NCBI GenBank assembly: GCA_047967505.1
Contig: CM106538.1
Length of the DNA stretch: 64,000 nt
DNA from: Dipteris shenzhenensis
Taxonomy: Eukaryota
Direction: 5' to 3' (one strand)
In this document: positions 1 through 64,000 of the stretch, one piece after another
Numbering within the stretch: the first letter of the stretch is position 1
Layout of the letters: each line of letters begins with the position of its first letter
Notes under the pieces: generated by a model
What the model was told of the DNA's origin: nothing
Seen by the model: only the letters and a program-made list of their open reading frames with translations
Database searches by the model: none
Made by a program: the position numbers and the translations under genes

Positions 1-2470
1 CAGCGACCCCCTACTATGCTCCTTGTTGGACACAATCGATTCGGAATCCTGTGCATCGAATGGGGAGAGACATGGAATCAAACAGGACGCAGAGCTCAAA
101 TCCTACAAATACGATAAAACTAAACCCCACCGGCGTGCCCTTCCACACTTCGCACGGGTGACCATCTGCGTAGGAGACGTCATTTCTCTCGTCTTTCGCG
201 GTGGAGCTCCTTTCCATGCAAGGGTGAGGACGAGGGCCCTTCCGTTCCATGTGACGATCACTCATTCAAGGACCCGGAAGAGGATGAAACTCGCGGGGGG
301 AGGGAGCGTTGCAGAGGCGAGCTGCGGGTGCATCACATTTCACGAGGCAGTAGGCAACAAAATGGGCAGTTCCGCGCTCCCTCCAGAGTCCAAACTCGGA
401 AAAACGAAAGAGACTCAACGATCGACAGCCGTCTGCGCTGGTTGAGAATCTACTCACGAATGCAGATCTTCACGCACTTCATGCAACCATACTGCAGCTG
501 CTCAGATCTCCCAGTTTGTGCCTCCGAACTCTACAGTTGTCACCCGCAAATTCATCTTTCTGTTGGCCGTCTTCCCTCTCATCCTCCGTGATTCTCCCGG
601 GAATTACTCTACAGTTTTCACTCACAAATTCATCACTCTGTCTGCTCTGCTGTTGTCTCCCTCCCATTCTAAGCTGCTAAGTCTCTCGCTTTGCTCTCAT
701 CGATCACAGCGTTTGCACTTTGATCGTTCTGCATTTCCACTCTCTACGCGTCCTGCCTACCTTCTGAGCATCCTCTCATCTCCGAAATCTCTGTGTTCTC
801 TCCGATCTTCCACAGACTTTGATCGTTCGAATTTCGGCGTTTGTTTCCATATTTCTGCACTCAGTTTCAACATTCCCTCCATCTTCAGACTTGCGATGAT
901 GTAGATATCTATCTCCACTCACGGGTCTTCCGCCACGAGTGAATCAACAACAGAATTTGCCTTTCTCAACTTGGCATTAAAAACTGAGCAGTCACAGAAA
1001 ATATCTGAGGCGTTTCCCTGTCACAGAATGCACCCACGTCAACCAACGCGCTAATGGCAACTAAACAAGTCCAACAATCTCCTACTCACACGTATCTCGT
1101 TCATGGCAACCAAACATCCACAAAACATGCTCCCATCATCCTCCACGGAAACGCCATCTCAACTCCTTCCCCACATAAATTTTAGAGGAGCTCCAAGGAC
1201 GCTGCCCAGTCGATGGGGATCTCTAAGAATGAGATAGCATCCCCGCGTGTCTACAGCCTTGTGTCTGGTGAGCCACAATCCGGGTTGCACCACCTGCAAC
1301 GGGTTCATCCAATGGAGAGTGGGGAGAGAGGGCTGGAATTCATGAAATCCATCCTAGTAGGAGAGCAGTCCACTACCAGGCAAAAATACCGGCTGGGCAT
1401 TTTTGCTTGAGCCACTGCTCCAGCCCTACAGGCTGGCGCGGGGATCCCCTCTTATTATTAGCATATCCTACTTGATGAAGGTCCTCGGGAAGCTCTAGAC
1501 GACTGTCTATACCGTACGATCACGTACTTTTCTTTCATTGAATTCACATCTGAGCGCATGAGCAATCCTTGTGAAGGTCATACGTCCGATCGTTGTCAGC
1601 CTTCCTGAGTTGTCACCCGGAAAATAATTTGCCTGTCACTGTCTTTAGCTTCCTCAGGACCTCCACTCTCAGGAAATGCCCAAGCGGAAATGCCTCCCTT
1701 GGGCATTTCCTTAAAAGCTTTCCGACAAATTTCAAATGGCCTATGTCTCCATAACTGAGAGGCCCTCTTATTCTTTTTCTTGCATGTGTCTTGAGCCAAT
1801 AGGATCCAACGATCTCTGGCATTAACACATTGAAGATCTATCTCACTTTGGGTTAGAGTGTCCAAAAACCCACTGTCATGAACCTATTAATAACTATACT
1901 CTTAATATTAGCCAATGAGAGGTCACCTTCAAAATAGAGAAATAGATGGTACATTGGCACCTAAGGGGTGCACTTATCATGATGTAAAGTAGCATGTGAG
2001 TTTGAAAGATAGGTACTTTTTGGGGATCCATATACCGAGATCTAGGAAGGGAGGAGGGTAATCTATGAGGGAGGGGTTGATAAAGAAAAATAGAGGTATA
2101 GAGGCAAATTCGTATACTCTTTTACACAAAGAGGTGTGGATATAGAGGTCTAGTCACCTATATAATGGGAGATTTTTCTTGGAAGAGCAAACATAGGTGC
2201 TATTAGCACTTTTTATCATGTGCACAAGGGCATAGACAATTTAGCAATAAATACCTAGAATGTTAGGAAAATAGCATTCAATCAATTAAAACCCATGTGA
2301 CATGCAAGGAAGAGAGGAGAGGGTACTAAGTTTACCTAAATATCAAGTGTATTAGGTAAAAAGAGGAGAGTGTATTATTTTTTAAGTTTGCCTTTTCAAA
2401 GCAAGGCAATGTTTTTGAAGGTTTCTAGCTTCTTAAATCATAGATACATAGTGTAAGGCGCACATGTGAC

Positions 2471-2476
2471 TCTCTC

Positions 2477-2508
<32 letters not shown>
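2471..2508. repeat. (CT)n microsatellite
   Basis: Direct reading of the sequence. Confidence 0.95.
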
Positions 2509-2851
2509 GCACAACAAACTTCCTAGTTGACAACATTGCACAAGTCACCCTTGATGCATTCAAATCGTTTTAGGAATTCGTGGGAAGTAGTGAGACAGCT
2601 TTTAGCATCCAAGAGCTGACAAGCAATGATGCAAATTTTAGCATACAAGAGTTGACAAGCAACGAGGCAAATTCTAGCATGCGAAAGCATGGATGTGAAA
2701 GAAGGAATTGTGTGATTAGCTAGTAGGTGATTATTATTTGGCAAACGTTTCCATGTACATAATAAGGAGAGAATAGGGAATTTGGAAGAAGAGCACATTA
2801 GTTGTAAGTAAGCTGTATGTGGATGATCTTCTAGGAAAACTTTAGAGGTGC

Positions 2852-4121
2852 ATGGTAGACACACAACACCTATATGGAGGAAGAGTAGGCTTGCCCAGGA
2901 AGAGGTCTAGAGTGTGCAGTAAGAACCCGGCTCCCTTGTTTAAGGAGGCAATGAGTGACAACGGTGGTGATTCGTCCCCCCAAATTGTGCAAGATACGTT
3001 CGAGGAAGAAGCCTCCGTCGAGGGAAGCGAAGAAGGAGATCCAGCCGGCCCCCATACTCATAACGAGGCCCTCGAGGAAATGCCATCATATGTGGAAGTG
3101 TTGGCTAAGAAGTTTCAGAGCAGTTTCTCCTCCCTCCCCGAAGACGGGGCCAAGAAGATCCTACAAGCTGAGCTGGGTAGAAGAGCGAAGGAGGTGGAAA
3201 GGATGCCCTAGTTTGAGTCAGGCAAGAAACACAAGACGTTTTGCATGCTACAAGTGGAAGATGTACATGTCCAACTAGAGCGCCGAGCACGAGCAGTGGT
3301 CTACCTATTCTTCACGGGTCGAGTCCCATCCCTTGTGGAGTTGGAGCAATTCATGTCCTACGAATGCGACCTCCCGTCGAACGATTACTCAACTAGATTC
3401 ATGGGGAAGGGCTTCTTCCTCATCCACTATGTGTCTGAGGCGATTAGAGATGACATGTTGGCTAGATCATTCTATTTTTCAAGGGCCCCTATTTTGGTTC
3501 TTCCTTGGAGTGCAGACTTCAGCGTCGACAGATTCCTCCTCCACGAATGCCTAGTTTGGATCGAGTTCCTGTTTATCCCATTGTGGTTGGAAGAAAACTT
3601 TGGGATGGTGGCTGCCTCTCTCAGTCGTGTCTTACAGATTCCTCCATCTACCCATCGGGCAAAAAGAGAGCGTGGGTGTTGTGGGACAGATCGCAGGAGA
3701 CTCAAGACTTCACACAAGTGTAGTTCCTTGACAGACCACCCCTAGCTCTACATATCAAGTTTAGCCCATTTCCTGATGCATGCTTTGTCTACGAGGGCCT
3801 AGGCCAATTTGCGCGCAATTATCCTCTCAAACCGGCAAACACAGCACTGGTGAAGGGGGTAGAGACAATGGAAGAGGGCGCCAAAGGCAAAGAGGAGGTA
3901 GAGCCTTGGTCAATCCATGACACAAGCCAAGAAGGAGAGGACGCGTTGTCACGTGCCACCGGACTAGAAGATCATCATGCAGCTACCCCCAGTATCCGTC
4001 CTAGCTCCGCTCCCTAAGACCAGTCAAAACACTGGATGGTGGTGGGATGGAAGGGTAGGATACATCAACAGTCATAGGTCGACGTGCAATCAATTTCTCA
4101 TGATAGAGCTTCCAATCACAG
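2852..4121 (+). mobile_element. L1-clade LINE, 5' segment (ORF1 region), decayed; continues at 8468-9465 and 28758-30786
   Basis: ORFs 2852-3211 and 3245-3745 give a plant L1 ORF1 pattern (MGKGFFLIHY...PILVLPWSADF...VWIEF, DUF4283-like). A degenerate zinc knuckle follows near 3775-3825 (DACFVYEGLGQFARNYP). The 5' boundary is approximate. Confidence 0.8.
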
Positions 4122-4852
4122 TGAAACCAAAAAAGAAGATATTTCTTTTCACACACAAAGTCACCACTTAATCAATTGGAGAAGAAGAACACAATCACAC
4201 CACGAAAACGACAGCAGACTGGGTACAATATCCCCCCCTAGATGAGTGGCTCACACTTCCTCATTTAGAGTATTTATGACATTTCATAAAAGCACCAAGG
4301 AGCCAAAATTATCCCTCTCATCCAAAAATGAGGGATTTGCTTTACATAGCCTTCTTAGGGCCCAAAAATGAATTATGTCCACTATAAAATATATTGCTCA
4401 AACTTGCAATAATAAAGCAAATACAAAAATTATCCCATGGCCATATATAATGTGCTGTGCGACACCTCGATCGGTACCCTCGCACTAACTCCAATCCTCG
4501 CTATGAGTTCCATCACCTGTACTCAAGCCGCCAATTACATTAGTTATTAACAATCGATTGAACAAATCATCGAATCAACCGATTCCAACATAACCATGCT
4601 CAAAGCACAATAATCAAGCACAACACCAATAATACTAGCGACATCAGTATTAACATGGAATCACCCACAATACCGATCATCTAGCATGGCAAAACACAAG
4701 CTAGCCAGGCGTCCCCAACTAACCACACAAAGTATCCACTAGGACCCCCGCCGCATCCAATGCGCTCCTATGGAGTACTTTGCCATAGTCACACTTGACT
4801 AAAATAATAATGTCCAAAGCAAGATATATCAGAAAATATAATTTTCGTAACA
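4122..4852 (-). repeat. 3' LTR of chromovirus
   Basis: Runs tgaaacc...cgtaaca and is followed by tccctctt (PPT reverse complement). About 30 substitutions by eye versus 7736-8467. Confidence 0.93.
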
Positions 4853-4884
4853 TCCCTCTTGCTTGGATTGCAACTGACCTCAGT

Positions 4885-6515
4885 TGCATGTTTGATTATA
4901 GGAACTAATGAGGTCTAGAAAAGTTCGAAAGAACCACTCAGGCATCCACTGAGCATCATCTCTCGGATGATTCTTAAATTTGAGCAAGTATTTAATATAG
5001 ACATTTCCTTTTCGGGTCAAGATCTATTGATGATCAATAATGCATTCGGGTTCTAAAATTTCTTCTTCATCAACAATCAATGGGGCCTCTTCATAGACAG
5101 GATGAATAGGTAAAGGTCTTTTGAAGGGCTTTAAGAGGCTGATATGGAAAGCATTATGTATTTTCCAATTATCAGGTAATTCAAGCCTATAAGCTAGATC
5201 ATTGATTTTCTGAATCACCTTGAATGGTCCATAAAAACATGGGGACATCTTGATTACTGGCCATTTCTCAACACTCTTCAATCTTCTTTTCTCAATCTGA
5301 AGAAGTACATAATTGCCTTCTTTAAAAAGCATGTGTTTCAGTTTCTTATTAGCTTGTTTTGTGTACTTCTCTTGAGCTATAGCTTCTCAAACCTCTTTGA
5401 GAATATTTTGATAGTCATGGGTAAATGCATCTGCTGCCTCCACTCTATGGGTCAATCGTGTGATAGGAATAGGTAAAACCTTCCCATAGATAATCTCAAA
5501 GGGTGCTCTTCCAGTTGCAGAATGAGGAGTATTATTATAAGCAAACTGTAAGAGATGAAAGTATTTATCCCAAGTCTTTGGTTGACTTCCCACATAAGTT
5601 CTTATCATATCCCGAATAGTATTGTTTGTAACTTCAGTTTGTCCATTCGATTCCGAATGAAAAGCTAATCAGAAATCTAACTTAGTGCCTAGATTATGAA
5701 ATAATGCAGTCTAGAAATTACTGCAAAACTTTCAGACACTATAATCTTTGGCAAGCCATGATGAACAAAGATATGCTTGATGAATAAATGTGCAGCTTAC
5801 TGAGCTGTTAAAGTCTTCTTGCATGGGATGAAATAAGCTTGCTTACTAAAGCGGTCTACTATCGTCCAAATCATATCATTTTGATTCATTGTAATAGGAA
5901 AACCTGTTATGAAATCCATAGATATTTGTTCCCAAGGTTGCGTAGGAATAGGCAAAGGCATTAGCAATCATGGGGTCTTTCCTTTATAACTCTTGATCTT
6001 CTGACAAGTGATGCATTCGGCCACAAACTTAGCCACATCTTTTCTTATAGTAGGCCAATGAAATTCTCTTGCTATCACTTGTAAAGTGGCAGTCACTCCC
6101 CTATGTCCCATATATGGTGGTTGGTGCATTTCTTCCATTACAATTTGTCTAAAGGGTCGAGTGATGCATAATTTCTTTTGATAAAAGAGGTATCCATCAT
6201 TGCATGAATAGTCCAACATAGGATTCCAATTATTATCCTTTAATTTTTTCCATGTATCGAAAAAGTCTGGATCACCTTGATAAGAATTCTTCATACCTTC
6301 GAAAAGCTGGGTCTCTACAGTAGTGATGTGATTAATAGTTGGCTTTTTGCTAAGAGCATCAGAAACTACATTCTCTTTTCCAGGTTGATATTGAATCATG
6401 GGCTAAAAACTCTGTATAAATGATGCCCACTTGATGTGCCTATCGGATATTAGTGGCTGAGTCAACAAATGCTTGATACTTTGCTGATCGGTTTTGATAA
6501 GAAACTCAGCTCCCA
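4885..6515 (-). pseudogene. gypsy pol remnant: RNase H C-terminus, integrase (zinc finger, core, GPF motif) and chromodomain
   Basis: Motifs FLIKTDQQSIKHLL; HQPPYMGHRG...CITCQK; LQFAYNNTPHSATGRAPFEIIYG; YGPFKVIQKINDLAYRLELP; EEILEPECIIDH followed by YLLKFKNHPRDDAQWMPE. Broken by stops and frameshifts. Confidence 0.9.
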
Positions 6516-7722
6516 TGGAGCATGGGTGGTTGTGGCTGATGCGCCATGAGAGGAAAATAAGGATACTAAGTATATCAGAATCAAAGGGATGAGAAAGTGT
6601 AATTCGAGTGTATGGTAAGAAATGGATGGCGAAAGATACTAAGTGTATGAAATATAAAGCAAAAGAAATCACTTATCTCGCTCTTTGATCGGAGGTAGAA
6701 AGGACTAGAGTGGGAGATATGTGATCAATGATGTCGCTCGTAATCGTCTTTGCACTCGACTGATCTCCAATTAATTGCTAGGTGATTCGCGGTTCCAATC
6801 GCCTTTGCTAGTCAGTGGAGTGGCCTCTCACTTTTGTGTTGCAGATCGCCAAGAAGAAAGCTTCTTTTTTGAACTTTAGAGCTCTCTCTTTTAAAACAAT
6901 AATAATGATAAATTCCTTAGAGGACCTTTGAACCTTTGGGGTCCTTTGCTTTGGTTTAAAAAAAAATCAAAAGGAACTTTCGCTTGAAACGCTGAGGCGT
7001 CTGCATCGCACGATGGTAGAGACAAAGGAGGTGGCCAAGGAGGTGGCCGCTATGATGAGACTACAGGGATGCACCGCGTTGACAGAGGCCCGTGAGCCAT
7101 AAGCTCTACTGCCGGCGACTGTAGGTAGGAAGATGCAATAGAGGTGGCCTCTATGCAAACTGTTGCACTGCGCGCGGGTGGAGTGTGGGACTGCGCACGG
7201 GCAACGGTCTATCTTAATGAGTAGGTTGCCTTTGACTGTAGGTCTACAGGCTGCAGACGGGCACGCAAATGGAAAACTTTGGAGTCCCAAGGTTTCCAAA
7301 GGTGACTACTGCACAGATTATGGAGGGCTGGAGGCGATAGGTAGAGTTCTTCGACGGTCGAGAGAGTCTTTGCTGCTCTGCGCCCGAGGAGTTTGCGGCT
7401 CTACTCGTGGCAGCTCTGCACGTGGTAGACTGGAGAACTAGCACTGAGCAGAGGTAGGAGAGTAGATAGTTGGCAGTAGCGGGGCAAACCAAAGAGCTCT
7501 AATAATGAGCAGCAGTGGAGACAGTCGGGGGGTTTTCATTCAGGATTTTTTTTTTTCAAGGAGATTCTTTTGATGGTTCAAAGTACCCATATAGCCTGTG
7601 GGCATTAAACTCTTCAAGTGAACCTTGAGCCTCGTTCAAATTTTGATGCAGAGCTTCCCCCTTCTCAGAAACCACACTTTCTTTTGGAGCTTCCTTCTCC
7701 CTAAGCTTTGGAGTGAACCAAA

Positions 7723-7734
7723 GCTCTGATACCA
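7723..7734 (-). promoter_or_regulatory. Primer binding site, tRNA-iMet (TGGTATCAGAGC)
   Basis: gctctgatacca lies next to the LTR; this is the canonical plant PBS. Confidence 0.9.
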
Positions 7735-7735
7735 C

Positions 7736-8467
7736 TGAAGCCAAAAAACAAGATATTTCTTTTCACATGCAAAGTCACCACTTAATCAATTGGAGAAGAA
7801 GAACACAATCACACCACGAAAACGACAGCAGATTGGGTACAATCTCCCCCCCCCTAGATGAGTGGCTCACGCTTCCTCATCTAGAGTATTTATGATATTT
7901 CATAAAAGCACCAAGGAGCCAAAATTATCCCTCTCATCCAAAAATGAGGGATTTGCTTTACATAGCCTTCTTAGGGCCCAAAAATGAATTATGTCCACTA
8001 TAAAATATATTGCTCAAACTTGCAATAATAAAGCAAATACAAAAATTGGCCCATGGCCATATATAATGCGCTGTGCAACACCTCGATCAGTACCCTCGCA
8101 CTAACTCCAATCCTCGCTATGAGTTTCATCACCTGTACTCAAGCCCCTAATTACATTAGTTATTAACAATCGATTGAACGAATCACCGAATCAACCGATC
8201 CCAACATAACCACGATCAAAGCACAATAATCAAGCACACACCAATAATACTAGTGACATTAGTATTAACATGGAATCACCCACAATACCGATCATCTAGC
8301 ATGGCAAAACACAAGCTAGTCAGGCGTCCCCAACTAACCACACAAAGTATCCACTAGGACCCCCGCCGCGTCCGATGCGCTCCTATGGAGTACTTTGCCA
8401 TAGTCACACTTGACTAAAATAATAATGTTCAAAGCAAGATATATCAGAAAATATGATTTCCGTAACA
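7736..8467 (-). repeat. 5' LTR of chromovirus
   Basis: Runs tgaagcc...cgtaaca and is preceded by gctctgatacca (PBS reverse complement). Confidence 0.93.
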
Positions 8468-9465
8468 TAGCGACATGTAGCTGGATGTTCCTCTCAAGAA
8501 TGGAGGTGAAGAGTTGGAATTTGCCTCCCAGGTCGATGAAACCCAGCCTCAGCAACATGAAGCACAACCCAATGAAGACATGCCCGAAGCAAACCAAAAA
8601 AAACGAATGGTCGAGGTGGGAATCTGGGGTGGTGAGTGTGTACGCCTTGAATTGTCTATGCGAACGGAGGGAACGTTGGAGTTAGCTAAGCACAAGAATA
8701 AAAGGCAGCCATTGGATCTTAGGAGGAGATTGGTGGAACTTCACGGAGAAAATCACAGGCCGCACTCAAGTAGGAGCCTCCCTAATGGAAGTAGAGCAAT
8801 AAGAGTGGGATGATTTTTGTCTGAAACGTGGCCTAGTCGATGCTATAGAGTTAGACCAGGAAGGCCTTAAGGGTTTTTCTTGGAACAACCACCGAAAGGG
8901 AGCAGAATTCAAGGCCGCACACCAAGATCACTTCTACCTGTCTGAGGAGGGTTGGTGGATCCGTGCCCTAGCAAACTGCGAGTATGTCACATACACATCC
9001 ACATACCTAATCACATGTCGATGCTGTGGAGGTTTAGCCTTTCATGCAAAACCGACAGATCTTTTGAGGTACCCCTCAAATTAAATCCCCTACTCCTGAA
9101 GTTGTGAGATTATTGCATAGCCGTCAAAAGGACGTGGACTATGGATACAGAAGAGGCATCTGATTTATTGACCAAGTGGGACATTGCGATCCGCAGAGTT
9201 AATGCCTTAACTAAAGAAGCCAACAAGAAATTGAAAGTAGGACAGAAGCTGAGTCGTGAAGCCGTCATCAAGATCTATGAAGTATTGTGGTTGACACTCC
9301 AAGAGTATCCTAAATATCAAATAGCTACCACACTACTGACAGAGATGGAGGTCACCATCCATGAAGTCAAGTTAGCAGAGGTTGAGCAGGCCTGTCTTGA
9401 AAGCAGGCTGACATGGCTTACAGTCGAGGATGCCCCTCCAAGGTATTTTTCCAGTTGGTCAAAAG
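8468..9465 (+). mobile_element. L1 LINE middle segment (ORF1 end, endonuclease remnant, pre-RT linker)
   Basis: An endonuclease C-terminal-like stretch (GFSWNNHRKG...DHFYLS) lies near 8870-8945. ORF 9141 ends ESRLTWLTVEDAPPRYF, matching the L1 ORF2 'SR.W...D...YF' motif. Cut off by a copia LTR. Confidence 0.7.
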
Positions 9466-12400
9466 TGTTGAGATATCGAGCTCCACTCATGATATGCCAG
9501 GGTGACCATTGTGCATTTATGTCACCGACTTGTTAGCTACAGATGCACTTGGTACACCACCCATGAATAATAGCTGGATGACAGCTATCCTTATGTACTC
9601 TAGTTTGTTTTGGCTTACACGACTAAGAAGAGGAAAATTGTTTTCAGCCTCCACCTTTGTGTGTATTCCCCCATTGTGTATGTGAGAAAGCCGCAAGTGA
9701 GACTCCTTCCTTCTCTCCCACTATCTTCACATGGTATTAGAGCTTGGTTCGTGGTAAGGAGCTCAAGAAAGCAAACCAAGTTCATAGTGTCCTGATAAGA
9801 GGACCAGTGTTGCTTTCCATTTTCGAGTTTGGGAGCAAATCTCTACAGGTAGCATAGCCGGAAAGTGCAAGAGTGCATTGTCTTAGATTGAGACGCCCTT
9901 CGCGGTGTGGTGAGAGGGCAATATATACTGCTTTGGATTTCTAATTCTAGGCCATTTTGGGGCCCATTTTGGAGGCGGAAGTTCTCCGCAAACACTGAGA
10001 AAAGGCCTTGTTTTTTGCTGTGCGACCACTGCTCTGCAGGTCGGTGAAAAGTTACCACATAAATTGCATCGTATGCCTGTGCACAAAGATATTGGGAGTT
10101 ACAAAATCATCACTAGGAAGTGACTGTGTGGTCAAATACCACTTTCATCAGTTTTGCAGATTTGCCCTTGTGAGGCAGAAGCTGTGTTTTTTTGCAGAGA
10201 GAGAATATTTTGCAGTGTTCTGTAATGGCGTCTGATTCTCTTTCACAGATTGTCACTGAAAAGCTTGACAAGAACAACTTCCAAGCATGGAAGTTTAGAA
10301 TGACGAATTTCCTTATGGGAAAAGGCTATTGGGAGTTCATTATAGGAAATGAAGAAGAACCAGTTCTTCCTAATGTTCCCAATCAACAGGAAATGCACGC
10401 ATTTAGAGGATGACTACCACATGAAGGTGAAGAAAATTGCAGATGCACTTGCTTCCATTGGGTCGCCAGTGGAAGATGATGATTTAGTTTCTGTGACCTT
10501 GAATGGTCTAGGAAAGGATTATGCACAGTTTCGAACATCCATTGCCGTCCGTGAAAAATTTCTTGATTTTGAGGAGTTGTTTGCTCTTCTAATTTCTGAA
10601 GAGCAGAGAAATGGTGGTGCATCTTCTTCAGGAGGAACTTCAAAAGAAACTATCTTCTACTCAAATGCTGGAAGAGGTAGAGGCAGAGGTAGAGCAGGCC
10701 GATTTGGAGGCCATGGTAGAAATCAAAATATGTAGCAAACTCAAGAAAACCAGTCCTATGGAGGAGGATGTGGTAACTCTAGAGGCAGGGGCAGCCAAAG
10801 AGGTCATGGTGGATGGCAGAGGCCAAAATGCAAACAGCAATGTTGAATGCTACTACTATGGTAAAATGGGTCATATGGCTAAAGACTGCTATAAAAAGCA
10901 GAATGACATCATGAATGGAAAATTGCAGTAAGGGAATTTTGCATCTTCTAGTAGACAGGGTGATGACAGAAATGAGCATCTGTTTATGGTGCAGCACATG
11001 ACCAATTCTGTGACAAGTGCAAAAGAAAGCAATGATGTGTGGTATGTTGACTCAGGTGCATTAAACCACATGACAGGTCATGCAGAATGGATGCAAGATG
11101 CAAGGAAAATGGAAAGACCAAGATTTGTGGAGACTGGTGATGATACTGCACATCCTATTGTGCAGATTGGTAAAATTCCTTTGTCTATGCAGGATGGGAA
11201 AAAGAAATACCTGTCTGATGTATTTCATGTCCCGAATATCACCAAGAACCTGGTTTCTGTTGGTCAAATGGTTGAGCAGGGCTTGCAAGTCAGATTTAAT
11301 CCTCATGGATGCTTTTTTGAGAATATGAAAAATAACGGTCGCTTGATAGCAAAAGGAAAGAAGAAGGGCAGGATGTTTACATTGGATGCGGACATGCTTG
11401 AATTGAGTGCAGAAATGTTTGCACATGGGATCGGTGTAGTTGCAGATATTGATATCTAGCATAAACGCATTGGTCATGTTAATGTACAGTGACTTAAATC
11501 AATGCAGGCCCAAAACATTGTTGCAGGATTACCTAAATTCAAGGTTGCAGAAATGCATAAGGTATGTGAAGCTTGTCAATTTGGAAAACAGGCAAGGAAA
11601 CCATTTCCTAGACATGTTCAAGAGAGTAAGAAGCCATTGGAATTAATCCACTCTGATGTGTGGACTACTAAAGCTGCATCTAATGGAGGCTGTCATTATT
11701 TTATCACTTTTATTGATGACTATAGCAGAAAAGTTTGGGTGCATTTTATAAAAAAGAAAAGTGAAGTGTTTGGGCATTCCAACACTTTTAAATCTATGGT
11801 TGAAAAAGAAACAGGCCTGCAAATAAAATGCCTAAGGTCAGATGGAGGGGGAGAGTACCTCTCAAATGAGTCTGCAAGCTTCCTGCAAGAGCATGGCATA
11901 AAGCAGCAATATTCATGCAGTCATACCCCACAGCAAAATGGACTTGTAGAAAGGAAAAACAGGCATATTGGAGAGGTATCTCGGGCCATGCTAAATGAAA
12001 AAGACCTACCAAATTATTATTGGGCTGAAGCAGTTGCTACAGTAGTTTACATAATGAACAGGACTCCCACGCAGCAATACAAGGCATGATGCCAGAGGAG
12101 ATGTATACTGGTAGGAAACCAGATATTTCTCATTTGAAAATTTTTGGTTGCATTGCCTATGTTCATATGCCAGATGAGTTGAGGTCCAAGTTGGATCCAA
12201 AAGCTGAGAAGTGCATCTTTATTGGTTATTGTTTACAGCAGAAAGGGTATAGATACTATAAGCCTTCTACTCGTAAGTTTACAGTGAGCAGAGATGTTGT
12301 CTTTGATGAGATGAGTAGCTGGTATAAACCAGTAAATGTGATTGATGATGTAGATGCACAAAATGGTAATGTTGCACAGAATTCACAGCAGCAATCACAA

Positions 12401-14148
12401 AATATTAGTGGACCTATAGTGTCCTCTAGCACTGGTTACATACTTCGCCATGGACAGGCAGATTGAGATCAGGAGAATCTCCTCAAAGCAATGCAGATAG
12501 TGGTATGTAGGTATCACGAAAAGGAAAAAAGAAGGTAGATCAGCCCATGTTTGATGTGAATGCAGGTCACTCTTATGTGGATGGTGAATCTAGTGGCTCA
12601 GAACAGAGCATTGTTGACGAGTTAGGTATTCCTTCTATTGTTACACCTGGAGTAAGGAAGACCAGGGATGTTTTGAGAGCACTTGGAAGTGAGCCTATTT
12701 TGTGCAGGTATACCAGAGCTAGGTATCCTATGGATAGGCTGAAATATGATGGATATACAGCCATTCACTATGCCTATATGGTCAAAGTGATACAGGAACC
12801 AGATTCCACTTTTTTTGAGCAAGCCATGGGAAAAGAAAAATGGGAGAAAGCCATGGATGAAGAAATGGATGCCTTGGAAGCAAATGCTACATGGGAATTG
12901 GTGCCTTTGCCTAAAGACAAGAATGCAATTGGTTGTAAGTGGGTTTATAAGGTAAAGCACAATGCAGATGGTTCTGTGAACAGATACAAGGCAAGATTAG
13001 TTGTCAAGGCATATGCACAGACATATGGCATTGATTATGAAGAAACATTCAGTCCGGTTGCAAGGATGACAACCGTAAGAGCAGTCACTGCTACGGTTCC
13101 ATCAAAGGGATGGTCTTTACATCAGATGGATGTAAAGAATGCCTTCTTGCATGGTGATTTGCAAGAAGAGGTCTTTATGGAGCAGCCACCAGGTTATGTT
13201 ATGCTGTTCATCCTGAGTTTGTTTGCAGGTTGAAGAAAGCCTTGTATGGCTTGAAGCAAGTACCTAGAGCATGGTCTGACAAGATAGGACAATATCTTGT
13301 CACTATTGGCTTTCAGATTTCCAAGGCAGATTTCTCACTTTATGTGAGAAAAATAGAGAAAGGTATTATACGGCTTGTCATTTATGTTGATAATTTGATC
13401 ATCACAGGTGATAGTGATGAAGATATCCTTCATGTGAAAATGCTATTGAAGTAGAAGTTTGAGATGAAGGATTTGGGAGAGCTGCATTATTTCTTGGGCA
13501 TTGAGGTGATTATATCACCAAGTGGGATACGGCTCTTGCAGAGGCAATATGGATTGGACATGCTGTCCAAATATGGGATGATATGCTATAAGACTATTTT
13601 AGTTCCTTTGGAGCAGAATGTGAAGTTGAGCATAGATGCAGGTGAGTTTCTGGAAGACCCTACTATGTACAGACACATAGTAGGAAGTTTGATTTATATG
13701 ACTATTACCAGGCCAGATTTGAGCTATGCTGTTGGATTGGTAAGTCAGTTTATGCAGGCTCCAAGGAAACCGCATTTCGATGCGGCTAGACGCATACTCA
13801 GGTATGTGAAGTCCACATTGCAGTATGGACTATTTTATGAGACTGGGGTTCAGATTCAGTTGCATGGATACACTGATGCTGATTGGGCTGGTAGTATTTC
13901 TGATAAACGATCTACAAGTGGATATGTATTCTCATTTGGGAGTGTTGCAGTCACTTGGTAGCAAGAAACAGCCTACAGTTGCCTTGTCGAGCATAGAGGC
14001 TGAGTACAAGGGTGCAGCAATGGCTGCATGTGAGGTAGCTTGGTTGCATAAGCTACTTTATGATATGCATTAGTCTACAGATGGGCCAGTTGTCATTTAT
14101 TGTGACAAAATGAGCAGTATACACTTGGCAAATAACCCAATCTATCAT
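9466..14148 (+). mobile_element. Ty1/copia (Tnt1-like) retrotransposon copy A; 5' LTR only, truncated in RNase H
   Basis: LTR 9466-9731 (tgttgaga...ttcaca), PBS tggtattagagc 9732-9743, gag ATG at 10225. Motifs: WYVDSGA protease, LELIHSDVW and LRSDGGGEY integrase, CKWVYKVK and [20 protein letters not shown] RNase H. Confidence 0.95.
10225..14148 (+). pseudogene. copia gag-pol polyprotein, multiple stops and frameshifts
   Basis: ORFs 10349, 10986, 11502, 12086, 12547, 13230, 13464 and 13825 fall in copia domain order (gag-PR-IN-RT-RH). Confidence 0.93.
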
Positions 14149-14344
14149 AGCTCAAATCTAGCCTGGTAATAGTCATATAAATCAAACTTCCTACTATGCA
14201 TCTGTACATAGTAGGGTCTTCCAGAAGCTCACCTGCATCTGTGCTCAACTTCACATTCTGCTCCAAAGGAACTGAAATAGGCTTACAGCCTGTCATCCCA
14301 TATTTGGACAACATGTCCAATCCATACTGCCTTTGCAAGAGCCA
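14146..14344 (-). mobile_element. copia copy B, distal RT fragment separated from the rest of copy B by the MULE insertion
   Basis: Translates to QRQYGLDMLSKYGMTGCKPISVPLEQNVKLS..., which directly continues the RT frame ending GIWLL at 24645. Confidence 0.92.
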
Positions 14345-14995
14345 GAGGCAGTCGATAGAGCGAGCAAGGAAAAGCGAGCGGGCCCAAAAAAGCGAGCGAG
14401 CTTTTCCACAATTTCCTTATCGAGGTACTCAACATAGCTTTGTGGAAACCACTATTTGGGAAGATTATCGAAAATAAAACTTATGTTACTATGTGTATCT
14501 ATACCAATATTGCGAATTATAGTCTACCTTAACTTCCAATTAGAGCCATACTCACATTATGCAACAATAGTATGTGGGTTTGAAAGAGACCGAATTTCCA
14601 CTCCAAAGCGAATTCCATTACTGATACAACAATTCTTTTGCATTTGAAATGGGTCTTATTATCAAACTCCTTCAATAATCAAACAAATGCGTTGCTTGAT
14701 ATGTTGAACTTAGTAACGTAAACATCACTTCACCCATATGCGGGGAAAAAAAACTGTCTGTAGACTTCATAGCATGGGATTGCATCAACACTTATGACAT
14801 TCAAAATGGTTCTTCTTATTAAAAGTGTTATCAACCATGAAAGAAGTGAATGTTTAAAAATAGTTCACCCGTATGTTGAAAAACCTGTGTCATTTATGAC
14901 ATTCAAAATTGTTCTTGCAACCATCCTGTAGTTCCTAGAGATTTTGCCCATACTTCCAACCCCTTCCCTTCAACCACTAAGAGGTATCTAATAGT

Positions 14996-15355
14996 TTTAT
15001 AGAACACTTGAGATATCATCACCTCCTAATACAAAACCATTATTACTATTTGTAGAACACTTGAGATATCATCACCTCTTAATACAAGACCATTCTTACT
15101 ATTTGTAGAACACTTGAGATATCATCACTCCTTCCCTTCAGCCACTAAGAGGTACCTAATACTTTTGTAGAGCACTTGAACCATTCTTACTATTTGTAGA
15201 ACACTTGAGATATCATCACCTTTTAATACAAAACCATTCTTAGGATTTGTATAACACTTGAGATATCATCACCTCTTAATATAAGACCATTCTTAGTATT
15301 TGTGGATCACTTTAGATATCATCGCCTCTTAATACAAGACCATTCTTACTATTTG
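14996..15355. repeat. Minisatellite, ~53-bp unit (gtagaacacttgagatatcatcacctcttaatacaagaccattcttactattt), about 6 imperfect copies
   Basis: gaacacttgagatatcatcac and variants recur near 15002, 15054, 15108, 15198, 15252 and 15308. Confidence 0.85.
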
Positions 15356-15407
15356 AGAGATTAATGGATTAAAGGTTTGAAGCTCATAGGAGACGAAGGA
15401 AGAGAAA

Positions 15408-15570
15408 GTCAGTTTCAACATGAGGACAATAAAACTAATTGGAATATTTTGACTTATGTATTATACCTTTTTGAAGACTATGAATTTAAGTCAGTTTCAA
15501 CATTAAGATGATAAAACTAATTAGAATATTTTGACTTATGTATTATCTATTTTTGAAGACTATGAATTTT
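15408..15570. repeat. Tandem duplication, ~82-bp unit x2
   Basis: agtcagtttcaaca...tttttgaagactatgaattt occurs twice. Confidence 0.85.
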
Positions 15571-17824
15571 AATGAGGAGAGGCATGCACACTACTTAGTA
15601 AATACGCTAGTACTACTAGTAGCCTACGACCATTAAGCCTAGTAGCACCAGTGTGATTTTGAGCCTTGTATCAACCTTTTGATAATTTTCTTTCATCGTT
15701 AGTGCAATAGAAATTATTCTTTCTATCAGAAGAATCTTGCCAAATTTATTCAAAGTGATGATTTTGTAGTCTACAGCCACTATTCTCTGACTCCCAAAAA
15801 TATATTAAATGTGAGCACCCATTTATCTTGTATGATCAACCCTAGAGTATGCTGCAATAGGACATTACTAGAACAAAAAAAATATGAATTGATATGGTGA
15901 TGTTCGGTGTGAAATAACCAAATTAAGGATTTAATAAGAAAGAAAACAATCAGAATCAATAGGCTATTCAATGGCTCAAATCTGCACAACAATTATAGTG
16001 TGCCTCCCAACTCTTATGCATTCCAGCTCCTCATGTTTGAAAGAATGCAAACAATAATGAAATCACATTATCTTTAGTTTCAAAGTAAGCAAAGCACCAA
16101 AAATAAATGCAAACATACTGGATGAGGAATAAATAGGTATAGATATAGATAGACCTATATATATGCATTTATAGATATAATGATGATTAAAGTTAGACAG
16201 TCATAATAATATTATGTGTACTATCATTGGGATTAGGACTACTATTGGTAATATTGTATGTAGTAATAGGAGAACTACCATTAAGGAACACTCTAATAAA
16301 ATTACTAATGGTGGTGACAAAACTACCACTAGTAGTTTGGTAATTACCCCTAACATCTACAACAAATATTTGATGGGTAGCTAGTATTCGGTCAAAAGGC
16401 CCCAATTGTGTTATAATAATGGACCAAAAAAGGGAGTGCTATAGCATCACCTAAGGGTCACTTTTTATCCATGAAAGAAACAAGTCGGTGCAACCTAGGT
16501 CATATAGATCTAGGTCATGTGGAGTGGTTCGCATCTCTTTCCTTGACAAAAAAGCTACACTACCTTTGATAGTAACTACAAAGATTGCTACCATAGTGCC
16601 GTAGAGTAGCCCCTAGGTTGCACCATCATCCTTTTTTGCTTTTGAGCCATTAAGTTTGATCCACTGATTTTATGTAGAATTATTCTACTATATGTTCACA
16701 TGTCCTTAATAGAATCTTGATATAATCCCTTCCATTGTAAGTACTTTTACTATAAGTTTCACATATCCTTAACAAACCACTAGGCTTCAACACAGATTCA
16801 TTTTTATGTTTCAAGCCTCAAACTCAAACACCCTTGTAAAAGGGATAATGTATTAAAGCTACATTCAATCCATCAAATCTTTTGAATGATAGTTCTATTG
16901 AAAATTCATGTATCATCAATAGGATTTCATCCATTATATGTTCATTTGTCTTTAATAGTATGTCTAAAAATTCATGTATCTTCAATATTATTTCTCTCAT
17001 GTGTTCCAATATCTTCAAAAGGATACCTTTATTTATTACCAAACTTGAGCATTGATTTGTATTTATCAAACAAAATTTCACTCCACCTATTCTTTAGAAT
17101 GAAATTTTTTCGCCAAAAGTGGGCCAAACGTAAGGTCTTTCCATATATTCTTAAGAATGAAATTTTTGGCCTTACGTTGGCAAGTCTATGGAATGAGGGT
17201 AAGGCCAAAGTCTCTGGTATGGTGCATTAGGTCTTGATTAATTCTTCTTTAGGCTTGAATATTTAATGCATTAACTTCATGACTATTATTTATGCTTGAG
17301 CTTGTAATGTATTGATTTCATGACTTAGGAAGTTATATCTAACATGTCCCAAATTTAATGGAAATTAATATCCTACATAACACAACAAAGTATCATCATA
17401 TCCCTTCCCAAAATCAATGCTACCTAGCAACTCTCTTGGCATTTTGACTACCTTGCATTTGAGTTAGCTATGATGAAGAATGTTTCCTGCCTTTGGAACC
17501 TCTTAGAGTTACCGTTAGCATGATCTAATTTCATGTACCCCAAAACTTGAGACTTGGAGATTCCCATATCACACCAGCGGTAGCTGTCTTGTCCACTATC
17601 AATGCTAGTAAGAGCTGGGCCCCATAGACTGGTAAAAGAAGTCTTTTTGGAGGTTCAATTTTTTCCCTCCGTCTTCTGTAGGCCTCATGATGAAATAGGA
17701 TATATTCATCACCCTACATTTAATGCAAGAATTGAGACAACTTTTTTTGGACCTGACTATGCAGTTTACATCTTAAAATTGGTGCTAAAATTGCAGACTG
17801 GGAGATTCCCATATCACACCAATG

Positions 17825-18193
17825 TTAATGCGTTGCCTATTTTAGGCATTCAAACCTAAAAGTAGCACCCCATATCTTTAGACTTGCATATCCGAATGGG
17901 GTCATGTCATATATCAAATCGAATGGCAAGATCCAATTTAGATGGTTTTCATGTCCATTTTCTCCATCAACTAAAACTATATTCATCAAATAATGTTGTT
18001 TATCAATTTTTGGCATACCCCCCCCCCAAAAATCAAGACCCCCATTGCAAAGAAGGGTAAGGAACACAAGTGCTTGTTCTTATGCTCATGAGACAAAAAA
18101 ATGCATGAAATAGGCAACCAATGGGGTCCTAATTTTGCTGTATGTATGTAAGTATGTATATATGTATGTATATACATACATATATATCTATAT

Positions 18194-18231
<38 letters not shown>

Positions 18232-19192
18232 TACTAAAAAAAAAGTGTGTGTATGTATGTATGTATGTATACATATATATATATATATGTATATGTATAT
18301 GTTGATGCATATATGTATATATTGATGTATATATTGATGCATACAATTTTGATATATGGAGAAAATGGACATTAAAACCATCTAAATTGGCTATTGTCGT
18401 TCGATTTGATATATGACATGATCCCATTTGGATTTGTAAGTCCAAAGATATGGGGTCCTACTTTCCCCCTACTTTTAGGGTGTGAATGCCTAAAATAAGC
18501 AGGGCATTAACGCACTACCTATTTCATGCATTTAGGCCTCAAAAGTAGGACCCCATTGGCAACACAATGGGGTCCTAGTTTTGAGGCCTAAATGCATGAA
18601 ATAGATAGCGCGTTAACGCGCTGCCTATTTTAGGCATTCAGGCCCTAAAGTTAGTACCCCGTATCTTTGGACTTGCATATCCAAATGGGGTCATGTCATA
18701 TATCAAATCGAACGGCAAGATCCAATTTAGATGGTTTTCATGTCCATTTTCTCCATCAACTAAAACTATATTCATCAAATAATGTTGTTGATCAATTTTT
18801 GGCATACCCCCCCAAAATCAAGACCCCCATTGCAAAGAAAGGTAAAGAATACAAGTGCTTGTTCTTATGCTCGTGAGACAATAAAATGCATGACATGGGA
18901 AACCAATGGGGTCTTACTTTTGATGTTTGTATGTATGTATGTATGTATGTATATATATGCATGTCCTAATTTTGAGGCCTAAATGCATGAAATAGACAGT
19001 GCATTAATGCGTTGCCTATTTCAGGCATTCAAGCCCTAAAAGTAGGACCCCGTATCTTTGGACTTACAAATCTAAATGGGGTCATGTCATATATCAAATC
19101 AAATGGCAAGAGCCAATTTAGATGATTTTCATGTCCATTTTCTGCATATATCAAAATTGTATGCATCAATATATACATATATGCATCAACAT

Positions 19193-19281
<89 letters not shown>

Positions 19282-19332
19282 TGTATGTATGTATATGTTG
19301 ATGCATCAACATATACATACATACATACATAC

Positions 19333-19364
<32 letters not shown>

Positions 19365-19852
19365 ATGTTGATGCATATATGTATATATTGATGCATACAA
19401 TTTTGATATATGGAGAAAATGGACATGAAAATCATCTAAATTGGCTCTTGCCATTTGATTTGATATATGACATGACCCCATTTAGATTTGTAAGTCCAAA
19501 GATACGGGGTCCTACTTTTAGGGCCTGAATGCCTGAAATAGGCAGCGCATTAATGCCCTGTCTATTTCATGCATTTAGGCCTCAAAATTAGGACCCCATT
19601 GTGTTGCCAATGGGGTCCTACTTTTGAGGCCTAAATGCATGAAATAGGTAGCGCATTAATGCACTGCCTATTTCAGGCATTCAGGCCCTAAAAGTAGGAC
19701 CCCATATCTTTGGACTTACAAATCTAAATGGGATCATGTCATATATCAAATCGAACGACAAGAGCCAATTTAGATGGTTTTAATGTCCATTTTCTCCATA
19801 TATTAAAATTGTATGCATCAATATATACATCAATATATACATATATGCATCA

Positions 19853-19943
<91 letters not shown>

Positions 19944-19966
19944 CATACATACATACATACATACAT

Positions 19967-20003
<37 letters not shown>

Positions 20004-20126
20004 TATAAAGAACACAAGTGCTTGTTCTTATGCTCATGAGACAACAAAATGCATGACATGGGAAACCAATGGGGTCTTACTTTTGATGTTTGTATGTATG
20101 TATGTATGTATATATATGCATGTACA

Positions 20127-20187
<61 letters not shown>

Positions 20188-20816
20188 ATGTATATGTTGA
20201 TGCATATATGTATATATTGATGCATACAATTTTGATATATGGAGAAAATGGACATGAAAATCATCTAAATTGGCTCTTGCTGTTTGATTTGATATATGAC
20301 ATGACCCCATTTAGATTTGTACGTCCAAAGATACAGGGTCCTACTTTTAGGGCCTGAATGTCTGAAATATTAACGCGCTGCCTATTTCATGCATTTAGGC
20401 CTTAAAAGTAGGACCCCATTGGCAACACCAATGGGGTCCTACTTTTGAGGCCTAAATGCATGAAATAGGCAGCGCATTAATGCGCTGCCTATTTTATGCA
20501 TTCAGACCCTAAAAGTAGCACCCTGTACCTTTGGACTTGCATATCCGAATGGGGTCATGTCATATATCAAATCGAATGGCAAGATCTAATTTAGATGGTT
20601 TTCATGTCCATTTTCTCCATCAACTAAAACTATATTCATCAAATAATGTTGTTTATCAATTTTTGGCATACCCCCCCCAAAATCAACGTGCTTGTTCTTA
20701 TGCTCATGAGACAACAAAATGCATGAAATAGGCAACCAATGGGGTCCTAATTTTGTTGTATGTATGTAAGTATGTATATATGTATGTATATACATACATA
20801 TATATCTATATGTGTG

Positions 20817-20880
<64 letters not shown>

Positions 20881-21490
20881 TATGTACGTATGTATGTATG
20901 TATTTATGTATGTATATATACATACATACATATGTATATATTGATGCATATCTTGATGTATATATTCATGTATACAGTTTTGATTGATGGAGAAAATAGG
21001 CATGAAAAGCATCTAAATTGGCTCTTGCCATTCGATTTGATATAGGACATGATGCCATTGGGATTCGTAAGTCCAAAGATACGGGGTCCTACTTTTAGGG
21101 CATGAATTCTTGAAATAGGCAGCTTGTTAATGTGCTGCCTATTTCATGCATTTAGGCCTCAAAAGTAGGACCTCATTTGGTCCTATATGGGGTCCTACTT
21201 TTGAGGCCTAAATGTATGAAATAGGCAGCGCATTGACGCACTGCCTATTTCAGGCATTCAAGCCCTAAAAGTAAGACCCCGTATCTTTGGAATTACAAAT
21301 CCAAATGGGGTCATGTCATACATCAAATCGAATGGCAAGAGCCAAATTAGATGTTTTCTTGCCTATTTTATCTATTTAATAAAACTATATGCATCAAATA
21401 ATGTTGTTTATCAATTTTTGGCATACACTCCCAAAATCAAGACCCCCATTGGAAAGAAAGGTAAGGAACACAAGTGCTTGTTCTTATGTT
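17825..21490. repeat. Foldback array: about 10 copies of a ~190-bp module in mostly alternating orientation, separated by TA/CATA/TG microsatellites
   Basis: The module core gggtcatgtcatatatcaaatc...gtccattttctcc recurs on both strands. Near-identical ORFs 19029-19481(-) and 19076-19528(+) define a palindrome centred near 19278. Confidence 0.92.
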
Positions 21491-22107
21491 CAGGAGACAT
21501 CCTGGTAGCCCAAAAATGGCAGTGCATCAATGCGCTATCATTTTTGGGTTGCCAAGTCTCTTCTTTGTTGTCTCACGAGCACACATATGGAGGTTATTAT
21601 ACAATATAACTAAGAAGTAGTATTGAAGTAGTTCTACAATTTGGATGCATTAAGAGCATTCATATAGCAAGGAAGAATATAATAATTGAATGCATTACAT
21701 ATTGCTAGTGAGACTACCAAAAAGAGGCTCTACCCCTCATGATGTCTCTGGATACAGAATATGAGATTGCTTGATGCTTAGATTGCAGCTGGAAACGTTG
21801 CATGGGCAAAGCCACTATATGCCTCAAGTGTTGGAAATTGATGTATGGCTCAAGTGCTAGAATGTGCAAATCATGGCCAAAATCAAGACCCCTTAGAGAT
21901 TCCATGAGGGCTATCCTTTTGCTACTACACACGTCACCTTTAGTCGAGGGCAGAACCATTTGTCATCATAGGCAGTAGGTTCATGGGACCCCATCCTATG
22001 ATCCAAGGCATTATTCAAAGACAAAGTATTTTTGACCATTCCCAAATCGAGTTTGCCAATTCCTAATCTGATTGATTTCATTTATTGGACTTGCAATGCT
22101 TGTAAAG

Positions 22108-22210
22108 CCCTTGCTTAAGCTTGAATGAGCCTCTTGATTTTGGGGGTATAATGGTCAAAAATGCCTTAACACACCCAAAATCAAGAGGCTCATTCAAGCT
22201 TAAGCAAGGG
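22108..22210. repeat. Perfect 37-bp inverted repeat (hairpin) with a ~29-nt loop
   Basis: Arms are cccttgcttaagcttgaatgagcctcttgattttggg and cccaaaatcaagaggctcattcaagcttaagcaaggg. Confidence 0.92.
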
Positions 22211-24644
22211 TTTTGCAGGTCTTGTTTTTGGGTGGCAAAAGCACAAAAAATGACAGCGCATTAATGTGTTGCCATTCTTATGCTTCCCCCCTCCAAAAAC
22301 AAGACCCCCAAGCTATTCATTGGAGACACCAAAATGAGGGGAAGGATGACGTGAGGAGTAGAGGAGCTTGCCAATGAGGGGAGGGATAGCAACCTTGGAA
22401 TTGCCAACAACAAGCATGATGCAAGGAGGTGAGAAGGCAAAGAAGCAAGGAGGTGAGGAGGTGAGGAAGCAAGGAGGCGAGGAGGCAAGAGGCAGTCTTG
22501 AAGGGCAACAAGAGGGTGGAGGTGGTCGAAAGAGTAAGTAGGAAAGGGAGGGATGGAGATTGCTTGCAGGAAATGCTTCGATTAATGCTACAAATGCCAT
22601 TTTTTTGTGTGTGTTTTGCAGCATGAAATTTTTATGGCATTTTTCTTTAAAAAATACAACATCGTTGTGATTAATTGTGCTACAAACAACTCAAGCCATA
22701 AAGCACCATGGATCAATACAACAATATACATCACAAATGGATGCATACACTCATATACATCACCGATGGATGCATACACTTATACTCACATCAATTTCCA
22801 ATATTGTATTAGATGGACCCTTAGCATATATGTGTGCATAGAAGACCATTTCCTACATTGATCCCTGATTTCATAGTTAAATTATTCCCTTTCTCATATT
22901 CTAACATGTGAAGATTTAATGTACATGCATTATGGGCACATTATATTGCAGTTTATGTCTAACTTTTTTTATGAATGCATGATACTTGTATATGGTCAAA
23001 GAAGTTATATTATCATTTTTGAATGACAACATTACTCTATGCTCCATTTTATCCTATATTAGAAACTATGATCACTAGATATTACATAAATGTATTGCTC
23101 CATTATATCCTATACTAAAAACTATTTTGACCCAAATACATAATGCCAATTGAGGTTAGTACTTATGACAAGTGATGAAAACAATCTAATGGTATGAATG
23201 AGATCTTGTAAATTTTGGATATATAATATGGGTACTATGTTGATTGAGCTATTTTTCTAAGGGAATATTTTCAATTTAATTACTAAATACATACTTACAA
23301 TGGTGACCTGATTTCCATCTATATGTATAATCAAGTTTTACTTTGTGTTTTAAAAAAAGCTTTTGCATAAGGTTAAAATTCGAATAGTATTTATATTTGT
23401 TTAAGACTACCCATTGAGCTGGCTCCTATCCTTATCTTGAACATGATAATGTTCATAAAGATTTTATGAATACAAATAGATAGCATTGGCTCTCTTTTTA
23501 GTGGTTGGGAATGAACCCTAAAAGTACCCTAAAATGACTATGTATTCCCTCATTTGTAGCATGGAAGTGATCATGGTAGAGTGGCCTAATCCCTATTTTG
23601 CTTTTTTCATAGGTTCTTTTGCTACTCATGATTTGCGGATACACCACGGCATAGATCCGAATAGATATTTGGTTTTTTGCTTCAACTTGTTTGACTAGAC
23701 TTTCCTTGATGATTGTCCGATTTTGCATGATGAGTAGTCATTGGCTTAATTGATGCATTAAGTGCAATGTTTTCCTTAAAGTTTTTCATACTACAGGATA
23801 CGAGTTTGCTTATAGGGGTGGAAATAGAAGCTTGTTAATGCCTGGTGCATATTTTTCGTTAGATGCAATAGGATACTATTTACAGAGTGTCTTTGCCAAT
23901 TATTTCACTTGAATCATGCTCCTCTTATGCTTGAGTTTGTGATCACATATTGAGTTTAACATAATAGTCTATAGGATACTGGGGATGAGCACTCAACATA
24001 GTGGTTAGATGCATTCATTTCTAGTTCCGATAGAACTATCATTCAGACATTGGTCATAATAGAAGTATGGAGGGCTAAAATCCTTTTTTGGCTCCCTAAG
24101 TTTTTTAAAGCATGGTATTGTCCAGATTACATAGGTATTTTCACTGAGAAAAATTAATCCTTATGATGAAAATGTGTTTTTTTTCTTTTGACATAGTTAG
24201 TTGTGTTTCCATGTTTTTGGATCGAATGTATAAATGATCTTCTGCAAGCATGAAAGACATGATATGTATATGTAGCACATGATCATGTTTACATATTTTT
24301 AGTCATATATTCTACCTTGTGATCTATCATTATCTTGCTGTGTGGATGTTCAATCTGAGTAGTGTTTGCTTTTTTTATCGCAAATTTTATGTATTGTTGT
24401 GTCTCTACCTCTCTATAACGGCTCAAATGTGATAGTATTGGGATGAAAGAGAAGTTAATTGTGAATTTCATGCATGCCTTCATTGTTGGAATATGTTTAA
24501 TTTGCTTATGATCACATCAATTGTTCCAATGATATTGAGAGGAATAAGATGCTGGATGAGGTTCTCGCTCGCTTGAAACCTATTTAATCTTGCTCGCTTA
24601 TTTGCGGCTGCTCGCTTTCCTCTGCTCGCTTTTTGATAATCCTC

Positions 24645-27600
24645 CAAGAGCCATATCCCACTTGTGGATCTAATCACCTCAATGCCCAAAAAGTAACGCA
24701 GCTCTCCCAAATCCTTCATCTCAAACTTCTGCTTCAATAGCATTTTCACATGAAGGATATCTTCATCACTATCACATGTGATTATCAAATCATCAACATA
24801 AATGACAAGCAGCATAATGCCTTTCTCTATTTTTCTCACATAAAGTGAGAAATCTGCCTTGGAAATCTGAAAGCCAATAGTGACAATATATTGTCCTATC
24901 TTGTCAGACCATGCTCTGGGTGCTTGCTTCAAGCCATACAAGGCTTTCTTCAACCTGTAAATAAACTCAGGATAAACAACATGAACATAACTTGGTGGCT
25001 GCTCCATATAGACCTCTTCTTTTAAATCACCATGCAAGAAGGCATTCTTTACATCCATCTGATGTAAAGACCATCCCTTTAATGCAGCCATAGCAATGAC
25101 TGCTCTTACGGTTGCCATCCTTGCAACTAGACTGAATGTTTCTTCATAATTATGTCTGTGCATACCCCTTGACAACTAATCTTGTCTTCTATCTGTTCAC
25201 AGAACCATCTGTATTGTGATTCATCTTATAAACCCACTTGCAGCCAATTGCATTCTTGTCTTTAGGCAAAGGCACCAATTCCCATGTAGCATTTACTTCC
25301 AAGGCATCCATTTCTTCATCCATGGCTTTCTCCCATTTTTCTTTTCCCATGGCTTGCTCAAAAGAAGTGGGTTCTGGTTCATGTATCACTTTGACCATAT
25401 AGGCATAGTGAATGGCTATAAATCCATCATATTTCAGCCTATCCACAGGATACCTAGCTCTGGTAGACCTGTGCAAAATAGGCTCACTACCAGGTGCTCT
25501 CAAAACATCCCTTGTCTTCCTTACTCTAGGTGTAACAACAGAAGGAATACCCAGTTCATCATCAAGGCTCTATTCTGAGCCACAAGATTCACCATCAAAA
25601 TAAGAGTGACTTGCATTCACATCAAACATGGGCTGATCTACTTTATCTTTTCCTTTTTGTGATACTTGCATACCACTATCTGCATTGCTTTGAGGAGATC
25701 CTCCTGATCTCAATCTGCCTATCCATGGTCAAGTATGTGAACCACTACTAGAGGACACTACAAGTCCACTAATATTTTGTGATTGTTGCTATGAATTCTG
25801 TGCAGCATTACCATTTTGTGCATCTACATCATCAATCACATTTAGTGGTTTATACCAGCTACTCATCTCATCAAAAACATCTCTGCTTATTGTAAACTTA
25901 TGAGTAGAAGGGTTATAACATCTATACCCTTTTTGCTGCAGAGAATAACCAATAAAGATGCACTTCTCAGCTTTTGGATCCAACTTGGATCTCAACTCAT
26001 CTGGCACATGAACATAGGCAATGCAACCAAAAACTTTCAACTGAGAAATATCTGGTTTCCTACCAGTATACCTCTCCTCTGGCGTCATGCCATGTATTGC
26101 TACAGTGGGAGTCCTGTTCATTATGTAGACTACTGTAGGAACTGCTTCAGTGCAATAATAATCTGGCAGGTCTTTTCCATTTAGCATGGCATGAGATACC
26201 TCTCCAATATGCCTGTTTTTCCTTTCTCTGCAAGTCCATTTTGTTGTGGGGTATGACTGCATGAATATTGCTGCTTTATGCCATGCTCCTGTAGGAAACT
26301 TGCAAACTCATTTGAGAGGTAGTCTCCCTCTCCATTTGACCTTAGGCATTTTATTTACAGGCCTGTTTCTTTTTCAATCATAGCTTTAAAAGCTTTGAAA
26401 TGCTCAAACACTTCACTTTTCTTTTTCATAAAATAAACCCAAACTTTTCTGTTGTAGTCATCAATAAAAGTGACAAAATAATGATAGCCTCCAATAGATG
26501 CAGCTTTAGTAACACCTTAGAGTGGATTAATTCCAATGGCCTCTTACTCTCTTGAACATGTCTAGGAAATGGTTTCCTTGCCTGTTTTTCAAATTGATAG
26601 GCTTCACATACCTTATGCATTTTTGTAACCTTGAACTTAGGCAATCTTGCAACAATATTTTGGGCCTGCATTAATTTAAGTCGATGTACATTAACATGAC
26701 CAATGTGTTTATGCCAGATATCAATATCTACAACTACATTGGTCCCATGTGTAAACATTGCTACACTCAATTCAGGCATGTCCGCATCCAACGTAAACAT
26801 CTTGCCCTTCTTCTTCCCTTTTGCTATCAAGCAACCTTTATTTTTCATATCCTCAATAAAGCATCGATGAGGATTAAATCTGACCTGCAAGCCCTGCTCG
26901 ACCATTTGACCAACAGAAACGAGGTTCTTGGTGATGTTTGAGACATGAAATACATCAAACAGGTATTTATTTTTTCCATCTTGCATAAACAAAGGAATTT
27001 TATCAATCTGCACATAGGATGTGCAGTATCATCACCAGTCTCCACAAATCCTAGTCTTTCCATTTTCCTTGCATCCTGCATCTATTCTGCATGTCCTGTC
27101 ATGTAGTTTGATGGACCTGAGTCAACATACCACACATCATTGCTTTCTTCTACACTTGTCACAGAATTGGTCATGTGCTACACCATAAATAGATGCTCTT
27201 TTCTATCATCACCCTATCTACTAGAGGATGCATAATTGCATTGCTACAATTTTCTAGTCATGATGTCATTCTACTTTTTATAGCAGTCTTTAACCATATG
27301 ACCCATTTTACCACAGTAGTAGCATTCAACATTGCTGTTTGCATTTTGGCCTCTCTACCATCCACCATGACCTCTTTGGCTCCCCTTGCCTCTAAAGTTA
27401 TCACGTCCTCCTCCATAGGACTGGTTTTCTTGAATTTGCTGCATATTTTGATTTCTGCCATGGCCTCCAAATTGGCCTGCTCTACCTCTGCCTCTACCTC
27501 TTCCAACATTTGAGTAGAAGACAACTTCTTTTGAAGTTCCTCCTGAAGAAGATGCACCACCATTTCTCTGCTCTTTAGAAATTAGAAGAGCAATCAACTC

Positions 27601-28757
27601 CTCAAAATCAGGAAAATTCTCATGGACGGCAATTTATGTCCAGAATTGTGCATAATCCTTTCCTAGACCATTCAAGGTCACAGAAACTAAATCATCATCT
27701 TCCACTGGCCACCCAATAGAAGCAAGTGCATCTGCAATCTTCTTTACCTTCATGTGGTATTCATTGATGCTCATATTTTCTCTTTGCACATTATGCAACT
27801 CCTGCTTGAGCTATATTTTCTTGGCTTGCGTATTTGTGCTATACATTTTTGTCAAAGTATCCCATGCCTCCTTTGACGTGCTTGCATCCTGAATATGCAC
27901 AATCATAGAATCTGAAATACTGATAAACAGCCAGTACATAACTTTTTTGGCTCTCTCATGCCAACCTTTAAATGCCTACAACTCTTGTTGATTGGGAAGA
28001 TTAGCAATAAGTGGTTCTTGTTCAGCTCTAGTAATGAACTCCCAATAGCCTTTTCCCTTAAGGAAATTCGTTATTCTAAACTTCCATGCTTGGAAATTTT
28101 TTCTTATCAAGCTTTTCAGTGACAATTTGTGAAAGAGCATTAGACACCATTACAGAACACTGCAAAATATTCTATCACTGCAAAAAAACACAACTTCTGC
28201 CTCACAAGGGCAAACTGCCCTCTCGCCACACCGCGAAGGGCATCCCAATCTGAGGCAGTGCACTCTTGCACTTTCCGGCTATGCTATCAGAGATTTGCTC
28301 CCAAACTCAAAAAAAGAAAAGCAACACTGATCCTCTTACTAGGACACCATGAACTTGGTTTGCTTTCTCTAGCTCCTTACCACGAACCGAGCTCTAATAC
28401 CATGTGAAGAGAGTGGGAGAGAAGGAAGGAGTCTCACTTACAGCTTTCTCACATACATAATGGGGGAATATACACAAAGGTGAAGCTAAAAATAGTTTTC
28501 CTCTTCTTAGTTGTGAAAGCCAAAAGAACTCTCTAAGTATAAAATGAATAGGTGAACCCTATATGTGGGTCTCAAACCAAACTCAGCTAACTAAGGTGGC
28601 ATACTAAGTGAGCCACTAACTAGAGTACATAAAGATAGCTATTATCCAGCTATTATTCATGGGCGGTGTATCGACCGCATCTGCAACTAACAAGTCGGTG
28701 ACATAAATGCACAACGGTCACCTTGGCATATCACGAGTGGAGCTCGATATATCAATA
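24645..28757 (-). mobile_element. Ty1/copia copy B (same family as copy A): 5' LTR 28403-28757, PBS 28391-28402, gag ATG at 28150
   Basis: Minus-strand ORFs 24480, 25189, 25789, 26426 and 27355 are nearly identical to copy A peptides. The LTR is the reverse complement of 9466-9731 plus ~100 bp that copy A lacks. Confidence 0.95.
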
Positions 28758-30786
28758 GGGCTGTCGGCTACTTTGACAGCGAAGAACGGTGAGAGAGGGC
28801 TACTTCCTTGCCCCCTTCTTTTGTCTTTGGCCACGGTCCCACTTATGTCTTTGATGAAATCAGCCTTGGTCTATCGAACTGTCCCTTCCTTCAAGGGAGC
28901 AGCTCAGTTGCAAATTATTCGTAGATGAGACTATGGCGATGGTATAGGAAGACAAGCCCAGCGTCCAGAGATCCTACAGATCTTGGATACCTTTTGCATT
29001 GCTTTGGGCTCCAAATGCAACTGGGCAAAAACCTTTCTTTTAAGGATGTTCAATGATCCTGCACCCGTCTGGCTCGAGGAGCTAGGGGTGGAATCCATCC
29101 CAAAAGGCAAAGTTGTTTGCTACTTGGGTGCCCCACTCGGAATTGACTTGTCAAGGAGGTAGAGATTTGAGTGGTTTCTGGACCAAATCATAAGGTAAAA
29201 ATTTAGGCATGGAGCGGGTTGTCCCTCAGCTAGAAATCACGCATTCTAGTGGTTCATCGTATTCTCACTGCCTCAATCACTTACACGGCATCAATATGGC
29301 ACTTCTCCAAAATGCAATGGCTAGAGGTAGACAAGCTCTTTTGCGGCTTTGTTTGGGAAAAGGATCAGGGGAAAAAAAGGATGCATTATATCCCATGGGA
29401 TCCACTAAATGTGCCCAAGCTACAAGGAGGCTGAATCTACTGGACTACTGCTTCAAGAATATAGCAATGCTAGGTAAGTTGTTGCCATGCCTATTTGAGG
29501 TGAATGCTCCATGGGTGGCCATGGTTAAATATTTCATATCCAACAACTCAAGGGGAGTAGGAAATTGGCCTAATCTTGGCTGGTACGACTGCATATGCTC
29601 CTCATTCTCGGTGAACATAAAGGCTCGGATGTTTCCTAAGGTCTGGTTCAAGCTTGGAAATTAGGGGTCAAGATCATGACATGGAAGGGGCGAAAGGGTC
29701 TACGCAGACACACGAGCTTGAAAGAGAGCATCTGGTGGAGCAGAGCACCGCCCAAAGAAGGGGAGCCTTTTGCGATGTACGACATACGCAGAGCGAGGAG
29801 CCTTTATAGGAAAGGCATCAGGATCTGGGAAGATCTATGGGATGCAAGGAAGGCACATTGGCACAACATGGACCAATTGCACAACTCCTTTGCTCTCACC
29901 GATGGGGAGGCAGACGTGATTCAAGCCATGCTCGACTGCATCCCTGACTCATGGCCAACCAATGTAGTCTCTGCAATGGACTGGAGAGCCAATCAGTGGA
30001 TAGTAGGCAAGACCCATCACAATCTGACAGCTAATTTTTTCTACAATCATCTCATTCAGACGGAATTGAGATTTCTAGGCTTCAATCGCAAATGGAACCT
30101 TAAACACGGGCCGTCATGTTGGAGGAAAAAATATGAATTGATCTAGAGAAGCTGCCCGATAGGCAAGGCGAGATTCCTCATGTGGAAACTTATGAATTGG
30201 TGGCTGCCTATTTGGGGGAAGCTAGCAAAACATCTCCCAATGAATCCGATGTGTGGTCTTTGTAGCGTGACCCCAGAGTTTGTAAGGCATCTCTTTTGGA
30301 ACTATCCCGTGATGCAGGAAGTTTGGCAAAAAGTAGAGCGAGCCATTAGGAGCACATGTTTGATGGCTCAGTCCAAGTTAGGAGCAAGGTGGAGAGCAAT
30401 GCTCTTAGGTGACACATACAAAATCCCCTCCACATTGGCAGATGTTGGCCTTTGATTAGGGCACTGGTTCTCCTCGTGGTGTGGGAGACGAGGAACCAAT
30501 CTGCGTTCCAATATCATATGCAGAAAGGGCTGAGAGCCTCGAGCATAATCTCTAGAGTGAGAGCATATCTTTCAGGCTTTAGCTTCATAGTTGTAGAGAA
30601 GGAGCCCCTAGTTAGTACTATGCTGAAGGAAATGAAATCGGCCTCGAGGTCAGGCTAGTGGGTGGTAGCTACATGCAGCGCTGGTCCCGGGCTCTAGCCC
30701 TTCCCGTACCCAATTTTGTATGACTGGTCCTTTTGGCAGGCTGACCACTCGCTCTTAATAAATTTAGCAATTTTTTAAAAAGAAAA
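28758..30786 (+). mobile_element. L1 LINE 3' segment (RT C-half, zf-RVT, A-rich tail)
   Basis: VREGYFLAP (degenerate RQGCPLSP), LFVDE (FADD-like), YLGAPLG, PKLQGGLNL, CGLCSVTPEFVRHLFW, LVVWETRN. AATAAA at 30757 is followed by an A-rich end. Confidence 0.85.
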
Positions 30787-31159
30787 GTCATATGTGGTTA
30801 AGGAAGAGGAGCATGTTCATGGTAATTTGTGTGTAAATAATTTATTGTACAAAGCATTACATAGGTGCAAATATTTATGTGAAAGCATAGGTACCAAAAC
30901 TTTGTACTTGATTTGCATTAGAGCCCTAGAATATGTTTTGATTCATTGCCTACAAGATTCCTCTCAGTCATGTAATTACATGTATAGTCATGAAGACCTC
31001 CATGCTTGAGAGGTTGCCTGAACTCATTTGTATTGGACCCCTAACCTCATGGAAGGAGACATCAACTTACATGCAAGGGAGCACCAACTTAGTTATGCAA
31101 GGAGCACATTAGTATTTCATTTATTACAATTGATGTTAAGGCACCTTGTTCAACAATGT

Positions 31160-31220
31160 GGACTGATTGGTATCGAACCCCTAACTTCATGGAAGGATGC
31201 AACCACCAATTGAGTGGTGT
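31160..31220 (-). mobile_element. tRNA-derived SINE head remnant
   Basis: The minus strand reads ctcaattggtgg (A-box-like) ... ggttcgatacc (B box). A more decayed copy of the same motif lies at ~31030-31056. Not a complete tRNA. Confidence 0.5.
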
Positions 31221-31299
31221 TAGAAGCCCTTTAATATTTTAGGGATTATAGGTGATCTTGATACACCCTCTTTAACAATGTAGGATAGCATATCTCTAA

Positions 31300-33500
31300 T
31301 CAATATGCATGGAAACATATGTGGCAAAGAAAAAGTGCATTAATAGAAATGCAATGGTTTACTCCCTTGACACCTCCTTACAAAAAGAAAAGGCATCAAA
31401 ACCATTCCTAGGGTAGGCAAATGTGTTTTCGCCACTAGAAACTAACAATCTATGGGGCATAATCCCTACACATCTAATGAGCATACACTATTCCATGTGT
31501 CATATAGTCCCATATAATGAAGCAAAGAGAAGACATACCCTCAACAAGTAATGTGTTGTACATAAATCATTATCATGTACAAAGTACTCCTCCCATTTGT
31601 ATCCCAAAATCAATATTACATATGTGAAAACATTATTTAACTTCATAAATCTAGCCATCAAACTCTACATCCTAATCTACTCAATTGTTACAATTGATGC
31701 ATGGAGAACCTTCTCTAGGAGTCAAATTAGCTCAAAAATAGAACCAAAGCTACCTTTAAAATCACAATAAGCACATCTTCATGCAAAAGAAGCTAAGGAA
31801 AATACACAAGCCAATCCAAGAGAAGCAAACCATGTGCTCTTTTTCCTAGCTCCCAAACATCACTGAGCTATCCAATTCAACTTGATAGCCATTCAAAGTG
31901 ACCCATTATTCCTCTTCTCCATGATATATTTCTTAAGACAGAGCTCTTAATTAAGATATATCAAGCCCATAGCTTACATGTTCCAAGTTGAGCATGTAAG
32001 GAAAATTCATGGGGGAGTACCTAAATTATCTTGTTGCAATGAAATATAAACTATGCATCTCAAATAGCAGTGTAGGTATACTATGTCACCATGTATAATA
32101 TTTATGAAAAAGAGCATGGAGCTCTTTGTTTTAAATCAATCAATAATGTACTAGATTTTTGCATAGTGATGAGAATAAAACTAGAGGGAATAGAGAAAGA
32201 ACTTGTCAATAAGCCTGGAAGCTGATTTAGGAACTCATTGCTAATCAAAGGAGGACATCACTAGTGAAAACCTCCACCATATTTTCTATCATTGTGTGTT
32301 CCAAATGTAATACCTTATATGGGTGCCCCAATCAGATGATCAAGATACACAAATATTATGCAAGAAATAAACTATGGCAAAAGGCTCCTAGAGGTTCTAG
32401 AGGAAACCATGCCAACATGAGACAACAATGATAGGTAGGTTGAAAAAGAGGAAAATTTTAAATAATATGGAAGTCTCACCTAGAATATTATAGACATGTA
32501 GCCTCCTACCAAACTGGATAAGACCCAAGGAAGATCCACCTCAGGATCACTAAATGTTTGAAGACTAGGGTTATAAACTCTATACAAAACAATCACTCTG
32601 AACTCAACTCAAGGTGTCCCCATTCGGTGTCCATTCCAAAAGAAATCTGCCCCTTAAAATGCGTGATCTCCTTGATCACTTCTCCAAGTCTCCTAATACA
32701 TGGTATATTTTTCCATGAAATAAGGAAATCTTGACAATCCTTCAAAAAGGCCTCATAATATTGTTCACCACTTATCCATGGATGTAGCCCTATAACTTGG
32801 GTTCAAAGGGAGGAGTAGTCAAATCTAGGAAATTCATGAAAATATATACAAAGGTGTGCTTTTAGCTTCATTCGTGAATCTCCAAGGCAGTTCAAATTGC
32901 CATACAATCATTTCTTTAAGTTTTTGCTTGTTTCTCCTTTATGTTGATATGGATTTGAGAGAAGACTTTGCAACCACCATGATTAATAGCATTGAAAATC
33001 CAACTATATTGTACATTGGTGCTCATATGCTAGGACTAGCTTATCAATAAGTGAGCCAAATGTTTAAAAATAACCCTATCGCATAGGGTTATCATCTCCT
33101 ACAATATCTCATGCACCTTGGACCAACTCAACAATAAGGCTTTCCATGTTAACACACCATAATGGATCTACCAAAGAAGTGCATCCTAGGATATGAAGGG
33201 AAGTCACATAAAAGATGACCAAGGAGTTAATATGTAATCCCACTTGCAAGTTTTCACTTTCAAAATCTAAAGCTTTGGAATTAGTAGCTCTAACATGCAC
33301 CTATAGACAAGCCACAAACCCATAGATTCAACTGCAAAATTAGAATCAATTCCAAAAGAGCTAGTAAATCTAACATGTAATTCTAGAGTCTCACCAAACA
33401 AAGTTGTTAGATCTTACCACTTTAAACTAATATCTAGTAGCCCAAGTGCATATTATTGTGTTTCAATGCCTAATATTTCCAATTAAGCATTCATCTGCAT
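31300..33500 (-). mobile_element. Possible highly decayed LINE ORF2 remnant
   Basis: Only faint motifs: MR*GYF near 33070-33087 resembles RQGCPL, and GLDIS lies near 31960. Boundaries are guesses. Confidence 0.3.
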
Positions 33501-34162
33501 GATGTTTCATGTTGATAAGGGGAAGCAAAGTGCTCAAAATATTCAATTGTAGATGTGGTGTCACGTCAAGAAAACATGAAAAACAACAAGATCATCATCA
33601 AGAAATGACAAGAATAGATCCTTATAAATGAAGAGCTTGGGCACCACTCCACGTTGGGAGTAAATTTTTCTTCAAAAGAAACACTGACTAGGTCATTCGA
33701 ATTGTGGCTTCATTCCTTTAGTCTCTCCCTAAACATTGAGAATGCTTATTTTTCTTTTGTGCAAATTCTTGAAACATTGTTGCATTATCCTAGTAATTGT
33801 CTTGTGGGCTTGCACTGTATAGGATAGGTATTTACATGGGTATGGAGGCCACAAGTCATAACATGAGAAGCAAGATATGGGAGTAAGAAGGCTATGGGTT
33901 TGAATATGGAGCACATCGTAGCATATAATAGTAGTTTTAAGTAGGAAATATAGTCGAGGGAGTGGCATGTGAGCACTATCTTTAAGTTTCCAACTCTATA
34001 AGAAAGTCAAGAAGGATCATGGTGAATGAGATCCCTATAGTAGCACAGTAGCAATGCAAAGTTAGCATCATGGTATATGCACATGGGTTACTTGGTCATT
34101 TGGGTCTCCTTGAGGCATTGGTTTCCTAAGAGCATGAAGGTGACTCTGGGTGGATGGTTTAG

Positions 34163-34326
<164 letters not shown>

Positions 34327-34329
34327 CCA

Positions 34330-35321
34330 TAGACTACTTGATGGGCTCCCCGATTTTTATGACATGGTTGCAGGACTTCAAAGTCCCTCTTGGTGTCATT
34401 TAGTATCTTGACTACATTGCCAGCCATGGTATGTGATCCACCTTCCCCCAGCCACGTCTAAGTATCTTATCCCATGGGCTTGCAATTCCTCTTAGAGATG
34501 ACGAAGTTCTTTCTCTTGCCTCAAACACACTAGTATTAGTGATTCATGATGCCGCCACCAAATTATTTCCTACGATTAGATCCACAACTCTCTCCTCAGC
34601 TATGAAGATGCCATAGAACCCTTGGTTTGATGAGGAGTGCTGGGTGATGAGATCCCACCTCGTACGGTAGTAGGGATTGGGACAAATGACGAGATCTAAG
34701 GCACATCGTATTTCACAATGTCTGACGTGATGGAAGAGGCGGACATTCCTCTCACATAGAAAGTCATCCAATCTTTTCATGGAGATGATCCCAGTTTTTT
34801 ATGGGGACTCTTATCCGAGGGGAAGCCACCTATACCCATCATAGATCTAGTTGTGTGGCACACCTATGTGACATCCCTCTACGATGTCCTGGCTCAAACA
34901 CCACCTAATATGTTTGCTCTCCTATGGCCCAGCACTTGCAGGTTCTTCACTCCATAGAATGTGAGGGCTACATTACGCTGGCTCCACAACCAAAGAGCCC
35001 AGTATCATGAGGGGCTATGGACTCAGCACTTTGCACATGGATAGGAGGTCTTGACCCCGATCTTAGCACAGATATTCAATCATGCTATGTTCCATGGCTT
35101 CCCCCTTGCTTGGAGTACTACCACCATTGTGCTAATACACAAAGTAGGAGATCCCATGGATACTAGAAACTATCACACTCGATGATTGGTCACACGTTGG
35201 CTAATATCTATGGATCGTGGTGCTTGAGCGAGAGATTAGCTCCTACATAGAGGCACACAAATAGAGAGAATTAGGGTATGCTAGCTTCAAGAGACAACAC
35301 TCTACTCTTGATCATATCTTA
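34330..35321 (+). mobile_element. RTE/RTEX-like LINE fragment (endonuclease end to RT N-terminus)
   Basis: Similar to 61100-61720 (e.g. gaggggaagccacctatacccatca). RT motifs ILAQIFNHA, WSTTTIVLIHKVGD and FKRQHSTLDHIL. Cut by a copia LTR. Confidence 0.75.
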
Positions 35322-35586
35322 TGTTGAGATATCGAGCTCCACTCGTGATATGCCAGGGTGACCGTTGTGCATTTATGTCATCGACTTGTTAGCTGCAAAT
35401 GTGGTTGGTACACCACCCATGAATAATAGCTGGATGACTTCTATCTTTATGTACTCTAGTTAGTGGCTCAGTTAGTATGCCACCTAGGTTAGTTGAGTTT
35501 GGTTTGAGACCCACATATAGGGTTCACCTATTCCTTTTGTACTTAGAGAGAGTTCTTTTGGCTTTCACAACTAAGAAGAGGAAAAC
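35322..35586 (+). mobile_element. Partial LTR of the same copia family
   Basis: Starts tgttgagatatcgagctccactc, as at 9466. Matches the reverse complement of ~28495-28757. The 3' part is missing. Confidence 0.9.
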
Positions 35587-35880
35587 CATACAGAGACAAG
35601 GTTAGTTTCCTGCCATGCGATGATAGCAGAAAAATGAAGAAGAAAGGCATGGTTTAATAGAAACCTTAAAGATAAAGAGATTAAGCAAGGTGATCTAATT
35701 ATGCTCTACAATGCCAAAGTACACAAGGACAAACTCAAATATCTAGGTCAAGACCTCATAGAGTTAAAAAGATGAATCCCATTGGAGCAAATATGCTCGA
35801 AACATTGGATGGAGTCCAATTCGCCACCACAATTACAGTAGCTGATTGAAATGCTACTGCATGCCAATGCAAGCCATCCC
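35587..35880 (+). pseudogene. gypsy integrase C-terminal remnant
   Basis: KAWFNRNLKDKEIKQGDLIMLYN...KLKYLG resembles the 'GDLVLLY..KL' region that precedes the GPY motif. Confidence 0.55.
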
Positions 35881-37119
35881 TAAAAATAATGAAGATTTGG
35901 GAGTTCCAAGTCTTCCATAGTTAGCATTAGATTGTATCACGAGCACTCACTAGCATATGTATATCTTCACACATATAGGTAGCATCAATTAATTTCAACC
36001 TAGGGCTTAGAAGTAATGTGATTGATTCCTAGCTACCCTATGAAATCTTTGCAAAATAAGGATATAGTTAGTCCTTGCCTAGTTACTAGGCCACGTCACT
36101 CACATGCTTTTGCATAGGTACAGAGTAGATTGAATCAATAATTGTTCCACACACTTTCATTCCATAGTCTCAATGCATGTGCTAAATTCACATCTACCAC
36201 ATTGCCAAATGCAGATGCCTCAGAAGAAATGCCTATTAGGGAGAAAATGAGGAATTTCCCCAAGAGATGCTACAGCTCAATGCACGTTGTGACCAATATA
36301 TCTCCATCAGTAGCAATAACAACAGCAAGAGCCAGAGGCTACAGTGGTGCCAACACCACCCACTGTCAATATCATGCCGGTCAATGAGCCACAAGGAGAT
36401 CTAGTGCTAGCTCAGCAACACAACTACTGTACCCAAGTGTCCGGCCTAATAATGGAGAAACCCCCCACCAATACTACAGACGAGTTGCACTCCCATAAAT
36501 CAACCATCTCAAAGCTTGAACTCCAATTTCTAGTGCAAAACAATGAGGCAATGGATGACACCACGAATGAAGCCCCACTACATTGTGCAATGCTAGTGTA
36601 CCAAGGGCTTGTGGCTGCTCTACAAGTTGAAGATCATCTCAGAGCACAAGCGCTTATCCAATGGAAACAACTCCAACTCAAGATCATATCTGTTCATCTA
36701 AATAAAAATTGGGAACATTCCATGGGAACAAAACCTTTGCATAAAATTTGCCAACACTTTTTCAAAGATGAAAAAAATATCTTCTACTTGTGCACACATG
36801 ATGGGTTTACTACACTCAGGACAGATGCTTTCATAGCATATGTATGCCTTGTGGGTAGTCCTCCCCTCAAGGTCATTGGTGGTTTGTTGCCATTGCTATA
36901 AAATCCATCACTCTTATCTACAATGCAGTAACCAACATCACTCTTATCTCTACAAGGCATGACATAACCAACATCCCACCCTTGTAGTAGCTAATGATCC
37001 CATCTCACCAACAAAAAAAAGTATCAGAGGATGACATCACCTATCTCAAATCTATCTTGCCATATCTAACCACTCTTAATGCCAAACTCATAATCTCATT
37101 TTCCCTTGTTGCTACCACC

Positions 37120-37831
37120 ATTAGGAAAAAAGAGAGCTCACATTGGGACCTTTTAGGGTTTAGAAAATTAGGCTTTTGACCAATCAGAAGAGGGCCGATG
37201 TAACGTTGGAAAATACCAAAAACCATGTAAAAAGATAAAATAAGTCATATTTAAAATCTTTTTTTGTTATTATGTGTCACATATGTGATCTTCAAAAGAT
37301 GATTTTTTGTGTAGAATTCGATGATTTTGACATTGTCAGCGTGTCTGGAGTGGGCCAAAACCCCTCCATCGACCTTGGAGACACCGAAAACCGACGCACT
37401 CGAAGGACAAAAAAAGGGCAAAAATGCCCAAAACGGGGGATTTGTACTAAAACGCGATTTGGCTAGTTGGCACAGTGCCAAATCGCGTTATCGTGCCAAT
37501 TGGCCAAATAGCGTTTGAGTACAAATCCCTCGTTTTGAGCATTTTTGCCCTTTTTCGACCCTCAGAGCGTGTTGATTTTTGGTGTCTCCAGGGTCGGATT
37601 GGGGGGCTTTCGTCTGCTCCCGGATGCATTGGTGATGTCAAAATCATCAAATTCTGCACATAAAATCAAGGATCTTATATATGCATTTAATGTGAAGCCT
37701 GAGGACTAGACTGACATTTTTGTCGTAAGTATCCGTATTTTATGGTATTTCTCATATTTTGAGTGCAACAAAAATAGGTAAATAGTGAATTTCTTAGAGG
37801 ATCCCAAAATGAGTTCCCTTCTTTCCTAATG
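37120..37831. repeat. Long imperfect inverted repeat centred near 37481
   Basis: Inner arms ~37300-37471 and 37492-37668 are reverse complements (e.g. ggcaaaaatgcccaaaacg / cgttttgagcatttttgcc). Outer arms are cattaggaaaaaagagagctca / tgagttcccttctttcctaatg. Confidence 0.85.
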
Positions 37832-38843
37832 CCTCTTAACCCTCCCTGAGCTCCAGCCAAATATCTACTCCCTTCCTTATCTCTTTGCTCATGCCTCTCA
37901 CCACTTTCAATTCACCCAAAAGTCACAAACTTCCTAGCCCCTTACACCTAACTTCTTCCCTACCCTTGCTAATCCTACCCCCGAGGATTACCAAACTGCT
38001 CAATCCATTTGCCTATTTCTTCCCCCCCTCCCCTCAGATTCCCCTCCCATAAATAACACTCTTCCATATTACTCCCCCATGTCCCTATTTTCTCTCCATG
38101 CACCGCTGCCACCTCCGACACTATTTGTGCTGCCATCAGTAGAAATGGATCTAATCTTTGATTTTGAATATCAAGATCTAGATAATCTAAATTGCACTAC
38201 CATGCCAAATTGCAATGATGGGTATGATTTTGATGTAATACCACTTCCTAGTAACCCCATGAAGGATTTCTGGAACAAGTATCCAAATATGAAAACTCGA
38301 GGGGAATGGACCCTGAACAATTTTTCTACCAACCTTCATCAACACCAAATTATTGAAGCTTGGATCTGCAAGTTGGATCCCCAACTTGATTGGTACCACC
38401 CCAAGCTCTTTGATGTAAAATTCTTGAAGGAATACCTCCATGTACCTCCATGCCTCAGAACCCATCCCAAACTCTACGCAGTTCCATGACAGCATAGATG
38501 GGAGGCCAACATAGACACTTTGGATGAGGATTGCACCATTAATTGGCCAATGATCGAGCCATACTCTGGTATAGAATGGAACATCCAAGGCACACTGATC
38601 CAAGCACTTCAACAACATGAGACAATAATGCGAGGTAACTTTGACTGCATCCTCTGACAAAATGCTCTCTTTTGCAAAACCTTGGACTACATTTTGGAGG
38701 TCCCCAACCATATCGACCGCCATTTTCCTACACTCAATTTCAATCCCAGTGGACAGATCGATGCTTAGACTATAAGCAGACCATGCCCTAGTGCCACAAT
38801 AGAAGAGAAAGGGGTGTGTGTGTGTGTGTGTGTGGTGTGTCAT

Positions 38844-41800
38844 TGGGAGTGTGAGAGAGAGATCCCATGCTAGCCCTCGTGCTCCCACACTGCAGCTTCT
38901 TGTTTCTCCCTCAATTTTACGCCCTCAAGGTTTCATTTGACGCGCATTTTGTGTCCATATACTCTGTCGAAAAATTCGGGGGAAAAAAATTTTATACTGT
39001 CAAAAATCCATAGGATTTTGTTCGTACAGTCAGGAAAAATCTGTACAGTTTTGTTTGTACAGTCGGGAAAATCAGTACAGTTTTGCTGTCAGGAAATAAA
39101 AAATTCCTATTGTCAAAATCTTTAATTTTGTCCGTACAGCCAGGAAAAATCCGTACAATTTTGTACCTGATGTGCTTTCTTGCTTGTAAAGCGTTACTGC
39201 TTCCAAGCCTTTTCCTTAACTCGAATGGCGGATTATTCCTATGAGAAAACCTTTCACAAAGACAAGTCAGTTTCCAACAAGAAACAAAAATAGATGATGG
39301 ATTTAGATGATTCCCTTCATGACTCTACTGAGGCTCAGCTTGTTTATGAGGTTATGCATGAAGGGTTTGAAGACACCCACAAAGGTTGGAAAGATTCACT
39401 TCCCACCACTGGCATTATGGTGGAAGTGGATGATATATTTGATCCAGTTAAGGAGTATGCAAAGCATGCCATTATACTTTTCTTCCCCGGACGGATGCCT
39501 ACTGCAGCAGATGTTGGGAATTGGTTGACTCGAACCTTGGGTGGTTCTTATGTCAAAAAAGTTCATTATGCAGCGAGGGGCTTTTTGAGATCATCATGGC
39601 TGATGAGGAGCACCGTCAGGTTTTGTTGGAGCACTCTCCTCTCTTCTATGGCCAACAGATGGTCCATGTCCTGCCCTGGTCTCCCACTCGAGATTATCAG
39701 GCATTGATTCGGCATCGTTGCCCTGTTTGGGTAGAAGTTGTGGATTTTCCTCAATTCTTGTCTTCTCTTCTAACTAAAATTGCAGCTTTCCTCGGTAAGG
39801 TGGTATGTCCACTGGGACTACAAATCGAACCTTGTTTCCTGAAGAAGAAGTTGCTGCACTTTTGTCCTCTCCTCAGGCTGATGCTTCATCCCAGGGCAGA
39901 GGCCCGGACATTGAGGTGGAAATGCAAACATAGACAACCCGTTAATTGCTGTACATACCTGTCCCATAACTGTAAATATGCTTGATCATCTGAAGTGTGT
40001 TACTCTCAATGTACAGGGAATGTGTGATGGTCGCAAATGGAAACTGGTCTGGATGTATATCAGGCAATTGTAGCCTGATATAGTTGCTTTATAGAGCATA
40101 ATCAACATATGTATGCTGGCCAAATAGGGCATTTTGTTGTGTTATGATATCTTCTATGCTAGAGAGCAGTCCTTTTTTGGTGTGGCTTTTTTGGTAAAGC
40201 ACGACCTTCAACCTGTTGTGGCTCTCAATGATCACCATGGTAGATGGATTATTGTTCAATGCCTTGTTCAAGAGGAAATTTTTGAATTTGCATCAGTTTA
40301 TGCCCCCCAATCTTCGCGTGATAGAGCTTTGATATGGGCTGCCATGCATACTTATCCATGGCGACAACATGCCTTCATTTGTGGTGACTTTAATAATGCC
40401 CCTCAATCGGGTGACAACACCTCAAGCCACACTCATATGTTGGCTTCTGAAACACAGGCATGGTCTAATTTTTTGCTTTCAGCATAATCCTCAATCTTCT
40501 TATCAGGCATGCTTGGACAGATGGTATCAGATTGATCCACAGCATTGTAATGCCTTTACTTGTCAAATTTGGGTTGATCATGCTTTCACACATTCAGATC
40601 ATGCTCCTCTTTGGTTGAGGCTTTCGTTACATGAATTTTCCACTGACAGATTGCCTTACTGAAGGCTTTTGCTGATTAATAATAATTATCTGGAGCATGC
40701 TGGCTTTAAAGCCATGGTCTCTAATGCTATTCAGCCTCTTTCTTGTCAGATACGCATTGGTTTGGATTATGCCTGGCAAGCTTTTATGCTCGGATGCAAG
40801 AAATTATTCGAGATTATGGCAAATCCTATATGCAAGCCACAAGGGAGACTGTAGCACATGCCAAATTTACTTGTCAGAGTTTGACTAAGCTTACTCATCT
40901 TCGCCCTTTGTCTTCACAGCAAAGCATGCTCTTATGTCAGGCTCAATTCTCTCTTCAATCCAATGATTGCAAAAAGCTTGCTAAATGGGAAACTCGATCC
41001 AAACAATGGGCATTTTTGGATAAAGGCTGCTCTTTCAAGCAATTTTTAAAGAATTTACACTACAAAAGACAGGCTGCCAATATCTGTTGGATCCGAATGC
41101 CTGATGGTTCTTGGTCAACATCTCGTTCAGAGCTTGCTGATTTATGTGTGCAGCACTTCTCCACTCATTTTGCGCATCTGGATGCTCTTTCTCCTCGGGT
41201 CATGTCTGCACGTCAGCTTCTTTTACAGCATATTCATCCAATTCTGTCTGATGCTTAGGCTTTGTAAAATTAACATCCCTTCACTGAAAGGGAATTGTCT
41301 GATGCACTGAGATCCTATGGCAGATGGAAATCTCTAGGATGGGATGGTCACCATTGAATTTTTTCTTGCATTCTGGGATCTTATTAAATTCACCTTGCTA
41401 CAAATGGTAAATATAGCATGGCAAAATCAGCAGATGCCTGTGTCATGGAAAAAGGGTCTTCTCAAGGTGATTCCAAAAAAGCAGCTATGTGATTCACTTG
41501 GTGATTGGAGGCCAATCACGCTCATGCTAGTCATTTATAAGATCATTGCCAAGATGGTGGTTGATCAGATTAAAGGTTATTTGCATGATGGGTTGCATCC
41601 CTCCCAATATGGCTTTGTTCCACGTCACCATATCACAGATAACATTGCCAATGCTTATATTGGGATTGAATATGCCAAATACACACAACAGGATGTTCTA
41701 CTCTTGCAGGTAGATATTGCAAAAGCCTTTGACACAGTTCAATGGGATTTCATCTCGCAAACTATGCGAGCTTTGGGGTTTGGACAAAAAATGTAGCAGG

Positions 41801-43805
41801 TTATTTATTGGCTTTACAAAGATAGCAATGCGGCTTGCATTCTTTCTAGGGATATCTCTGATGAGTGGACTCTTCGTTGTTCGGTCCGCCAGGGATGCCC
41901 TCTCATCAGTGCTTTATTGTATGCCATTGCTACTCATCCTATGCTGCAATATACTGATCAGCTTGTGGCTACAGGATCACTTCATGGCTTGGAATTGGAT
42001 GCTAATCGCAACATGGTTGCTCAAGCTTATGCTGATGATTCTTTCTTTACCCCAAGGACTACGCCCCATGATCTTGGTGCCTTGATGCAAGCCCTCTCTG
42101 TTTACGGTTTGGCATCTAGTCTTCATGTTAATTTTTAGAAGTCTAAGCTGCTCCCTTTGCATTCCAAAGACTGGCATAGTCTATTATGGCTCGGGGATAT
42201 CATTCCACCCACTCAGTTCATTCGTCATCTTAGTTACCCTTTGGGGTGGGAACTCACTCGCTGACAACAAACTGATTGGATTTTGGCTAAGCTTCGAAAA
42301 AAGCTTGTATTGAAAACTGGCAACCTGGCCTTTGCACGTTCGTCTTCGAATCGTGCAATCCATCCTTGTGACATATATTCAATTTTACTTGCCATTGATC
42401 ATGTTCACTAAGGCAGATCTTACATCTTTCATGTCTGTCCTTACGAAAATCTTATGGCAATCCAAACATGGCAAAAAAAGTCTCAGGCTGCTTTCGATGC
42501 ATCACATTTGTTCTCCCAAGATGCATGGTGGATTGAACATCTCAAATATTCATGTGCATATTCTTGCCCACAGGGAAAAAATGTTGCTCTACAATTTCTG
42601 CAAGGTGATCAACCTCGGGCTCTTATGAACAGGACTCTAGTCACTCATATCAATATTTATGCCTTTGGTCATTAACAACTCGATCACTTGGATTTCTTTT
42701 TTGGCTGCACTAATGGCACTTTGCCTGACTGCCCTTTTGTCTCCCGCTTGCTTCTTGACTAAGCATGTTCTTTCTCATCTGGAATGGAATGGACGGCAAT
42801 CTTTGCTTGGGAATTCTTTAAGGGTTGAAAGCATTCACTGGTCGAAAGTATTTCAGCCTCCCTTGGCTTTATAAGAACCTCGACGTTCCTACTTTGTCTC
42901 GTTTAGAGACATCACCTCGATTGCTGATGTTATAGATGATGCTGGTACTGTGCTCTCCTTTTCTCTAGCAGTACTACATATGGATTGGGCTCTCATTATC
43001 GTCCTTTGTGGCGACAAATTACTTCTATGCTTTCGCATTTTGTTCCGATTCCTCCTTTGGAACTCTAGGACCGGCTAGAAGATTGAACTTTGACTTCTCC
43101 AGGGTCCTCTTCTCGTCCTTTGAGACAATCTCAGATTACTGTATTTGCATTATACAAAATCCTTTTGCCTCAACCTTGGGTTTCACAGAGAGATGATTCT
43201 GTTTGGCGAATGCATTGCCTAGCCAAGTGGTGGAGGAAAAGATTACAGCAACTTTGGACCTATAAAGTACCGCTTCAACAATAGTTTTCTTTTAGCGAGT
43301 TCTTTTGGGAGTGTTTCAATCTGGATAGCTATTAGCTCATCGACACATTGCTCCTGCACTTTGCCACAGATGTTCTGCTTCTTCAGAGACTGTCTCACTT
43401 GTTTTGGCATTGTCCGTGCTCTTATGAGTTTTTTTATCTGCTTCGACAGCGCCTGTGAGCGAGATTCCCATCTGTTCCATTTGGAAAGTTCTTCTGGCTA
43501 TTTGAGGTTCATCCATCCAGACCGGAGTTTCATCTTTTCTTCGTTTGGGTTCGCTGCTGGACACTATGGACTTTATGAACATATAGGAATTATAAAGTCT
43601 TTGGTGATCCTACTTTCTCTCTGTTTGGCTTTTTTAGGCGTTCTCTGCAACAATCTTTCTTTGATTGCTTACAGACCCGCTGCATAGATCATGAGGTCTT
43701 TTTGGCATATACTGAAATTTTCAATTGATGTAATTATAGCACCTTATTTTGAGGTTGCTACTCATATAATATAATCAATCAAAGATTTCACCCAAAAAAA
43801 AAAAA
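38844..43805 (+). mobile_element. Near full-length decayed L1 LINE inserted in a (GT)n tract
   Basis: ORF1 AIILFFPGRMP. Endonuclease KCVTLNVQG, FASVYAP, ICGDFNN, SDHAPL. RT WRPITLM, VDIAKAFD, AYADDS. Poly(A) 43794-43805. TSD-like flanks gtgtg(t)gtgtgtcat on both sides. Confidence 0.92.
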
Positions 43806-44795
43806 GTGTGTGTGTGTCATGCCTCTCTCTCTCTCTCTCTCCCACACAAACCTACAAACATACAGGGGTTTCTTACAATCTAAGACAATCATGAAGGAAA
43901 GAGAGAGTTAGATGGGAAGGAGGGAGAAGAGAGAGAGGGAGAGGATGATGGAGAGGTAGAGGGAGAGAGTAAAAGAAAGCAATTAGGAGGGTTGGAAAAT
44001 TTCCGACCCTCCATATCGCTTCCTTTTGTACACTATTGTGCACACGCACACACAGGGAAGGAAAAAGGAGAGAGAGAGAGAGAGAGAGAGAATAAATGAA
44101 GTAGTAGCATGTTTAGCAATTGACTTTATGATCTACAATGGGAGTCAGACTTGAGTGAATGCCAAAAGTAAAGCTCACCAGGTGGCACAAAGGTGGGAAA
44201 GTGGGGACTTTGTATAGCACTTGAGGGAGAATACAAGCCAAGGTACAAGCTTGGCAGTAGAAAGAAAGGGGTGAAATGGAGACGAAGGAAGGAGATGATG
44301 AAGAGATTGGACAAGGAGAAGGCAACAAGGTGGTGGAAGAGTAGTGCACACGAACAACAACTAAGTAGCTTTGGAGGGAAGTAGAAGTGAGCAAGGCAGC
44401 CAATCAAGTGGTGAACCATAACAGGCAAAGAAGATTGTCGTAGCAATGTGCAAGGAACGGAGGACGGAACTAGGCTGGCGGTGCAAAACGGCAAGGGGGG
44501 GAGGGGGATAGGGATTGGTTAGGCGGTGAGTAGATAGGGGAGAGATTAGGGGGGTGGGTTTGGGGGTTGGTTAGAGGGGATGCACGGTTAGGGGAGGAAA
44601 GATAGGGGGTTATGGGGTTTAATTAGGCGGAGGAAACAAATAATAATAATAATAATAAAATTATGGCAGTTATATTTTGAGAGATAGAGTTAATTATTAC
44701 CAGTGAAGGGGAATTTAAAAGCTTGTGTGTGTGTGTGTGTGCCTGCACGTGCACACATGCACATGCACATGCGCTTTGGAATATTTTGATAGCCT

Positions 44796-44982
44796 CTTTA
44801 CATTTAAAAAACTTGGTACAGCAAAATTTAGAATGCAATTCCATTGTAGAGACTAGTGTTAAAAGAGAGCTCAGATATTAAATTTTGTTCTTTACATTTA
44901 AAAAACTTGGTACACCAAAATTTAGAATGCAATTCCATTTTGTAGAGACTAATGTTAAAAGAGAGCTCAGATATTAAATTTT
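44796..44982. repeat. Tandem duplication, ~94-bp unit x2
   Basis: ctttacatttaaaaaacttggtaca...gagctcagatattaaattt occurs twice. Confidence 0.88.
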
Positions 44983-45445
44983 ATTGACAATGGAAATTCA
45001 TTTGTCTTAATTAGCTTTTAGACTTCCTTTGTAAAGTTACATGCAAGCTAAGCTGCTTGTTCGTAATTGAAATTGGAATCATTTCCTATTCCTGATGTTA
45101 CTGGAGGTGCCAACAACCACAGGCACCCTCTATTCATCCCAGCTGCATCAATAGCTTTGTAATTGCTATGGACGAGCAAGAGGACAGACAATGCAAGATT
45201 GAAAATCTCATTTTTTGGCTTTAATATTCCTGTATAATGACAACAGATGTACTGCAGACCATGTTGGAGCTTAAGTTAGGAAGCTATGGACCAAAGGCTC
45301 TGCATTCGCGGCCATTGAAGGGGCATTTCAATATTTCAAGATTTCCTGGATCTGCTACAGTAGTATGAGTCATGCGTGTGTTTTTTTGGGCTACTTTATT
45401 ACCCTTGTTAGTCAAAATAATCTGATGCTTGAGCTCGGAATCCAG

Positions 45446-45529
45446 TCACTGGAAAAAAAGTCTTGCAGCAGTGAGATTGTACTCAATAAGCTCAAGTTCA
45501 GTCAGACTGCTATTCAATCGTTTCACGAT
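45446..45529 (-). CDS. WASHC4: WASHC4 homolog terminal coding exon
   Basis: Boundary cag|ATC; 84 bp. Encodes IVKRLNSSLTELELIEYNLTAARLFFQ-stop, matching the family's ...ARIFF C-terminus. Confidence 0.88.
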   Translation of the reverse strand: MVKRLNSSLTELELIEYNLTAARLFFQ

Positions 45530-45619
45530 CTGCAACAGTTTCAGTTAAGCGTCATCAGCAAAACCAAGGCTCTGTATGCTATTAGACACTACTTTTAAGA
45601 ATTGAAGCAAAAGCCTCAC

Positions 45620-45811
45620 CAGCTGCATGCTCTGTGCTTCTTCCTCTGAAATAGATGCAAACTTTTGGCTCCATACTTGCAGCCCATTCATGCCACTCTC
45701 AATATTGTCCATATCAAGTCCATCTTGTACTCGATTTTTTTCATTCGCAATGTGTTTTCTTGCTGACTCAAACCAATGAAGTGAGTCGAATTGTTTGTCT
45801 TGATCAAGTAC
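45620..45811 (-). CDS. WASHC4: WASHC4 homolog exon
   Basis: 192 bp with AG/GT boundaries. Encodes VLDQDKQFDSLHWFES (conserved FDSLHWF motif). Confidence 0.92.
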
Positions 45812-46078
45812 CTGCAGTGGGTGCATAAAAGGGTTTGTTCAACTCTGGAATGAATAGAATACAATCAACAGACCTAACATAAATGCAGGAGAAAGCTGCA
45901 GGCCAGCACCTCCCTGATTGCAGAAGTAAAATGCACACAGAAAGCATAGTAGGACAAATCCTCTCTCCTATGTTTTTCTGATTTCAGCCCACTCTTCCAT
46001 ACTTCAGGCGCAAATTTGGTAAAGCATAGAAAACAATAGCTCCTGTGAGCAGGATGAATTGTGAGAGAAGATTCCTAC

Positions 46079-46261
46079 CTTGAGAATATATGCTATGCCA
46101 AGGACCAGACCATCATCAGTGAACAATCCACTTGAGCCATCACGACCTCTTTTGAAAAGTCTCTCTTTTGATTGTACCATAGTCTCTACAGCATTCAGGA
46201 TCAATGCTGGTAGTATCAGGTAAAACTCCTTCAGGTGTAGATTATCTACACTTTGCAGCTC
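46079..46261 (-). CDS. WASHC4: WASHC4 homolog exon
   Basis: 183 bp with AG/GT boundaries. Encodes ELQSVDNLHLKEFYLILPALILN...FTDDGLVLGIAYILK (conserved FTDDG motif). Confidence 0.92.
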
Positions 46262-46402
46262 CTGCAAAACCAAGATTTCCAAATTCATACATTGCCAGTG
46301 CCTCTTAGTTTTTTAAGAATGAATGGTGTTCCTCCGTATGCAAGCCTAGAAAGAACATCTATAGTTTGCTTGACTTATCTCATCAAATTTTTAAAACAAG
46401 AC

Positions 46403-46574
46403 CTGGCAAAATACTCCAGTGAGGATCTTGAAATAGTTAGTCTGTTCAATGGGCATTTCTTGTATCTTGAGAGTTCTGTCAAGTATTGCTCCTGCCCGCA
46501 CAGCTTCTGAATTCATTTTTAACATCCTTGCAGCCTCCTCAAAGCTGGCTTTTTTTTTCATATCCTGCACAAAT
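46403..46574 (-). CDS. WASHC4: WASHC4 homolog exon
   Basis: Boundaries aag|ATTTGTG...TGCCAG|gt; 172 bp. Encodes (G)FVQDMKKKASFEEAARMLKMNSEAVRAGAILDRTLKIQEMPIEQTNYFKILTGVFCQ and keeps frame with both neighbours. Confidence 0.85.
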
Positions 46575-46661
46575 CTTTGAAAGAAAGTGACAATGCATAA
46601 GCAAGCAAGAAAAGATCAGAAGACTTGGATACAAAATACCAGGAGTAGCGACTACTAGTAC

Positions 46662-46861
46662 CCAGATGCTGTACTAGAATGATGTAGACCCCCCATTCGC
46701 ACCATGCGGACGAAGCCAAGTGCATTCCCCATTTCTGCAATAAGCCGTCGGAACTGATCAAGAGAATTCATACCGTCATCTGTTAATCCCAGTTTCTTGA
46801 TGTCCCTGTTTAGTTTTTCTGCTCTCGCAAGAGGATACTCCTTATTTTTTTCATGACATTC
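46662..46861 (-). CDS. WASHC4: WASH complex subunit 4 (SWIP/KIAA1033) homolog, first exon visible in the window
   Basis: [60 protein letters not shown] resembles the WASHC4 C-terminal domain as I recall it (YPFDRAEKFNRGIRKLG...[25 protein letters not shown]). AG/GT boundaries; 200 bp, phase 0 to 2. Confidence 0.92.
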
Positions 46862-47427
46862 CTGTGCAAACATCTGAGTTAAGAAAGACTATTTGTTCAT
46901 CTTAAGTAGAACAACTGTATGAAACACTCGGCACTCACACTTAGACCATGGCTTTATCAAAGATATAAACCCACATACTGTGTTACAGGCAGGCACATTT
47001 TAGAATATTGCACGTGCAATTTCATGAAGGTAATAAATTTGCTGTATTACTTTCCTACACTCACGAAAATGGATATATTGCAGAACATACACTCTAGAAC
47101 CACAGAAGAGGAAGCAGTATGTTGCAACTAGCATTCCACACAACCACTGCAGAGGCCATGAAGGCTTCTGATCATTGTTTTTTTGCTTACACATCAACAA
47201 CAAGCTTCTCAACTGGTCAAGCTTCTCAACTGGTCAGGCCATATCCATTCAAACCACTCAATATGTGAGGAGACTCATAGCAAAGGAGCTGATTAATGCC
47301 TTATTCAAGTATAGTGACAAATAATCACATATGTCATTTTTTTAATGTTAAAAGAGAGAGAAATTTTATTTTTGAATTTTTTTAAAAATTGGGTTGGCTA
47401 TTTTTTGGGAGTTGGCTTCTCGTTTCT

Positions 47428-47465
<38 letters not shown>

Positions 47466-47467
47466 TG

Positions 47468-48305
47468 ATAGATCCATTTGGAGAACACTTTCAACTATGT
47501 TGCAGCCATTTGTTCCGGTTCCTCCACTGTTTGCACAGGACAGATTAATGGACTGGAATTTGACTTCCATACCTCCTGCTACACATACACTCTCGATACA
47601 CAATCTGACTTCCTCGAAGGTTTACAGATTTCTTCTTCCACAGCCATGGATTGACAAGCATGCCAACACTCTTTGGAATTTGGATAGGCCTTTATCTTGG
47701 TGGCAATCCCGTCTCATGAAAATCTGGAAAACCAAATTGCCATTGAAACAGAGGCTTTTCTTTTGGAGATGTATAGTGGGAGCCTTTTCCATTGGGGTGA
47801 AATTGGCAGCTCGCCGCATTGCTTCTCCTTTCTGCCCCCGGTGCTCTCATCCCCGCGAGACAGTTCCTCACTTATTATGGTTTTGCCCGCACTCTCGCAC
47901 ATTGATCACTCATGTTTCTCATTTACTGCGGCTTCGGTTCCCTTCTATCAGATTTGGGAAACTTTTCTGGATGTTTGGATGCTGCTCATCTCAGATGTCT
48001 CCATTACTCCTTTTCTTTCATTGGACTCGCTTTTGGGTATTATGGACCATCTGGACACAGAGACTGCATTCTAGGATGGGTCAACAGTTTCCTCAGGCAT
48101 ATATTTTCTTCAGAATGTCCCTTAAGCAGTCTTTACATGACAGTCTTGCTGCAAGGGATTTGGATGCTACTTGCCTTGAAGTGTTCTCTACTTGTTTTTG
48201 AGTTCTTCTATCGGGCTCTCTTTTGGAGTTCTATGCTAGTGTGTGGGAGACTTCCCATATTGTAAATTCATGAGCTTATAAATACAATGGATTTTACCAA
48301 AAAAA
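47468..48305 (+). mobile_element. 5'-truncated L1 in a (GT)n tract
   Basis: zf-RVT CPRCSHPRETVPHLLWFC and poly(A). The identical 17-mer gtgtgtgtatgtgtgtg at 47451-47467 and 48306-48322 is a TSD. Confidence 0.92.
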
Positions 48306-48366
48306 GTGTGTGTATGTGTGTGTGTGAATGTGTATGTGTATGTGTATGGTGTGTATACACACGGTT

Positions 48367-48398
<32 letters not shown>

Positions 48399-48404
48399 TG
48401 TGTG

Positions 48405-48750
48405 CATCACATATTTGGGAAACTTTTTTGGTTATTTGGCAGATTTAGGACGTCTTTATCTCAATACTCACTCTTTTTCTCATGGGTGAGATATTGGGCT
48501 CTTTGGACAATCTGGGAAGAGCATAATCTGGCATACTTGGGCCGTCAGTTTCAAAAGTCATATGAATCTTTTAGAGCCTCATTGCGGCAATCTTTATATG
48601 ATGCCTGCCATGAGGGTGATATACATGCATCTTGCATTGAGCTTTTCTTTTTATGCTTCTGATCTGTGGAATACTCTCCATCTTGGAGACTTTCCCTCTT
48701 GTAAAGTTATGACAATATAAATACACTACACTGGATTTTACCAAAAAAAA
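48405..48750 (+). mobile_element. Short 5'-truncated L1 in a GT/GA tract
   Basis: Closely similar to 53945-54286. Poly(A) ends at 48750. Both flanks read gtgtg(ag)ntgtgtg. Confidence 0.9.
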
Positions 48751-48782
48751 GTGTGAGAGAGTGTGTGTCAGAGAGAGAGAGT

Positions 48783-51700
48783 GCGGCCGCTGCAGTTCAG
48801 CCTCGCCAAGGAGCCCGTTCAGCCTCCCTCCCCGTCTGTACAGGTACACCTGTACGGACGCCGTACGCTTTCGTACGACCATACGGCCAACTAGGTGAGG
48901 TCTGGCTCACCCCTGCGCAGCTCCGAGCAGTCCCGTACTTGTTTTGCATCGCCATCGCTGTATCTTTTCCTTAGATTCTTCCGTACGTCCGTACAACCCC
49001 GTCCATTTCCGTACAGTCCAGTCTCTCAGTGCCCCGTCAGCATCCCAGTACAGTTTCAGTTCCTTCCGTACAGTTTCTTCCGTATACCCGTACAGTCCCG
49101 TTTTGCCCGTACAATCCCGTACCTTTTCCGTACAATTTTCAGTCGTGCTCCTGCATTTTTCCGTACAGTCCTTGTCTCGCTTGTTTAGATCCTATACCTT
49201 TTCGTACAATCCCTCTTGCCTTGTCGTATTCCAACCATGGCTTCAGGTACGGATGTTTGTACATATGATCGAAAAGAAAGACCTGCAGAAGCTAAGCGCC
49301 GCCCTTCACAGCCTGCAACACAAGATGATGAACTTACTATGGAAGCTCAATACGTGTTTGATACACTTAAGGATGACTTTCAGCAGTCACGACAGGAATG
49401 GGGCAAACCAGTTCCAGAGGTCACATACAAATTGAAATTGCCATCCCTCGTGAATCCTCTCAGGAAGTTATCTCAAACTGCAATAATAATTTTCTTTCCA
49501 GGAAGAATCCCAGCAGCCAGTGATGTTGCACAGTGGATTAAGTCCATCCTTGGAGGATGCTTTGTAGAGGGAGTATATTTTGCATCTAAAGGCTTTTATG
49601 AGGTGCATTTATCAGATGCTTTGTGCAAGCAGAGGCTACTTGAGCTTTCTCCCCTCTTTTATGGGAAGCAGATGGTACATGCTATGCCCTGGTCCCCAAA
49701 CAAGGATTATCAAAGTCTTATACGACATCACTGTCCTGTATGGGTTGAGTTCCGGACTATATGCATGAAGAATTGCCAGGCCTGACTGCTTCTTTGGGAC
49801 AGGTCATTTGTCCTCCACGCCCTATGGGAAACCGTAACAGGTTCTGCATTCTCTGGGACACTGATACACCTACCCCTCCTTCTATTGCAGTAGAAGTTGA
49901 GGGAGTGCACTTGGGAAAAAAGTATTTTGAATTGAAATGGGGTGTATTTGCAGGAGCTTGTTTTGCCTGCCACAAGTTTGGACATCTAGCCTCTGAATGC
50001 CCAATGGTTCTGCATCAGCCCCCTCCCAATGCCTTGCCGCCCCAGATACGGGAAAAGAATGAGAATTCGCAGGCTAAGACAGCAAATAGAAATGGAGCAA
50101 AGAATGCCAAACCAATTAATCAGGTGCAATCACTTGCTGGAAAAGGAAAAGATAAAGAAAAAGAAAAGATGAAGGTATCTGTGGGAACTGATCGGGATGG
50201 TTTTCAACACCCTAAGAAGGTGGTTGTATTGAAGCAACGCCCCTTTCAATCTCGTCAATGGGATGCTTCTTCTCCCTCACCAGGACAGGCTTCTACTTCA
50301 GCTCCTGTCCTTCAAAATTGGGTGGGGGTTTTGAAGAAGGGCATCCCCATATGTGATTCTAAAGAAGGGGTATACCTCTTTCATGATCAAACACTTAAGT
50401 GCTTTACATACAATGTACAGAGCCTCTGCAATGTTTCAAAGTGGAGGCTTTTATGGAATTATGTACATAAAATGCAGCCAGATATTGTTCCTTTGCAAGA
50501 GCATAATCAACACTCTAAGGCTGGTCATCATGATTATTTTGATGGTTATGACATATACTATGCTAGTACCACTACCTACTCAGGGGTATGCATAATGGTT
50601 AGACATGAGCTGGAGCCTCAGTTAGCCTTCAATGACAGCAGTGGCAGATGGATGGTCATACAATGTAATGTCAATGGTGATATTCTTGAGTTTGCATCAG
50701 TCTATGCCTCCCAGACCTCTGCCATCAGGGCTTCTTTATGGAATTCTTTAAGCAAATATCCATGGAGATCTAATGCATTCATCTGTGGAGATTTTAATAA
50801 TTCCCCTCTGCCAAGAGATAACACTACTTCCAGATCTCATATGCTATCATCGGAAAGGCAGAAATGGAATAGCATGCTTCTTTCTGTGCAGGCTGAAGAT
50901 TTATGGCTGCTTCTCCAAGGGTCAGTGCCTGGATATACTTTTCATCATAATGCACTTACTACATACTAGGCAAGGCTTGACAGATAATACTTCTTTTACC
51001 CACAACAATATGCAGATTTTAGCCCTCATCTCCTCATAGATTTCTCATTGGGCTTGTCAGATCATACCCCATTATGGATGAATCTGCACCTTGGTATGCC
51101 ACTGGATGATTTGCCACCTTTTTCCAGTCGATTATTACATGTTAATCAGGCTTATTTCCGACATCACTATTTCCAGCAAATGATCAGACTTGCAATTCAT
51201 CCCTTGCCTTTGCATGCCCAGGAGGACATGGATTATGCTTGGGACAGCTTTGTCTCTCGTATACAGAATGTCATTAGGGAGTATGGAAACTGGCATATGA
51301 CTAAATGGAGGAATGAGGTTAAATGGGCAAAAAGGACAGCACAACAATTGACTGAATTTTCACATTTAAGGCCTCTCTCTGAATCAGAAAATGATTCCCT
51401 TTCCCATGCTCGGATTAAATTGACTACTAATGATCAGAGGAAATTGCACAAATGGCAGATTAGAGCAAGAATGAAGCCCCTCACGGATAAGGGCTGCTCA
51501 TCAAAAGCCTTTTTCCAGGGCCTGCATGCTACTCGACAGAAAAACTCATGTCTAAGGGTAAGGAAGCTAGATGGCTCTTGAATGCACTCTTTCTCTGATC
51601 TCCGAGATGAATGCCAAAATTATTTTCAGAAATTGTTCTCTGCTCCTGGTTCCCCGTCAAATCAAATGACTCATGCGAGGACTGAATTCCTCCAATATGT

Positions 51701-54286
51701 TTCTGAAATAGTGGAAATGGATGATGCTCTTACCTTGGAGAGACCTTTTACTGATACAGAACTTGATAATGCATTGTTCCACCTCAGCAAATACAAGTCC
51801 CTTGGCTGGGATGGCCTTACGGTGGAATTTTATATTTCTTTTTCGGATGATTTGAAAGATGTCCTCTTGCAAATGATCAAAGTTGCCTGGCAAGCAAATC
51901 AGTTACCGCACTCTTGGAAGCATGGCATAGTCAAACTTGTGCCCAAAAAACACCTGTGTGACCATATGTCAGATTGGAGGCCTATTACTTTGATGCCTGT
52001 AGTTTACAAACTCATTGCCAAAATGATTGTGTATAGGCTTCACGGGATACTGAATGCGGGCCTTCATCCTCATCAGTATGGGTTTGTGCCGCCGTGAAGA
52101 CAAATCCATGACAATATCTCCAATGCATTGACTGCAATATGCTAAGTACTCGCATCAAGATGTGCTCATATTGCAGGTAGATATTGCTAAGGCATTTGAC
52201 ACTATTCAATGGGATTTTATCTTTCAAATCATGACAAAGTTGGGCTTTGGTCCAAAGATAGCAAATGCAGTTTACTGGCTTTATTCTGGCTCTACTTCTC
52301 AGCGCATTCTTGGGGGTCATCTATCCCGGTCATGGACATTGGGTAGATCAGTTAGACAAGGCTGCCCTCTTAGTGCTCTCTTCTATGCCATTGCGACCCA
52401 TCCCCTCTTAATGTATCTTGATCATCTTACAACCACAGGACAGATGACTGGTCTTAAAATCCCTGGGGCTGCATCTTTTTTGGCACAAGCATATGCTGAT
52501 GATTCCTTCTTTATGCCACAGAACTCTCCCCGGGAAGTTCACATGCTTATGACCACTCTATCATTGTATGGATTGGCAGCGGGATTGCATGTTAATTTTG
52601 ACAAATCTAAATTGCTTCCCCTGAAACAATGTGACTGGCATTCTATTCTCTGGCAAGGTCAGGTGGTGCATTCCAAAGATGTAGTCAGGCATTTGGGATA
52701 TCCTATAGGATGGCATATCACCAGGAAGCAGCAGTTAAAACGGATCTTCCAAAGACTTCAACATAAACTAGAATACTGGAAAATTTCTACTTGGCCACTT
52801 CATGCCAGGCTCAGAATAGTACAGTCCATTGTAATGTCCTATGTCCAGTTCTTTTTGCCGTTGCTGCATTGGTCCTCCAGAGATATTTCAGCCTTTATGT
52901 CTCAAGCTATGGAGATGTTATGGAGGACAAAAACTGCTGTGAAAGCATTGAGACTAATGAAGATGGAAATGGTGTGCTCTCCTAGGATGCATGGCACACT
53001 TAAAATCCTCAATATAAGATATCATGTACTTGCAAGGCAGGCGACTATGCTCCATACTTTTTTCCGCCAACAACAGCCATGGACTTGTATGATAGCATCC
53101 ATGTGTGTCAACATGAGGACTTCTGCATATGGACATTGGACTACTGATCATTGGGAGGTTGTTATTGGGAGATTTGTAGGGAAGATACCTAGCTGTCCTT
53201 TCTCTACTGCTCTGATACTTGATTGGAAACAAGTACTTTCTAAGATCAAATGGGCTCCTGATAATTGCTCGGCGACAAACTCAATGAGGAAAGAAAGTAT
53301 TCATTGGAGTGCCATCTTTGACATTCCACTTGCTTTACAGGAACCTGTTCGGGCATACAATCTCATGAAATTGGGAATCAGATATATACATGATGTGGTA
53401 GATAATCAGGGCTATGTTTTATCTTTTCCTCAAGCTACTGCTTCCTATGCATTGGGAATGCACCATAGGTCGATATGGAAGAAAATTGCTGATTTGTTAC
53501 ATCCTTTTCTACCGGTTCCCCCTGTGGCTGACACAGACAGGCTATTGGATTGGCAATTGCAACCCTCTGCTACATGCTCTCATCCTGTTTCCCTGCCTGC
53601 CTTGACCTCCATCAAAGCATACAGGCTTCTTCAGCCTGCTCCATGGATTCAGCAACATGCTAATACTCTGTGGCATATCAGGAAGCCCCTCTCATGGTGG
53701 CGGAAGAATCTCAGGATATTATGGAAGTGTAAAATGCCTTTGAAACAAAGACTTTTTCTTTGGAGATGCATGACAGGCACATTGTCAGTGGGAGTCACAC
53801 TTGCCAAACGTCGCATTGCACCTTCCACATGTTTAAGATGTCAGGCTCCTTCAGAGACTGTCCCTCATTTGCTTTGGCACTACCCGTGTTCTCGGAACCT
53901 CCTCGGGAGAATATCAGATCATCTTCGGCTCCGTTTCCCGAGTCACAATGTTGGGAAACATTTTTGGCTATTTGGCAGATTTATGAGGTCTATGTCTCAA
54001 TACTCACTATTTCTCTCTTGGGTGAGATATTAGGCTCTTTGGACAATCTGGAGTGAGCATAATTTGGCATACTTGGGTCGGCAGATTCACAAGTCATATG
54101 AATCTTTCCGAGCCTCATTGCGGCAATCCTTATATGATGCCTGCCACGAGGGTGATATAGATGCTTCTTGCATAGAGCTTTTCTTTTTATGTTTCTGATC
54201 TTTGGGATACTCTCCATTTCTGGAGACTTCCCATCTTGTAAATTTATGAGCATATAAATACAGCACTGGATATTACTAAAAAAAAA
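48783..54286 (+). mobile_element. Full-length L1 LINE, lightly decayed
   Basis: GC-rich 5' UTR. ORF1 from ATG 49237 (DUF4283-like, CCHC CFACHKFGHLASEC), then APE endonuclease, RT (VDIAKAFD, RQGCPLS, AYADDS), zf-RVT and poly(A) 54278-54286, followed by GT repeats. The 5' boundary is approximate. Confidence 0.95.
49237..54198 (+). pseudogene. L1 ORF1 + ORF2 (nucleic-acid binding, endonuclease, reverse transcriptase), few stops and frameshifts
   Basis: ORFs 49216, 49761, 51048, 51582 and 52162 lie in domain order. Confidence 0.92.
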
Positions 54287-54340
54287 GTATGTGTATGTGT
54301 ATGTGTGTGTGAATGTGTATGTGTATGTGTATGTGTATAT

Positions 54341-56196
54341 ACAAACACAGGACAGATGACTGGTCTTAAAATCCCTGGGGCTGCATCTTTTTTGGCACAA
54401 GCATATGCTGATGATTCCTTCTTTATGCCACAGACTTCTCCCCGAGAAGTTCACATGCTTATGACCACTCTTTCATTGTATGGTTTGGTAGCGGGATTGC
54501 ATGTCAATTTTGACAAATCTAAATTACTTCCCCTGAAACAATGTGACTGGCATTCTATTCTTTGGCCAGGCAGGTGGTGCATTCCAAAGATGTAGTCACG
54601 CATTTGGGATATCCTATAGGATGGCATATCACCAGGAAGCAACAGCTAAAATGGATCTTCCAAAGACTTCAACATAAACTGGAATACTGGAAAATTTCTA
54701 CTTGGCCTCTTCATGTCAGGCTCAGAATAGTACAGTCCATTGTAATGTCTTATGTCCAGTTCTATTTGCCTTTGCTGCATTGGTCCTCCAGGGATATTTC
54801 AGCCTTTATGTCTCAAGCTATGGAGCTGTTATGGAGGACAAAAACTGCTGTGAAAGCATTGAGACTGATGAAGATGGAAATGGTGTGCTCTCCTAGGATG
54901 CATGGTGGACTTAATGTCCTCAATTTAAGATATCATGTACTTGCAAGGAAGGCGACTATGCTCCATACTTTTTTCCGCCAACAGCAGCCATGGACTTGTA
55001 CGATACCATCCATGTGTGTCAACATGAGGACTTGTGCTTATGGTCATTGGACTACTGATCATTGGGAGGTTGTCATTGGGAGATTTGTAGGGAAGATACC
55101 TGGCTGTCCTTTCTCTACTGCTCTGATACTTGACTGGAAACAAGTACTTTCTAAGGTCGAATGGGCTCCTGATAATTGCTCGGGGACAAACTTGATGAGG
55201 AAAGAAAGTATTCATTGGAGTGCCATCTTTGACATTCCACTCGCTTTACAGGAACCTGTTCGGGCATACAATCTCATGAAATTGGGAATTAGATACATAC
55301 ATGATGTGGTAGATGATCAGGGCTATGTCTTATCTTTTCCTCGGGCCACTGCTTCCTATGCATTGGGAATGCACCATAGGTCTATATGGAAGAAAATTGC
55401 TGATTTGTTACATCCTTTTCTACCTATTGCTCCTGTGGCTGACACAGACAGGCTTATGGATTGGCAATTGCAGCCCTCTGCTACATGCACTCGTCTTGTT
55501 CCTCTTCCTGCCTTGACCTCCATCAAAGCCTACAAGCTTCTTCAGCCTGCTCCATGGATTCAGCAATATGCTAATTCTCTGTGGCATATAAGGAAGCCCC
55601 TCTCATGGTGGCGGAAAAATCTCTGGATATTATGGAAGTGTCAAATGCCATTGAAACAAAGACTTTTTCTTTGGAGATGTATGACAGGCACATTGTCAGT
55701 GGGAGTCACACTTGCCAAACGTCGCATTGCACCATCCACATGTTTAAGATGTCAGGCTCCTTCAGAGACTGTTCCTCATTTGCTTTGGCACTGCCCGTGT
55801 TCTAGGAACCTCCTCGGGAGAATTTCAGATCATCTTCGGCTCCGTTTCCTGAGTCATATTTGGGAAACATTTCTGGTTCTTTGGAAGATTTATGAGGTCT
55901 TTGTCTCAATACTCACTATTTCTGTCTTTGGTGAGATATTGGGCTCTTTGGACAATCTAGAGTGAGCATAATTTGGCATACTTGGGTCGGCAGATTCACA
56001 AGTCATATGAATCTTTCCGAGCCTCATTGCGCCAATCCTTATATGATGCCTGCCATGAGGGTGATATGGATGCTTCTTGCATAGAGCTTTTCTTTTTATG
56101 TTTCTGATCTTTGGGATACTCTCCATTTCGGGGACCTCCCATCATGTAAATTTATGAGCATATAAATATACTGCACTTGATATTACAAAAAAAAAA
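54341..56196 (+). mobile_element. 5'-truncated L1, near-identical to 52430-54286
   Basis: The 467-aa ORF nearly matches the 623-aa ORF upstream. Poly(A) is followed by gtatatgtatgtgt. Confidence 0.93.
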
Positions 56197-56334
56197 GTAT
56201 ATGTATGTGTATGTGTACATGTACATCTACATGTAGTATGTGTCTGCACTGTGTACTATATAGTCTATGTATGTGCACTATTTTTTGTATCTATATGTGC
56301 TTTTGTTTTTTTTATCATGTGCGTGCGTGCGCGC

Positions 56335-56369
<35 letters not shown>

Positions 56370-56370
<1 letters not shown>

Positions 56371-58133
56371 CAAATGATTCTTTCTTTACCCCGAAAAATA
56401 CTCGGAGTGATCTCTCCTTGATTATGCAGGCTCTTTCCACATATGGCTTAGCTGTTGGTTTTCATGTGAATTTTCAGAAATCCAAGTTATTGCCATTGCA
56501 TGCTAAAGACTGGCATAGTCTTTTGTGGCCGGGGGAAATTGTTCCACCTTCTCAATTGATTCGACATCTTGGCTATCCTCTAGGTTGGGGACTCACTCAT
56601 TCTCAACAAATTGATTGGATGCTCACAAAGCTGAGGAAAAAACTTGAATATTGGAAGCTTGCAACTTGGCCATTACATGTTTGCTTGCGAATAACGCAAT
56701 CCATTTTGATAGCATACATACAATTCTATCTGCCCCTCATCATGTTTACTAAGGCAGATTTGGTTTCATTTGTCTGCTATCATGGAGATTTTTTGGTGTT
56801 CAAAAAAGGGCAAGAAAAGTCTCAGATTACTCTCTATGCATTGTCTCTGTTCTCCAAAGATGCACAGGGGTTTGAACATACTCAATATTCAAATGCATAT
56901 AGTTGCTCACAGGGGGAAAATGATGTTGCAATTTATGCAAGGGGATCAGCCTTGGGCTTTTACGATCCACTCTCTTTTGTTGCATATTGATACTTCTGCT
57001 TTTGGGCATTGGCAGCCCACACAGTGGGATTTTCTATTTGGCTCTATTCAAGGCAAGATCAAAGGCTGCCCTTTTGTGTCTCGTTTGCTTCTTGATTGGA
57101 AGCATATTTTATCCCACTTGGAATGGAATGGTAGGGATTCTTTGTTGGGAAATTCCTTGAGGGCTGAGAATATTTATTGGTCCAAAGTATTCCACCCTCC
57201 TTTGGCTATACAAGAACCTAGGCGTTCTTATTTTATATCTTTCAAAGGTATTGCTACTGTGGCGGATGTACTTCAGAATGATGGCACTCTTTTATCCTTT
57301 TCTATGGCTGCTAGCAAGTATGGTTTGGGAGCTCATTATCGTCCTTTATGGCACAAAGTTTCAGAAATGCTTCAACCTTTCTTGCTGGTACCTCGTTTGG
57401 AACTTCAAGATAGGCTTGAGGATTAGACTCTCCACTCTCCTTCTTCTTCAGCCCGTCCTTTGAAGCTATCACATATCACAGTGCCTTCTCTATATAAAGT
57501 GTTGTTACCTCCGCCTTGGGTTTCTGACAGAGCCAATTCTGTTTGGCATATGGATCGTCCATCAAAGTGGTGGAGAAAGCAGCTGCATCTCCTTTGGCAC
57601 TATAAAGTCCCTCTTCGGCAACAGCTTTTCCTCTGGCGAGTTCTACTTGGCATTTTCCCATCTGGGCAGTTACTTGCGCATAGACATATTGCCCCGGCTG
57701 TTTGCCACAGATGCCTACATTCTGCTGAATCTGTGCTTCACATTTTTTGGCACTATCTACATACTTGTGATTTCCTCGCTCTCATTCGTTAAGAGCTTCG
57801 AGCGAGATTTCCTACTGTTACTTTTGGCAGGTTCTTCTGGTTATTGGATTATGATATATTTTTTGTTTGGGCGCGCTACTAGGCACTTTGGACTCTATGG
57901 ATGGACAGAAATCATAGTCTTTGGTGATCCTACCTTTCCATCTTTCATTTTTTTCAAACGGTCTCTGCGGCAATCGTTTTATGATTGCTTTCAGACTCAT
58001 CTGATAGATCATGATGTATATATGGCTTATACAAAGATTTTCGATTGAGTAGTAGTTATTCCACTTTTGGAGTACCTATGAATGTAATTATTTCACTGTA
58101 ATAAAATATTTATTCTCACCCAAAAAAAAAAAA
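56370..58133 (+). mobile_element. 5'-truncated L1 of the 38844-type subfamily in a (GT)n tract
   Basis: Starts at the (A)NDSFFTP RT motif. Peptides match the 42000-43700 region. Poly(A) 58122-58133 is followed by (TG)n. Confidence 0.92.
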
Positions 58134-58523
58134 TGTGTGTGTGTGTGTGTGTGTGCGCGCGCACTATGCACTTTACTCTGTGTGTATGTGTATGTGCATG
58201 CGTGTGCACGGTGTACCATAGTCTATGTATGTGCTATTTTTTACACGTGTATGTGTTTATGGTTCTTTTATCATGTGTATGTACTCAAATTCACTGTGTA
58301 CTATAGTCTATATGAGCATGTGTGATGTGTGCACGCAGCATATGTGTGAAGAGAGAGAGAGAGAGAGAGAGAGTTTATTAAAGTCTTTGGAAGACCGATG
58401 GGTCTGTGAGACTAATAGAAAACTGATACAACAAGGAGAAAGGGTGGAGCTACTAAATGAGCATCATCACCCATGCTGAATGCTAAGTGCTAAGTAGTAC
58501 ATAGTCATATCATCAGTATTGGC

Positions 58524-60232
58524 ATCATCGTCATCATCATCATCATCATCGAGTCAATCACCATCAAGGCTGGCTGGCTCTGGTCAATGCGATGCGCCCC
58601 CACAAGGGTATATGTGTGTCAGAGAGGTATTGATGTGTAGCCAGTGATGGAACGCTGGCGACTGTCTGTAGGTGCTGCCCATCTCGGTCTCCTGGCAATG
58701 ATATTGCTCCTGACCAGGGCTACCGTAACCCCTGTGGGTCGTGTCCCAAAGCCCGAACATGGATAAGAGGTCGCTCAATGTGATCTGCATGTCTGTCCGC
58801 TGACAAGTGCGGCGTGTCTCAAGATCTAGATCTCTGCTGCGCCTGCTATCAGTGGCCGCAAAGCTCGTGTGATCTAACTGGAAAAACTCAATGATCCTGC
58901 TCTGAGAAGAGTCGGGCCATGTGCCTGAAGACTGTCATTGTGTCCTAAGTAAGTGTTCCCTGTGGCGGACCACCTCATGGATGAAGGCAACGAGGCATCC
59001 ATGGTCTGAGTATGAGAGAAGTTTGGCCCAAAATCGGCCCTAAAAAGACAATGGTATCGACAGTGAGTACACAGGGCATCTGAATGCGAAGTGCTCCTCT
59101 GACTCCACCTCCTGTAGATCACATAATGTGCATAGGCATCTCTCCCTGGGTATCCCCTCTCAGCTTGTCCGCTCTCGATGCGGAGTTAGAGTGATGAGAC
59201 TCGAAACTGTCCGAAAGAGAAACTCAGTGAATGTGGCAAGTGGATCCGAGTGTACTCTGGTGGTGTACTCTGGTGGGACAATGAAGCCCTCCTCAGAGAT
59301 CTGTAGAAATTGAGCTTCACTCAAAACTCCCTCAGCTCCAACCAGGTCCTGAATGTGTGCAACTATAGTAGATAGTCTTGAATGACCTTGTTGACCTCAT
59401 GGTACCCTAGCGAGATAGATGGAGCGTCTAAGTTGTACTGGAAGGGAGGAAGTCTATCTATGTGAAGCCCCAATCTCTTGAACAACCTACATGTCTTGGC
59501 ATATCAACCTCTCTCGTCCCCAGTGTCTGTGAGGTCCATTGATGAAGACAGAGCCAGCCATGGCAACCTGCGCCGCTTCACTGTACTAGACCAGTACTGT
59601 CTGTGATGCAGTGTAGATAGGTAATGGTATGGATTGCCGCATCTAGCTCTAGTGGAGACACGTCGAACTCAACTTGCTGTGTCTGAGAGATCTGGCCCCC
59701 AACAAGGGCTGCCATACATGCCTCGTGGTCGAACCAAGGAGTCAAAGAGAAGAGCCTTGGTCCGAGGGTCCTGAAAGTGAGAGTGGAAGCACTGTCTCTC
59801 CAGGCGAGAAAGTGAGGAACGGGCCTGCCTCACTAGCCTCATTGTGAAAATTGGACAAGAGAAGATAACACATAGGTAGGTATATGAGGAGACAATCTCG
59901 ACCGGTGATTCATCGAATGTGAATTGTTCTCTATGCACGACTCCTCCAGATGTGTTGAAGATCATAACCTTGGTCTTGCCAAAATTGACCTTCAAATCAT
60001 GTGACTCACAAAAAACCTATAGTGCATCCAAATGTCACTGGAGGCCCTCAGCAGAAGAGGACATCAGAACCATGTCATCTACGTATAACAGAATCTGAAT
60101 CAGAGTACCTACAAGAGAGCAATCAGCCCCCCTAGTGATCCCATGAATGTCTCGAGCTCGTCTATGCAGAGGCCAAACAAGGTTGGTGATAGTGGGCAGC
60201 CTTGTTTGACACCAATTGTGCTCATAATACAT
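58524..60232 (-). mobile_element. RTE/RTEX-like LINE, 5'-truncated, with a (GAT)n 3' tail
   Basis: GVKQGCPLSP, ILLYVDDMVL, KVNFGKTKVMIF, LFDSLVRP. (CAT)n tract at 58524-58550. Confidence 0.85.
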
Positions 60233-60497
60233 TAATAATTATGTATACAACATTTATATACCTAATATATTATGTATTTTTAATACATAACTAGAGTGTG
60301 TTTCTAGGCGAAACTCCAATCAAATTCTCGCAACATTTTTTAACGAAACTTTTAAAACGCGCTTCACGAAACGTGTCGGGTAACATAATTCAAGTTACTT
60401 TCACCTGACACGTCTAGCATCCCTAATCCATCACAGATTATATTCTATGGTAACTTTTACATATCAGCAAGAAACACTTTAGCTATCTCATGAAGAA

Positions 60498-61421
60498 ATG
60501 GCATATCATCAAATTTCGCTTTTGAAGAAAACTCTCTCTACATGGGAGTCATCTCATAGGAAGGAGACGAGGAGAGACACTGGTGTGCGGGGTTTGGGGG
60601 GAGTGGCTATCCTCTTTAGATCACACATGAAACCTCTCATATCAATGGCACGGAGAGAGAAACATGCACGACACATGTGGATACGAGTCCAGCTACCAAA
60701 CGCACGACCGATTCTCATAGCATTGTGTTATTTTCCCCTAGATACTTCATCCTATGCACGTGAGGTCACCATAGAAGGGCACAGCCCGTATGAATCGATT
60801 CAGGATGATATCACTAAATTCTCTAGGCAGGGGGGCATCCTCCTTCTTGATGACTTCAATGCACGCACAGGGAACAAGCAAATGGGCCTACTCGACTTTG
60901 CATTGGATTCCCTCATAGTACCAGAACTAGATGCAGCTGAGCTCGGGATAGTGAGACACTCTGCAAATGCACCACAAGTGAAAGAGTATGGACGACATCT
61001 ACTTGAGCTCGGGGCTGTTCATGATTTGATCATTTACAATGGTCTACAGAGATGGCCATCATTCAGTGGTCTCACTTGTTTCCCACATGGCAGAGGGACA
61101 AGCACAGTGGACTACCTATTGGGTCACTTGGCCTTTACCTCACGGATATACGACTTTATTGTGCCCCCTCCCCCACTCGGTGCTGATCACTCGTACTTAC
61201 CCTTTTGTATCTCTACCACTATGCCAGCAAGGAGGGTCCCCGCCATGCCCACTCGTGTACAGGTTCACTTTGATCATGCCTTGGACCCCATCTATGTGAG
61301 CAACCTGGCAAAGGGACTTCCAGCCCTACTACTTGGAGATGTTGTAGACCTCGCCCACGCCTCAAACACCCTTGCCCTAGTAGTCATGGACGCAACCATC
61401 GGGTCTTTCCCCACAACTTAA
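60498..61421 (+). pseudogene. LINE APE-type endonuclease domain (open 307-aa frame; its first codons come from flanking DNA)
   Basis: Endonuclease motifs as above. The downstream ORF is broken. Confidence 0.8.
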
Positions 61422-63232
61422 TCTGCGCGTGCCTCACTAGGGAAGATGCTACAGAATCCTAGGTATGATGATGAGTGCAGAGAGATGAGAGCTCACCTCA
61501 AACGTGAGCGAGCCCTTGGCCACTTGACATCAACCGAGGCACAACGGACCTCACAGTGACTCACATGTCGTAAGCGGCGGTCCTTCCTCACCCACAGAAT
61601 GGACGAGGTGATCAATTCATTTTGAGGGGGGGATCCCACCATTGGTTGGGGGCTTCTATCAGAGGGGAAGCCACCTATACCCATCACAGACCCAGGTGTT
61701 TGGCACACTTATGCATGCTCTTACCTGATGGTTAACCTTGGGAAGACCAAGGTCATGACTTCAACACCTCTTACACAGTGCTTCACCGACATAGCTTTGC
61801 ATACCAAAGTCAGCCAGTGGAGATTGTGCAGTCCTACACATACTTGGGTGCAATTTTCATAGGGCCAGTTTTCACGATGCCCCACATAGCCAAAGCATGA
61901 CTCACACAAGGGCACGATGCTTTGGCCCGACTAGAGCGACAGTGCTTCTAGACGCACTTCTAGAATTCACCGACGAAGTGTTGGCTTTTCGACACTCTAG
62001 TGAGGCCGACTGCCATGTATGCGGCACCTTTTTGGCGGTGTGATATTTCAGCAACAGAATGGAGAAGATTTGAGCGGCTAGAAGTGATTATGGGCTCTAG
62101 GATGATTCGGAGTAAGCCCTCGGTCCCCCATCAGATAGTACAGGAAGAGTTTGCCATGACCCCTCTCCAGGTTGATGCCATTTTTCAGACAGTGGCTTTC
62201 CTCCACGGAGTTTGGGACCTACTTTGCGAGAGACTTCCGAGGCTGGCACACTAGTCCTTCATACGACTAGCTAAGAGTGGGGTAGGTACAGCATGGTTTG
62301 CACGCATCACCGCATGGTTTGCCAGTCACGGCATTCAGATGGATTGGCTTCCCTTTAGCATGGATGCACTGCCCGAGTTGATCCCACGGGATGAGATTAA
62401 CCGCATCTACGGTTAGATCTCCTCCAACTCCACACATCTCGCACTTTAGGGGGGGGGGACCAAGACTTCCCAACCAAAACCCAGCTCTACTATGACCACT
62501 TTCTGAGAGTATTGAAGGATGGGCTCATCATCAGACCTCAATATCTCGAGGACAGAAGAGTCTGACACGCACAGAGGATTGCCATCAGACAAATGCGGGT
62601 CTCGTCCCATCAACTGAGGATCGAGGCAGGGAGAGCTGCACGCATACTTAGAGAGCAGCGGACTTGCAGGTTGTGCACAATGGGCGTGGTCGAGACAGAG
62701 GAGCACTTTCTTTGTGTCTTCCTAGCCTACTATGAGATCCGAGGGCACTACCACTGCCTTTTTCAGGAGGGGCACGACTTTGGCCCACTCTCACGTCTGA
62801 TCCACTTCCAGGACCAAGTTTGTATTGGGCTCTACCTGATGGAGATGCGACGACACAAAGAGACACTACTACGACATATCAGAGAGCAGCAAGATGGGAC
62901 CACCACACCACAAGGTACTAAGGTAGACCGAGCGCAGAGACAGGTCATGGATTTTTATGCATTTAACTCAGCTCCAAGGCACTCTGGGATAGAGGAGGAG
63001 GAGCTAGCCGACATGAGAGATATATGGATCGGTGGGGAGAGCCGACACAACACTACTAGGTGAGGGACACCGAGAACGTAAATGGTGCGATAGGCGACCA
63101 GAGCACATGATCGAGGTTCGACCTATTTCAGCTCTCCTTAGGGGAGATCGACCGAGGCGAGGGGTCACCCTTAACATAGCCCATCGGATCCAGAGATCGA
63201 GGAGACCACGCCCTCCACCACGGGAGACATCC
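60540..63232 (+). mobile_element. RTE/RTEX-like LINE with the RT core deleted
   Basis: APE endonuclease (GGVAILF, DFNARTG, STVDYLL, ADH). Near 61720 the sequence jumps to VNLGKTKVM. C-terminal SSHQLRIEAGR...CRLC...ETEEHFLC. Confidence 0.85.
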
Positions 63233-64000
63233 TGACAGATGCAAATACGTGCGCTCTTTGCATCTCATCAGAGAGCCACCATGAAGCCTGGATACGTGGA
63301 GCCGATCCATGTGTAGGCCATCTTTTGGTGGTTCTAGTGATGCCCTATAGACCATGGTATGTGCCTTGTAGGCATAAGTGTAGGCACTTATTGTGTTAGT
63401 GCTTACTATGCCACGTAGGACACTTAGTCCTATGTGACACCTAGGACACTTAGTCCTAGGCCTAGATACAAGTACTTTGTACTTGTGTTTAGGAACCTTA
63501 TCTAAGTTGACGTGACTTCTTCTTCGACTTGTCCTGTACTGCACACTCTCTCTCTCTCTCTCTCTTCGTTTAGCATCTACAGTGGTATCAGAGCAGGTAT
63601 TGCTCTAGCCTTCCAGCTCTCCTCAACCCCGAGTACTCCATTGCTCATTGGAGAGTTTTCTGCCCTGCTGGTCGACACTCTCCCAGATCTGGTTCGAGGC
63701 TCTTCATCGCTATTTGCTCCGTCGTACCTTTAGTGGTACCTGCGCTATACCTGCACGCTGCATCGCCAGTAAGGCCGTACAACCGTACCTTCAGTGGTAT
63801 TCGCGTCGTACAACCATACGGTTCTGCTACGTATTGTGCATCGTTGTACTGTACTGCACGTCGCCGTACAACTGCGCGTCACCATACTGCCCGTCGCCGT
63901 ACATCGTACTGCCCGTCGCTGTACACCATATTGCCCGTCGCTGTACACCTGCGCATTGCCGTACGGAATAAGTATCTGCGACAGCCGTACGCTCTTCTCC
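63233..64000 (+). mobile_element. 5' end of an LTR retrotransposon: LTR 63233-63581, PBS 63583-63594, leader runs off the window
   Basis: Imperfect inverted LTR termini tgacagatgcaaatacg / cgtttagcatctaca, followed by tggtatcagagc. Confidence 0.8.

Follow-up and report, generated by a model that had tools for sequence, protein, structure and literature searches.

The window analysed here is a 64-kb stretch of contig CM106538.1 of the fern Dipteris shenzhenensis (GCA_047967505.1), and all coordinates refer to its + strand. Sequence reading combined with self-BLAST identifies in it six L1 retrotransposon copies, denoted A to F, all on the + strand as claimed in an earlier note on this DNA. Copy A (38844-43805) is a full-length, heavily degenerate member of family 1 that ends in CACCC followed by A12. 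Copy B (47468-48305), a 5'-truncated element of its own lineage with a reading frame open over the whole length, ends in TTTTACC and A7; copy C (48405-48750) is a 346-bp 3' fragment of the D lineage with an A8 end; copy D (48783-54286), the best preserved of the six, is a full-length member of family 2 that ends in ATTACT and A9; copy E (54340-56196) is 5'-truncated and ends in A10; and copy F (56370-58133), a 5'-truncated relative of family 1, begins at the YADD-coding region and ends, like copy A, in CACCC and A12. Five of the previously given starts are exact and that of copy E is shifted by one (54340, not 54341), and the five copies described as stacked within 11 kb, B to F, span 10.7 kb. 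A seventh copy, the 15-bp mini copy (18230-18244), consists of ATTACT and A9, i.e., the last 6 nt of copy D plus the A-run, and sits within a (GT)n tract spanning 18200-18252. Searches of the 64-kb window, self-BLAST among them, find no further copies of this GT-flanked L1 lineage. The array is located in a repeat-rich region and adjoins exons of a WASH-7 gene, to which it is antisense; other transposons are nested nearby.

Copy D encompasses ORF1 (DUF4283 and a zinc knuckle), an APE endonuclease starting at about position 50394, a reverse transcriptase (RT), and zf-RVT. A Pfam search detects Exo_endo_phos in copy D (E=7.4e-8), RVT_1 in copies A and D, and zf-RVT in B, D, E and F (E from 1.6e-10 to 3.9e-9), with no zf-RVT match in the degenerate copy A; DUF4283 reaches 32.6 bits in copy A, above the cut-off, and 25.1 bits in copy D, just under the cut-off of 27.2, and the zf-CCHC match in copy D is weak (17.5 bits, cut-off 20.8). 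A search of solved structures started with the copy D endonuclease yields human L1 endonuclease or its variants in five of five matches (best E=8e-8), and the alignment to human L1 endonuclease has N14, E43 and the GDFN motif in place. The RT matches L1 ORF2p with E=1.3e-11 to 4.8e-11 and R2 proteins with 4e-6 or weaker. The endonuclease of copy D contains two in-frame stops (50967 and 50985), with more stops at 51579 and 52095, and the RLD and SDH motifs are legible downstream of the endonuclease stops; no intact endonuclease of the GT-flanked lineage is present within the window. The L1-type 3' features are present as well, namely, A7-A12 in seven of seven copies and duplications of 14/15 nt in copy A and 17 nt in copy B. 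Among named relatives, unannotated proteins of ferns come closest, those of Adiantum nelumboides with 51-62% and those of Ceratopteris with 32-34%. The predicted domains and the best matches among solved structures place these elements with L1, and the ORF1 and zf-RVT domains are of the plant-L1 kind. A NeSL/Togen-type identity is ruled out by the APE domain, located at the N-terminal side of ORF2, and by the lack of any restriction-like endonuclease family among the Pfam matches.

The nucleotide identities from self-BLAST are 94.1% for D-E, 87.5% for D-C, 68-85% for D-B, 69.4% for A-F, and 66-73% for A-D. At the amino-acid level, A, B, D and F show 41-59% mutual identity (A and D, 48% in the endonuclease and 57-59% in the RT; B and D, 54%), and the D/E pair 92-94%. 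At least four lineages are represented among the six copies, and the nucleotide identities go beyond the two diverged subfamilies that had been proposed as a minimum. Given that both the truncation points and the lineages differ between copies, these are separate insertions, as had also been suggested. An AATAAA/ATAAAT-like motif is found ~17-24 nt upstream of the A-run (ATAAAT is kept in four of four family-2 3' ends, and AATAAA is present in copy F), and its conservation suggests a true polyadenylated RNA end. The spacers show homology of their own. Positions 54302-54333 of the D-E spacer (54287-54339, of the (GTATGT)n type) are 100% identical over a 32-mer to positions 48317-48348 of the B-C spacer, and the GT-rich E-F spacer (56197-56369) is 77% homologous to the sequence that follows copy F (58134-58345), which shows the original locus to have been a tandemly duplicated GT-rich region. 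Such spacers, together with the common lineage of C, D and E, are what would be expected had the array been formed mainly from one or two insertions, through segmental duplication or unequal crossing-over. This origin is, however, highly improbable: B, F and the C/D/E lineage are only 41-54% identical in amino acids; C, D and E differ in their 5' ends, junctions and identity to D (C 87.5%, E 94.1%); and no duplicated block holds an element along with both its flanks.

In all seven copies, the A-run (7-12 A) is fused directly to a GT-type tract, and the claim that every poly(A) tail directly precedes such a repeat holds for all six L1 tails. The orientation relative to the repeat strand, A-run then GT, is fixed in seven of seven copies, which represent only three independent loci. 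The + strand of the window contains 22 A-runs of at least 7 A, seven of which are immediately followed by a GT-type tract; these seven are exactly the six L1 tails and the 15-bp mini copy, and none of the other 15 directly precedes such a tract, nor do any of the 19 T-runs of at least 7 in the 64-kb window have an AC tract directly before them. The 12 nt that follow the A-run fit (GT)n at 9-12 of 12 positions in all seven copies. An equally GT-like stretch comes next at 572 of the ~63,988 window positions (0.89%; outside 38.8-58.4 kb, the rate is 0.63%). From the 0.89% rate, the chance estimate is ~4e-15 if the seven events are independent and ~7e-7 if only three loci are (18.2 kb, 38.8 kb and 47.4-58.2 kb), and three is indeed the number of independent loci in this single 64-kb window, with five copies at one locus and their flanks non-independent. 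The 12-nt 5' flanks score 9-12 of 12 in B, C, E, F and the mini copy (five of the seven copies), 6 of 12 in copy A because CAT follows its GT tract, and 7 of 12 in copy D because its flank is a GT/GA mix. Accordingly, the statement that every 5' end adjoins a GT-rich tract stands for B, C, E and F, takes the form of a GT tract plus CAT in A, and applies only loosely to D. Copy F splits a pure GT tract, with (GT)15 upstream and (TG)10 downstream. Target use is far from saturating within the window, where five of nine long GT/AC tracts (at least 8 units, with split tracts counted once) carry no insertion.

The target-site duplications lead to the same tracts. In copy B, the duplication is perfect over 17 nt: the 5' duplication (47451-47467, GTGTGTGTATGTGTGTG) is identical to the 3' duplication (48306-48322), which begins exactly at the A-run. 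In copy A, the 5' duplication (38830-38843, GTGTGGTGTGTCAT) is located where a (GT)n tract that begins at 38814 comes to its end, and the 3' duplication (43806-43820, GTGTGTGTGTGTCAT) comes directly after the A12 run; the two, 14 and 15 nt long, are related by one indel and include the non-repeat CAT, and a GG irregularity of the 5' duplication is absent from the 3' duplication. In both copies, in agreement with the earlier note, the duplication consists of tract sequence; non-repeat bases are taken in as well, with CAT and an internal A occurring in the duplications of A and B. Two further cases are probable. Copy C has GTGTG(AG)nAGTGTGTG on both sides, probably a duplication blurred by repeat slippage, and copy E shows a match of ~23 nt with 2 mismatches (54317-54339 vs 56197-56219), made of (GTATGT)n, which is a probable target-site duplication as well. 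The flanks of copy D contain no recognisable duplication. Duplications and intact 3' ends with an A-run are hallmarks of endonuclease-dependent insertion; the former, of 14-23 nt, are seen in A, B and probably C and E, and the latter in all copies. Insertion independent of the endonuclease, at breaks in (GT)n tracts, which are fragile and prone to form Z-DNA, is thus very unlikely, although the lack of a duplication in copy D and the non-B DNA formation and breakage of such tracts (PMC3812793) would be compatible with it.

Empty sites, which had been proposed as a check, are represented by one paralogous site within the window. The repeat unit that holds the mini copy, with (GT)15-ATTACT-A9-(GT)4 at 18200-18252, has a counterpart with an uninterrupted (GT)25 at 20828-20877 in the place of the mini copy, and the upstream flanks of the two units are ~97% identical. 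This pair bears on the possibility that the GT repeat is itself the LINE's 3' tail, or arose from that tail after insertion, with no target preference involved. Many LINE clades do end in simple repeats, and poly(A) tails are known to seed microsatellites (PMC3812793). However, (GT)25 occurs in the paralogous unit in the absence of an element, GT-type sequence is also found next to 5' ends that lie at six distinct truncation points, the duplications of A and B contain CAT and an internal A, and tail-born microsatellites, which are A-rich, take the place of the tail instead of trailing an intact A-run, all of which leaves this possibility with hardly any plausibility.

An L1 outside this lineage, with ORF1 at 3212-3742 and the ORF2 C-terminal end at 29604-30350, shows 23% amino-acid identity to the GT-flanked lineage. 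It terminates near 30786 with a short A-rich stretch, and the flank that follows scores 5 of 12, as expected from the claim that the unrelated L1 at 2852-30786 has no GT flanks; the LTR elements in the window have no GT junction flanks of this kind either. These elements are of relevance for passive accumulation, whereby untargeted insertions survive better in GT-rich, gene-poor or intronic junk, as put forward for the Drosophila Waldo-A/B elements close to CA repeats (PMC3812793). The repeat-rich surroundings next to the antisense WASH-7 exons and the nested transposons would suit this explanation, but the other L1 and the LTR elements of the same window lack such flanks, survival bias is unable to put seven of seven A-runs at the exact start of a GT tract in one orientation, and the tract-made duplications and the 15-bp copy in (GT)n with its uninterrupted paralogue are left unexplained. 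Passive accumulation is accordingly considered very improbable.

It is quite probable, then, that a diversified L1-clade LINE lineage integrates by conventional target-primed reverse transcription that, however, starts inside (GT)n/(AC)n tracts and their GTAT-type variants. Given that the A-run is joined to GT and that the duplication starts at that junction, the priming nick is placed on the (AC)n strand, as proposed before, mostly at a C-A step. Within the window, the element is always oriented A-run to GT, and the readable duplications, 14-23 nt long, begin at the A-run/GT junction and consist of the tract. The second nick would come 14-23 nt downstream irrespective of the local sequence, in copy A after CAT. 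With each insertion, the tract would be split and partly duplicated, so that target is left on both sides and later insertions from several lineages could stack head to tail; the B-F array would have arisen in this manner in a once ~600-bp, GT-rich, internally duplicated locus. The earlier idea that the duplication regenerates the target fits this stacked array.

The specificity determinant would, with a slight lean, be an APE endonuclease with an altered cleavage preference, by analogy with TRAS1 and SART1. A primer ending in ...ACAC is unable to pair with a poly(A) template, which counts against the endonuclease model. An RNA-guided alternative is that the template RNA continues past a templated A-run into GU-rich sequence, and that (GU)n pairs with the nicked (AC)n 3' end and selects the site, resembling the read-through RNA pairing that occurs in R1Bm and SART1. 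Several features are in line with this: the A-runs are short and have lengths characteristic of the family (12 in both A and F, even though these diverge by ~30%, vs 7, 8, 9, 10 and 9, with A7-A10 in family 2); the flanks of D and E have the first 20 nt in common with 1 mismatch; the flanks of B and D include the identical 32-nt stretch, with bodies only ~54% identical in amino acids; and the absence of the GG irregularity from the copy A 3' duplication agrees with a duplication of 9 nt and a templated (GT)3. The ACAC primer, the A-runs and the common flanks fit a GU-extended RNA at least as well as the endonuclease model. On the other side, poly(A)-signal-like motifs precede the A-run by 17-24 nt, C, the mini copy, A and F have flanks unlike those of D and E, the copy B duplication is perfect from the very start at the A-run, the 32-mer may stem from an ancient duplication within the locus (cf. 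the E-F spacer and the sequence after copy F, 77% homologous), and an AC-strand nick would be required even so. Guidance by RNA is possible but rather doubtful.

A parallel to integration into tandem repeats from a poly(A) end is provided by TRAS1 and SART1 of Bombyx, poly(A)-bearing APE LINEs in which the tail, always in one orientation, directly adjoins a short tandem repeat, head-to-tail arrays form, and the endonuclease carries the specificity; unlike the fern copies, these are insect elements of the R1 clade that target a 5-nt telomeric repeat. Features of the microsatellite-specific APE LINE class (Mino, Waldo, Kibi, Koshi, Dong) are found within the window, namely, flanks of the same repeat on both sides, a fixed orientation, and an empty site with an uninterrupted repeat. 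MinoAg1 from Anopheles, described as an AC-microsatellite-specific APE LINE (PMC3812793), shares the APE-type endonuclease and the dinucleotide repeat targeted, but belongs to the animal R1 clade, whereas the fern copies are L1-type (DUF4283 ORF1, zf-RVT, human L1 as best structures); the comparison covers endonuclease, target and clade, with the A-run at the junction described for the fern copies. The Togen families of fish, from the NeSL clade, have the same (TG)n target but are framed as a restriction-like endonuclease lineage (PMC4640811), in contrast to the N-terminal APE of the fern copies. Kibi and Koshi, specific to (TC)n and (TTC)n, respectively, are Tx1-clade elements of fish (PMC3812793), and Tx1 groups with L1 (PMC3472496), so these are microsatellite-specific APE LINEs in the wider L1 group; they are, however, vertebrate elements with other repeats as targets, and the fern ORF1 and zf-RVT are of the plant-L1 kind, a comparison made by domains.

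Among plants, L1 elements had been considered generally non-specific in the earlier note, and this part does not stand, given that the L1-CS lineage of Cuscuta europaea, found in the CUS-TR24 satellite, has a target preference (PMC8091179). Like the fern copies, L1-CS comprises heterogeneous plant L1 subfamilies with a common repeated target and breaks a tandem array into a mosaic; as described there, however, its TTCTA/TTTCAA sites lie inside the satellite monomer and are near the canonical L1 site TTTTAA, so that the preference stems from a T-rich motif and not from a new dinucleotide-repeat target. The Zepp/ZeppL L1 LINEs of green algae also pile up in tight local clusters, but these clusters mark centromeres, and the account in PMC9940879, as far as it goes, reports no microsatellite target. 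Text searches of the literature retrieve no (GT)n-targeting L1 from plants. The GT-flanked L1 group is likely a plant example of repeat-homing LINEs, which are otherwise described from animals, and its novelty lies in a microsatellite being the target rather than in the mere existence of a target preference.

Sequence reading and self-BLAST identify six L1-type LINE copies (A to F), all on the + strand between 38.8 and 58.2 kb, as the earlier note had described: A (38844-43805; full length, degenerate), B (47468-48305), C (48405-48750), D (48783-54286; full length and the best preserved), E (54340-56196) and F (56370-58133). A Pfam scan of the copies (22 ORFs, 9 of them with a match) detects DUF4283, a weak CCHC knuckle, Exo_endo_phos, RVT_1 and zf-RVT domains. 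A solved-structure search started with the D endonuclease yields five matches, all to L1 endonuclease or its variants; the alignment to human L1 endonuclease 1VYB (E = 8e-8) has N14, E43 and GDFN in place. The D endonuclease contains two in-frame stops (50967 and 50985), and sequence reading finds the RLD and SDH motifs beyond both; the endonuclease of A is degenerate. The reverse transcriptase (RT) half is best matched by human L1 ORF2p (E ~1e-11), with R2 proteins at 4e-6 or weaker. Taken together, the Pfam domains and the endonuclease and RT structure matches indicate that A to F are L1-type LINEs of the plant kind. The surrounding DNA of the window is plant-nuclear-like and crowded with nested retrotransposons.

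There are 22 A-runs of at least 7 A on the + strand of the window, and GT-type sequence directly follows 7 of them. Six of these seven are the L1 tails (A12, A7, A8, A9, A10 and A12 in A to F, respectively), and the seventh belongs to ATTACT+A9 (18230-18244), located within a (GT)n tract. The final 6 nt of D read ATTACT, so this mini copy is an extremely 5'-truncated, 15-bp member of the D lineage. The converse arrangement, an AC tract before a T-run of at least 7 T, occurs at 0 of 19 such runs in the window. In the 3' flanks of all seven A-runs, 9-12 of 12 nt match (GT)n, a score reached by 0.89% of window positions; we calculate a chance probability of ~4e-15 for seven independent events, or ~7e-7 for the three independent loci, all within one window. 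Thus, the direct joining of poly(A) tails to GT-type repeats that had been noticed is confirmed for all six copies and extended by the mini copy. The accompanying claim that every 5' end abuts a GT-rich tract stands for B, C, E, F and the mini copy (9-12 of 12); A is preceded by a (GT)10 tract and then GTGTGTCAT, and D only by a GT/GA mix (7 of 12). Searches that included self-BLAST found no further fragments of this lineage in the window.

Both full-length copies start with GT/GA-rich sequence, inside the target-site duplication in A (38844-38866) and straight after the A-run of C in D (48751-48782). This sequence could represent the genuine 5' terminus of the elements or have been carried from the source locus; in the former case, full-length copies would bring along a target-like motif. 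The 5' untranslated regions of A (38980-39165) and D (48830-49230) contain many CCGTACA/GTACAG motifs. Of the 12 CCGTACA sites that the window has on its + strand, 9 fall in these two regions and three near the window end (63775-63990), after the TGGTATCAGAGC motif at 63583, which looks like an LTR-retrotransposon primer-binding site. A long compound microsatellite, (CT)n(AC)27(GCAC)n, is present on the + strand at 34170-34330 without a LINE, and the L1 junctions (48368-48398 and 58350-58373) show the compound pattern again, oppositely oriented as (GT)n(GA)n.

The GT tract pre-existed insertion, as follows from the 5' flanks of truncated copies, the duplications of B and A, and a paralogous empty site. 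The truncated copies have differing 5' ends, and the sequence upstream is still GT-type. The duplication flanking B is perfect over 17 nt (GTGTGTGTATGTGTGTG, 47451-47467 = 48306-48322) and contains an internal A, which marks it as a true duplication; that of A (38830-38843 / 43806-43820) ends with the non-repeat bases CAT. The earlier note, too, had reported two copies with duplications made of the tract itself. The repeat unit with the mini copy reads (GT)15-ATTACT-A9-(GT)4, and its paralogue at 20.8 kb, with an upstream flank ~97% identical, has an uninterrupted (GT)25 at the same position and serves as a paralogous empty site. The possibility that GT is part of the element, with no tract at empty sites, is at odds with this (GT)25. 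Both units lie in a cluster (17900-21100) of near-identical direct and inverted MITE-like repeat units, each carrying (GTAT)n, (AT)n and (GT)n or (AC)n microsatellites. Copy C, with GTGTG(AG)nAGTGTGTG on either side, probably has a real duplication, and so, probably, does E (about 23 nt with 2 mismatches); the limits in F are unreadable in pure GT, and none was found for D.

In target-primed reverse transcription, the duplication starts at the primer-strand nick. Because the duplication directly follows the A-run, the priming nick lies on the (AC)n strand, in agreement with the geometry proposed in the earlier note. In six cases the nick site is a C-A step, and in F it is ambiguous by one base. 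The second nick lies 14-23 nt downstream, where no sequence is common to the copies: it follows CAT in A and is within GT in B.

The self-BLAST comparisons yield nucleotide identities of 94.1% over 1875 nt for D-E (92-94% at the amino acid level), 87.5% over 345 nt for D-C (76%, in a 29-aa match only), 69.4% over 1812 nt for A-F (no amino acid value), 68% and 85% in two short stretches for D-B (54%), and 66-73% in conserved stretches for A-D (48% in the endonuclease, 57-59% in the RT core); no nucleotide match is reported for D-F (41-49%). At least four lineages are thus present, namely A, F, B and C/D/E; apart from the two full-length copies, the elements are cut short at five different 5' positions. 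The differing lineages and truncation points imply separate insertion events, which bears out the same conclusion drawn previously from diverged subfamilies. Among named relatives, hypothetical proteins of the fern Adiantum nelumboides come closest (51-62% identity), and those of Ceratopteris richardii are more distant (32-34%). Several Adiantum proteins are about equidistant from A and D (54-62% in the RT), so that the families in the window are as far apart from each other as from their fern relatives. On these comparisons, the GT-flanked L1 lineage appears to be old and diversified. The endonuclease-carrying relatives show just 28-39% identity to A and D and accordingly fall outside the lineage. 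VC/CV-type runs, the translation of a GT tract, are present in 0 of 110 relatives, whose gene predictions need not reach the flanks.

Five other explanations were considered and rejected: passive accumulation of insertions, a GT tail as part of the element, birth of the microsatellite from the tail, an array formed by duplication only, and endonuclease-independent insertion at breaks. Each conflicts with one or more of four observations: the precision of the junctions, the duplications, the empty site and the sequence divergence among copies.

A single L1 outside the lineage (2852-30786; 23% amino acid identity to D) has its ORF1 (DUF4283) at 3212-3742 and the end of ORF2 at 29604-30350. Its short A-rich end near 30786 has an ordinary flank (5 of 12), consistent with the earlier description of an unrelated L1 that lacks GT flanks. 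This L1, the two ends of which are assumed to be one element, is seemingly split by nested elements: a gypsy-type element with an integrase (5.0-6.4 kb, - strand), a copia-type element (10.3-14 kb, + strand), the MITE-like repeat cluster (18-21 kb) and a second copia-type element (24.4-27 kb, - strand).

The spacers of the array are what is left of a single GT-rich locus in which an internal duplication had already taken place: the E-F spacer is 77% identical over about 150-200 nt to the sequence that follows F, and Tandem Repeats Finder detects GT, GTATGT and TGTGCGTG tracts throughout. An insertion would split the tract and duplicate 14-23 nt of it, leaving a target on both sides, so that several lineages could stack in one orientation; we infer that the self-seeding array envisaged in the earlier note would arise in this way. 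Of the nine long GT/AC tracts in the window (at least 8 units, split tracts counted once), four are occupied, that is, target use is high but not saturating. An identical 32-nt stretch that includes a GAATG interruption is shared by the 3' flanks of B and D (48317-48348 = 54302-54333); old locus duplication, gene conversion and a flank carried with the RNA are candidate sources. The interval between A and B contains exons of a host gene that encodes WASH complex subunit 7 (45548-46888, - strand), with matches to WASH-7_mid (46658-46888) and WASH-7_C (46007-46312 and 45548-45838). The B-F array is on the upstream side of this gene and antisense to it, possibly inside an intron; for upstream WASH-7 exons, none of the 18 ORFs in 58.3-64 kb has a Pfam match.

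As for what sets the specificity, targeting led by the endonuclease has a slightly better than even chance of being correct. The junctions are precise and the duplications regular, as in TRAS1 and SART1, poly(A)-bearing repeat-specific LINEs in which specificity is carried by the endonuclease. Moreover, motifs that resemble poly(A) signals precede the A-run by 17-24 nt (ATAAAT in each of the four 3' ends of family 2, to which D belongs, and AATAAA in F), which fits a true polyadenylation site. The alternative, a rather less probable one, is that the RNA leads, with a template that has GU-rich sequence past a templated A-run. In its favour, a primer ending in ACAC is unable to pair with poly(A), the A-runs are short, with lengths that differ by family (12 and 12 in A and F vs 7-10), the first 20 nt of the D and E flanks are common to both, the B and D flanks share the 32-mer with bodies of only ~54% amino acid identity, and the GG irregularity in the 5' duplication copy of A is absent from the 3' copy. 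Old locus duplications, conversion and slippage could also produce these last features. The two modes may act together. In a fuller version, which we regard as unlikely, an L1 lineage spread across the ferns would be guided to (GT)n by a GU-rich RNA 3' end, the A-run being templated and internal. Read-through into the flank of the source copy, or an addition to the RNA, would supply this end, which would pair with the nicked (AC)n strand, so that each copy would carry its homing sequence; together with the GT/GA-rich starts, this would let lone microsatellites grow into head-to-tail LINE arrays that extend themselves. If true, such homing, templated by the repeat, would have no described counterpart among poly(A)-type L1 elements. 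A conserved 3' UTR hairpin, which would have been a sign of stringent RNA recognition, is without support in the RNAalifold analysis of the four family-2 ends (covariation term +0.19 kcal/mol; only 2 of 23 pairs with a double change).

Microsatellite-specific APE LINEs are known in animals, as the earlier note stated: a 2013 review lists Waldo (ACAY), MinoAg1 (AC), Kibi (TC), Koshi (TTC) and Dong (TAA), with only insects, fish and a snail as hosts of those listed, and calls the mechanism 'not well understood' (PMC3812793). The Togen families of fish, in the NeSL clade, are described as (TG)n-specific (PMC4640811), and Tx1, with target-specific insertion, groups with L1 (PMC3472496). Among plants and algae, an L1 lineage of Cuscuta is reported to target TTCTA/TTTCAA sites in a satellite (PMC8091179), Zepp-like L1s to cluster at algal centromeres (PMC9940879), and RTE-related plant retroposons to have 3' microsatellite-like ends linked to the first base of the duplication (PMC6007223). 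The fern L1s work like the animal microsatellite-specific LINEs, whereas by their domains they belong to the plant L1 group. No (GT)n-targeting plant or fern L1 was found in the full-text literature searched, a body that does not extend to Repbase reports, subscription journals and supplements, where one may already have been described. Within this one window, the interpretation of a (GT)n-targeting L1 family that builds a head-to-tail array is supported.

Poly(A)-tailed L1 elements are the standard example of loose target selection at T-rich sites. If the interpretation holds, a land-plant L1 whose first nick has shifted to (AC)n would offer a natural experiment in a retargeted endonuclease or retargeted priming, and such retargeting bears on the understanding of target choice and on site-directed LINE tools. 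It would also be a warning that, in genomes of this kind, GT microsatellite markers may be broken by LINE fragments down to 15 bp. Finally, it would provide a concrete route from simple repeats to retrotransposon clusters in large fern genomes, such as the one here that adjoins, and possibly lies inside, the WASH-7 gene.
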